Source of the DNA: Heterodontus francisci
Taxonomy: Eukaryota
Direction of reading: 5' to 3'
DNA length: 64,000 nt
Assembly: GCF_036365525.1 (NCBI RefSeq)
Contig: NC_090404.1
Span: forward strand, 8,680,001 to 8,744,000
Below are positions 1-64,000 of the stretch, in pieces. Numbering within the stretch: position 1 is the first letter of the stretch; each line of letters opens with the position of its first letter. The notes beneath the pieces were generated by a model, which saw only the letters and a list, made by a program, of their open reading frames with translations, did not search any database and had not been told where the DNA came from. The position numbers and the translations under genes are program-made.

Positions 1-300
1 ATATAATAGATCGTGTGTAACTGATTCCAGTGGCAGGAAGTTTGATATCCCAAGGACACAGATTTCAGGGAATTGCCACAAAAGACAGGGGAGAGGAGAT
101 TTTTTTTAAAGGGCGAGTTTCATTATTTGGAATGTACAGCCTGAAAGGGTGGAGGAAGCAGATTCAATAGTAATTTTCAGAGAACTGTATATGTGCTTGA
201 ACAGGGCTGTATGAGAGCATGGCAAGTAAGACTAAGGCGATAGCTCTTTCAAAGAGCCGGCGCAAATACGATGGGCCAAATGGTATCATTCGTGACTGTG
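1..300 (+). mobile_element. Degraded CR1 LINE 3' fragment
   Basis: Typical CR1 ORF2 C-terminal and 3'UTR sequence (tggaatgtacagcctgaaagggtggaggaagcagattcaatagtaattttc); inverted homolog at ~52,330-52,655. Confidence 0.7.
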
Positions 301-519
301 TGATCCAATGTTTCTAGTCGCTTCATTTCTCCCGCAAGTCAGTTGTTCCCAGTCACCTAAACAGTGATCAGGTGCAGCCTGGCAACAGAATTCTGACATC
401 CAACTATCTCCCTTTCCACTACATCAACATCCTCACTGCGCAATCTCTGCGGTTCCACAGAATCTTGAGTTCACTCAAACTGGAGTTGGCGGCAGCCCCG
501 CCCACAGCTTTAGTTTGCT

Positions 520-524
<5 letters not shown>

Positions 525-550
<26 letters not shown>
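525..550 (+). repeat. (CT)n microsatellite in V promoter
   Basis: Direct read of the ctctct run. Confidence 0.9.
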
Positions 551-695
551 GACCTGCCTTGCCTGCCCCGTTTTGGAGATTGCTGTCGCTGTTCCTTGTT
601 TAGTATTAAATCGGCAGTGCAGTGTGGCGAGGATCTGTCTTCCTGCTCCGACAGAATATTTCCCAGACTGCAGAGTTACAGACTCCGGGACCACC

Positions 696-1192
696 ATGTA
701 GAACCGTCTCTCGCCGCTTCTCATTATTATATCACTTCTCAGTAAGTATTTGCTTCCCAGTAAAAATCCATTCTCCACAGAGCTGTTAATATGGGTGAAA
801 TGATAGTGATGATGGTGTTGATGGTTAGATTGATCCATATAGTATTGATGCTCATTGTACTATTTTTTGTATGTTTGAATGGAGCCACCAAGACACAATA
901 TAACAGCCGGTTCCTGAAATGATGGTTGAAGGGGAAAGTAATATCACACTAACGTGTACCATGAAAACAAGCATTTCTAAAACTTTGCATGTTCCCGTAC
1001 AGTCAGCACCCCGGGCAGCCTCCACAGTACGTGTTTTATCTCTATGGGGTGATAGTTCACCGGAACCCCGACTTCACTGAACGATCCTCTTCTACCTTCA
1101 GCAAAACTGCCAAGATTACCCAGCTAAAGATCCACAACTCCCTGATCTCTGGCACCGCTGTGTATTTCTGTGCCATCGGGTGCCATGAGCCC
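696..1192 (+). pseudogene. TCR V pseudogene, same family as the array
   Basis: ATG followed directly by TAG; donor GTAAGT at 742; acceptor AG changed to TG; TAA in FR1; Trp lost; AVYFC kept; heptamer decayed to CACCCCG and nonamer deleted. Confidence 0.9.
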
Positions 1193-1247
1193 CACCCCGC
1201 TGCAGAGATGTTGCTGACACCGGATTCACTGAGAGTTGCAGTTAGAG

Positions 1248-1262
1248 CTCACCAGAGGGCGC
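1248..1262 (+). promoter_or_regulatory. CTCF-like motif 3' of V pseudogene
   Basis: CTCACCAGAGGGCGC with TGCAGT upstream. Confidence 0.7.
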
Positions 1263-1711
1263 CCTCACACCAGTAAACAGAAGCAATAATTCAGCCTCCA
1301 CTCTGAGATTCTCAGGAACCTTCTTAAAATTGCAATGAAGCACAGCAATCAACAGCCACAGCTGATGTCCACTTGTGCAGTTATATTAGACAGTGATTAC
1401 AACGCACATTTATAAGAAAAATGAACTTTATATTCGATTTCTGATGCCTTGGCTCCCTTTTTGTTTTCCGATGCTCTCCCCCTGTCCACTTGTTCCTCAT
1501 TATCGCGTGGCTCCACTGTTCACCGAAAAGTGAATACTTTTCCTTTTTAAACCTTCAGTTTAAAGGTTTAAAACTTTTGTTTCTGTTCAGAATATAAATG
1601 CAGAACCGTTCCAATCGAGCTTCTAGAAGCAGGAGCTGTGGGATCCGGCCAAAGGCTCAACACAGAATCCCTCACATCCTGTTCACTGCCATCTGACCAC
1701 TACCCAGTACA

Positions 1712-1727
1712 GCCACCAGAGGGCGGC
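1712..1727 (+). promoter_or_regulatory. CTCF-like motif
   Basis: GCCACCAGAGGGCGGC. Confidence 0.75.
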
Positions 1728-2279
1728 AGATAGCAATACTCCTTTCATGGATCAAACGTTGGGCAGTAAGGTGATTTCTGTTTCTCCAAAAGCTGAGTAA
1801 AACTTGGAATATATAGAAGTTTAATACTTGAAATCAATTTACCTCAATGGATTGGGAATGTACATTGAATAATAATCCTCACAAAGATGCATCCACGTAT
1901 CGAACGATTGGTTTCTGATACTAACCAGTGAGCAGGACAAGTGAGTGGAAGTTGTGGAAGATGGTGAAAGAATATTAAAATGTGAATGACAAACACACTC
2001 TGAGATTTCATTTCTGAAGCCACTCGCTGTACCGTTAGTGGAGATAGATGGTAAAGGTTTATTTCTGTTCGGTTGTTTTGTTCAGTAACAGCAGATATCA
2101 TTGTTCGAATAGGAAGGATCTATCAATCACTCTGGCAAAATACAGAATCATTGTTAGTTCACTAGTTAACAAATCGGTGAAGGAAATCTCACTGCAGTCA
2201 CGGTTACCAGTGTGCTGATGGTGACGTTACTGGAATTTGAGAGGAAGAGTTGACTCCAGAAAACAAACAAATCTATGAG

Positions 2280-2520
2280 CAATCTCATGTTTCTGGTTAC
2301 AATAACCGGACAAGGGTTTCAGTCCCCGCCCCACATCTCTCATCGTAGAACCATTTCCCCTATAAGGACAGTGACTGCAGCCCAATCCGAGCTGTTTCCA
2401 TTCACTGACAACCAGCTCACCACCTCCCGGTCTCACAGCACCACTGGGGACAGAAGGAAGTGAGATGAGAAAATCCTGAGACATGTCAGGAGATTATTGA
2501 TTCTGGGGATTAGGACGGGT
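2280..2520 (+). promoter_or_regulatory. V promoter homologous to that of the intact V at 47,270
   Basis: GC box CCCCGCCCC and ETS-type AGGAAGTG; reverse-complement similarity to ~47,320-47,560. Confidence 0.6.
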
Positions 2521-2529
2521 GCATCACCT

Positions 2530-2675
2530 GGCAACCGGAACCAGAGCTCGGTTCCTTGCAGCAGAGAAGTTCAGTTCTCTGACTGTTAGCGCCACTCGGC
2601 TGACAGGCACCGCCACCTATTTGTGTGCAATGGAAACAAAGTGGAGCAAAGATCAGCAGGTACCGTACATAAACC
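2530..2675 (+). pseudogene. 3' relic of a TCR V with decayed 23-RSS
   Basis: FSSLTVSATRLTGTATYLCAME, then CAAAGTG (2637-2643), 23 bp, ACATAAACC (2667-2675). Confidence 0.8.
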
Positions 2676-2778
2676 TGCCGTGGGCTGGTCCTGACCGTGT
2701 GTAGCCTGTGCAGTTCACAGAGCTCTAGCAGTTTTATAACACTCTCATTATTTTCCGCCGAACTCGACACCAAACCCC

Positions 2779-3170
2779 ACGCGTTCCCCGCATTCCTTAC
2801 TGATAATAATGACCGTGCTGCTCGGTGAGTCTGTGTTTAAATGGTCATTGTCTGTCTCATGCGTCACATTCAATCCCAGGCTGAGACACAATCTGTGTTT
2901 TGTTACAGGAGCGAGTGGCGCAGACTCAGTGTCCCAGGATCCGTCTGAGTTCACGGTTCCGGAAGAACATTCTGTCATATTCAGCTATCGTTACTCCACA
3001 CCTAACAGCTTTCTCTCCCTCCATCGGTGCATCAACATTCCGGGAAAGCTCCGCGATATTTACCTAGGCGATCAAACTCAGGTCATAAAGAGACGTCTCA
3101 AGGTTTCCCAGACTGATTCTCTGTTGATTTGGATAAGGATACAGACAGCAACACAACTGTTTGACTTGAA
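2779..3170 (+). pseudogene. TCR V pseudogene, 3'-truncated
   Basis: 46-nt leader starting ACG instead of ATG; GTGAGT donor at 2825; acceptor at 2908; ADSVSQDPSEFTVPEE; Cys and Trp lost; frameshifts. Confidence 0.75.
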
Positions 3171-3302
3171 ACCTGACAGTGGTCGTTCTCAGTGGACATG
3201 GCATCAAAGTAATCATGCCGATAAAGCCCCAAAGAACACTTAACGGAGCTGTAAACTGGCTGAGGGTTTTCTGCGGGGTCTTGGTTTTTATCTGACGATG
3301 TA

Positions 3303-3807
3303 CCTCACTGCACAGTAATAGAGTGCCCCGTCCTCCACACTCAGGTCACTTATATTTATTGAGATAATCGTAATTCTTAGACTTGCCAGCAGCCGCAAGA
3401 TATTGTTCGGAGATTTTGTTTTCCTTAAGTGCTACAAGTTTGCTAATAATCCAGCTTGGAAGCTGTGTCGGTTTTTGCCGTTACCGTTGCATGTTCTTTA
3501 TAACCTGGGCTGAATATCAGCAATCTACCTGCACCGAAAGCCCTTCTGACAAGGTTATTCTCACCGGAGAGTGAGTTACTGGATCTGCACATAGTCCGTC
3601 TTTAAAGGTAGAGGAATAAAGAAAAGCAGGTTAAACAGGGTTGATTTCAACTAGTGTCTATCTGTGTGAGTGCGTATAAAATCTCATCTACCCAACTAAG
3701 TGGATTAAATCCGAGTGTAAACCATTTGCACGAATCTGCTAACTTACCTTGCGTAATCTAATCCAGTACTTACTGTACAACACAGCCGCCAGTATTATTA
3801 GAAACAT
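3303..3807 (-). pseudogene. TCR V pseudogene
   Basis: Leader MFLIILAAVLY (3807-3774) with GTAAGT; exon from 3599 reads GLCADPVTHSPVRITLSEGLSVQVDC*...ISDLSVEDGALYYCAVR; stops, frameshift, decayed RSS. Confidence 0.85.
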
Positions 3808-3908
3808 TTCTAATTGAATCTCACGCCGTGATTGGAATGGAATGAACCAAAGATTGAGAAGGGGAGAGAGGTAACCCGGGGCCTGTTCAGCTCATAGTTC
3901 CACCCACA

Positions 3909-4025
3909 CACAGCAGGGGGCGGTACTATTGTGACCTCACTCAGCCTGCGATGCTAATTGGCCTTGGTGCTGGCATCACATGACTTCAGATTTACCACGT
4001 TTGGGTTTAGCGCCCTCTGCTGGCG
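3909..4025. promoter_or_regulatory. Two CTCF-like motifs, + at 3909-3923 and - at 4009-4025
   Basis: CACAGCAGGGGGCGG on +; CGCCAGCAGAGGGCGCT on -. Confidence 0.65.
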
Positions 4026-4169
4026 GATTCTGTTCAATCTGGTTTAGAATGTGGCCATTGAGTGGATTTACGGTTTACTGATTTACATACAAAATGTCTC
4101 ATAGAAACCTAAATTGCAGCTCATTGGACCCAAACTTTATTTGTTGCTGAAGTTTATGCTATAAAATGA

Positions 4170-4730
4170 TGTCAAACCTTTGTAAATCACTGTTCAGACA
4201 TCAGCTGGAGTTCTGTGTCCAATTCTGGGCACCACTATTCAGAAAGAACCTCAAGACATTGGGGAAAGTGCGGAATGGTATCAGAGATGACTGACTGTTA
4301 TGTGAACGGACTGAAGAGACAGGGATTGTCCGCCTTATCTGAAAGAAGTTTCAAGAGAGACTTAATTGAGATGCTCAACATTCTAAGTGGTTTTGATGAA
4401 GTAGATCACTCGTAACTGTTTCCACGAGCAGAAAAATCGATAACCCAAGCACCCCGCTTTAAGAGAAATGATAAAAAGACAAGCCAAGATTAGATTTATT
4501 TATTACACAGCAATTTGTTAAAATCTGGAATGCACTGCCTAAAAGGGCGGCGGAGGAAGATTCAACCGTAACTTTCAAAAGGAGATTATGTATAACTTGA
4601 AAGGGAAAGTAAAGCCGGACTTTGTGGAAAACACGGGGAGTGCAAGATGAATTGGAGAGCTCCTTCAAAGAGGCATAGGTACCTTAAGGCCGAACGGCCT
4701 CATTTCGTGCTCTAAGGTTCTATCATTCTA
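4170..4730 (+). mobile_element. Degraded CR1 LINE 3' fragment
   Basis: LEFCVQFWAP-like coding remnant, CR1 3'UTR and ttcta-type tail. Confidence 0.8.
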
Positions 4731-5071
4731 GTCCCCTCATGTCCCTCACACTCTGTTGCCAGCCAAACGAGCAGTGCGCAGGTGCAGGATGGCCACAGAC
4801 TTCTGGAGATTCAACCGTTGCTATTTCCGCTCCATCAGTTCCGAGTGCAGCTGAGTGTCGCCGCACACTTCGCTCAATTCTGTGTCTGCGGTATCCCCGC
4901 CCAAAGCTTCCGTTTGTTGCTCTCACTCTGACCCGAATCTGTTATTGGAGCGATTGCTGCCGCGGGTCCATTCTTCTCATTGGATGGATCAGCAGTGCAG
5001 TGGGACGGAGATCTGTATTTCTGCTCCGACAGAGTTTCCTGCACTGCAGAGTTACAGATTCAGGAAGTATC

Positions 5072-5571
5072 ATGGGGAACCGTCTCTCACCGCTTCTCAT
5101 CTTTCTATCACTTCTCAGTAAATATTTCCTTCCCAGTAAAAATCCATTCTCCCCCTGCTGCATTCTAGATGTTATTGTTGGTAAAATAATAGTGATGGCG
5201 ATGGTGACTGTTATGTCAATCAATATGAGGAAAATTCTGATTGCTGATATTACTATTTTTCTGTTAGAATGGAGCCACCAAGACACAGTGGAACAGTCGG
5301 TTGCTGAAAGAACGGTTGAAAAGGGATCGAAAGTCACACTAACCTGCACCTTGAAAACAAGCGATTCGAACCCTTATGTGTACTGGTACAGTCAGCGCCC
5401 CGGGCAGCCTCCACACAACATACTTCGTCTTATTGCAGGGAATGTACACAGGAACACCGGCATCACTGTTCGGTTCTCGGCTACGTTTAATAAAACTGCC
5501 AAGATTACCGAGCTAACGGTCAGCAACACCCTGATCTCCGACAGCGCCGTGTATTTCTGTGCCATGAGCCC
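5072..5571 (+). CDS. TCR alpha/delta-type V segment, copy 1 (L 5072-5117, V 5268-5571)
   Basis: Leader MGNRLSPLLIFLSLLKWSHQ; Cys, Trp and DSAVYFC intact; donor GTAAAT; RSS 5572-5611. Confidence 0.92.
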
Positions 5572-5611
5572 CACACTGCTGCAGAGATACAGCAGATCCC
5601 GAACAAAAACC
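5572..5611 (+). other. RSS of copy 1, representative of all 16: CACACTG, 24 bp, ACAAAAACC
   Basis: Heptamer 5572-5578, nonamer 5603-5611. Confidence 0.9.
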
Positions 5612-5634
5612 CACACTGAGAGTTCCAGTTAGCG

Positions 5635-5649
5635 CTCACCAGAGGGCGC
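5635..5649 (+). promoter_or_regulatory. RSS-adjacent CTCF-like motif, present in all 16 units
   Basis: CTCACCAGAGGGCGC 23 bp after the nonamer. Confidence 0.75.
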
Positions 5650-6018
5650 GCTTCCACCGAGAAACAGAAACAATAATTCAGCCTCCACAATGAGTCACAG
5701 GGAGATTCTTAAAACTGCGACAGAGCACAAACCTCAACAACAGGCGAGGTGCACTTGTGCAGTTATCTTAGTCTGTGACTACAACTTGCATTTATCGTTA
5801 AAAAATGAGCTTTACAAATCGAAGTCAGCTATCTTTACTCACCTTTTATCTTTCGATGCTCTTTCCCTGCCTCCTTGTTCCTGTCACACCCTGTCTCTAC
5901 ACTTGACCCAGTACTGTATACATTTCCTTCTTGCAGTCTTTAGTTTACAAATATAAATCTTTACTAAATTTCGGTACGTTAATTCAGAGCCATTCCAACC
6001 CAGATGCCCACTAATTCA

Positions 6019-7223
6019 AAGAACAAAGATCAAAGAACAGTACAGCACAGGAACAGGCCATTCGGCCCTCCAAGCCTGCGCCGATCTTGATGCCTGCCTA
6101 AACTAAAACCTTCTGCACTTCCGGGCACCATATCCCTCTATTCCCATCCTAATCATGTATTTGTCAAGATGCCTCTTAAACGTCATTATCGTAACTGCTT
6201 CCACCACCTCCCCCGGCAGCAAGCTCCAGGCACTCACCACCCTCTGTGTAAAGAACTTGCCTCGCACATCCCCTCTAAACTTTGCCCCTCGCACCTTAAA
6301 CCTATGTCCCCTAGTAACTGACTCCTCCACCCTGGGAAAAAGCTTCTGACGATCCATTCTGTCCATGCCGCTCATAACTTTGTAAACCTCTATCACGTCA
6401 CCCCTCCACCTCCGTCGTTCCAGTGAAAATAATACGAGTTTATCCAACCTCTCCTCATAACTGATGCCCTCCAGACCAGGCAACATCCTGGTAAACCTCT
6501 TCTGTACCCTCTCCAAAGCCTCCACGTCTTTCTGGTAGTGTGGCGACCAGAATTGCACGCAATATTCCAAGTGTTGCCTAAGTAAGGTTCTGTACAGCTG
6601 CAACATGACTTGCCTATTTTTATACTCTATGCCCCGACCGATGAAGGCAAGCATGCCGTATGCCTTCTTGCCTACCTTATCCACCTGCGTTGCCACTTTC
6701 AGTGACCTGTCGACCTGTACGCCCAGATCTCTTTGCCTGTCAATAATCCTAAGGGTTCTGCCATTTTCTGTATACTTCCCACCTGCATTAGATCTTCCAA
6801 AATGCATTACCTCACATTTGTCCGGATTAAACTCCATCTGCCATTTCTCCGCCCAAGTCTCCAACCAATCTATTTCCTGCTGTACCCTCTGACAATCCTC
6901 ATCACTGTCTGCAACTCCACCAACCTTTGTGTCGTCTGCAAACTTACTAATCAGACCAGCTACATTTTCCTCCAAATCATTTATTTATACGACAAAGAGC
7001 AAAGGTCCCAGCACTGATCCCTGCGGAACACCACTAGTCACATCACTCCATTCAGAAAAGCACCCTTCCACTGCTACCCTCTGTCTTCTATAACAGAGCC
7101 AGTTCTGTATCCATCTTGCCAGCTCACCTCTGATCTCGTGTGACTTCACCTTTTGTACCAGTCTGCCATGAGGGACCTTGTCAAAGGCTTTACTAAAGTC
7201 CAGATAGATAACATCCACTGCAC
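6019..7223 (-). mobile_element. 5'-truncated CR1 LINE, unit 1
   Basis: RT motifs DFSKAFDKVPH, GVPQGSVLGP, KFADD; repeated tail (AAAGAAC on +). Confidence 0.95.
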
Positions 7224-7423
7224 AGATTCAGCGCTGGTTTAAACCGACTTCACTGATGATTCACTTATTATTGACTAACATAATAGTCCTGATTATCCTG
7301 TCCCGAACCTGCCTTCCTGCAATATGTAATGGATGGGAAAGTGCCGCAGCTCTTATAGAAAGGCAGAGTTGTAGTATTTTCGACAGAGACATTAATATTT
7401 AATTCCGTTCCTTCCAAGTGGAT

Positions 7424-7631
7424 ATTCCACGTGACAACACTGCCTGCGGCAGCCCCGCCCACAGTTTCCGTTTGCTGCTCTCGCTCTGACCCAATTTTGT
7501 TATTGGAGGGATTGCTGCCGCGGGTCCATTCTTCTCATTGGTTGGATCAGCAGTGCAGTGGGACGGGGATCTGTATTTCTGCTCCGACAGAGAGTTTCCT
7601 GCACTGCAGAGTTACAGATTCAGGAAGTATC
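7424..7631 (+). promoter_or_regulatory. V promoter of copies 2-16 (representative)
   Basis: E-box CACGTGAC, GC box GCCCCGCCC, ATTGG (reverse CCAAT), ETS-type CAGGAAGT just before the ATG. Confidence 0.6.
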
Positions 7632-8131
7632 ATGGGGAACCGTCTCTCACCGCTTCTCATCTTTCTCTCACTTCTCAGTAAGTATTTCCTTCCCAGTAAA
7701 AATCCATTCTCCCCCTGCTGCATTCTAGATGTTATTGTTGGTAAAATAATAGTGATGGTGATGGTGACTGTTATGTCAATCAATATGAGGAAAATTCTGA
7801 TTGCTGATATTACTATTTTTCTGTTAGAATGGAGCCACCAAGACACAGTGGAACAGTCGGTTGCTGAAAGAACGGTTGAAAAGGGATCGAAAGTCACACT
7901 AACCTGCACCTTGAAAACAAGCGATTCGAACTCTTATGTGTACTGGTACAGTCAGCACCCCGGGCAGCCTCCACACAACATACTTCGTCTTATTGGAGGG
8001 AATCTATACAGGAACACCGGCATCACTGTTCGGTTCTCGGCTGCGTTTAATAAAACTGCCAAGATGACTGAGCTAACGGTCAGCAACACCCTGATTTCCG
8101 ACAGCGCCGTGTATTTCTGTGCCATGAGCCC
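7632..8131 (+). CDS. TCR V segment copy 2 (L 7632-7677, V 7828-8131)
   Basis: Open V exon; GTAAGT/AG splice sites; RSS 8132-8171 with nonamer GCAAAAACC. Confidence 0.92.
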
Positions 8132-8580
8132 CACACTGCTGCAGAGATCTAGCAGATCCTGTGCAAAAACCCACACTGAGAGTTCCAGTTAGCGCTCACC
8201 AGAGGGCGCGCTTGGACCGATAAACAGAAACAATAATTCAGCCTCCACAGTGAGAGACACAGAGAGACTCTTAAAACTGCGACAGAGCACAAACCTCAAC
8301 AACAGGCGAGGTCCACTTGTGCAGTTATCTTAGTCTGTGACTACAACTTGCATTTATCGTTAAAAAATGAACTTTACAAATCGAAGTCAGCGATCTTTAC
8401 TCACCTTTTATCTTTCGATGCTCTTTCCCTGCCGACTTGTTCCTGTCACACCCTGTCTCTACACTTGACCCAGTATTGTATACATTTCCTTCTTACAGTC
8501 TTTAGTTTACAAATATAAATCTTTACTAAATTTCGGTACGTTAATTCAGAACCATTCCAACCCAGATGCCCACTGATTCA

Positions 8581-9785
8581 AAGAACAAAGATCAAAGAAC
8601 AGTACAGCACAGGAACAGGCCATTCGGCCCTCCAAGCCTGCACCGATCTTGATGCCTGTCTAAACTAAAACCTTCTGCATTTCCGGGCACCATATCCCTC
8701 TATTCCCATCCTAATCATGTATTTGTCAAGATGCCTCTTGAACGTCGCTATCGTACCTGCTTCCACCACCTCTCCCGGCAGCAAGTTCCAGGCACTCACC
8801 ACCCTCTGTGTAAAGAACTTGCCTCGCACATCCCCTCTAAACTTTGCCCTTCGCGCCTTAAACCTATGTCCCCTAGTAACTGACTCCTCCACCCTGGGAA
8901 AAAGCTTCTGACTATCCACTCTGTCCATGCCGCTCATAACTTTGCCAACCTCTATCATGTCGCCCCTCCACCTCCGTCGTTCCAGTGAAAACAATCTGAG
9001 TTTATCCGACCTCTCCTCATAGCTGATGCCCTCCAGACCAGGCAATATCCTGGTAAACATCTTCTGTACCCTCTCCAAAGCCTCCACGTCCTTCTGGTAG
9101 TGTGGCGACCAGAATTGCACGCAATATTCCAAGTGTGGCCTAAGTAAGGTTCTGTACAGCTGCAACATGACTTGCCTATTTTTATACTCTATGCCCCGAC
9201 CGATGAAGGCAAGCATGCCGTATGCCTTCTTGCCTACCTTATCCACCTGCGTTGCCACTTTCAGTGACCTGTAGACCTGTACGCCCAGATCTCTCTGCCT
9301 GTCAATACTCCTAAGGGTTCTGCCATTTTCTGTATACTTCCCACCTGCATTAGATCTTCCAAAATGCATTACCTCACATTTGTCCGGATTAAACTCCATC
9401 TGCCATTTCTCCGCCCAAGTCTCCAACCAATCTATTTCCTGCTGTACCCTCTGACAATCCTCATCACTGTCTGCAACTCCACCAACCTTTGTGTCGTCTG
9501 CAAACTTACTAATCAGACCAGCTACATTTTCCTCCAAATCATTTATTTATACGACAAAGAGCAAAGGTCCCAGCACTGATCCCTGCGGAACACCACTAGT
9601 CACATCACTCCATTCAGAAAAGCACCCTTCCATTGCTACCCTCTGTCTTCTATGACAGAGCCAGTTCTGGATCCATCTTGCCAGCTCACCTCTGATCTCG
9701 TGTGACTTCACCTTTTGTACCAGTCTGCCATGAGGGACCTTGTCAAAGGCTTTACTGAAGTCCATATAGATAACATCCACTGCCC
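8581..9785 (-). mobile_element. Truncated CR1, unit 2
   Basis: RT ORF remnant; GATTCA on both flanks. Confidence 0.95.
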
Positions 9786-10193
9786 AGATTCAGCGCTGGT
9801 TTAAACCGACTTCACTGATGATTCACTTATTATTGACTAACATAATAGTCCTGATAATCCTGTCCCGAACCTGCCTTCCTGAAATATGTAATGGAAGGGA
9901 AAGTGCCGCAGCTCTTATAGAAAGGCAGAGTTGTAGTATTTTCGAAAGAGACATTAATATTTAATTCCGTTCCTTACAAGTGGATATTCCACGTGACAAC
10001 ACTGCCTGCGGCAGCCACGCCCACAGTTTCCGTTTGCTGCTCTCGCTCTGACCCAATTTTGTTATTGGAGGGATTGCTGCCGCGGGTCCATTCTTCTCAT
10101 TGGTTGGATCAGCAGTGCAGTGGGACGGGGATCTGCATTTCTGCTCCGACAGAGAGTTTCCTGCACTGCAGAGTTACAGATTCAGGAAGTATC

Positions 10194-10693
10194 ATGGGGA
10201 ACCGTCTCTCACCGCTTCTCATCATTATATCACTTCTCAGTAAGTATTTCCTTCCCAGTAAAAATCCATTCTCCCCCTGCTGCATTCTAGATGTTATTGT
10301 TGGTAAAATAATAGTGATGGTGATGGTGACTGTTATGTCAATCAATATGAGGCAAATTCTGATTGCTGATATTACTATTTTTCTGTTAGAATGGAGCCAC
10401 CAAGACACAGTGGAACAGTCGGTTGCTGAAAGAACGGTTGAAAAGGGATCGAAAGTCACACTAACTTGCACCTTGAAAACAAGGGATTCGAACTCTTATG
10501 TGTACTGGTACAGTCAGCGCCCCGGGCAGCCTCCACACAACATACTTCGTCTTATTGGAGGGAATCTATACAGGAACACCGGCATCACTGTTCGGTTCTC
10601 GGCTACGTTTAATAAAACTGCCAAGATTACCGAGCTAACGGTCAGCAACACCCTGATCTCCGACAGCGCCGTGTATTTCTGTGCCATGAGCCC
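10194..10693 (+). CDS. TCR V segment copy 3
   Basis: Open L and V; CDR1 region TRDSNSY; RSS follows. Confidence 0.92.
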
Positions 10694-11140
10694 CACACTG
10701 CTGCAGAGATCTAGGAGATCCTGCACAAAAACCCACACCGAGAGTTCCAGTTAGCGCTCACCAGAGGGCGCGCTTGCACCGATAAACAGAAACAATAATT
10801 CAGCCTCCACAGTGAGAGACAGAGAGATTCTTAAAACTGCGACAGAGCACAAACCTCAACAACAGGCGAGGTGCACTTGTGCAGTTATCTGAGTCTGTGA
10901 CTACAACTTGCATTTATCGTTAAAAAATGAACTTTACAAATCGAAGTCAGCGATCTTTACTCACCTTTTATCTTTCGATGCTCTTTCCCTGCCTACTTGT
11001 TCCTGTCACACCCTGTCTCGACACTTGACCCAGTATTGTATACATTTCCTTCTTACAGTCTTTAGTTTACAAATATAAATCTTTACTAAATTTCGGTACG
11101 TTAATTCAGAACCATTCCAACCCAGATGCCCACTGATTCA

Positions 11141-12345
11141 AAGAACAAAGATCAAAGAACAGTACAGCACAGGAACAGGCCATTCGGCCCTCCAAGCCTG
11201 CACCGATCTTGATGCCTGTCTAAACTAAAACCTTCTGCATTTCCGGGCACCATATCCCTCTATTCCCATCCTAATCATGTATTTGTCAAGATGCCTCTTG
11301 AACGTCGCTATCGTACCTGCTTCCACCACCTCTCCCGGCAGCAAGTTCCAGGCACTCACCACCCTCTGTGTAAAGAACTTGCCTCTCACATCCCCTCTAA
11401 ACTTTGCCCTTCGCGCCTTAAACCTATGTCCCCTAGTAACTGACTCCTCCACCCTGGGAAAAAGCTTCTGACTATCCACTCTGTCCATGCCGCTCATAAC
11501 TTTGCCAACCTCTATCATGTCGCCCCTCCACCTCCGTCGTTAAAGTGAAAACAATCTGAGTTTATCCGACCTCTCCTCATAGCTGATGCCCTCCAGACCA
11601 GGCAATATCCTGGTAAACATCTTCTGTACCCTCTCCAAAGCCTCCACGTCCTTCTGGTAGTGTGGCGACCAGAATTGCACGCAATATTCCAAGTGTGGCC
11701 TAAGTACGGTTCTGCACAGCTGCAACATGACTTGCCTATTTTTATACTCTATGCCCCGACCGATGAAGGCAAGCATGCCGTATGCCTTCTTGCCTACCTT
11801 ATCCACCTGCGTTGCCACTTTCAGTGACCTGTAGACCTGTACGCCCAGATCTCTCTGCCTGTCAATACTCCTAAGGGTTCTGCCATTTTCTGTATACTTC
11901 CCACCTGCATTAGATCTTCCAAAATGCATTACCTCACATTTGTCCGGATTAAACTCCATCTGCCATTTCTCCGCCCAAGTCTCCAACCGATCTATATCCT
12001 GCTGTATCCTCTGACAATCCTCATCACTGTCTGCAACTCCACCAACCTTTGTGTCGTCTGCAAACTTACTAATCAGACCAGCTACAGTTTCCTCCAAATC
12101 ATTTATTTATACGACAAAGAGCAAAGGTCCCAGCACTGATCCCTGCGGAACACCACTAGTCACATCACTCCATTCAGAAAAGCACCCTTCCACTGCTACC
12201 CTCTGTCTTCTATAACAGAGCCAGTTCTGTATCCATCTTGCCAGGTCACCTCTGATCTCGTGCGACTTCACCTTTTGTACCAATCTGCCATGAGGGACCT
12301 TGTCAAAGGCTTTACTAAAGTCCATATAGATAACAACCACTGCCC
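11141..12345 (-). mobile_element. Truncated CR1, unit 3
   Basis: RT remnant with an extra stop. Confidence 0.95.
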
Positions 12346-12753
12346 AGATTCAGCGCTGGTTTAAACCGACTTCACTGATGATTCACTTATTATTGACTAA
12401 CATAATAGTCCTGATTATCCTGTCCCGAACCTGCCTTCCTGCAATATGTAATGGGTGGGAAAGTGCCGCAGCTCTTATAGAAAGGCAGAGTTGTAGTATT
12501 TTCGAAAGAGACATTAATATTTAATTCCGTTCTTTACAAGTGGATATTCCACGTGACAACACTGCCTGCGGCAGCCCCGCCCACAGTTTCCGTTTGCTGC
12601 TCTCGCTCTGGCCCAATTTTGTTATTGGAGGGATTGCTGCCGCGGGTCCATTCTTCTCATTGGTTGCATCAGCAATGTAGTGGGACGGGGATCTGTATTT
12701 CTGCTCCGACAGAGAGTTTCCTGCACTGCAGAGTTACAGATTCAGGAAGTATC

Positions 12754-13253
12754 ATGGGGAACCGTCTCTCACCGCTTCTCATCTTTCTATCACTTCTCAG
12801 TAAGTATTTCCTTCCCAGTAAAAATCCATTCTCCCCCTGCTGCATTCTAGATGTTATTGTTGGTAAAATAATAGTGATGGTGATGGTGACTGTTATGTCA
12901 ATCAATATGAGGAAAATTCTGATTGCTGATATTACTATTTTTCTGTTAGAATGGAGCCACCAAGACACAGTGGAACAGTCGGTTGCTGAAAGAACGGTTG
13001 AAAAGGGATCGAAAGTCACACTAACCTGCACCTTGAAAACAAGCGATTCGAACCCTTATGTGTACTGGTACAGTCAGCACCCCGGGCTGCCTCCACACAA
13101 CATACTTCGTCTTATTGGAGGGAATCTATACAGGAACACGGGCATCACTGTTCGGTTCTCGGCTACGTTTAATAAAACTGCCAAGATTACCGAGCTAACG
13201 GTCAGCAACACCCTGATCTCCGACAGCGCCGTGTATTTCTGTGCCATGAGCCC
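12754..13253 (+). CDS. TCR V segment copy 4
   Basis: Open L and V; nonamer has lost one A (ACAAAACCC). Confidence 0.9.
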
Positions 13254-13701
13254 CACACTGCTGCAGAGATCTAGCAGATCCTGCACAAAACCCACACCGA
13301 GAGTTCCAGTTAGCGCTCACCAGAGGGCGCGCTTCCACCGATAAACAGAAACAATAATTCAGCCTCCACAGTGAGAGTCACAGAGAGATTCTTAAAGCTG
13401 CGACAGAGCACAAACCTCAACAACAGGCGAGGTGCACTTGTGCAGTTATCTTAGTCTGTGACTACAACTTGCATTTATCGTTAAAAAATGAACTTTACAA
13501 ATCGAAGTCAGCGATCTTTACTCACCTTTTATCTTTCGATGCTCTTTCCCTGCCTACTTGTTCCTGTCACACCCTGTGTCTACACTTGACCCAGTATTGT
13601 ATACATTTCCTTCTTACAGTCTTTAGTTTACAAATATAAATCTTTACTAAATTTCGGTACGTTAATTCAGAACCATTCCAACCCAGATGCCCACTGATTC
13701 A

Positions 13702-14906
13702 AAGAACAAAGATCAAAGAACAGTACAGCACAGGAACAGGCCATTCGGCCCTCCAAGCCTGCACCGATCTTGATGCCTGCCTAAACTAAAACCTTCTGCA
13801 TTTCCGGGCACCATATCCCTCTATTCCCATCCTAATCATGTATTTGTCAAGATGCCTCTTGAACGTCGCTATCGTACCTGCTTCCACCACCTCTCCCGGC
13901 AGCATGTTCCAGGCACTCACCACCCTTTGTGTAAAGAACTTGCCTCGCACATCCCCTCTAAACTTTGCCCCTCGCACCTTAAACCTATGTCCCCTAGTAA
14001 CTGACTCCTCCACCCTGGGAAAAAGCTTCTGACTATCCACTCTGTCCATGCCGCTCATAACTTTGTAAACCTCTATCACGTCACCCCTCCACCTCCGTCG
14101 TTCCAGTGAAAACAATCCGAGTTTATCCAACCTCTCCTCATAGCTGATGCCCTCCAGACCAGGCAATATCCTGGTAAACATCTTCTGTACCCTCTCCAAA
14201 GCCTCCACGTCCTTCTGGTAGTGTGGCGACCAGAATTGCACGCAATATTCCAAGTGTGGCCTAAGTAAGGTTCTGTACAGCTGCAACATGACTTGCCTAT
14301 TTTTATACTCTATGCCCCGACCGATGAAGGCAAGCATGCCGTATGCCTTCTTGCCTACCTTATCCACCTGCGTTGCCACTTTCAGTGACCTGTGGACCTG
14401 TACGCCCAGATCTCTCTGCCTGTCAATACTCCTAAGGGTTCTGCCATTTACTGTATACTTCCCACCTGCATTAGATCTTCCAAAATGCATTACTTTACAT
14501 TTGTCCGGATTAAACTCCATCTGCCATTTCTCCGCCCAAGTCTCCAACCGATCTATTTCCTGCTGTTTCCTCTGACAATCCTCATCACTGTCTGCAACTC
14601 CACCAACCTTTGTGTCGTCTGCAAACTTACTAATCAGACCAGCTACATTTTCCTCCAAATCATTTATTTATCCGACAAAGAGCAAAGGTCCCAGCACTGA
14701 TCCCTGCGGAACACCACTAGTCACATCACTCCATTCAGAAAAGCACCCTTCCACTGCTACCCTCTGTCTTCTATAACAGAGCCAGTTCTGTATCCATCTT
14801 GCCAGCTCACCTCTGATCTCGTGTGACTTCACCTTTTGTACCAATCTGCCATGAGGGACCTTGTCAAAGGCTTTACTAAAGTCCATATAGATAACATCCA
14901 CTGCCC
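13702..14906 (-). mobile_element. Truncated CR1, unit 4
   Basis: RT remnant. Confidence 0.95.
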
Positions 14907-15314
14907 AGATTCAGCGCTGGTTTAAACCGACTTCACTGATGATTCACTTATTATTGACTAACATAATAGTCCTGATTATCCTGTCCCGAACCTGCCTTCC
15001 TACAATATGTAATGGATGGGAAAGTGCCGCAGCTCTTATAGAAAGGCAGAGTTGTAGTATTTTCGAAAGAGACATTAATATTTAATTCCGTTCTTTACAA
15101 GTGGATATTCCACGTGACAACACTGCCTGCGGCAGCCCCGCCCACAGTTTCCGTTTGCTGCTCTCGCTCTGACCCAATTTTGTTATTGAAGCGATTGCTG
15201 CCGCGGGTCCATTCTTCTCATTGGTTGGATCAGCATTGCAGTGGGACGGGGATCTGTATTTCTGCTCCGACAGAGAGTTTCCTGCACTGCAGAGTTACAG
15301 ATTCAGGAAGTATC

Positions 15315-15814
15315 ATGGGGAACCGTCTCTCACCGCTTCTCATCTTTCTATCACTTCTCAGTAAGTATTTCCTTCCCAGTAAAAATCCATTCTCCCCCTG
15401 CTGCATTCTAGACGTTATTGTTGGTAAAATAATAGTGATGGTGATGGTGACTGTTATGTCAATCAATATGAGGAAAATTCTGATTGCTGATATTACTATT
15501 TTTCTGTTAGAATGGAGCCACCAAGACACAGTGGAACAGTCGGTTGCTGAAAGAACGGTTGAAAAGGGATCGAAAGTCACTCTCACCTGCACCTTGAAAA
15601 CAAGCGATTCGAACCCTTATGTGTACTGGTACAGTCAGCACCCCGGGCAGCCTCCACACAACATACTTCGTCTTATTGGAGGGAATCTATACAGGAACAC
15701 CGGCATCACTGTTCGGTTCTCGGCTACGTTTAATAAAACTGCCAAGATTACCGAGCTAACGGTCAGCAACACCCTGATCTCCGACAGCGCCGTGTATTTC
15801 TGTGCCATGAGCCC
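15315..15814 (+). CDS. TCR V segment copy 5
   Basis: Open L and V; RSS follows. Confidence 0.92.
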
Positions 15815-16264
15815 CACACTGCTGCAGAGATCTAGCAGATCCTGTACAAAAACCCACACTGAGAGTTCCAGTTAGCGCTCACCAGAGGGCGCGCTTGCAC
15901 CGATAAACAGAAACAATAATTCAGCCTCCACAGTGAGAGACACAGAGAGATTCTTAAAACTGCGACAGAGCACAAACCTCAACAACAGGCGAGGTCCACT
16001 TGTGCAGTTATCTTAGTCTGTGACTACAACTTGCATTTATCATTAAAAAAATGAGCTTTACAAATCGAAGTCAGCGATCTTTACTCACCTTTTATCTTTC
16101 GATGCTCTTTCCCTGCCTACTTGTTCCTGTCACACCCTGTCTCGACACTTGACCCAGTATTGTATACATTTCCTTCTTACAGTCTTTAGTTTACAAATAT
16201 AAATCTTTACTAAATTTCGGTACGTTAATTCAGAACCATTCCAACCCAGATGCCCACTGATTCA

Positions 16265-17469
16265 AAGAACAAAGATCAAAGAACAGTACAGCACAGGAAC
16301 AGGCCATTCGGCCCTCCAAGCCTCCACCGATCTTGATGCCTGCCTAAACTAAAACCTTCTGCATTTCCGGGCACCATATCCCTCTATTCCCATCCTAATC
16401 ATGTATTTGTCAAGATGCCTCTTGAACGTCGCTATCGTACCTGCTTCCACCACCTCTCCCGGCAGCAAGTTCCAGGCACTCACCACCCTCTGTGTAAAGA
16501 ACGTGCCTCGCACATCCCCTCTAAACTTTGCCCCTCGCACCTTAAACCTATGTCACCTAGTAACTGACTCCTCCACCCTGGGAAAAAGATTCTGACTATC
16601 CACTCTGTCCATGCCGCTCATAACTTTGTAAACCTCTATCATGTCGCCCCTCCACCTCCGTCGTTCCAGTGAAAACAATCCGAGTTTATCCAACCTCTCC
16701 TCATAGCTGATGCCCTCCAGACCAGGCAATATCCTGGTAAACATCTTCTGTACCCTCTCCAAAGCCTCCACGTCCTTCTGGTAGTGTGGCGACCAGAATT
16801 GCACGCAATATTCCAAGTGTGGCCTAAGTACGGTTCTGTACAGCTGCAACATGACTTGCCTATTTTTATACTCTATGCCCCGACCGATGAAGGCAAGCAT
16901 GCCGTATGCCTTCTTGCCTACCTTATCCACCTGCGTTGCCACTTTCAGTGACCTGTAGACCTGTATGCCCAGATCTCTCTGCCTGTCAATACTCCTAAGG
17001 TTTCTGCCATTTTCTGTATACTTCCCACCTGCATTAGATCTTCCAAAATGCATTACCTCACATTTGTCCGGATTAAACACCATCTGCCATTTCTCCGCCC
17101 AAGTCTCCAACCGATCTATATCCTGCTGTATCCTCTGACAATCCTCATCACTGTCTGCAACTCCACCAACCTTTGTGTCGTCTGCAAACTTACTAATCAG
17201 ACCAGCTACATTTTCCTCCAAATCATTTATTTATACGACAAAGAGCAAAGGTCCCAGCACTGATCCCTGCGGAACACCACTAGTCACATCACTCCATTCA
17301 GAAAAGCACCCTTCCACTGCTACCCTCTGTCTTCTATAACAGAGCCAGTTCTGTTTCCATCTTGCCAGCTCACCTCTGATCTCGTGTGACTTCACCTTTT
17401 GTACCAGTCTGCCATGAGGGACCTTGTCAAAGTCTTTACTAAAGTCCATATAGATAACAACCACTGCCC
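16265..17469 (-). mobile_element. Truncated CR1, unit 5
   Basis: RT remnant. Confidence 0.95.
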
Positions 17470-17877
17470 AGATTCAGCGCTGGTTTAAACCGACTTCACT
17501 GATGATTCACTTATTATTGACTAACATAATAGTCCTGATTATCCTGTCCCGAACCTGCCTTCCTGCAATATGTAATGGATGGGAAAGTGCCGCAGCTCTT
17601 ATAGAAAGGTAGAGTTGTAGTATTTTCGACAGAGACATTAATATTTAATTCCGTTCCTTCCAAGTGGATATTCCACGTGACAACACTGCCTGCGGCAGCC
17701 CCGCCCACAGTTTCCGTTTGCTGCTCTCGCTCTGACCCAATTTTGTTATTGGAGGGATTGCTGCCGCGGGTCCATTCTTCTCATTGGTTGCATCAGCAGT
17801 GCAGTGGGACGGGGATCTGTATTTCTGCTCCAACAGAGAGTTTCCTGCACTGCAGAGTTACAGATTCAGGAAGTATC

Positions 17878-18377
17878 ATGGGGAACCGTCTCTCACCGCT
17901 TCTCATCTTTCTATCACTTCTCAGTAAGTATTTCCTTCCCAGTAAAAATCCATTCTCCCCCTGCTGCATTCTAGACGTTATTGTTGGTAAAATAATAGTG
18001 ATGGTGATGGTGACTGTTATGTCAATCAATATGAGGAAAATTCTGATTGCTGATATTACTATTTTTCTGTTAGAATGGAGCCACCAAGACACAGTGGAAC
18101 AGTCGGTTGCTGAAAGAACGGTTGAAAAGGGATCGAAAGTCACACTAACCTGCACCTTGAAAACAAGCGATTCGAACCCTTATGTGTACTGGTACAGTCA
18201 GCGCCCCGGGCAGCCTCCACACAACATACTTCGTCTTATTGTAGGGAATCTATACAGGAACACGGGCATAACTGTTCGGTTCTCGGCTACGTTTAATAAA
18301 ACTGCCAAGATTACCGAGCTAACGGTCAGCAACACCCTGATCTCCGACAGCGCCGTGTATTTCTGTGCCATGAGCCC
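17878..18377 (+). CDS. TCR V segment copy 6
   Basis: Open L and V; CDR2 region LIVGNLY. Confidence 0.92.
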
Positions 18378-18824
18378 CACACTGCTGCAGAGATATCGCA
18401 GATCCTGCACAAAAACCCACACCGTGAGTTCCAGTTAGCGCTCACCAGAGGGCGCGCTTGCACCGATAAACAGAAACAATAATTCAGCCTCCACAGTGAG
18501 AGACAGAGAGATTCTTAAAACTGCGACAGAGCACAAACCTCAACAACAGGCGAGGTGCACTTGTGCAGTTATCTTAGTCTGTGACTACAACTTGCATTTA
18601 TCGTTAAAAAATGAACTTTACAAATCGAAGTCAGCGATCTTTACTCACCTTTTATCTTTCGATGCTCTTTCCCTGCCTACTTGTTCCTGTCACACCCTGT
18701 CTCGACACTTGACCCAGTATTGTATACATTTCCTTCTTACAGTCTTTAGTTTACAAATATAAATCTTTACTAAATTTCGGTACGTTAATTCAGAACCATT
18801 CCAACCCAGATGCCCACTGATTCA

Positions 18825-20029
18825 AAGAACAAAGATCAAAGAACAGTACAGCACAGGAACAGGCCATTCGGTCCTCCAAGCCTGCACCGATCTTGATGCC
18901 TGTCTAAACTAAAACCTTCTGCATTTCCGGGCACCATATCCCTCCATTCCCATCCTAATCATGTATTTGTCAAGATGCCTCTTGAACGTCGCTATCGTAC
19001 CTGCTTCCACCACCTCTCCCGGCAGCAAGTTCCAGGCACTCACCACCCTCTGTGTAAAGAACGTGCCTCGCACACCCCCTCTAAACTTTGCCCCTCGCAC
19101 CTTAAACCTATGTCACCTAGTAACTGACTCCTCCACCCTGGGAAAAAGCATCTGACTATCCACTCTGTCCATGCCGCTCATAACTTTGCAAACCTCTATC
19201 ACGTCACCCCTCCAACTCCGTCGTTCCAGTGAAAACAATCCGAGTTTATCCAACCTCTCCTCATAGCTGATGCCCTCCAGACCAGGCAATATCCTGGTAA
19301 ACATCTTCTGTACCCTCTCCAAAGCCTCCACGTCCTTCTGGTAGTGTGGCGACCAGAATTGCACGCAATATTCCAAGTGTGGCCTAAGTACGGTTCTGTA
19401 CAGCTGCAACATGACTTGCCTATTTTTATACTCTATGCCCCGACCGATGAAGGCAAGCATGCCGTATGCCTTCTTGCCTACCTTATCCACCTGCGTTGCC
19501 ACTTTCAGTGACCTGTAGACCTGTATGCCCAGATCTCTCTGCCTGTCAATACTCCTAAGGGTTCTGCCATTTTCTGTATACTTCCCACCTGCATTAGATC
19601 TTCCAAAATGCATTACCTCACATTTGTCCGGATTAAACTCCATCTGCCATTTCTCCGCCCAAGTCTCCAACCGATCTATATCCTGCTGTATCCTCTGACA
19701 ATCCTCATCACTGTCTGCAACTCCACCAACCTTTGTGTCGTCTGCAAACTTACTAATCAGCCCAGCAACATTTTCCTCCAAATCATTTATTTATCCGACA
19801 AAGAGCAAAGGTCCCAGCACTGATCCCTGCGGAACACCACTAGTCACATCACTCCATTCAGAAAAGCACCCTTCCACTGCTACCCTCTGTCTTCTATAAC
19901 AGAGCCAGTTCTGTATCCATCTTGCCAGGTCACCTCTGATCTCGTGCGACTTCACCTTTTGTACCAATCTGCCATGAGGGACCTTGTCAAAGGCTTTACT
20001 AAAGTCCATATAGATAACATCCACTGCCC
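18825..20029 (-). mobile_element. Truncated CR1, unit 6
   Basis: RT remnant. Confidence 0.95.
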
Positions 20030-20437
20030 AGATTCAGCGCTGGTTTAAACCGACTTCACTGATGATTCACTTATTATTGACTAACATAATAGTCCTGATT
20101 ATCCTGTCCCGAACCTGCCTTCCTGCAATATGTAATGGATGGGAAAGTGCCGCAGCTCTTATAGAAAGGCAGAGTTGTAGTATTTTCGAAAGAGACATTA
20201 ATATTTAATTCCGTTCCTTCCAAGTGGATATTCCACGTGACAACACTGCCTGCGGCAGCCCCGCCCACAGTTTCCGTTTGCTGCTCTCGCTCTGACCCAA
20301 TTTTGTTATTGGAGGGATTGCTGCCGCGGGTCCATTCTTCTCATTGGTTGCATCAGCAATGTAGTGGGACGGGGATCTGTATTTCTGCTCCGACAGAGAG
20401 TTTCCTGCACTGCAGAGTTACAGATTCAGGAAGTATC

Positions 20438-20937
20438 ATGGGGAACCGTCTCTCACCGCTTCTCATCTTTCTATCACTTCTCAGTAAGTATTTCCTTCCC
20501 AGTAAAAATCCATTCTCCCCCTGCTGCATTCTAGACGTTATTGTTGGTAAAATAATAGTGATGGTGATGGTGACTGTTATGTCAATCAATATGAGGCAAA
20601 TTCTGATTGCTGATATTACTATTTTTCTGTTAGAATGGAGCCACCAAGACACAGTGGAACAGTCGGTTGCTGAAAGAACGGTTGAAAAGGGATCGAAAGT
20701 CACACTAACCTGCACCTTGAAAACAAGCGATTCGAACCCTTATGTGTACTGGTACAGTCAGCACCCCGGGCAGCCTCCACACAACATACTTCGTCTTATT
20801 GGAGGGAATCTATACAGGAACACGGGCATCACTGTTCGGTTCTCGGCTACGTTTAATAAAACTGCCAAGATTACCGAGCTAACGGTCAGCAACACCCTGA
20901 TCTCCGACAGCGCCGTGTATTTCTGTGCCATGAGCCC
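20438..20937 (+). CDS. TCR V segment copy 7
   Basis: Open L and V; RSS follows. Confidence 0.92.
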
Positions 20938-21386
20938 CACACTGCTGCAGAGATCTAGCAGATCCTGTACAAAAACCCACACCGAGAGTTCCAGTTAGCG
21001 CTCACCAGAGGGCGCGCTTCCACCGATAAACAGAAACAATAATTCAGCCTCCACAGTGAGAGTCACAGAGAGATTCTTAAAACTGCGACAGAGCACAAAC
21101 CTCAACAACAGGCGAGGTGCACTTGTGCAGTTATCTTAGTCTGTGACTACAACTTGCATTTATCGTTAAAAAATGAACTTTACAAATCGAGGTCAGCGAT
21201 CTTTACTCACCTTTTATCTTTCGATGCTCTTTCCCTGCCTACTTGTTCCTGTCACACCCTGTGTCTACACTTGACCCAGTATTGTATACATTTCCTTCTT
21301 ACAGTCTTTAGTTTACAAATATAAATCTTTACTAAATTTCGGTACGTTAATTCAGAACCATTCCAACCCAGATGCCCACTGATTCA

Positions 21387-22591
21387 AAGAACAAAGATCA
21401 AAGAACAGTACAGCACAGGAACAGGCCATTCGGCCCTCCAAGCCTGCACCGATCTTGATGCCTGCCTAAACTAAAACCTTCTGCATTTCCGGGCACCATA
21501 TCCCTCTATTCCCATCCTAATCATGTATTTGTCAAGATGCCTCTTGAACGTCGCTATCGTACCTGCTTCCACCACCTCTCCCGGCAGCAAGTTCCAGGCA
21601 CTCACCACCCTCTGTGTAAAGAACTTGCCTCGCACATCCCCTCTAAACTTTGCCCCTCGCACCTTAAACCTATGTCCCCTAGTAACTGACTCCTCCACCC
21701 TGGGAAAAAGCTTCTGACTATCCACTCTGTCCATGCCACTCATAACTTTGTAAACCTCTATCACGTCACCCCTCCACCTCCGTCGTTCCAGTGAAAACAA
21801 TCCGAGTTTATCCAACCTCTCCTCATAGCTGATGCCCTCCAGACCAGGCAATATCCTGGTAAACATCTTCTGTACCCTCTCCAAAGCCTCCACGTCCTTC
21901 TGGTAGTGTGGCGACCAGAATTGCACGCAATATTCCAAGTGTGGCCTAAGTAAGGTTCTGTACAGCTGCAACATGACTTGCCTATTTTTATACTCTATGC
22001 CCCGACCGATGAAGGCAAGCATGCCGTATGCCTTCTTGCCTACCTTATCCACCTGCGTTGCCACTTTCAGTGACCTGTGGACCTGTACGCCCAGATCTCT
22101 CTGCCTGTCAATACTCCTAAGGGTTCTGCCATTTTCTGTATACTTCCCACCTGCATTAGATCTTCCAAAATGCATTACTTTACATTTGTCCGGATTAAAC
22201 TCCATCTGCCATTTCTCCGCCCAAGTCTCCAACCGATCTATTTCCTGCTGTTTCCTCTGACAATCCTCATCACTGTCTGCAACTCCACCAACCTTTGTGT
22301 CGTCCGCAAACTTACTAATCAGCCCAGCTACATTTTCCTCCAAATCATTTATTTATACGACAAAGAGCAAAGGTCCCAGCACTGATCCCTGCGGAACACC
22401 ACTAGTCACATCACTCCATTCAGAAAAGCACCCTTCCACTGCTACCCTCTGTCTTCTATAACAGAGCCAGTTCTGTATCCATCTTGCCAGCTCACCTCTG
22501 ATCTCGTGTGACTTCACCTTTTGTACCAATCTGCCATGAGGGACCTTGTCAAAGGCTTTACTAAAGTCCATATAGATAGCATCCACTGCCC
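21387..22591 (-). mobile_element. Truncated CR1, unit 7
   Basis: RT remnant. Confidence 0.95.
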
Positions 22592-22999
22592 AGATTCAGC
22601 GCTGGTTTAAACCGACTTCACTGATGATTCACTTATTATTGACTAACATAATAGTCCTGATTATCCTGTCCCGAACCTGCCTTCCTACAATATGTAATGG
22701 ATGGGAAAGTGCCGCAGCTCTTATAGAAAGGCAGAGTTGTAGTATTTTCGACAGAGACATTAATATTTAATTCCGTTCCTTCCAAGTGGATATTCCACGT
22801 GACAACACTGCCTGCGGCAGCCCCGCCCACAGTTTCCGTTTGCTGCTCTCGCTCTGACCCAATTTTGTTATTGGAGGGATTGCTGCCGCGGGTCCATTCT
22901 TCTCATTGGTTGCATCAGCAATGTAGTGGGACGGGGATCTGTATTTCTGCTCCGACAGAGAGTTTCCTGCACTGCAGAGTTACAGATTCAGGAAGTATC

Positions 23000-23499
23000 A
23001 TGGGGAACCGTCTCTCACCGCTTCTCATCTTTCTATCACTTCTCAGTAAGTATTTCCTTCCCAGTAAAAATCCATTCTCCCCCTGCTGCATTCTAGACGT
23101 TATTGTTGGTAAAATAATAGTGATGGTGATGGTGACTGTTATGTCAATCAATATGAGGAAAATTCTGATTGCTGATATTACTATTTTTCTGTTAGAATGG
23201 AGCCACCAAGACACAGTGGAACAGTCGGTTGCTGAAAGAACGGTTGAAAAGGGATCGAAAGTCACACTAACCTGCACCTTGAAAACAAGCGATTCGAACC
23301 CTTATGTGTACTGGTACAGTCAGCACCCCGGGCAGCCTCCACACAACATACTTCGTCTTATTGGAGGGAATCTATACAGGAACACCGGCATCACTGTTCG
23401 GTTCTCGGCTACGTTTAATAAAACTGCCAAGATTACCGAGCTAACGGTCAGCAACACCCTGATCTCCGACAGCGCCGTGATTTTCTGTGCCATGAGCCC
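23000..23499 (+). CDS. TCR V segment copy 8 (open, but YFC changed to IFC)
   Basis: Open L and V; conserved Tyr of the YxC motif replaced by Ile. Confidence 0.85.
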
Positions 23500-23946
23500 C
23501 ACACTGCTGCAGAGATCGAGCAGATCCTGTACAAAAACCCACACCGAGAGTTCCAGTTAGCGCTCACCAGAGGGCGCGCTTGCACCGATAAACAGAAACA
23601 ATAATTCAGCCTCCACAATGAGTCACAGGGAGATTCTTAAAACTGCGACAGAGCACAAACCTCAACAACAGGCGAGGTGCACATGTGCAGTTATCTTAGT
23701 CTGTGACTACAACTTGCATTTATCGTTAAAAAATGAACTTTACAAATCGAAGTCAGCGATCTTTACTCACCTTTTATCTTTCGATGCTCTTTCCCTGCCT
23801 ACTTGTTCCTGTCACACCCTGTCTCGACACTTGACCCAGTATTGTATACATTTCCTTCTTACAGTCTTTAGTTTACAAATATAAATCTTTACTAAATTTC
23901 GGTACGTTAATTCAGAACCATTCCAACCCAGATGCCCACTGATTCA

Positions 23947-25150
23947 AAGAACAAAGATCAAATAACAGTACAGCACAGGAACAGGCCATTCGGCCCTCCA
24001 AGCCTGCACCGATCTTGATGCCTGCCTAAACTAAAACCTTCTGCATTTCCGGGCACCATATCCCTCTATTCCCATCCTAATCATGTATTTGTCAAGATGC
24101 CTCTTGAACGTCGCTATCGTACCTGCTTCCACCACCTCTCCCGGCAGCAAGTTCCAGGCACTCACCACCCTCTGTGTAAAGAACGTGCCTCGCACATCCC
24201 CTCTAAACTTTGCCCCACGCACCTTAAACCTATGTCACCTAGTAACTGACTCCTCCACCCTGGGAAAAAGCTTCTGACTATCCACTCTGTCCATGCCGCT
24301 CATAACTTTTTAAACCTCTATCATGTCGCCCCTCCACCTCCGTCGTTCCAGTGAAAACAATCCGAGTTTATCCAACCTCTCCTCATAGCTGATGCCCTCC
24401 AGACCAGGCAATATCCTGGTAAACATCTTCTGTACCCTCTCCAAAGCCTCCACGTCCTTCTGGTAGTGTGGCGACCAGAATTGCACGCAATATTCCAAGT
24501 GTGGCCTAAGTACGGTTCTGTACAGCTGCAACATGACTTGCCTATTTTTATTCTCTATGCCCCGACCGCTGAAGGCAAGCATGCCGTATGCCTTCTTGCC
24601 TACCTTATCCACCTGCGTTGCACTTTCAGTGACCTGTAGACCTGTATGCCCAGATCTCTCTGCCTGTCAATACTCCTAAGGGTTCTGCCATTTTCTGTAT
24701 ACTTCCCACCTGCATTAGATCTTCCAAAATGCATTACCTCACATTTGTCCGGATTAAACTCCATCTGCCATTTCTCCGCCCAAGTCTCCAACCGATCTAT
24801 ATCCTGCTGTATCCTCTGACAATCCTCATCACTGTCTGCAACTCCACCAACCTTTGTGTCGTCTGCAAACTTACTAATCAGACCAGCAACATTTTCCTCC
24901 AAATCATTTATTTATACGACAAAGAGCAAAGGTCCCAGCACTGATCCCTGCGGAACACCACTAGTCACATCACTCCATTCAGAAAAGCACCCTTCCACTG
25001 CTACCCTCTGTCTTCTATAACAGAGCCAGTTCTGTTTCCATCTTGCCAGCTCACCTCTGATCTCGTGTGACTTCACCTTTTGTACCAGTCTGCCATGAGG
25101 GACCTTGTCAAAGGCTTTACTAAAGTCCATATAGATAACATCCACTGCCC
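23947..25150 (-). mobile_element. Truncated CR1, unit 8
   Basis: RT remnant with frameshift and stops. Confidence 0.95.
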
Positions 25151-25558
25151 AGATTCAGCGCTGGTTTAAACCGACTTCACTGATGATTCACTTATTATTG
25201 ACTAACATAATAGTCCTGATTATCCTGTCCCGAACCTGCCTTCCTGCAATATGTAATGGATGGGAAAGTGCCGCAGCTCTTATAGAAAGGCAGAGTTGTA
25301 GTATTTTCGACAGAGACATTAATATTTAATTCCGTTCCTTCCAAGTGGATATTCCACGTGACAACACTGCCTGCGGCAGCCCCGCCCACAGTTTCCGTTT
25401 GCTGCTCTCGCTCTGACCCAATTTTGTTATTGGAGGGATTGCTGCCGCGGGTCCATTCTTCTCATTGGTTGGATCAGCAGTGCAGTGGGACGGGGATCTG
25501 TATTTCTGCTCCGACAGAGAGTTTCCTGCACTGCAGAGTTACAGATTCAGGAAGTATC

Positions 25559-26058
25559 ATGGGGAACCGTCTCTCACCGCTTCTCATCTTTCTATCACTT
25601 CTCAGTAAGTATTTCCTTCCCAGTAAAAATCCATTCTCCCCCTGCTGCATTCTAGATGTTATTGTTGGTAAAATAATAGTGATGGTGATGGTGACTGTTA
25701 TGTCAATCAATATGAGGAAAATTCTGATTGCTGATATTACTATTTTTCTGTTAGAATGGAGCCACCAAGACACAGTGGAACAGTCGGTTGCTGAAAGAAC
25801 GGTTGAAAAGGGATCGAAAGTCACACTAACCTGCACCTTGAAAACAAGCGATTCGAACCCTTATGTGTACTGGTACAGTCAGCGCCCCGGGCAGCCTCCA
25901 CACAACATACTTCGTCTTATTGGAGGGAATCTATACAGGAACACCGGCATCACTGTTCGGTTCTCGGCTACGTTTAATAAAACTGCCAAGATTACCGAGC
26001 TAACGGTCAGCAACACCCTGATCTCCGACAGCGCCGTGTATTTCTGTGCCATGAGCCC
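25559..26058 (+). CDS. TCR V segment copy 9
   Basis: Open L and V; RSS follows. Confidence 0.92.
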
Positions 26059-26505
26059 CACACTGCTGCAGAGATCTAGCAGATCCTGCACAAAAACCCA
26101 CACCGAGAGTTCCAGTTAGCGCTCACCAGAGGGCGCGCTTGCACCGATAAACAGAAACAATAATTCAGCCTCCACAGTGAGAGACAGAGAGATTCTTAAA
26201 ACTGCGACAGAGCACAAACCTCAACAACAGGCGAGGTGCACTTGTGCAGTTATCTTAGTCTGTGACTACAACTTGCATTTATCGTTAAAAAATGAACTTT
26301 ACAAATCGAGGTCAGCGATCTTTACTCACCTTTTATCTTTCGATGCTCTTTCCCTGCCCACTTGTTCCTGTCACACCCTGTCTCGACACTTGACCCAGTA
26401 TTGTATACATTTCCTTCTTACAGTCTTTAGTTTACAAATATAAATCTTTACTAAATTTCGGTACGTTAATTCAGAACCATTCCAACCCAGATGCCCACTG
26501 ATTCA

Positions 26506-27710
26506 AAGAACAAAGATCAAAGAACAGTACAGCACAGGAACAGGCCATTCGGCCCTCCAAGCCTGCACCGATCTTGATGCCTGCCTAAACTAAAACCTTC
26601 TGCATTTCCGGGCACCATATCCCTCTATTCCCATCCTAATCATGTATTTGTCAAGATGCCTCTTGAACGTCGCTATCGTACCTGCTTCCACCACCTCTCC
26701 CGGCAGCAAGTTCCAGGCACTCACCACCCTCTGTGTAAAGAACTTGCCTCGCACATCCCCTCTAAACTTTGCCCCTCGCACCTTAAACCTATGTCCCCTA
26801 GTAACTGACTCCTCCACCCTGGGAAAAAGCTTCTGACTATCCACTCTGTCTATGCCACTCATAACTTTGTAAACCTCTATCACGTCACCCCTCCACCTCC
26901 GTCGTTCCAGTGAAAACAATCCGAGTTTATCCAACCTCTCCTCATAGCTGATGCCCTCCAGACCAGGCAATATCCTGGTAAACATCTTCTGTACCCTCTC
27001 CAAAGCCTCCACGTCCTTCTGGTAGTGTGGCGACCAGAATTGCACGCAATATTCCAAGTGTGGCCTAAGTACGGTTCTGTACAGCTGCAACATGACTTGC
27101 CTATTTTTATACTCTATGACCCGACCGATGAAGGCAAGCATGCCGTATGCCTTCTTGCCTACCTTATCCACCTGCGTTGCCACTTTCAGTGACCTGTGGA
27201 CCTGTACGCCCAGATCTCTCTGCCTGTCAATACTCCTAAGGGTTCTGCCATTTACTGTATACTTCCCACCTGCATTAGATCTTCCAAAATGCATTACTTC
27301 ACATTTGTCCGGATTAAACTCCATCTGCCATTTCTCCGCCCAATTCTCCAACCGATCTATTTCCTGCTGTTTCCTCTGACAATCCTCATCACTGTCTGCA
27401 ACTCCACCAACCTTTGTGTCGTCCGCAAACTTACTAATCAGACCAGCTACATTTTCCTCCAAATCATTTATTTATACGACAAAGAGCAAAGGTCCCAGCA
27501 CTGATCCCTGCGGAACACCACTAGTCACATCACTCCATTCAGAAAAGCACCCTTCCACTGCTACCCTCTGTCTTCTATAACAGAGCCAGTTCTGTATCCA
27601 TCTTGCCAGCTCACCTCTGATCTCGTGTGACTTCACCTTTTGTACCAATCTGCCATGAGGGACCTTGTCAAAGGCTTTACTAAAGTCCATATAGATAACA
27701 TCCACTGCCC
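26506..27710 (-). mobile_element. Truncated CR1, unit 9
   Basis: RT remnant. Confidence 0.95.
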
Positions 27711-28118
27711 AGATTCAGCGCTGGTTTAAACCGACTTCACTGATGATTCACTTATTATTGACTAACATAATAGTCCTGATTATCCTGTCCCGAACCTGCC
27801 TTCCTACAATATGTAATGGATGGGAAAGTGCCGCAGCTCTTATAGAAAGGCAGAGTTGTAGTATTTTCGACAGAGACATTAATATTTAATTCCGTTCCTT
27901 CCAAGTGGATATTCCACGTGACAACACTGCCTGCGGCAGCCCCGCCCACAGTTTCCGTTTGCTGCTCTCGCTCTGACCCAATTTTGTTATTGAAGCGATT
28001 GCTGCCGCGGGTCCATTCTTCTCATTGGTTGGATCAGCAGTGCAGTGGGACGGGGATCTGTATTTCTGCTCCGACAGAGAGTTTCCTGCACTGCAGAGTT
28101 ACAGATTCAGGAAGTATC

Positions 28119-28618
28119 ATGGGGAACCGTCTCTCACCGCTTCTCATCTTTCTATCACTTCTCAGTAAGTATTTCCTTCCCAGTAAAAATCCATTCTCCC
28201 CCTGCTGCATTCTAGACGTTATTGTTGGTAAAATAATAGTGATGGTGATGGTGACTGTTATGTCAATCAATATGAGGCAAATTCTGATTGCTGATATTAC
28301 TATTTTTCTGTTAGAATGGAGCCACCAAGACACAGTGGAACAGCCGGTTGCTGAAAGAACGGTTGAAAAGGGATCGAAAGTCACACTAACCTGCACCTTG
28401 AAAACAAGCGATTCGAACCCTTATGTGTACTGGTACAGTCAGCGCCCCGGGCAGCCTCCACACAACATACTTCGTCTTATTGGAGGGAATCTATACAGGA
28501 ACACCGGCATCACTGTTCGGTTCTCGGCTCCGTTTAATAAAACTGCCAAGATTACCGAGCTAACGGTCAGCAACACCCTGATCTCCGACAGCGCCGTGTA
28601 TTTCTGTGCCATGAGCCC
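28119..28618 (+). CDS. TCR V segment copy 10
   Basis: Open L and V; EQP and FSAP variants. Confidence 0.92.
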
Positions 28619-29068
28619 CACACTGCTGCAGAGATCTAGCAGATCCTGTACAAAAACCCACACTGAGAGTTCCAGTTAGCGCTCACCAGAGGGCGCGCTT
28701 GCACCGATAAACAGAAACAATAATTCAGCCTCCACAGTGAGAGACACAGAGAGATTCTTAAAACTGCGACAGAGCACAAACCTCAACAACAGGCGAGGTC
28801 CACTTGTGCAGTTATCTTAGTCTGTGACTACAACTTGCATTTATCATTTAAAAAATGAGCTTTACAAATCGAAGTCAGCGATCTTTACTCACCTTTTATC
28901 TTTCGATGCTCTTTCCCTGCCTACTTGTTCCTGTCACACCCTGTCTCGACACTTGACCCAGTATTGTATACATTTCCTTCTTACAGTCTTTAGTTTACAA
29001 ATATAAATCTTTACTAAATTTCGGTACGTTAATTCAGAACCATTCCAACCCAGATGCCCACTGATTCA

Positions 29069-30273
29069 AAGAACAAAGATCAAAGAACAGTACAGCACAG
29101 GAACAGGCCATTCGGCCCTCCAAGCCTGCACCGATCTTGATGCCTGCCTAAACTAAAACCTTCTGCATTTCCGGGCACCATATCCCTCTATTCCCATCCT
29201 AATCATGTATTTGTCAAGATGCCTCTTGAACGTCGCTATCGTACCTGCTTCCACCACCTCTCCCGGCAGCAAGTTCCAGGCACTCACCACCCTCTGTGTA
29301 AAGAACGTGCCTCGCACATCCCCTCTAAACTTTGCCCCTCGCACCTTAAACCTATGTCACCTAGTAACTGACTCCTCCACCCTGGGAAAAAGCTTCTGAC
29401 TATCCACTCTGTCCATGCCGCTCATAACTTTGTAAACCTCTATCACGTCGCCCCTCCACCTCCGTCGTTCCAGTGAAAACAATCCGAGTTTATCCAACCT
29501 CTCCTCATAGCTGATGCCCTCCAGACCAGGCAATATCCTGGTAAACATCTTCTGTACCCTCTCCAAAGCCTCCACGTCCTTCTGGTAGTGTGGCGACCAG
29601 AATTGCACGCAATATTCCAAGTGTGGCCTAAGTACGGTTCTGTACAGCTGCAACATGACTTGCCTATTTTTATACTCTATGACCCGACCGATGAAGGCAA
29701 GCATGCCGTATGCCTTCTTGCCTACCTTATCCACCTGCGTTGCCACTTTCAGTGACCTGTGGACCTGTACGCCCAGATCTCTCTGCCTGTCAATACTCCT
29801 AAGGGTTCTGCCATTTACTGTATACTTCCCACCTGCATTAGATCTTCCAAAATGCATTACTTCACATTTGTCCGGATTAAACTCCATCTGCCATTTCTCC
29901 GCCCAATTCTCCAACCGATCTATTTCCTGCTGTTTCCTCTGACAATCCTCATCACTGTCTGCAACTCCACCAACCTTTGTGTCGTCCGCAAACTTACTAA
30001 TCAGACCAGCTACATTTTCCTCCAAATCATTTATTTATACGACAAAGAGCAAAGGTCCCAGCACTGATCCCTGCGGAACACCACTAGTCACATCACTCCA
30101 TTCAGAAAAGCACCCTTCCACTGCTACCCTCTGTCTTCTATAACAGAGCCAGTTCTGTATCCATCTTGCCAGCTCACCTCTGATCTCGTGTGACTTCACC
30201 TTTTGTACCAATCTGCCATGAGGGACCTTGTCAAAGGCTTTACTAAAGTCCATATAGATAACATCCACTGCCC
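29069..30273 (-). mobile_element. Truncated CR1, unit 10
   Basis: RT remnant. Confidence 0.95.
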
Positions 30274-30681
30274 AGATTCAGCGCTGGTTTAAACCGACTT
30301 CACTGATGATTCACTTATTATTGACTAACATAATAGTCCTGATTATCCTGTCCCGAACCTGCCTTCCTACAATATGTAATGGATGGGAAAGTGCCGCAGC
30401 TCTTATAGAAAGGCAGAGTTGTAGTATTTTCGACAGAGACATTAATATTTAATTCCGTTCCTTCCAAGTGGATATTCCACGTGACAACACTGCCTGCGGC
30501 AGCCCCGCCCACAGTTTCCGTTTGCTGCTCTCGCTCTGACCCAATTTTGTTATTGAAGCGATTGCTGCCGCGGGTCCATTCTTCTCATTGGTTGGATCAG
30601 CAGTGCAGTGGGACGGGGATCTGTATTTCTGCTCCGACAGAGAGTTTCCTGCACTGCAGAGTTACAGATTCAGGAAGTATC

Positions 30682-31181
30682 ATGGGGAACCGTCTCTCAC
30701 CGCTTCTCATCTTTCTATCACTTCTCAGTAAGTATTTCCTTCCCAGTAAAAATCCATTCTCCCCCTGCTGCATTCTAGACGTTATTGTTGGTAAAATAAT
30801 AGTGATGGTGATGGTGACTGTTATGTCAATCAATATGAGGCAAATTCTGATTGCTGATATTACTATTTTTCTGTTAGAATGGAGCCACCAAGACACAGTG
30901 GAACAGCCGGTTGCTGAAAGAACGGTTGAAAAGGGATCGAAAGTCACACTAACCTGCACCTTGAAAACAAGCGATTCGAACCCTTATGTGTACTGGTACA
31001 GTCAGCGCCCCGGGCAGCCTCCACACAACATACTTCGTCTTATTGGAGGGAATCTATACAGGAACACCGGCATCACTGTTCGGTTCTCGGCTCCGTTTAA
31101 TAAAACTGCCAAGATTACCGAGCTAACGGTCAGCAACACCCTGATCTCCGACAGCGCCGTGTATTTCTGTGCCATGAGCCC
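30682..31181 (+). CDS. TCR V segment copy 11 (protein identical to copy 10)
   Basis: Open L and V. Confidence 0.92.
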
Positions 31182-31631
31182 CACACTGCTGCAGAGATCT
31201 AGCAGATCCTGTACAAAAACCCACACTGAGAGTTCCAGTTAGCGCTCACCAGAGGGCGCGCTTGCACCGATAAACAGAAACAATAATTCAGCCTCCACAG
31301 TGAGAGACACAGAGAGATTCTTAAAACTGCGACAGAGCACAAACCTCAACAACAGGCGAGGTCCACTTGTGCAGTTATCTTAGTCTGTGACTACAACTTG
31401 CATTTATCATTTAAAAAATGAGCTTTACAAATCGAAGTCAGCGATCTTTACTCACCTTTTATCTTTCGATGCTCTTTCCCTGCCTACTTGTTCCTGTCAC
31501 ACCCTGTCTCGACACTTGACCCAGTATTGTATACATTTCCTTCTTACAGTCTTTAGTTTACAAATATAAATCTTTACTAAATTTCGGTACGTTAATTCAG
31601 AACCATTCCAACCCAGATGCCCACTGATTCA

Positions 31632-32836
31632 AAGAACAAAGATCAAAGAACAGTACAGCACAGGAACAGGCCATTCGGCCCTCCAAGCCTGCACCGATCT
31701 TGATGCCTGCCTAAACTAAAACCTTCTGCATTTCCGGGCACCATATCCCTCTATTCCCATCCTAATCATGTATTTGTCAAGATGCCTCTTGAACGTCGCT
31801 ATCGTACCTGCTTCCACCACCTCTCCCGGCAGCAAGTTCCAGGCACTCACCACCCTCTGTGTAAAGAACGTGCCTCGCACATCCCCTCTAAACTTTGCCC
31901 CTCGCACCTTAAACCTATGTCACCTAGTAACTGACTCCTCCACCCTGGGAAAAAGCTTCTGACTATCCACTCTGTCCATGCCGCTCATAACTTTGTAAAC
32001 CTCTATCATGTCGCCCCTCCACCTCCGTCGTTCCAGTGAAAACAATCCGAGTTTATCCAACCTCTCCTCATAGCTGATGCCCTCCAGACCAGGCAATATC
32101 CTGGTAAACATCTTCTGTACCCTCTCCAAAGCCTCCACGTCCTTCTGGTAGTGTGGCGACCAGAATTGCACGCAATATTCCAAGTGTGGCCTAAGTACGG
32201 TTCTGTACAGCTGCAACATGACTTGCCTATTTTTATACTCTATGCCCCGACCGATGAAGGCAAGCATGCCGTATGCCTTCTTGCCTACCTTATCCACCTG
32301 CGTTGCCACTTTCAGTGACCTGTAGACCTGTATGCCCAGATCTCTCTGCCTGTCAATACTCCTCAGGGTTCTGCCATTTTCTGTATACTTCCCACCTGCA
32401 TTAGATCTTCCAAAATGCATTACCTCACATTTGTCCGGGTTAAACTCCATCTGCCATTTCTCCGCCCAAGTCTCCAACCGATCTATATCCTGCTGTATCC
32501 TCTGACAATCCTCATCACTGTCTGCAACTCCACCAACCTTTGTGTCGTCCGCAAACTTACTAATCAGCCCAGCTACATTTTCCTCCAAATCATTTATTTA
32601 TACGACAAAGAGCAAAGGTCCCAGCACTGATCCCTGCGGAACACCACTAGTCACATCACTCCATTCAGAAAAGCACCCTTCCACTGCTACCCTCTGTCTT
32701 CTATAACAGAGCCAGTTCTGTTTCCATCTTGCCAGCTCACCTCTGATCTCGTGTGACTTCACCTTTTGTACCAGTCTGCCATGAGGGACCTTGTCAAAGG
32801 CTTTACTAAAGTCCATATAGATAACATCCACTGCCC
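31632..32836 (-). mobile_element. Truncated CR1, unit 11
   Basis: RT remnant. Confidence 0.95.
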
Positions 32837-33244
32837 AGATTCAGCGCTGGTTTAAACCGACTTCACTGATGATTCACTTATTATTGACTAACATAATAGT
32901 CCTGATTATCCTGTCCCGAACCTGCCTTCCTACAATATGTAATGGATGGGAAAGTGCCGCAGCTCTTATAGAAAGGCAGAGTTGTAGTATTTTCGACAGA
33001 GACATTAATATTTAATTCCGTTCCTTCCAAGTGGATATTCCACGTGACAACACTGCCTGCGGCAGCCCCGCCCACAGTTTCCGTTTGCTGCTCTCGCTCT
33101 GACCCAATTTTGTTATTGGAGGGATTGCTGCCGCGGGTCCATTCTTCTCATTGGTTGCATCAGCAGTGCAGTGGGACGGGGATCTGTATTTCTGCTCCGA
33201 CAGAGAGTTTCCTGCACTGCAGAGTTACAGATTCAGGAAGTATC

Positions 33245-33744
33245 ATGGGGAACCGTCTCTCACCGCTTCTCATCTTTCTATCACTTCTCAGTAAGTATTT
33301 CCTTCCCAGTAAAAATCCATTCTCCCCCTGCTGCATTCTAGATGTTATTGTTGGTAAAATAATAGTGATGGTGATGGTGACTGTTATGTCAATCAATATG
33401 AGGAAAATTCTGATTGCTGATATTACTATTTTTCTGTTAGAATGGAGCCACCAAGACACAGTGGAACAGTCGGTTGCTGAAAGAACGGTTGAAAAGGGAT
33501 CGAAAGTCACACTAACCTGCACCTTGAAAACAAGCGATTCGAACACTTATGTGTACTGGTACAGTCAGCACCCCGGGCAGCCTCCACACAACATACTTCG
33601 TCTTATTGGAGGGAATCTATACAGGAACACCGGCATCACTGTTCGGTTCTCGGCTACGTTTAATAAAACTGCCAAGATTACCGAGCTAACGGTCAGCAAC
33701 ACCCTGATCTCCGACAGCGCCGTGTATTTCTGTGCCATGAGCCC
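33245..33744 (+). CDS. TCR V segment copy 12
   Basis: Open L and V; CDR1 region SDSNTY. Confidence 0.92.
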
Positions 33745-34191
33745 CACACTGCTGCAGAGATCGAGCAGATCCTGTACAAAAACCCACACCGAGAGTTCCA
33801 GTTAGCGCTCACCAGAGGGCGCGCTTGCACCGATAAACAGAAACAATAATTCAGCCTCCACAGTGAGAGACAGAGAGATTCTTAAAACTGCGACAGAGCA
33901 CAAACCTCAACAACAGGCGAGGTGCACTTGTGCAGTTATCTTAGTCTGTGACTACAACTTGCATTTATCGTTAAAAAATGAACTTTACAAATCGAAGTCA
34001 GCGATCTTTGCTCACCTTTTATCTTTCGATGCTCTTTCCCTGCCTACTTGTTCCTGTCACACCCTGTCTCGACACTTGACCCAGTATTGTATACATTTCC
34101 TTCTTACAGTCTTTAGTTTACAAATATAAATCTTTACTAAATTTCGGTACGTTAATTCAGAACCATTCCAACCCAGATGCCCACTGATTCA

Positions 34192-35396
34192 AAGAACAAA
34201 GATCAAAGAACAGTACAGCACAGGAACAGGCCATTCGGCCCTCCAAGCCTGCACCGATCTTGATGCCTGTCTAAACTAAAACCTTCTGCATTTCCGGGCA
34301 CCATATCCCTCTATTCCCATCCTAATCATGTATTTGTCAAGATGCCTCTTGAACGTCGCTATCGTACCTGCTTCCACCACCTCTCCCGGCAGCAAGTTCC
34401 AGGCACTCACCACCCTCTGTGTAAAGAACGTGCCTCGCACATCCCCTCTAAACTTTGCCCCTCGCACCTTAAACCTATGTCACCTAGTAACTGACTCCTC
34501 CACCCTGGGAAAAAGCTTCTGACTATCCACTCTGTCCATGCCGCTCATAACTTTGCAAACCTCTATCACGTCACCCCTCCACCTCCGTCGTTCCAGTGAA
34601 AACAATCCGAGTTTATCCAACCTCTCCTCATAGCTGATGCCCTCCAGACCAGGCAACATCCTGGTAAACATCTTCTGTACCCTCTCCAAAGCCTCCACGT
34701 CCTTCTGGTAGTGTGGCGACCAAAATTGCACGCAATATTCCAAGTGTGGCCTAAGTACGGTTTTGTACAGCTGCAACATGACTTGCCTATTTTTATACTC
34801 TATGCCCCGACCGATGAAGGCAAGCATGCCGTATGCCTTCTTGCCTACCTTATCCACCTGCGTTGCCACTTTCAGTGACCTGTAGACCTGTATGCCCAGA
34901 TCTCTCTGCCTGTCAATACTCCTAAGGGTTCTGCCATTTTCTGTATACTTCCCACCTGCATTAGATCTTCCAAAATGCATTACCTCACATTTGTCCGGAT
35001 TAAACTCCATCTGCCATTTCTCCGCCCAAGTCTCCAACCGATCTATATCCTGCTGTATCCTCTGACAATCCTCATCACTGTCTGCAACTCCACCAACCTT
35101 TGTGTCGTCTGCAAACTTACTAATCAGACCAGCTACATTTTCCTCCAAATCATTTATTTATACGACAAAGAGCAAAGGTCCCAGCACTGATCCCTGCGGA
35201 ACACCACTAGTCACATCACTCCATTCAGAAAAGCACCCTTCCACTGCTACCCTCTGTCTTCTATAACAGAGCCAGTTCTGTATCCATCTTGCCAGGTCAC
35301 CTCTGATCTCGTGTGACTTCACCTTTTGTACCAATCTGCCATGAGGGACCTTGTCAAAGGCTTTACTAAAGTCCATATAGTTAACATCCACTGCCC
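34192..35396 (-). mobile_element. Truncated CR1, unit 12
   Basis: RT remnant. Confidence 0.95.
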
Positions 35397-35804
35397 AGAT
35401 TCAGCGCTGGTTTAAACCGACTTCACTGATGATTCACTTATTATTGACTAACATAATAGTCCTGATTATCCTGTCCCGAACCTGCCTTCCTGCAATATGT
35501 AATGGATGGGAAAGTGCCGCAGCTCTTATAGAAAGGCAGAGTTGTAGTATTTTCGAAAGAGACATTAATATTTAATTCCGTTCCTTCCAAGTGGATATTC
35601 CACGTGACAACACTGCCTGCGGCAGCCCCGCCCACAGTTTCCGTTTGCTGCTCTCGCTCTGACCCAATTTTGTTATTGGAGGGATTGCTGCCGCGGGTCC
35701 ATTCTTCTCATTGGTTGCATCAGCAGTGCAGTGGGACGGGGATCTGTATTTCTGCTCCGACAGAGAGTTTCCTGCACTGCAGAGTTACAGATTCAGGAAG
35801 TATC

Positions 35805-36304
35805 ATGGGGAACCGTCTCTCACCGCTTCTCATCTTTCTCTCACTTCTCAGTAAGTATTTCCTTCCCAGTAAAAATCCATTCTCCCCCTGCTGCATTCTA
35901 GATGTTATTGTTGGTAAAATAATAGTGATGGTGATGGTGACTGTTATGTCAATCAATATGAGGAAAATTCTGATTGCTGATATTACTATTTTTCTGTTAG
36001 AATGGAGCCACCAAGACACAGTGGAACAGTCGGTTGCTGAAAGAACGGTTGAAAAGGGATCGAAAGTCACACTAACCTGCACCTTGAAAACAAGCGATTC
36101 GAACCCTTATGTGTACTGGGACAGTCAGCACCCCGGGCAGCCTCCACACAACATACTTCGTCTTATTGGAGGGAATCTATACAGGAACACGGGCATCACT
36201 GTTCGGTTCTCGGCTACGTTTAATAAAACTGCCAAGATTACCGAGCTAACGGTCAGCAACACCCTGATCTCCGACAGCGCCGTGTATTTCTGTGCCATGA
36301 GCCC
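35805..36304 (+). CDS. TCR V segment copy 13 (WY changed to WD)
   Basis: Open L and V; FR2 Tyr replaced by Asp. Confidence 0.85.
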
Positions 36305-36753
36305 CACACTGCTGCAGAGATCTAGCAGATCCTGTACAAAAACCCACACTGAGAGTTCCAGTTAGCGCTCACCAGAGGGCGCGCTTCCACCGATAAACAG
36401 AAACAATAATTCAGACTCCACAGTGAGAGTCACAGAGAGATTCTTAAAACTGCGACAGAGCACAAACCTCAACAACAGGCGAGGTGCACTTGTGCAGTTA
36501 TCTTAGTCTGTGACTACAACTTGCATTTATCGTTAAAAAATGAACTTTACAAATCGAGGTCAGCGATCTTTACTCACCTTTTATCTTTCGATGCTCTTTC
36601 CCTGCCTACTTGTTCCTGTCACACCCTGTCTCGACACTTGACCCAGTATTGTATACATTTCCTTCTTACAGTCTTTAGTTTACAAATATAAATCTTTACT
36701 AAATTTCGGTACGTTAATTCAGAACCATTCCAACCCAGATGCCCACTGATTCA

Positions 36754-37958
36754 AAGAACAAAGATCAAAGAACAGTACAGCACAGGAACAGGCCATTCGG
36801 CCCTCCAAGCCTGCACCGATCTTGATGCCTGCCTAAACTAAAACCTTCTGCATTTCCGGGCACCATATCCCTCTATTCCCATCCTAATCATGTATTTGTC
36901 AAGATGCCTCTTGAACGTCGCTATCGTACCTGCTTCCACCACCTCTCCCGGCAGCAAGTTCCAGGCACTCACCACCCTCTGTGTAAAGAACTTGCCTCGC
37001 ACATCCCCTCTAAACTTTGCCCCTCGCACCTTAAACCTATGTCCCCTAGTAACTGACTCCTCCACCCTGGGAAAAAGCTTCTGACTATCCACTCTGTCCA
37101 TGCCACTCATAACTTTGTAAACCTCTATCACGTCACCCCTCCACCTCCGTCGTTCCAGTGAAAACAATCCGAGTTTATCCAACCTCTCCTCATAGCTGAT
37201 GCCCTCCAGACCAGGCAATATCCTGGTAAACATCTTCTGTACCCTCTCCAAAGCCTCCACGTCCTTCTGGTAGTGTGGCGACCAGAATTGCACGCAATAT
37301 TCCAAGTGTGGCCTAAGTAAGGTTCTGTACAGCTGCAACATGACTTGCCTATTTTTATACTCTATGCCCCGACCGATGAAGGCAAGCATGCCGTATGCCT
37401 TCTTGCCTACCTTATCCACCTGCGTTGCCACTTTCAGTGACCTGTGGACATGTACGCCCAGATCTCTCTGCCTGTCAATACTCCTAAGGGTTCTGCCATT
37501 TACTGTATACTTCCCACCTGCATTAGATCTTCCAAAATGCATTACCTCACATTTGTCCGGATTAAACTCCATCTGCCATTTCTCCGCCCAAGTCTCCAAC
37601 CGATCTATTTCCTGCTGTACCCTCTGACAATCCTCATCACTGTCTGCAACTCCACCAACCTTTGTGTCGTCCGCAAACTTACTAATCAGACCAGCTACAT
37701 TTTCCTCCAAATCATTTATTTATACGACAAAGAGCAAAGGTCCCAGCACTGATCCCTGCGGAACACCACTGGTCACATCACTCCATTCAGAAAAGCACCC
37801 TTCCACTGCTACCCTCTGTCTTCTATAACAGAGCCAGTTCTGTATCCATCTTGCCAGCTCACCTCTGATCTCGTGTGACTTCACCTTTTGTACCAATCTG
37901 CCATGAGGGACCTTGTCAAAGGCTTTACTAAAGTCCATATAGATAACATCCACTGCCC
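36754..37958 (-). mobile_element. Truncated CR1, unit 13
   Basis: RT remnant. Confidence 0.95.
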
Positions 37959-38366
37959 AGATTCAGCGCTGGTTTAAACCGACTTCACTGATGATTCACT
38001 TATTATTGACTAACATAATAGTCCTGATTATCCTGTCCCGAACCTGCCTTCCTACAATATGTAATGGATGGGAAAGTGCCGCAGCTCTTATAGAAAGGCA
38101 GAGTTGTAGTATTTTCGACAGAGACATTAATATTTAATTCCGTTCCTTCCAAGTGGATATTCCACGTGACAACACTGCCTGCGGCAGCCCCGCCCACAGT
38201 TTCCGTTTGCTGCTCTCGCTCTGACCCAATTTTGTTATTGGAGGGATTGCTGCCGCGGGTCCATTCTTCTCATTGGTTGGATCAGCAGTGCAGTGGGACG
38301 GGGATCTGTATTTCTGCTCCGACAGAGAGTTTCCTGCACTGCAGAGTTACAGATTCAGGAAGTATC

Positions 38367-38866
38367 ATGGGGAACCGTCTCTCACCGCTTCTCATCTTTC
38401 TATCACTTCTCAGTAAGTATTTCCTTCCCAGTAAAAATCCATTCTCCCCCTGCTGCATTCTAGATGTTATTGTTGGTAAAATAATAGTGATGGTGATGGT
38501 GACTGTTATGTCAATCAATATGAGGCAAATTCTGATTGCTGATATTACTATTTTTCTGTTAGAATGGAGCCACCAAGACACAGTGGAACAGTCGGTTGCT
38601 GAAAGAACGGTTGAAAAGGGATCGAAAGTCACACTAACCTGCACCTTGAAAACAAGCGATTCGAACCCTTATGTGTACTGGGACAGTCAGCGCCCCGGGC
38701 AGCCTCCACACAACATACTTCGTCTTATTGTAGGGAATCTATACAGGAACACGGGCATAACTGTTCGGTTCTCGGCTACGTTTAATAAAACTGCCAAGAT
38801 TACCGAGCTAACGGTCAGCAACACCCTGATCTCCGACAGCGCCGTGTATTTCTGTGCCATGAGCCC
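38367..38866 (+). CDS. TCR V segment copy 14 (WY changed to WD)
   Basis: Open L and V; nonamer ACAGAAACC. Confidence 0.85.
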
Positions 38867-39316
38867 CACACTACTGCAGAGATATCGCAGATCCCGGACA
38901 GAAACCCACACTGAGAGTTCCAGTTAGCGCTCACCAGAGGGCGCGCTTGCACCGATAAACAGAAACAATAATTCAGCCTCCACTGTGAGAGACACAGAGA
39001 GATTCTTAAAACTGCGACAGAGCACAAACCTCAACAACAGGCGAGGTCCACTTGTGCAGTTATCTTAGTCTGTGACTACAACTTGCATTTATCATTAAAA
39101 AAATGAACTTTACAAATCGAAGTCAGCGATCTTTACTCACCTTTTATCTTTCGATGCTCTTTCCCTGCCTACTTGTTCCTGTCACAACCTGTCTCTACAC
39201 TTGACCCAGTATTGTATACATTTCCTTCTTACAGTCTTTAGTTTACAAATATAAATCTTTACTAAATTTCGGTACGTTAATTCAGAACCATTCCAACCCA
39301 GATGCCCACTGATTCA

Positions 39317-40520
39317 AAGAACAAAGATCAAAGAACAGTACAGCACAGGAACAGGCCATTCGGCCCTCCAAGCCTGCGCCGATCTTGATGCCTGCCTAAA
39401 CTAAAACCTTCTGCATTTCCGGGCACCATATCCCTCTATTCCCATCCTAATCATGTATTTGTCAAGATGCCTCTTGAACGTCGCTATCGTACCTGCTTCC
39501 ACCACCTCCCCTGGCAGCAAGTTCCAGGCACTCACCACCCTCTGTGTAAAGAACGTGCCTCGCACATCCCCTCTAAACTTTGCCCCTCGCACCTTAAACC
39601 TATGTCCCCTAGTAACTGCCTCCTCCACCCTGGGAAAAAGCTTCTGACTATCCACTCTGTCCATGCCGCTCATAACTTTGTAAACCTCTATCACGTCACC
39701 CCTCCACCTCCGTCGTTCCAGTGAAAATAATCCGAGTTTATCCAACCTCTCCTCATAACTGATGCCCCCCAGACCAGGCAACATCCTGGTAAACCTCTTC
39801 TGTACCCTCTCCACAGCCTCCACGTCTTTCTGGTAGTGTGGCGACCAGAATTGCACGCAATATTCCAAGTGTGGCCTAAGTAAGGTTCTGTACAGCTGCA
39901 ACATGACTTGCCTATTTTTATACTCTATGCCCGACCGATGAAGGCAAGCATGCCGTATGCCTTCTTGCCTACCTTATCCACCTGCGTTGCCACTTTCAGT
40001 GACCTGTAGACCTGTACGCCCAGATCTCTCTGCCTGTCAATACTCCTAAGGGTTCTGCCATTTACTGTATACTTCCCACCTGCAGTAGATCTTCCAAAAT
40101 GCATTACCTCACATTTGTCCGGATTAAACTCCATCTGCCATTTCTCCGCCCAAGTCTCCAACCAATCTATTTCCTGCTGTATCCTCTGACAATCCTCATC
40201 ACTGTCTGCAACTCCACCAACCTTTGTGTCGTCTGCAAACTTACTAATCAGACCAGCTACATTTTCCTCCAAATCATTTATTTATACGACAAAGAGCAAA
40301 GGTCCCAGCACTGATCCCTGCGGTACACCACTAGTCACATCACTCCATTCAGAAAAGCACCCTTCCACTGCTACCCTCTGTCTTCTATAACAGAGCCAGT
40401 TCTGTATCCATCTTGCCAGCTCACCTCTGATCTCGTGTGACTTCACCTTTTGTACCAGTCTGCCATGAGGGACCTTGTCAAAGGCTTTACTAAATTCCAT
40501 ATAGATAACATCCACTGCCC
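39317..40520 (-). mobile_element. Truncated CR1, unit 14
   Basis: RT remnant with frameshift. Confidence 0.95.
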
Positions 40521-40928
40521 AGATTCAGCGCTGGTTTAAACCGACTTCACTGATGATTCACTTATTATTGACTAACATAATAGTCCTGATTATCCTGTCC
40601 CGAACCTGCCTTCCTGCAATATGTAATGGATGGGAAAGTGCCGCAGCTCTTATAGAAAGGCAGAGTTGTAGTATTTTCGACAGAGACATTAATATTTAAT
40701 TCCGTTCCTTCCAAGTGGATATTCCACGTGACAACACTGCCTGCGGCAGCCCCGCCCACAGTTTCCGTTTGCTGCTCTCGCTCTGACCCAATTTTGTTAT
40801 TGGAGGGATTGCTGCCGCGGGTCCATTCTTCTCATTGGTTGGATCAGCAGTGCAGTGGGACGAGGATCTGTATTTCTGCTCCGACAGAGAGTTTCCTGCA
40901 CTGCAGAGTTACAGATTCAGGAAGTATC

Positions 40929-41428
40929 ATGGGGAACCGTCTCTCACCGCTTCTCATCTTTCTATCACTTCTCAGTAAGTATTTCCTTCCCAGTAAAAAT
41001 CCATTCTCCCCCTGCTGCATTCTAGATGTTATTGTTGGTAAAATAATAGTGATGGTGATGGTGACTGTTATGTCAATCAATATGAGGAAAATTCTGATTG
41101 CTGATATTACTATTTTTCTGTTAGAATGGAGCCACCAAGACAAAGTGGAACAGTCGGTTGCTGAAAGAACGGTTGAAAAGGGATCGAAAGTCACACTAAC
41201 CTGCACCTTGAAAACAAGCGATTCGAACCCTTATGTGTACTGGTACAGTCAGCGCCCCGGGCAGCCTCCACACAACATACTTCGTCTTATTGGAGGGAAT
41301 CTATACAGGAACACGGGCATCACTGTTCGGTTCTCGGCTACGTTTAATAAAACTGCCAAGATTACCGAGCTAACGGTCAGCAACACCCTGATCTCCGACA
41401 GCGCCGTGTATTTCTGTGCCATGAGCCC
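40929..41428 (+). CDS. TCR V segment copy 15
   Basis: Open L and V; heptamer CACATTG. Confidence 0.9.
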
Positions 41429-41877
41429 CACATTGCTGCAGAGATATAGCAGATCCCGTACAAAAACCCACACTGAGAGTTCCAGTTTGCGCTCACCAGA
41501 GGGCGCGCTTGCACCGATAAACAGAAACAATAATTCAGACTCCACAGTGAGAGACACAGACAGATTCTTAAAACTGCGACAGAGCACAAAGCTCAACAAC
41601 AGGCGAGGTCCACTTGCGCAGTTATCTTAGTCTGTGACTGCAACTTGCATTTATCGTTAAAAAATGAACTTTACAAATCGAAGTCAGCGATCTTTACTCA
41701 CCTTTTATCTTTCGATGCTCTTTCCCTGCCTACTTGTTCCTGTCACACCCTGTCTCTACACTTGACCCAGTATTGTATACATTTCCTTCTTACAGTCTTC
41801 AGTTTACAAATATAAATCTTTACTAAATTTCGGTACGTTAATTCAGAACCATTCCAACCCAGATGCCCACTGATTCA

Positions 41878-43082
41878 AAGAACAAAGATCAAAGAACAGT
41901 ACAGCACAGGAACAGGCCATTCGGCCCTCCAAGCCTGCGCCGATCTTGATGCCTGCCTAAACTAAAACCTTCTGCACTTCCGGGCACCATATCCCTCTAT
42001 TCCCATCCTAATCATGTGTTTGTCAAGATGCCTCTTGAACGTCATTATCGTACCTGCTTCCACCACCTCCCCCGGCAGCAAGTTCCAGGCACTCACCACC
42101 CTCTGTGCAAAAGAACTTGCCTCGCACATTCCCTCTAAACTTTGCCCCTCGCACCTTAAACCTATATCCCCTAGTAACTGACTCCTCCACCCTGGGAAAA
42201 AGCTTCTGACTATCCACTCTGTCCATGCCGCTCATAACTTTGTAAACCTCTATCACGTCACCCCTCCACCTCCGTCGTTCCAGTGAAAATAATCCGAGTT
42301 TATCCAACCTCTCCTCATAGCTGATGCCCTCCAGACCAGGCAATATCCTGGTAAACATCTTCTGCACCCTCTCCAAAACCTCCACGTCCTTCTGGTAGTG
42401 TGGCGACCAGAATTGCACGCAATATTCCAAGTGTGGCCTAAGTAAGGTACTGTACAGCTGCAACATGACTTGCCTATTTTTATACTCTATGCCCCGACCG
42501 ATGAAGGCAAGCATGCCGTATGCCTTCTTGCCTACCTTATCCACCTGCGTTGCCACTTTCAGTGACCTGTAGACCTGTACGCCCAGATCTCTCTGCCTGT
42601 CAATACTCCTAAGGGTTCTGCCATTTACTGTATACCTCCCACCTGCATTAGATCTTCCAAAATGCATTACCTCACATTTGTCCGGATTAAACTCCATCTG
42701 CCATTTCTCCGCCCAAGTCTCCAACGATCTATATCCTGCTGTATCCTCTGACAATCCTCATCACTGTCTGCAACTCCACCAACCTTTGTGTCGTCTGCAA
42801 ACTTACTAATCAGACCAGCTACATTTTCCTCCAAATCATTTATTTATACGACAAAGAGCAAAGGTCCCAGCACTGATCCCTGCGGAACACCACTAGTCAC
42901 ATCACTCCATTCAGAAAAGCACCCTTCCACTGCTACCCTCTGTCTTCTATAACAGAGCCAGTTCTGTATCCATCTTGCCAGCTCACCTCTGATCTCGTGT
43001 GACTTCACCTTTTGTACCAGTCTGCCATGAGGGACCTTGTCAAAGGCTTTACTAAAGTCCATATAGATAACATCCACTGCCC
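41878..43082 (-). mobile_element. Truncated CR1, unit 15
   Basis: RT remnant with frameshifts. Confidence 0.95.
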
Positions 43083-43490
43083 AGATTCAGCGCTGGTTTA
43101 AACCGACTTCACTGATGATTCACTTATTATTGACTAACATAATAGTCCTGATAATCCTGTCCCGAACCTGCCTTCCTGCAATATGTAATGGATGGGAAAG
43201 TGCCGCAGCTCTTATAGAAAGGCAGAGTTGTAGTATTTTCGACAGAGACATTAATATTTAATTCCGTTCCTTACAAGTGGATATTCCACGTGACAACACT
43301 GCCTGCGGCAGCCCCGCCCACAGTTTCCGTTTGCTGCTCTCGCTCTGACCCAATTTTGTTATTGGAGGGATTGCTGCCGCGGGTCCATTCTTCTCATTGG
43401 TTGGATCAGCAGTGCAGTGGGACGGGGATCTGTATTTCTGCTCCGACAGAGAGTTTCCTGCACTGCAGAGTTACAGATTCAGGAAGTATC

Positions 43491-43990
43491 ATGGGGAACC
43501 GTCTCTCACCGCTTCTCATCTTTCTATCACTTCTCAGTAAGTATTTCCTTCCCAGTAAAAATCCATTCTCCCCCTGCTGCATTCTAGATGTTATTGTTGG
43601 TAAAATAATAGTGATGGTGATGGTGACTGTTATGTCAATCAATATGAGGAAAATTCTGATTGCTGATATTACTATTTTTCTGTTAGAATGGAGCCACCAA
43701 GACACAGTGGAACAGTCGGTTGCTGAAAGAACGGTTGAAAAGGGATCGAAAGTCACACTAACCTGCACCTTGAAAACAAGCGATTCGAACCCTTATGTGT
43801 ACTGGTACAGTCAGCGCCCCGGGCAGCCTCCACACAACATACTTCGTCTTATTGCAGGGAATGTAAACAGGAACACCGGCATCACTGTTCGGTTCTCGGC
43901 TACGTTTAATAAAACTGCCAAGATCACCGAGCTAACGGTCAGCAACACCCTGATCTCCGACAGCGCCGTGTATTTCTGTGCCATGAGCCC
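43491..43990 (+). CDS. TCR V segment copy 16
   Basis: Open L and V; CDR2 region LIAGNVN. Confidence 0.92.
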
Positions 43991-44440
43991 CACACTGCTG
44001 CAGAGATATCGCAGATCCCGGACAAAAACCCACACTGAGAGTTCCAGTTAGCGCTCACCAGAGGGCGCGCTTGCACCGATAAACAGAAACGATAATTCAG
44101 CCTCCACAGTGAGAGACACAAACAGATTCTTAAAACTGCGACAGAGCACAAACCTCAACAACAAGCGAGGTCCACTTGTGCAGTTATCTTAGTCTGTGAC
44201 TACAACTTGCATTTATCATTAAAAAAATGAACTTTACAAATCGAAGTCAGCGATCTTTACTCACCTTTTATCTTTCAATGCTCTTTCCCTGCCTACTTGT
44301 TCCTGTCACAACCTGTCTCTACACTTGACCCAGTATTGTATACATTTCCTTCTTACAGTCTTTAGTTTACAAATATAAATCTTTACTAAATTTCGGTACG
44401 TTAATTCAGAACCATTCCAACCCAGATGCCCACTGATTCA

Positions 44441-45643
44441 AAGAACAAAGATCAAAGAACAGTACAGCACAGGAACAGGCCATTCGGCCCTCCAAGCCTG
44501 CGCCGATCTTGATGCCTGCCTAAACTAAAACCTTCTGCATTTCCGGGCACCATATCCCTCTATTCCCATCCTAATCATGTATTTGTCAAGATGCCTCTTG
44601 AACGTCGCTATCGTACCTGCTTCCACCACCTCCCCTGGCAGCAGGTTCCAGGCACTCACCACCCTCTGTGTAAAGAACTTGCCTCGCACATACCCTCTAA
44701 ACTTTGCCCCTCGCACCTTAAACCTATGTCCCCTAGTAACTGACTCCTCCACCCTGGGAAAAAGCTTCTGACTATCCACTCTGTCCATGCCGCTCATAAC
44801 TTTGCCAACCTCTCTCACGTCACCCCTCCACCTCCGTCGTTCCAGTGAAAACAATCCGAGTTTATCCAACCTCTCCTCATAGCTGATGCCCTCCAGACCA
44901 GGCAATATCCTGGTAAACACCTTCTGTACCCTCTCCAAAGCCTCCACGTCCTTCTGGTAGTGTGGCGACCAGAATTGCACGCAATATTCCAAGTGTGGCC
45001 TAAGTAAGGTTCTGTACAGCTGCAACATGACTTGCCTATTTTTATACTCTATGCCCCGACCGATGAAGGCAAGCATTCCGTATGTCTTCTTGACTACCTT
45101 ATCCACCTGCGTTGCCACTTTCAGTAACCTGTAGACCTGTACGCCCAGATCTCTCTGCCTGTCAATACTCCTAAGGGTTCTGCCATTTACTGTATACTTC
45201 CCACCTGTATTAGATCTTCCAAAATGCATTACCTCACATTTGTCCGGATTAAACTCCATCTGACATTTCTCCGCCCAAGTCTCCAACCAATCTATTTCCT
45301 GCTGTATCCTCTGGCAATCCTCATCACTATCTGCAACTCCACCAACCTTTGTGTCGTCCGCAAACTTACTAATCAGAGCAGCTACATTTTCCTCCAAATC
45401 ATTTATATATACTACAAACAGCAAAGGTCCCAGCACTGATCCCTGCAGAACACCACTAGTCACATCACTCCATTCAGAAAAGCACCCTTCCACTACTACC
45501 CTGTCTTCTGTAACAGAGCCAGTCCTGTATCCATCTTGCCAGCTCACCTCTGATCCCGTGTGACTTCACCTTTTGTACCAGTCTGCCATGAGGGACCTTG
45601 TCAAAGGCTTTACTAAAGTCCATATAGATAACAACCACTGCAC
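44441..45643 (-). mobile_element. Truncated CR1, unit 16
   Basis: RT remnant; keeps VVYIND where units 1-15 have a stop. Confidence 0.95.
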
Positions 45644-45943
45644 AGATTCAGCGCTGGTTTAACCCGACTTCACTTATGATTCACTTATTATTGACTAACA
45701 TAATAGTCCTGATTATCCTGTCCCGAACCTGCCTTCCTGCAATATGTAATGGATGGGAAAGTGCCGCAGCTCTTATAGAAAGGCAGAGTTGTAGTATTTT
45801 CGACAGAGACATTATTATTTAAATCCGTTCCTTTCAAGTGGATATTCCACGTGACAACACTGCCTGGGGCAGCCCCGCCCACAGCTTCCCTTTGCTGCTG
45901 TCTCTCTGACCCGCCGTCCATACCCTGTGTTCTTGGAGAGACT

Positions 45944-46154
45944 AAAAGCAAAATACTGCAGATGCTGCAAATCTGAAATAAAAACAAATTATGCTGGAAA
46001 TACTCAGCAGGTCTGGCAGTATCTGTGGAGAGAGAAGCAGAGTTAATGTTTCAGGTTAGTGACCCTTCATCAGAACTGAAACGTTAACTCTGCTTCTCTC
46101 TCCACAGATGCTGCCCGACCTGCTGAGTATTTACAGTATTTCTTTGTTTTTATT
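45944..46154. repeat. Palindromic insertion with ~78-bp arms, probably a Penelope-type terminus
   Basis: 45977-46054 is the reverse complement of 46076-46154, 21-nt loop; TGGAGAGA on both sides; family assignment is inference. Confidence 0.75.
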
Positions 46155-46387
46155 CGTGGAGAGATTCCTGCTGTTGTTCCCTATCTGTCCCTTCTCATCC
46201 CCGGTCTCCACTTTTCCCCGATAATCCTTTAAGTTTTCCCTTTCCAGTCTTCAGTTTAACAGCATAACATCTTTATTTTGTTCAGCATATTACTTGAGAA
46301 CTGCTGCAACCCAGCTTCCTATGAAGATGATAAATGAATAAACACATCATTTCTCACAGCCTGTCCACTGAATACTTCTTAGAACAT

Positions 46388-46402
46388 CCACCAGAGGGCA
46401 GC
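46388..46402 (+). promoter_or_regulatory. CTCF-like motif
   Basis: CCACCAGAGGGCAGC. Confidence 0.75.
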
Positions 46403-46410
46403 AGATCACC

Positions 46411-46549
46411 GTGTTTCCATTCACTGACAGCCAGCTCACCACCAAGAGTCTCAGAGAACCACTCGGTACACAAGGAAGTGAAGTGAGAGCACCTGAGACG
46501 TGACAGCAGATTAACGAGGGTGGGGAATAGAACAGGTGTCTTCAAATAT
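46411..46549 (+). repeat. Orphan V-promoter copy, inverted repeat of ~47,304-47,443
   Basis: gtgtttccattcactg...aggaagtg...gtgtcttcaaatat matches the reverse complement of the intact V's promoter. Confidence 0.8.
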
Positions 46550-46765
46550 GATTCCGTGTTGGATTTCTCAGTCCGATTGGATTCTGCAGTTTGTTTTCTC
46601 GGCCGCTCCTGGAAACCGTTGGGTGACAGTTTGATCCGAGGTTAATTTGGTTTCCTCTCGGTGTGTGTTTGAGCGCCTGACAGCGCGCTGCACATTGTGG
46701 CTGCATCTGCCCGAGATTCTACACAACCGACAACAGACAGGAGCTCCCACCCACAGTCCAAAGGC

Positions 46766-46804
46766 AGTTTTTGTACAGGGGTGAGACTGCTTTCCATCAC
46801 TGTG
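46766..46804 (-). other. Canonical 23-RSS
   Basis: CACAGTG, 23 bp, ACAAAAACT on the - strand. Confidence 0.95.
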
Positions 46805-47270
46805 AGGCTGAAGGCGCAGTAATACACGGCAGAGTCAGTCAGCTGCAGCTCCGAGATGGTTAAACTGGTGAATTTAGTCGCTTTCTGGAGCTTTGCAGAG
46901 AAACGGATTTTAGCAAAATCTGCTTTATCTTCAGTACCGCCTGAGTGTTTCCACAGTATAAACTCGGGCTGTGTATCTGGGTGTTGTCGATACCAGTATA
47001 AAGAATAGCTGCTCATTGTAGTATCATAGGTACAGCTTAAAGTCACCGCTTCTCCTTCTGTCTTAACATCTGAGGGCAGGAGCTGAGTGACAGAATCTCC
47101 ATGACTCCGATCTGAAAAACAAGTTTAAACAGGAAAAGATCAGACTGACGACTGTTTAAAATTCAGATTTAAACCATGTTTGTGAAATGGGAGAAAAGAT
47201 GAAATGTGTTTAGTCCACAATTACCTGTCAGAAATGCTCCCCACACAACCCAGATGCTGAGTAGCCGCAT
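46805..47270 (-). CDS. Intact TCR V segment, TRDV-like (L 47270-47225, V 47111-46805)
   Basis: MRLLSIWVVWGAFLTDRSHG-DSVTQ...LSCTY...LYWYRQ...DSAVYYCAFS; 113-nt GT-AG intron; delta assignment is by resemblance only. Confidence 0.93.
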
Positions 47271-48450
47271 TATCGTTGTCCGCTCTGTAAAAGGGGAGTT
47301 GGATATTTGAAGACACCCGTTCGAATCCCCACCCTCAATAATCTGCTGTCGTGTCTCAGGATTCTCTCACCTCACTTCCTTGTGTCCCCAGTGGTGCTGT
47401 GAGAGCGGTAGGTGGTGAGCTGGCTGCCAGTGAATGGAAACACCCCGAGCTGGGCTACAGTCACTGTCCTTATATGGTGAATGGTTCCGCTGTTAGAGAC
47501 GTGGGGCGGGGACTGAAACCGTTGTCTGGTTATTGTAACCGGAAACATGGGATTGTTCATGGGGTTGGTTTATTCTGGCGTCAATTTTTCCTCCCAAATT
47601 TAAATATATTCACCATCAGCACACTGGTAACCGTGACTCCAGTGAGATTTCCCTCACCGATCAGTTAACTAGTGAACTAACAATGATTCTGTATTTTGCA
47701 GGAGTGATTTATAGATCTGTCATATTAGAACGATGATATCTGCTGTTACTGAACAAACAACGGAACAGACAGAAAAATAATAAACTCTCGCTGTTATTTG
47801 AACAGCGTTTCCAGCACTGTGGTTTACATTTAATATGATGTTCTCATGCTTTCTGCTGAATTCTAACACTCTTTTTGTTTTTAATTGCTAATAATATCGT
47901 CCATAATCTTCAGATTTTGTATTTGTGATAACCGAGAATTGAGGGAGCAGCGCATTGGTGCTTTTTAACAATTTGCCATTCATCGGCTGAAAGTGGGGGA
48001 GGGGTTCAAAGCCTCCAGGGTGAGCTGGAGGGCGAGTTTTCATTAACAAGAACCCAAACACCAACAGGACATGAAAAATTGTCCTTATAACATTCACACT
48101 GAATAGAAAATGGAGTTGAGAAGTAAAAGAAACAAAGTTCAGACGGTTTCGTTTTGTCTTTCCCTCCTTTAACATCGATCTCCACTAATAGTACAGCGAG
48201 CGACTTCAGAAATCAGATCTCAGGGTGTCTGTCATTGATATTTTAATATTCTTTTCTCCATCTTCCACCTACTTGTCCTGCCCCCTGGTTAGTATCAATC
48301 CTTCGATATGCGGATGCATCTCTGTGAGGATTATTGTCCCATGTAGCTTCCCAACTCATTGAGTAAAATTAATTTCAACTATTAAACGTCTTGGAGAAAT
48401 AGAAATCACCTCGCTGCCCCGGGTCTGATCCAAAAGAGATCATTGCTATC

Positions 48451-48467
48451 TGCCGCCCTCTGGTGGC
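48451..48467 (-). promoter_or_regulatory. CTCF-like motif
   Basis: GCCACCAGAGGGCGGCA on -; homolog of the motif at 1712. Confidence 0.75.
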
Positions 48468-48944
48468 TATGCTGAGAAGTGGTCAGATGGCAGTGAACAG
48501 GGTGTGAGAAATTCTGTGTTGGGCCATTGGACTGATCTGACAGCCTCCTGTTTCTAGCGGTTCTGACTTTACAAACCGAGCAGGGAAATGTATTCAATTA
48601 TGCGTAAAGAATGGTGACAGGTGATAATGAGAAGCAAGTCGACAGGGAAAGGGGAGAGAAAAACAAAAATGGAGTCAAGGCTTCACAGATTGAATAAAAA
48701 GTTCATTTTTCGTATAAATGCGCATTGTAATCACAAAGTATTATAACTATATCAGTGGACATTGGCCGTTGCTGTTGAATGTTGTGTTTTATTGCAATTT
48801 TCAGAAGGTGACTGTGACTCTCACAGAGGAGGCTGAATTCTTGCTTCTGTTTATCGGTGTGAGGGTGCCCTGTGGTGAGCTCGAACTGGATCTCTCAGTG
48901 TGGGTTTTTTGCCCGGAATCCGATTTTCCTCTGCACCACTGTCA

Positions 48945-51937
48945 GGCTCATGGCACAGAAATACACGGCGTTGTTAGAGATCAGGGCGTTGTGGATCGTT
49001 AGAACAAAGAACAAAGAACAGTACAGCACAGGAACAGGCCATTCGGCCCTCCAAGCCTGCGCCGATCTTGATGCCTGTCTAAACTAAAACCTTCTGCACT
49101 TCCGGGGCCCGTATCCCTCTATTCCCTTCCTATTCATGTATTTGTCAAGATGTCCCTTAAACGTCGCTATCGTATCTGCTTCCACCACCTCCCCTGGCAG
49201 CAAGTTCCAGGCACTCACCACCCTCTGTGTAAAGAACTTGCCTCGCACATCCCCTCTAAACTTTGCCCCTCGCACCTTAAACCTATGTCCCCTAGTAACT
49301 GACTCTTCCACCCTGGGAAAAAGCTTCTGACTATCCACTCTGTCCATGCCACTCATAACTTTGTAAACCTCTATCATGTCGCCCCTCCACCTCCTTCGTT
49401 CCAATGAAAACAATCTGAGTTTTTCCAACCTCTCCTCATAGCCGATGCCCTCCAGACCAGGCAACATCCTGGTAAACCTCTTCTGTACCCTCTCCAAAGC
49501 CTCCACGTCCTTCTTGTAGTGTGGCGACCAGAATTGCATGCAATATTCTAAGTGTGGCCTAAGTAAGGTTCTGTACAGCTGCAGCATGACTTGCCAATTT
49601 TTATACTCTATGCCCCGACCAAATAGGCAAGCATGCTGTATGCCTTCTTGACTACCTTATTCACCTGCGTTGCCACTTTCAGTGGCCTGTAGACCTGTAT
49701 GCCCAGATCTCTCTGACTGTCAATACTCCTAAGGGTTCTGCCATTTACTGTATACTTCCCACTTGTATTAGATCTTCCAAAATGCATTACCTCACATTTG
49801 TCCGGATTAAACTCCATCTGCCATTTCTCCACCCAAGTCTCCAACCGATCTATATCCTGCTGTATCCTCTGACAATCCTCATCACTATCTGCAACTCCAC
49901 CAACCTTTGTGTCATTCGCAAACTTACTAATCAGACCAGCTACATTTTCCTCCAAATCATTTATATATACTACAAAGTGCAAAGGTCCCAGCACTGATCC
50001 CTGTGGAACACCACTAGTCACATCCCTCCATTCAGAAAAACACCCATCCACTGATACCCTCTGTCTTCTATGACTGAGCCAGTTCTGTATCCATCTTGCC
50101 AGCTCACCTCTGATCCCATGTGACTTCACCTTTTGTACCAGTCTGCCATGCGGGACCTTGTCAAAGGCTTTACTGAAGTCCATATAGACAACATCCACTG
50201 CCCTTCCTTCATCAATCATCTTCGTCACTTCCTCAAAAAACTCGATCAAGTCAGTGAGACACGACCTCCCCTTCACAAAACCATGCTGTCTCTCGCTAAT
50301 AAGTTCATTTGTTTCCAAATGGGAGTAAATCCTGTCCCGAAGAATCCTCTCGAATAATTTCCCTACCACTGACATAAGGCTCACTGGCCTGTAATTTCTT
50401 GGATTATCCTTGTTACCCTTCTTAAACAAAGGAACAACATTGGCTATTCTCCATTCCTCTGGGACCTCACCTGTAGCCAATGAGGACACAAAGATTTCTG
50501 TCAAAGCCACAGCAGTTTCCTCCCTTGCCTCCCTCAGTATTCTGGGGTAGATCCCATCAGGCCCTGGGGACTTATCTACCTTAATGCTTTGCAAGACACC
50601 CAACACCTCTTCCTTTTTGATAACGACATGACCCAGACTATCTACACTCCCTTCCCCAGACTCATCATCCACCAAGTCCTTCTCTTTGGTGAATATTGAT
50701 GCAAAGTACTCATTTGGTACCTCGCCCATTTCCTCTGGCTCCATGCATAGATTCCTTCCTCTGTCCTTGAGTGGGCCAACCCTTTCCCTGGCTACACTCT
50801 TGCTCTTTATATACGTATAAAAAGCCTTGGGATTCTCCTTAATCCTGTTTGCCAATGACTTTTCATGACCCCTTTTAGCCCTCCTGACTCCTTGCTTAAG
50901 TTCCTTCCTACTGTCTTTATATTCCTCAAGGGATTCGTCTGTTCCTAGCCTTCCAGCCCTTACAAATGCTTCCTTTTTCTTTTCGACTCGGCTCACAATA
51001 TCCCGTGTTATCCAAGCTTCCCGAAACTTGCCAAACTTGTCTTTCTTCCTCACAGGAACATGCCGGTCCTGGATTCTAATCAACTGACGTTTGAAAGACT
51101 CCCACATGTCAGATGTTGATTTACCCTCAAACAGCCGCCCCCAATCTAAATTCTTCAGTTCCTGCCTAATATTGTTATAATTAGCCTTCCCCCAATTTAG
51201 CACCTTCACCCGAGGACTACTCTTATCTTTATCCACAAGTACTTTAAAACTTACGGAATTATGGTCACTGTCCCCGAAATGCTCCCCTACTGAGACTTCC
51301 ACCACCTGGCCGGGCTCATTCCCCAATTCCAGGTCCAGTACAGCCCCTTCCCCAGTTGAACTATCTACATATTCTTTCAAGAAGCCCTCCTGGATGCTTC
51401 TCACAAATTCTGCCCCATCCAAGCCCCTAGCACTAAGTGAGTCCCAGTCAATATAGGGGGAGTTAAAATCACCCATTCCCTTAGCTGGGAATTCTTGGCA
51501 GTTTTACTCAAGGTAAAAGAGAATCGGTTAGTGAAACCGGGCTTCCATTTTGTTATCCCTCCATAGAGATCAAACACGTGTTGTGGCGGCTGCCCGGCGT
51601 GCTGATTGTACCAGTCTAGAAGTGCTGGTTTTCAAGGTACTGGTTAGTGTGACATTACTTTCCTCTTCAATCATCATTTCAGGAACCGGCTGTTTCATTG
51701 TGTCTTGGTGGCTCCATTCGAAAATACAAAAGTAGTAACAGTCACAATGAGCTTCAACATCATATGGATCAATATAACCATCAAAATCACCATCACTATC
51801 ATTTCACCTGTAATAACAGCTCCACTACAACAGACAAAGTGGGTGGGATGGTGAGGAGGGAATGGGTTTTTACTGGGAAGGAAATACTTACTGAGATGTG
51901 CTGTAATAATGAGAAGTGGTGTGAGACGGTTCCACAT
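48945..51937 (-). pseudogene. TCR V pseudogene (array family) interrupted by CR1
   Basis: Leader MWNRLTPLLIITAHL; acceptor AG changed to CG; FR3 split by the insertion; NAVYFCAMS followed by heptamer GACAGTG. Confidence 0.9.
49003..51480 (-). mobile_element. CR1 LINE, 2.5 kb, 5'-truncated in the endonuclease domain
   Basis: 622-aa ORF (GDFN...SDH, RT) plus frameshifted C-terminus; TTAG on both sides; same family as the array CR1. Confidence 0.97.
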
Positions 51938-52324
51938 GATGGTCCCGGAGTCTGTAACTCTGCAACCAGAAAAGAAATGCTCTGCCGGAGCAGAAATACA
52001 GATCCCGGCCCCACTTCACTGCCGATCTAACTAATACCAAACAAGGAACAGCGGCAGCAATTTCTCCAATAAAACAGAGCCGGCAAGGCAGGTCAGAGAG
52101 GGAACAGCAAGCTGAAGCTGTGGACGGGGTTGCTGCAAACTCAAATTTGAGTTCACTCAACATTCTGTGTAACTGCTGAAAGTGCGCGGTGATGCTCACA
52201 TGAACTCGGTGTTGATGGAGTGGAAAGAGAGATGGTTGGTGTCAGAATTCTGCTGCCTGGCTGCTCCTGCTCACTGTTCAAGCGACTGGGAACAAATAAC
52301 TTGCGAGAGAAATGAAGGGACTCG

Positions 52325-52860
52325 AAGTATAGGATCATACAGCACTGAATGATGCCATTCGGCCCATCTTACCTGTGCCGGCTCTTTGAAAGAGCCATCA
52401 CCTTAATCTTACTCTCCCTGCTCTTTCGACACTGCCCTGCATTTTTCCCATTCAGGTACATACACAGTTCTCTTTTGAAAATTACTATTGAATCTGCTTC
52501 CTCCACTTTTTCAGGCTGTGCATTCCAAATCCTGACAATCACACTGTAAAAAATAAATCCCCTCTCCCTTGTCTTTTTTGTCAATTCCCTTAAATCTGGG
52601 CCAATGGAATATCAAACTTCCGGCCGTTGGGAACAATAATGCGCGATATACTCTATCCAAACCCCATGGAATTTTCAACTTCACAATTAAATCTCCCTTA
52701 ATCTTCGTTGATATACCGGCAATAATTGCAGCTTCTCTAAACTCTCCAAAGTCCCACATCCCTGTACAATCCTAGTACATCTTCTCTACACCCTCTGCCA
52801 AGTCTTGTCATCCTTTCTACATAGAATTGGACTCAATACACTAGCTGCTGCGCACTCAGT
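52325..52860 (-). mobile_element. Degraded CR1 3' fragment
   Basis: IWNAQPEKVEEADSIVIFKREL. Confidence 0.8.
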
Positions 52861-53004
52861 TATTCAGAAAGTTTTGCCACAACTGTCTTCTTAAACAACA
52901 TCAAAATTAATGACAGGGTCTATTTATCTCCAATTTACATTTCTGGAATACAACATCTGACTTTTGTGTTTTCATATATAACAATCAGAAATGTTCATCT
53001 TAGG

Positions 53005-53215
53005 GCCAGCTGGGTAGATGGGAGGTTATACACACCCAAATTCAGACCGATCCAGTTTAACTTCCTGTTCTTTGTTCCTCTATGGACTATGTGCCGATCC
53101 AGCAACTCAGTGTCTGGTGATATTAACCTTGCCAGAAGGGAGTCTGGTGCAGCTTGATTGCAGATATACAGATCCTGATATTGACTACATACAATTGTAA
53201 CTGCGGAAGGTCCCA
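53005..53215 (+). pseudogene. 5' relic of a TCR V, paralog of 3303-3807
   Basis: GLCADPATQCLVILTLPEGSLVQLDCRY...QL*; homologous intron end. Confidence 0.75.
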
Positions 53216-53699
53216 AAGAGTTTAATGTGGCCGATTTGTGCACAGAAACATAGACAATCAGGAAAAGGGGTTCGATTCCTGTTCATGTATTTTGGTTGAT
53301 CTTGGTTGAAGGGAGGAATGTTGAGGAGGACACAGTGTGGGACAATGGGAGATTTAATGTCGACCTAAACAGACATGGGGTGGGGGAGAGATTATTGGTT
53401 CCTGCTGTCCCCAGAAATATACTTCCTTTTCAGCACTGCACAGATTGGAAACCTGGTTAATATGCTCAGGATCTGAAGTTGAGGTGGAATCCACAGTCTC
53501 CTGATTCTGAAATAGGAGTCAAATCACTTTATTCAAGCTGCTGCTAAATTGCTTAATGCATTCAGGTGACATTTTATATCGACAGTTTTATCACGACTTT
53601 GGTTAATACCGTTGCTGTTAAACTTCCGCAGACTAATACCACAAATATCAACGTCAAGAGGACAATGATGAAACACTTGATTCATGTAATTGAAATTCA

Positions 53700-54180
53700 T
53701 AGAGATAAGGAATATGGTTGCACAGAAGGAGGCCATTTAGCCCGTCGTGTTGGCTGTTTGAAAGAGCTGTCCGATTTGTTCTACTCTCTTGGTCTTTCTC
53801 CAAATCCCTGCCAATCTTCTCTTTATAGTATATATCCAATTCTCTTTTGAAAGTTATTATTGCATCTGTCTCTACCGCCCTTCCAGGTAATTTATTCCAA
53901 CTCATAACAATTCACTGCATAAACAATCTCCTCCCACTCCCACTCCTTCACCAATTGTCTTCAATCTGTCCTCTGGTTACCGACACTCCAGACAATGGAA
54001 AGAGTATCTCACTACAAACACTATCAAAACACTTCTTAATTGTGAACACGGCTATTAAATCTCCTTATAAACGCCCCTGCTCTAAGGAGAACAACCTCAG
54101 CTTCCCTCACCTCGACATAAACCGAAGTCCCTCACTCCTGGTCCAAGTCTATTGAATCGCCTGTGCACCTTCTTCAAGGC
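53700..54180 (-). mobile_element. Degraded CR1 3' fragment
   Basis: WNKLPGRAVETDAIITFKRELD. Confidence 0.8.
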
Positions 54181-55654
54181 CTAGAAAACATCTCTGACGT
54201 GGGGATGGAAATAACTTCAACCATTCATTATTTCTTAAGATTATTTCCAAGGATTCATGGCCTCTTCAAATTGGGCTCTGTACTCACGTATTATTAATAT
54301 TCATAAAATTGATAGTCCTTTCTCTGATAATGTAGGCCGTGCCTTATGAGCTCCGCAACAGCGGCCTCTGCAGGAATCATATTTCAGGAAGGTTTCTGTC
54401 CCGACCTGTGGATGGGGCGCTTCATTACGTTAACGCCGCTCTATAAATACAGATTGTTGTTGTAGACAAGAGGCAAATCAATTTTATGCAAAGAGATATA
54501 ATACGTGATAGGTCACTGGAAGCAGATTCAATAGTAATATTCAAAAGTAAAAGACAATTGGATAAATACTTGATGTGCAAAAAATATTTATCGAGCAGAC
54601 AGTTTGTGTGTGGTCTTTAAAGTTGTTCCGATCAAGCGGATGAGAGTAAGGTGTCGCAGTGGACATTAGGACCCTGCGGCCACCCATCCGGCGGTGCTGT
54701 GCGGTCGATTAAACCATTGGCCATGTTGATGAGGGGCTGTGCTCCTGAAGTCTCCTTTTGTCCTGAACACCTCTTCTGGCAGCACAGTGACACGGCGGTT
54801 AGCCTCACAGCTAAGGGCCTGTTTCAGTGCTGTATAATTGTTTCCTGTAGACCATGGCCTAATCACAGGATTTATTTGATCAGAGTGTGCTGCTGGCTCA
54901 GAGAGTGGGTACAGATTTCACAAGTTAGTGACTGTGATCTTTAAAACAAGTCCCAAGTAGAGTGTCTCTTCATTCTCTGTAACTGGGAACTCTGAATATT
55001 ACAGACCTGGAAAGCAATCATTACTGAATTCAAACATCATTTTAGATACAAACCACTGAAGGAGAGGATGCAGGAAGCATGTGTTTAAATGGCAGGGAGA
55101 GTTTCTTCTTTGTGTATATCTGCCTGGATATTGACAATGCCACTGGATTGTCTCATATTGTAACCTGACCTTCATTTGCTGGACTGGGAGAAGCTTATTC
55201 ACCCAACACACAGCCAGAGACCTGGGAACCATGCAGCCCATCCATGATAGTCCTAAACACTGCCCTCTGCAAATCAGTTTGACCCCCTGAAGTATTTCAG
55301 TCCAGCTCTGAAGTCCAGTCTCCCACAGTAGTCCAGGGATGCAGTCTCCAGCTCCCTGTCATAGTTTGGGGTGGAGTAGGACTGCAGCGATTGAATTGTT
55401 TTTGTGATAAATTGAGCAGCGCCATCTTTAATCCCGGCAGCTGCCTGAAACGTGACAGACGGTGACTTTGGAGTGCATGAGGCTGCATTTGCATCACCCA
55501 CCACTCCCCCGCTACTCCTCTCCCCGCTGCCTCCCGCTTCTTCCTCCATCCTCTGCTCCTGCTCCTGATGGTGGAAGCGGGGGAGACAGAGTGAGGTAGA
55601 GAGCAGTAAGATAGGGAGAGGCAGGAGAGGGGAAGGAGACTGCGAGCGAGAGAC

Positions 55655-56580
55655 TCGGGGAGAGGGGGAAGTGGGAGGGAGAAGCGGGAGGGAGCGTGGG
55701 GGAGATGAGGGAGGGAGCGGAGGGGAAGTGGGAGGGAGCAGAGGCGGGAAGTGGGAGGATGTGTGGGGGGGGAACTGGGAGGGAGCAGTGGGGGGAGTGG
55801 GAGGGAGTGGGGGCAGGAAGTGGGAGAGAGCAGGGGGAGGTGGGAGGAAGTGGGGGGGGGGAACTGGGAGAGAGCAGTGGGGGGGAGGTGGGAGGGAGCA
55901 GGGGAGGAAACTAGGAGAGAGCAGGGGGAAGTGGGAGGAAGTGTGCGGGGGGGAACTGGGAGGGAGCAGTGGGGGGAGTGGGGGGGTGGTGGGAGGGAGC
56001 AGGGGAGGAAACTGGGAGAGAGCAGGGGGAAGTGGGAGGAAGTGTGCGGGGGGGAACTGGGAGGGAGCAGTGGGGGAGTGAGAGGGAGGGAGCAGAGGGG
56101 AAGTGGGAGGGAGCAGAGGGGGGAAGTGGGAGGGAGCATGGGGGGAAGAAGTGGGAGGGAGTGGGGGCAGGAAGTGGGAGAGAGCAGGGGGAGGTGGGAG
56201 GAAGTGGGGGGGGAACTGGGAGAGAGCAGTGGGGGGGAGGTGGGAGGGAGCAGGGGAGGAAACTGGGAGAGAGCAGGGGGAAGTGGGAGGAAGTGTGCGG
56301 GGGGGAACTGGGAGGGAGCAGTGGGGGAGTGAGAGGGAGCGGGGGGGGGGTAAGTAGGAGAGAGCAGGGGGAAGTGGGAGGAAGTGTGCGGGGGGGAACT
56401 GGGAGGGAGCAGTGGGGGAGTGAGAGGGAGCGGGTGGGGGGGAAGTAGGAGAGAGCAGGGGGAAGTGGGAAGGAGCTGGGGGGGAGAAGCAGGAGGGGAA
56501 GAAACGGGAGGGAGAAGTGGGAGGGACCGAGGGGGTAGGAAGTGAGGGGGGGGGGGGAGAAGTGGGAGGGAGCGAGGGGG
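55655..56580 (+). repeat. G/A-rich polypurine minisatellite
   Basis: Shuffled modules GGGGGGAACTGGGAG(G/A)GAGCAG and GGGGGAAGTGGGAGGAAGTG. Confidence 0.95.
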
Positions 56581-58789
56581 GCGTTTGAAGCAGGGAGCAT
56601 GTGACTGAGGGAAGGCAGCAGCGAGGCCTTGAGCAAGCGGCGAGCAGACGGGTATGGGAGACAGCACCGGGGAAGAGGGCGACATTCCAGCACGCAATGA
56701 CATTTTCGTGCACATGTGCAAATTAGTCCTGGCGAGAACATAGGCTGTGCATGCACAGCACCTCACTGACAGAAAGAGACCTTTCTGCACATGTGCACAG
56801 CTGGGAGCACTCTGATGATGTCAGGGCACCAATGCGTTGTCAGGAGTCACTTTGTAAAATAAAAAAGCCTAAAAAAATAAAAATAAAAGGTTAGCTACAG
56901 AGTAAAGCTCCCTCTACACTGTCCCATCAAACACTCCCAGAGCAGGTACAGCATGGGTTAGAATTTTAAAAAAAAGGGTTAGAATCATAGAAAATTTAAG
57001 GCACAGAAAGAAGCCACTTGGCTCATCGTGTCTTTGCAGCTGAATAACGATCTATCTATTCTAATCCCACCTTCCACCATTTGGTCCGTAGCCTTTCAGC
57101 TTACGGCACTAGAGGTGCATATCCAGACACCCTTTTGAATGAGTTGAGGGTCTCTGCCTCACCTACCCTTTCAGGCAGTGCGTTTCAGACCATCACCACC
57201 CACTGGGTGAAAAAGTATTTCCTCATCTCCCCTCTAGTTTTACTAAAAATCACTTTAAATCTATGCCTCCTCGTCACTGACGTCCCTGCTAAAGTAAATA
57301 GGCCCTTCACATCCACTCTATCCAGGCCCCTCAAAATTTTGTACATTTCAATCAGATCTCCCTTCAGCCTTCTTTGTTCCAAGGAGAACAACCCCAGCCT
57401 ATCCAATCTTTCCTGATAGCTGCAATTTTCCAGTCCTGGCAATATCCTCGTAAATCTCCTCTGTACCCTCTCTAGTGCAGTTACATCCTTTCTGTAATGA
57501 GGTGACCAGAACTGCACACAGTACTCAAGTTGTGGCCTAACCCATGAGTTATACAGTTCCAGCATAACCTCCCTGCTCTTGTATTCTATACCTCGGATAA
57601 TAAAGGAAAGGATTCCATATGTCTTCTTAACCACCTTATCGACCTGTCCTCCTACCTTCAAGGATCTGTGGCCATTCACTCCAAGGTCCTTTACTTCCTC
57701 TACTCAGTATTTTCCCATTAATCGGATATTCCTTTGCCTTGTTTAACCTCCCCAAATGCATCACCTCACACTTCTCCAACTTGAATTCCATTTGCCACTT
57801 ATCTGCCCACCTGACCAAACCATCAATATCTTCCTGCAGCCTAGATCCTGCTCGCTATCTACCACACGGCCAATCTTTGTGCCATCCACAAACTTCTTGA
57901 TCGTGCCCCCTATATTTACGTCCAAATCGTTAATATACACCACAAAAAGCAGGGGGCCCAGTACTGAGCCCCGCGGAACACCACTGGAAACAGCCCTCCA
58001 GCTGCTAAAATAGCCGCCAACAATTACCCTTTGTTTCCTGCCAATGAGCCAATTGTGTATCCACCTTGCTGCATTTCCCTGGATCCAATTGGATTTTATA
58101 TTTTTAACCAGTCTACCATGTGGGACCTTGTCAAAAGCCTTGCTAAAATCCATGTAGACCACATCAACTGCACAACCCTCATCTATCTTCCTTGTTACTT
58201 CTTCAAAGAAATTCGATCAAGTTGGCCAAACGAGATCTTCCCTTAACAAATCCATGCTGACTATCCTTGATTTACCTGTGCCTTTCTAAGTGACAGTTTA
58301 TCCTGTCTCTCAGAATAGATTCCAATAATTTGCCCACTACTGAGGTTAGACTGACTGGCCTGTAATTATTCGGTCTATCCTTCGATCCCTTTTTAAACAG
58401 AGGTACAACGTTAGCAGTTCTCCAATCCTCCAGCACCACACCTGTATCCAGTGAGGACTGGAAAATGATGGTCAGACCCTCTGCTATTTCCCCTCTTGCT
58501 TTTTTTTTAAACAGCCTAGGATATATTTCATCTGGCTCTGGTGACTTATCAACTTTCAAGGATCCTAATTCCATTAATACTTCATCTCTCCCACGTTTAT
58601 CACATTCAATACTTCAGACTCTTCCTCCTTAACTACAATATCTGCATCATCCCCCTCTTTTGTGAAGAGGGACACGAAGTATTCATTAAGAACCATACCA
58701 ATATCTTCCACTCCTAAACATAAGTTACCTTTTTGGTCTTTTATTGGCCCTACTCTCTCCTTAGTTATCCTCTTACTCTTAATGTATTA

Positions 58790-59120
58790 TAGAGTCATAG
58801 AGAGATACAGCACTGAAACAGGCCCTTCGGCCCACTGAGTCTGTGCCGACCAACAACCACCCATTTATACTAATCCTACATTAATCCCATATTCCCTACC
58901 ACATCCCCACCATTCTCCTACCACCTACCTACACTAGGGGCAATTTACAATGGCCAATTTATCTATCAACCTGCAAGTCTTTGGCTGTGGGAGGGAACTG
59001 GAGCATCCGGCGGAAACCCACACAGTCACAGGGAGAACTTGCAAACTCCGCACAGGCAGTACCCAGAACTGAACCCAGGTCGCTGGAGCTGTGAGGCTGC
59101 GGTGCTAACCACTGCATCGC
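58790..59120 (-). mobile_element. tRNA-derived SINE with CR1-type 3' tail (HE1-like)
   Basis: On -: GCAGTGGTTAGCAC (A box) and GGTTCAGTTC (B box), CR1-like tail; interrupts the CR1. Confidence 0.8.
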
Positions 59121-59124
59121 CCTT

Positions 59125-59275
59125 TTTCTTTCTTAAACCATACTTTTGAACCTCTTTCCCCTATCCCCTCCACTCTCACTTCCAATAAGTGCGAGGAGCT
59201 CATGGACTTCTTCGTCACTTGAGGCCATCCTATCAGCTGACTCTGCTGCATCCTTCCCTTCCACTAGCCCACTGG
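59125..59275 (+). mobile_element. Short non-LTR fragment, possibly L2-like
   Basis: NKCEELMDFFVT remnant that is not colinear with the host CR1. Confidence 0.4.
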
Positions 59276-60638
59276 GCCAAACTTCCTACAACACTCCTTC
59301 TCTGCCCTATAATGATAAAACATCTTTGGGTTCACCTTGATTTTGCTTGCCAACATTCTTTCATGCCCTCTCTTTGCTTTCCTAATTTCCTTTTTGATTT
59401 CATCCCTCCACTTTCTATACTCCTCTCGGCTTTCTGTAGTATTGAGTTCTCGGTGTCGGACATAAGCTTTCCTTTTCTGCCTTATCTTACCCTGTAAGCT
59501 CCTTGACATCCATGGGGCTCTAGATTTGGCCATCTCACCCTTTTTCTTTGTGGGAACATGTTTACCCTGAATCTTCCCCTTTGATTGCCTCCCACTGCAC
59601 TGACATTGATTTGCCTTCAAGAAGTTGTTTCCAGTCCACTTTCGCTAAATCACTCCTCAGTTTAGTAAAAATGGCCTTTCCCTAATTGAGAACTCTAACT
59701 CCTGTTCTATCTCTGCCCTCTTCCATAATTACATTAAAACTGACTGAATTATGATCACTACCACCAAAATGCTCTCCCACTGCCACTCCTTCCACCTGCC
59801 CATCTTCATTTCCTAAAACTAAGTCTAAAACTGCGCCCTCTCTTGTCGGACTTGCTACAAACTGGACAAAAAAGTTCTCCTGAATGCACCTCAAGAATTC
59901 TGCTCCTTCAATTCCTTTCACACTAAAACTATTCCAGTTAATATTGGGTTAATTAAAATTCCCTACTATTACTGCCCTATTGTTCTTGCACTTCTGAGAT
60001 TTGTCTACATATCTGCTTTTCTATCTCCCTCTGACTGTTTGAGGGTCTATTGTACACTCCCAGCAGTGTGATTGCCCCTTTTCTGATCCTTAGCTCAATT
60101 CATATGGCCTCATTTGATGAACCTTCCAACATATTATCCCTCCTCACAGTTCTAATAGTCTCCTTGAACAAAATTGCCACTCTCCCTCCTTTCTTATCCC
60201 CCTCCCTATTGCATCTGAAAACCCTGTAACCAGGAACATTGAGTTAGACACAGAGAACATAAGAAATAGGAGCTGGTCTTGGCCATTTGGGGTAAAGCTC
60301 CCTCTAAACTTAATTGGCTGTAAAGTGTTTTGAGACGTCCTGATGTCATGAAAGGAGTTACAAAAATACAAGTCTTTCTTTAACAGAGGAGAAAAGGCCC
60401 AAAAATGGAACAGTCAACAGAAGCATTTCAATTAGTCTCCTCTTTTCCTGGAAACAAATACTCCAACCACTGTGTGTTGGAAATAAAGCTGATTTATTTC
60501 ATATTTATCCAGAATATTAAACTCCAGCGCAGTAACAGGGGTGATGAAGATCATCAGAAACAAACACTGTCAGAATGAACATGGCTCAGTGTGGATGTGA
60601 TTAACAGCAGCAATAACAGCGGAATCCAACCCCAGCAG

Positions 60639-61586
60639 TCACTCGTGAACTCGCTGGTGTTTCAGTAGATTTGATGACTGAGCGAACTTATTCCCACACA
60701 CGGAGCAGATGAACGGCCTCTCCCCAGTGTGAACTCGCTGGTGTCTCAGCAGGGTAGATGGATGAGTGAATCCCTTCCCACAGTCAGAGCAGGTAAACGG
60801 CCTCTCCCCAGTGTGAGTGTGTTGGTGTGTCAGCAGGCTCGATGACCGAGTGAATCCCTTCCCACACAAACAACAGGTGAATGGCTTCTCCCCAGTGTGA
60901 GTGCGTTGGTGTCTCAGCAGCTCATTTCTGCTTTTAAATCTCTTCTCACAATCAGAACATTGAAAAGGTCTCTGATCAGTGTGAACTCGCTGGTGTCTCA
61001 GCAGCTCAGATGACTGAGTGAATGCTTTCCCACACACGGAGCAGGTGAACGGCCTCTCCCCAGTGTGAACTCGCTGGTGTATCAGCAGGTTTGATGAATT
61101 AATGAATCCCTTCCCACAATCAGAGCAAGTAAACGGCCTCTCTCCGGTGTGAGTGTGTTGGTGTGTCAGCAGGCTCGATGACCGAGTGAATCCCTTCCCA
61201 CAGTCAGAGCAGGTAAACGGTCTCTCCCCAGTGTGAACTCGCTGGTGTGTCAGCAGGGTGGATGACTGGGTGAATCCCTTCCCACACACGGAGCATAGGA
61301 ATGGCCTCTCCCCAGTGTGAACTCGCTGGTGTATCAGTAGTTCCTTTTTGCTTTTAAATATCTTCTCACAGTCAGAACATTGAAAGGGTCTCTGATCGGA
61401 GTGAACAAGTTGCTGTCTCGGAAGGTCGGAAGACCGAGTGAATCCCTGCCCACACACGGAGGAAATGAACGACCCCTCCCCAGTGTGACTGAGCTGATGT
61501 GTTTCCAGCTGCAACGGGGAATTGAATCCCTTCCCGCAGTCCCTACATTTCCACGGTTTGTCTGTGGTGTGGGTATCCTTGTGCAT
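60639..61586 (-). CDS. C2H2 zinc-finger protein, 11 fingers (finger 2 degenerate)
   Basis: CxxC-x12-HxxxH repeats with TGERP linkers; ATG at 61586; acceptor near 61,926; AATAAA on - near 60,493. Confidence 0.9.
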
Positions 61587-62339
61587 CTCCAGCTTGGAAG
61601 CTCACTTGAAGCCTTGCCCACACACAGAATAAGTGTACAGCTTCTCCCCGCTGTGAATGGTATGATGTATTTTCAGGCTGTGTAACTGGTTAAAGCTCTT
61701 TCCACAGTCAGTGCACTGGAACACTCTCACTCGGGTGTGTGTGTCTCAGAGATTTTCCAGTCACAATGATGTTTGAAATCTTTCCCCACAGACAGAACAG
61801 ATAAACATTTCTCCTTCCACATTCAAAGGATGATATTCAGGTCCTGATGAATCGTGTGACTGTCAGATCTTGATCTCCTGCTTGGTTTGTGTTTTCCGTC
61901 TTTAAATCCTCCCCTTCTAATCCCCTGTAAAAGGAGTTTACAAAAGCCATCATTGTCAGTCGAGGATAGAAAGTCACAACATTCTCTCCTCCTGCTTCCT
62001 GGCCCAGGATGGCTGCACATACACCCTGCTGCACATTGCCTCCTAAAAAGATGGCGGCTGTTAACCCAGGCCTGTCACCGGGAGAAACCCTATAGCTGCT
62101 GCCCCGCTCGGTGCAAACACGCCGGTAGATTCTTAGTCAGGGTTTGAGGCCTACACTGGGTGTTTGTAAATTGAATCATATTCCCTGTTTTATCATGGGC
62201 ACCTGGGGCTGCACTCAGTGTGTGTGAAACCCGCATTGCCCCAGGGTTCATTAACCCGCTCCCTCCAGCCTGCTCCTTCCTGTTACATTCCATTTCCTGC
62301 ACTTTTGTTTTCAACCCATCCCCCATCTCCCAGAAGCAT

Positions 62340-62945
62340 GTTAGGGGTCCCCTCATTCTCACCTTCCATCCCACCAGCCTCCACATTTAATACATCACCC
62401 CCCCCCTCCCCCATCATTTCCCCCACCTCCAGCATGATGCCACCACCAAACATATCTTCCCCTCCCCTTTCAGCATTTTCTGGTGGGACCATTCCCTCTG
62501 CAGCACCCTGGCCCAAACCTCTATCACATCCAACACCCATTTCCCTTCCCGTGTCAGAACAGGAGATAGGAATACCTGCCCTTTTATCTCCTCCCTTCTC
62601 CTTGTCCAAGGCCACAATCACTCCTTCCAGGTGAAACAGCAATTTTCTTGTATTTATTTGAATTTAGTACACACTATATTCACTGCTCATGATGTTCTCT
62701 CCTCTACATGGGGAAACAAACGCAGATTAGGTGACTGCTTGTTGGAACACCTCCATTCAGTTCATGAGCATGACCCTGAGCTTCTGGTCGCCTGTCATCA
62801 TAATTCTCTGTTCCACTCCCACACTGCCCTCAGCCTCCTGCACTCCTCCTAATGAAGCTCAACAGAAGCGCAACGAACATCAGCTTATCTTTCAATTTGG
62901 CATTTCGGTCTTCTGGACTCAACACAGAGTTCAATAATTTCAGAT
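62340..62945 (+). mobile_element. Decayed Penelope-like element (GIY-YIG remnant) in the ZNF intron
   Basis: Frameshifted NLVHTI...LLYMG-TKRRLGDCLLEHL, resembling the GIY-YIG endonuclease motif. Confidence 0.65.
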
Positions 62946-63379
62946 CATTTCTGTTACAATTTATTGGGATGTTAACAGTAACCCTGGCACTTACCAGCAC
63001 CTTCAAGATAGATGGTGGGAACGCCGCTGTGTGCAGAGTGAGAATAAAATCAATGTTTGTAAATCCTCCCTTCTGGTACCCGATAAAATGCGTTTATAAG
63101 TCATCACTGCAAGTACAGGACAGAAATCCAGGACAATTCTAGTTTCAATGAAATATTTTTTCCTCTCTTGTTCCCCCAAAGCTGTAAATCCCTGTCCCAC
63201 ACACTCTCCCTCCTCTTTGTGCTGAAATCCAAACCCATCGCACCATCTCTTTCCTCCACTGCCAGTTTTCTCCCTCCCTCTACTCTGACTGGGTTCAGTT
63301 CTCCAGCCCCTGTGTTGCAGAGTCAGAATCAAATGAATGAGTCAATGATTTTCTCTCCTGGTCACTGGGACCCTGAAGC

Positions 63380-63720
63380 CCCGCCTACTCTCTGTGTCAT
63401 CACAAGGATAGCCACGCCTGCGCAATGCCCGCCGCTCAGCCAAGATGGCGGCCGTTGACCTGGCCCTTTACCCGGGAAAAAGCCCCGGAGCTGCAAACGC
63501 GGAACCTGGAGGTTCTTATTCGGGGCTTGCTGCCTACACAAGGTATTTCGGAAGTCTCCCCACCCACCCACCGGCTCCATGCATCCCCTCCAACTCAGTC
63601 TGTCCGACTCTCACCTGCTGCAAAAGCGTCTCCAGCACTCGCAGAGCTCAGATCAAAATGACACTGCGCATGCCCCAGATACAGTCCAGCCCCCCCCCCC
63701 CCCGCGCCTGCGCACTGGAC
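63380..63720 (-). promoter_or_regulatory. CpG-rich promoter and non-coding first exon of the ZNF gene
   Basis: YY1 motif CAAGATGGCGGC (~63,441), NRF1-like TGCGCATG and GCGCCTGCGCA (~63,665, ~63,703), GC box, donor CAG|GTGAGA at 63,614 on -. Confidence 0.65.
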
Positions 63721-64000
63721 TCCTCTAGTGTGACGAGAATCAGCAGTAAATGCACTGTCTCTGTCCATCACCTATTGGAAACTCCAGCTAAAATGAATTT
63801 GTCCAATAATACCTTGAGCCTTAATTTGATCAACAGGTCTCCTGTCCGGCACCTTGTCAAACCCCTGTTGACAATCCATCTGCATTTCCTTTCTCACTAC
63901 ACTGTTATTCCCTCAATAAATCGCTGTTATCTGTCCTGAATGAACCTAATTCACGAACAAGTGTTCAAATGTTTGCTCCACACGCACGGAACTTCATCTC

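Follow-up and report, generated by a model that had tools for sequence, protein, structure and literature searches.

A candidate CTCF-binding element accompanies an atypical RSS in V segments of a shark TCR alpha/delta locus

In a shark TCR alpha/delta locus, an atypical V-segment RSS is followed by a CTCF-type motif, and the CTCF-shaped pattern of constraint on that motif supports the view that it is under selection. We infer from sequence that the motif is a CTCF-binding element (CBE), and we tentatively favor a reading in which weak RSS and motif together form a portable 3' cassette taken up by two V families. The cassette is repeated in a 16-unit array within the window (the whole stretch of DNA that was analysed, 64,000 nucleotides, whose coordinates are used below), and the main support for it comes from outside that window. 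As read from its orientation, the array points away from its joining genes and its motif cannot act by the simple mouse mechanism. Although it resembles the RSS-associated CBEs of mouse, the array's motif may act only once an earlier inversion flips the array.

Each array unit carries, in order, a leader, an intron, a TCR alpha/delta V exon, an RSS, the CTCF-type motif and a 3' fragment of a LINE reverse transcriptase. The frames are open in all 16 units, which encode 14 distinct V peptides with a V-set Pfam match. This domain together with a 23-type RSS, in a locus with D-delta, J-delta, C-delta, J-alpha and C-alpha (alpha and delta as judged by the layout), identifies the array genes as TCR alpha/delta V segments. 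The features of the array are:

5072..45900 (end approximate), plus strand: the array, 16 tandem units with a period of 2559-2563 bp
7632..7677, plus strand: unit 2 leader exon, 46 nt, followed by intron 7678-7827 (GT..AG)
7828..8131, plus strand: unit 2 V exon, ending YFCAMS
8665..9546, minus strand: unit 2 LINE reverse-transcriptase fragment, a 293-aa open stretch (RVT_1 E=2e-4, below cut-off)
5572..5651, plus strand: unit 1 cassette, with heptamer CACACTG, 24-bp spacer, nonamer, 21-bp linker and 19-bp CTCF match at 5633-5651
8132..8211, plus strand: unit 2 cassette, nonamer GCAAAAACC, motif at 8193-8211
10694..10773, plus strand: unit 3 cassette
13254..13332, plus strand: unit 4 cassette, A-run shorter by one base
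15815..15894, plus strand: unit 5 cassette
18378..18457, plus strand: unit 6 cassette
20938..21017, plus strand: unit 7 cassette
23500..23579, plus strand: unit 8 cassette
26059..26138, plus strand: unit 9 cassette
28619..28698, plus strand: unit 10 cassette
31182..31261, plus strand: unit 11 cassette
33745..33824, plus strand: unit 12 cassette
36305..36384, plus strand: unit 13 cassette
38867..38946, plus strand: unit 14 cassette, heptamer CACACTA, nonamer ACAGAAACC, motif intact
41429..41508, plus strand: unit 15 cassette, heptamer CACATTG
43991..44070, plus strand: unit 16 cassette

The LINE piece of unit 2, which we take to be CR1-type, was found in the other array units read and sits where some family members carry a second, stronger CTCF site. 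In run X5, which we guess to be RNA, the leader is spliced from 7677 to 7828, and the V-exon contig lies 6 letters from unit 2, within the 5-10 letters that separate array units from unit 2, the nearest minus-strand copy being 24 letters away; these contigs reveal neither expression level nor ends. A longer-protein search for a full-length TCR chain returned a single mis-predicted protein.

As the first-pass annotation had stated, CTCACCAGAGGGCGC follows the nonamer in all 16 units and is also intact at 1248 in a pseudogene with a destroyed RSS. The match is exact and on the V strand throughout the array, starting 23 bp past the nonamer in 15 units and 22 bp past it in unit 4; it is exact at 1248 too, where the heptamer is degraded and the nonamer deleted. 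Because the array units are recent copies (93-99.5% identical), presence in 16 of 16 counts once, and we discarded the count as evidence. The 19-mer CTCF match starts 21 bp after the nonamer. A matrix scan against shuffled background, which the annotation had put forward as a check, gave a qualified answer: the 19-mer passes the core-matrix threshold at 14.8 bits (relative score 0.886, p=3.6e-6; JASPAR MA0139.1 matrix), which is moderate rather than strong. When one 2.56-kb unit was dinucleotide-shuffled 1000 times, 21 shuffles scored as high, and position 4 of the 19-mer is T instead of C. The annotation further read T(C/G)CAGT as standing at CTCF upstream-motif spacing, which did not hold. 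The 15-bp core is preceded by TCCAG at a distance of 7 bp, equivalent to a linker of 0, as opposed to 12 bp in the IL3 insulator oligo and a linker range of 2-7 bp (PMC12885311). At the canonical 6-bp linker, the sequence matches the ZF9-11 motif, which defines an optional subclass, at 6 of 10 positions only and without TGC. Calibration on 48 upstream-motif matches in the genome gave an ambiguous pattern, with a 6-bp gap in 25 (22 from one repeat), 12-13 bp in 17 (14 of them related copies on the contig that carries the locus, C34) and 7 bp in one; a literature search on the upstream motif found nothing.

Across the locus, about 40 V copies dispersed over 10 Mb carry the RSS-plus-motif cassette. 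A nonamer-plus-motif pattern has 30 matches in 6.0 Gb, all of them at 3.8-13.9 Mb of C34, and a control pattern has 0. When cassette V were defined by a CBE-independent pattern, a CTCF site of at least 12 bits lay within 100 bp in 31 of 31, compared with 0 of 46 other V (best score 5.6). In all 31 the site is on the V strand (opposite in 0), at the roughly 20-100 bp 3' of the V RSS expected of an Igh-type CBE. Contigs of organisms B, C and D span the V end to the motif at 80% or more (in organism B the motif is visible in a loose end). In small samples of TCR gamma-like V (4 of 15 listed) and beta-like V (5 of 7 listed) we found no site of at least 10 bits within 400 bp downstream. Between V families A and B, similarity is 40-60% in exon and leader but 82-96% in the 100 bp that begin at the heptamer.

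The RSS of these genes is itself unusual. Its spacer in the array is 24 bp rather than 23, which had been overlooked, and its heptamer is CACACTG in 14 of 16 units. The 24-bp spacer is found in 28 of 31 cassette V and 0 of 46 other V, and the CACACTG heptamer also in five other V without a CBE; the correlation between RSS type and CBE amounts in essence to a single evolutionary contrast. A 24-bp spacer would be expected to weaken the RSS; our literature search on such spacers found nothing. A weak, atypical RSS (non-consensus by sequence) next to the motif would resemble the weak-RSS-plus-CBE design of mouse.

Selection on the motif is suggested by a comparison of disjoint pairs of RSS-intact extant copies, in which 2 of 87 high-information motif sites differ compared with 154 of 825 flank sites (P=7e-6); of 41 copies, 2 had no alignable exon and were left out, and the V-exon rates mix families A and B and were not used as a clock. 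Among 39 copies, positions 5, 9 and 12-15 are invariant, position 7 swaps C and G freely (25/14) as the matrix permits, and the motif CpG is kept in 36, compared with 17, 23 and 25 for flank CpGs. Constraint is thus focused on the high-information columns, as expected of a CTCF-type site. Spacer positions 1-9 and linker positions 1-13 are conserved too, so a second factor may account for part of the constraint. A neutral simulation (mean 2.4 of 27 tips kept, 26 observed) was set aside, its branch lengths being inflated by poorly aligned flank.

The array lies on the plus strand at 8.69-8.72 Mb, 5.4 Mb from D-J-C. The 113 J segments that we found at 3.19-3.34 Mb, with D and both C exons (C-alpha/C-delta1), are all on the minus strand; the locus holds 94 J-alpha-like segments. 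The array would consequently join by inversion, with motifs facing away from J-C, and the germline deletional, convergent RSS of the Igh type is absent from it. A plus-strand D-J-C-delta2 lies left of the array with divergent RSSs, and a search of C34 to its right, by exact patterns and best candidates only, found no deletional J, D or C partner. Near the J-C end, a 42-bp minisatellite located 17-33 kb 3' of C-alpha contains 40 plus-strand CTCF matches (40 of 387 units score at least 14; the commonest unit scores 8.3), and one plus-strand, V-facing site lies between C-delta and J-alpha, the position of the TEA CBE in mouse Tcra/Tcrd, a locus of the same type. Array motifs, TEA-position site and minisatellite sites all share the plus strand, so that the array does not face the J-C anchors.

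The cassette nevertheless resembles that of mouse proximal Igh VH segments (VH81X/VH5-2, VHQ52.2.4/VH2-2), in which a CBE within about 20 bp 3' of the V RSS has the same V-relative direction, accompanies a non-optimal RSS and is limited to particular V families. It differs in belonging to TCR alpha/delta, in its 24-bp spacer, in its tandem amplification, and in being kept in pseudogenes and inversional 5.4 Mb from J; all mouse VH CBEs face D-J-C. In mouse Trav, CBEs lie mostly upstream of promoters with 129 of 144 facing J-C, and RSS-adjacent ones are not listed. The proposal of an equivalent V-RSS-CBE unit in a cartilaginous-fish TCR locus accordingly holds for V-relative orientation, distance and constraint, and fails for the geometry of scanning from J. 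Since inversion nearly abolishes VH use in mouse Igh (10.1101/2020.06.30.181222), primary linear RAG scanning cannot be the array's germline mechanism. Likewise, the 16 tandem extrusion impediments that had been envisaged would impede extrusion from the distal side only and not from J, so any boundary would be one-sided.

We propose, with reservations, that the orientation-locked cassette becomes scannable, and convergent with the minisatellite CTCF sites, after a prior inversional join. The motif would have been selected as a CTCF-binding element paired with a weak, non-canonical RSS. Because it is locked to V orientation, it would be convergent on the J-C-end sites exactly when its RSS is deletional to J. 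Minus-strand cassette copies would have this state in the germline, while for the plus-strand array a primary inversional join would have to come first, made by a V lying further distal or by a distal array unit. Such a join would flip the intervening DNA and leave the flipped units just upstream of the VJ exon, where cohesin-driven RAG scanning may pause at them during secondary V-alpha/J-alpha rounds, with pausing at the CTCF site compensating for the weak RSS. Array V would then be expected mostly in secondary joins, on alleles already inverted. In mouse, weak proximal VH RSSs rely on CBEs within 20 bp (PMC11153149) and primary inversional V-kappa joins set upstream V deletional for secondary linear scanning (PMC13190342); in skate, TADs follow a CTCF orientation code (PMC10115646). 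The locus has mixed V orientation and multiple J for successive joins, as does mouse Ig-kappa with its two phases (diffusional joins first, then linear scanning once inversion has turned V blocks deletional), though Ig-kappa has 4 J and this locus 94 J-alpha-like segments. Several points count against the proposal, among them the moderate motif score, the T at position 4, the off-spacing upstream motif, the low scores of most minisatellite units, the single evolutionary contrast behind the RSS-CBE correlation, and the motif's persistence beside dead RSSs described below. In the CBE-comparison sample, 15 of 19 non-array cassette V are plus-strand and 4 are deletional to J in the germline, so most copies would need a prior inversion, and Ig-kappa secondary joining is dominated by strong RSSs (PMC13190342).

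A rather doubtful alternative is that the CBE is an orientation-tolerant pause or anchor, which holds the V near a J-side anchor for inversional synapsis by RAG in primary rearrangement, as at Ig-kappa and Trbv1. About half of the sampled V are inverted (25 plus and 21 minus among non-cassette V), so the locus must permit inversion, and the array-type plus-strand V is spliced in presumed RNA. V-kappa CBEs work as dynamic impediments whichever way they point (PMC11153149), inversional joins need CTCF barriers (PMC12820099), and Trbv1, a TCR V with a nearby downstream CBE that promotes its use, tolerates RSS inversion (PMC10772921), making orientation-independent synapsis possible. However, diffusional Ig-kappa joining requires strong RSSs, which V-kappa genes have, and the array's RSS is non-consensus. 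The CBEs of V-kappa lie between genes, and their direction bears no relation to that of the V (PMC5859386), whereas here the two are locked. We found no Cer/Sis-like cluster of at least 14 bits at 3.30-3.38 Mb, only three scattered sites at 3.38-3.45 Mb. Trbv1 stands alone at the distal end and its CBE converges on the recombination center, unlike the 16 tandem non-convergent copies here.

It is unlikely that the CBE is purely architectural, dividing the 10-Mb V region into loops, with its amplification a one-sided barrier near the midpoint and its nearness to the RSS historical. Outside the array, the window also has these elements:

697..1264, plus strand: pseudogene of the family with 2 stops and a deleted nonamer; its motif, at 1246-1264, is intact (15.0 bits)
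1710..1728, plus strand: second, stronger CTCF match (23.6 bits), about 460 bp beyond the pseudogene's first motif
46385..46403, plus strand: CTCF match at the array's distal edge (20.9 bits), oriented as the array motifs
46766..47270, minus strand: intact J-facing V of another family, canonical CACAGTG-23-ACAAAAACT, without RSS-adjacent motif
48451..48990, minus strand: 3' piece of a LINE-split inverted family pseudogene, heptamer GACAGTG, RSS-adjacent motif decayed (2.4 bits)
48451-48469: second CTCF site of that inverted pseudogene, strong (24.0 bits)

Of 17 RSS-dead copies, 15 keep the motif at 12 bits or more, one of them despite deletion of the entire RSS. RSS-dead pairs differ at 1 of 56 motif sites compared with 90 of 513, along paths that include time with the gene still working; motifs kept beside dead RSSs point to a role untied from the adjacent RSS. 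Mouse proximal pseudogenes, in contrast, are without CBEs (PMC7930373). The window presents 16 tandem plus-strand sites plus the one at 46385, with the nearest minus-strand sites at 4026 and 48469, and four other CTCF matches in it score 20.9-24.0. The array is close to the V span midpoint at about 8.63 Mb (from the 100 of 501 V matches listed), and an engineered inverted 20-CBE array in mouse VH changed loops (PMC7930373). That array, with the Igh 3'CBE superanchor, parallels the inverted mid-V array and the V-facing cluster 3' of the constant gene; the shark ones, made of predicted CTCF sites, differ as natural tandem repeats (2.56-kb V unit; 42-bp minisatellite). Against a purely architectural role, the nonamer distance is fixed across two V families, stronger second sites of the type at 1710..1728 have been lost from the array units, and insulating CBEs usually have the upstream motif. 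In the six-copy clade sharing a nonamer deletion, which includes the pseudogene at 697..1264 and diverged once the nonamer was gone, 0 of 8 high-information sites vary; exon sites vary at about 24%, a difference that falls short of significance by itself.

It is improbable that another factor binds the block, or that gene conversion of V 3' ends conserves it, the CTCF match being incidental. The shuffle result, the T at position 4 conserved in 36 of 39 copies, the conserved adjoining blocks and the movement of the 3' module between families would fit such a reading, but variation follows the CTCF matrix column by column, with the invariant positions and the C/G swap at position 7 noted above, and gene conversion would not spare just those columns. 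Most improbable is an assembly error hiding an array that truly faces J and acts as first annotated: single N-free stretches contain V in alternating orientation (a minus-strand V lies 2.8 kb past unit 16), plus-strand cassette copies extend from 3.84 to 13.89 Mb, and the search to the right of the array, by exact patterns and best candidates, found no partner.

Mechanistic work that we found on CBE-guided V(D)J recombination is from mouse only. A literature search on CTCF or locus orientation in shark antigen-receptor loci, with most subscription papers outside its coverage, found no description of such elements; shark locus papers beyond that coverage may already show V orientation. An RSS-CBE cassette under selection in the TCR locus of an elasmobranch would bear on when CBE-tuned RAG targeting arose, and the array bears on whether a CBE aids a wrong-facing V and on the effect of a natural mid-V inverted CBE array. 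Extending the inversion-dependent proposal, we raise the somewhat doubtful idea of two V classes, one with strong RSSs and no CBE for orientation-free primary capture and one with weak RSSs and an inversion-activated CTCF cassette, the array serving as a V-alpha revision stockpile scanned from a minisatellite superanchor. If this were true, CBE-tuned RAG scanning would either date back to the jawed vertebrates or beyond, or have two separate origins, and Igh and Ig-kappa logic would be combined within one locus. The minisatellite is locus-specific and shares a 10-bp word with the cassette.

Each of the 16 units of the array (2559–2563 bp) carries a leader, an open-frame V exon, an RSS and a CTCF-type motif, and the units that were read also contain a LINE fragment. 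The array RSS has the heptamer CACACTG and a 24-bp spacer, a spacer length that goes with reduced activity. As stated in the first-pass annotation, the motif is found in every unit: its 15-mer is exact in 16/16, beginning 23 bp beyond the nonamer in all units but one, where the distance is 22 bp, and it is also exact at window 1248. Because the units are 93–99.5% identical to one another, this presence counts as one observation. The annotation as a whole was only partly borne out. Against the MA0139.1 CTCF matrix the motif scored 14.8 bits (p = 3.6e-6), but this score was reached in 21 of 1000 shuffled units and four other sites within the window exceed it; of sites with at least 14 bits, 2 were counted in a 60-kb control stretch and none in 60 kb on the flanks of the window. 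The claim that an upstream motif occurs at the CTCF spacing did not hold, as it sits 7 bp from the core compared with 12 bp in the IL3 oligo described in excerpts of PMC12885311. A closely spaced convergent pair of CTCF matches immediately precedes unit 1, in the vicinity of decayed remnants of V, at window 3907–3925 (plus strand, 16.7 bits) and 4008–4026 (minus strand, 23.6 bits).

A pattern combining nonamer and motif has 30 matches in the 6.0-Gb genome, all at 3.8–13.9 Mb of the contig that holds the array, C34, on which the window takes up positions 8680001–8744000; a control pattern has none. A V-RSS pattern blind to the motif gave at least 78 matches on C34, with 77 in the C34 sequence analysed. 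One V exon of C34 recurs without a mismatch, over 100 residues, in a protein labelled Heterodontus francisci (horn shark). The motif is confined to cassette-type V and goes with an RSS type of its own: a same-strand site of at least 12 bits lies within 100 bp in 31/31 cassette-type V, and such a site was found on either strand within that distance in 0 of the 46 other V; the RSS spacer is 24 bp in 28/31 of the former and 23 bp in 46/46 of the latter. In a second motif-independent set, 26/27 copies scored at least 12 bits. There are two cassette V families, the second being of a GEDSVSQDP type (C34 3.84–13.89 Mb) with an exon ∼50% identical to that of the array family. Their 3′ ends are 82–96% alike over the first 100 bp from the heptamer despite exons and leaders that are 40–60% alike, which indicates that the cassette has moved between V families as a module. 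Four V ending in YYCARE, presumably IgH-like by this motif, alternate in orientation inside the TCR V region at C34 6.70–6.73 Mb, and none of the four has an RSS-adjacent motif. Tail-to-tail V pairs, whose facing RSSs are 340–670 bp apart, each have a CTCF match (13.6–25.6 bits) 750–890 bp upstream of the nonamer, resembling mammalian Trav promoter CBEs. At C34 4057475–4817776, a CTCF site preceded by TGCAG 13 bp before its core recurs ten times at intervals of ∼75 kb, which points to an extensive tandem duplication close to the proximal V region.

Orientations follow the forward-motif convention for CTCF, in agreement with PMC12885311. The minus strand carries every J, D and C element found in the 200 kb at C34 3.18–3.38 Mb: 94 segments of J-alpha-like type, 19 of J-delta-like type, a single D and two C exons. 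The array is on the plus strand, and its RSSs are therefore inversional relative to the main J-C and its motifs face away from J-C. It is separated from J by 5.4 Mb and sits roughly midway along the V span. C-alpha is single on C34; an identical second C-alpha exon on a small contig (C1869:26766–27032) is probably a haplotype duplicate. Placed back to back with the main one, a second D-J-C-delta cluster occupies the plus strand (C34 3443338–3460470). It is an ancient inverted copy of the TCR delta D-J-C, with ∼80% DNA identity to the main cluster and an open-frame C exon of 58% protein identity. As it lies left of the array with divergent RSSs, a coding joint would, from RSS geometry, land on the excised circle. 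Between C-delta and the first J-alpha, a V-facing plus-strand site (C34 3292036, 16.6 bits) is the only one of at least 14 bits in the 200 kb and has the same position as the mouse TEA CBE. One further element lies at this end:

C34 3150434–3167655: 42-bp minisatellite, ∼410 units, ∼17 kb, 17–33 kb 3′ of C-alpha exon 1

CTCF matches of at least 14 bits occur in 40 of its 387 scored units, all V-facing (plus strand), with the commonest unit scoring 8.3 bits. A motif-bearing 22-mer has 40 genome matches, all in the minisatellite, and the repeat unit has 195, all on one strand, the 100 of these that were listed being at the minisatellite. It resembles the Igh 3′CBE superanchor. A word of 10 bp is common to the minisatellite and the linker of the V cassette; in a post hoc comparison the counts among 2000 shuffles were 0, 19 and 1. 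Relative to the array motifs, the plus-strand sites at this end are arranged in tandem rather than convergently.

The earlier reading of an Igh-equivalent V-RSS-CBE unit stands in part. The cassette shares with the mouse RSS-associated CBE its distance, its direction relative to V and the type of RSS, but departs from an Igh-type impediment in three defining respects: the array RSS is not deletional, its motif does not face J-C, and the motif is also present in pseudogenes. Every bound CBE of mouse VH is directed towards D-J-C (PMC5859386), and use is nearly abolished by VH inversion (10.1101/2020.06.30.181222). The explanation we tentatively prefer is an orientation-locked cassette with a weak RSS that is scannable after a prior inversional join. 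Because an inversion turns the motif along with its RSS, any deletional RSS has its motif convergent with the anchors at J-C. Being inversional in the germline, the array would need a prior inversional join for convergence, and would reach the deletional state only once its units were flipped, placing them just upstream of the VJ exon. Passages of PMC13190342 describe a prior inversional join followed by linear scanning at mouse Ig-kappa, those of PMC11153149 the rescue of weak VH RSSs by CBEs within 20 bp, and those of PMC10115646 skate TADs that follow a CTCF orientation code. CTCF binding to the motif, its effect on V use and the timing of primary and secondary joins are predictions from sequence. 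An inversion-switched revision cassette is possible but doubtful. It is unlikely that the element is instead an orientation-tolerant pause for diffusional inversion, for which parts of PMC10772921 and PMC12820099 may be cited, and rather unlikely that it is an architectural site only (cf. portions of PMC7930373).

The motif itself shows CTCF-shaped constraint. Among 11 disjoint RSS-intact pairs, differences occur at 2/87 high-information motif sites versus 154/825 flank sites (P = 7e-6), and among 7 RSS-dead pairs at 1/56 versus 90/513 (P = 4e-4), with heptamer and nonamer decaying in the latter (8/37 and 9/35 sites differ). Positions 5, 9 and 12–15 are invariant among 39 copies, position 7 alternates between C (25 copies) and G (14), and the CpG inside the motif is kept in 36/39, with three flank CpGs kept in 17, 23 and 25. 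Against CTCF-shaped constraint, position 4 is T in 36/39 copies, two blocks adjoining the motif are likewise conserved, the motif is lost in 2/17 RSS-dead copies, and only one clade is certain to have diverged once the RSS had been lost, its size being insufficient for significance. We consider it improbable that the conserved block is not CTCF-related, and mis-assembly of the array orientation highly improbable. The two conserved blocks near the motif are the opening 9 bases of the spacer and the opening 13 of the linker (window 8139–8147 and 8172–8184, and in each unit), kept even in RSS-dead copies. This linker start holds a second CACACTG directly after the nonamer, and one cassette copy has the whole RSS deleted between the two CACACTG repeats.

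Contigs from three other organisms cover the stretch from V end to motif, at 80% or better, and among the 40 of 236 differences listed, the ones closest to the motif hit its final low-information position or lie right after it. The motif is visible in the loose end of one run from another organism. The literature searched, which is incomplete in coverage, yielded no prior description of such elements in sharks, and CTCF is mentioned 0 times in the portion of PMC12227049 consulted. A sequencing run that we guess to be RNA contains the spliced leader joint and attests the presence, and presence only, of array-type V: a contig spanning the V exon has 6 differences from unit 2, which places it closer to the plus-strand copies (5–10) than to any on the minus strand (at least 24). 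No V-J junction was seen in the contigs of this run. Beyond the array, the window also holds an exon encoding 11 C2H2 zinc fingers (60645–61715, minus strand) and a purine-rich repeat (55667–56581).
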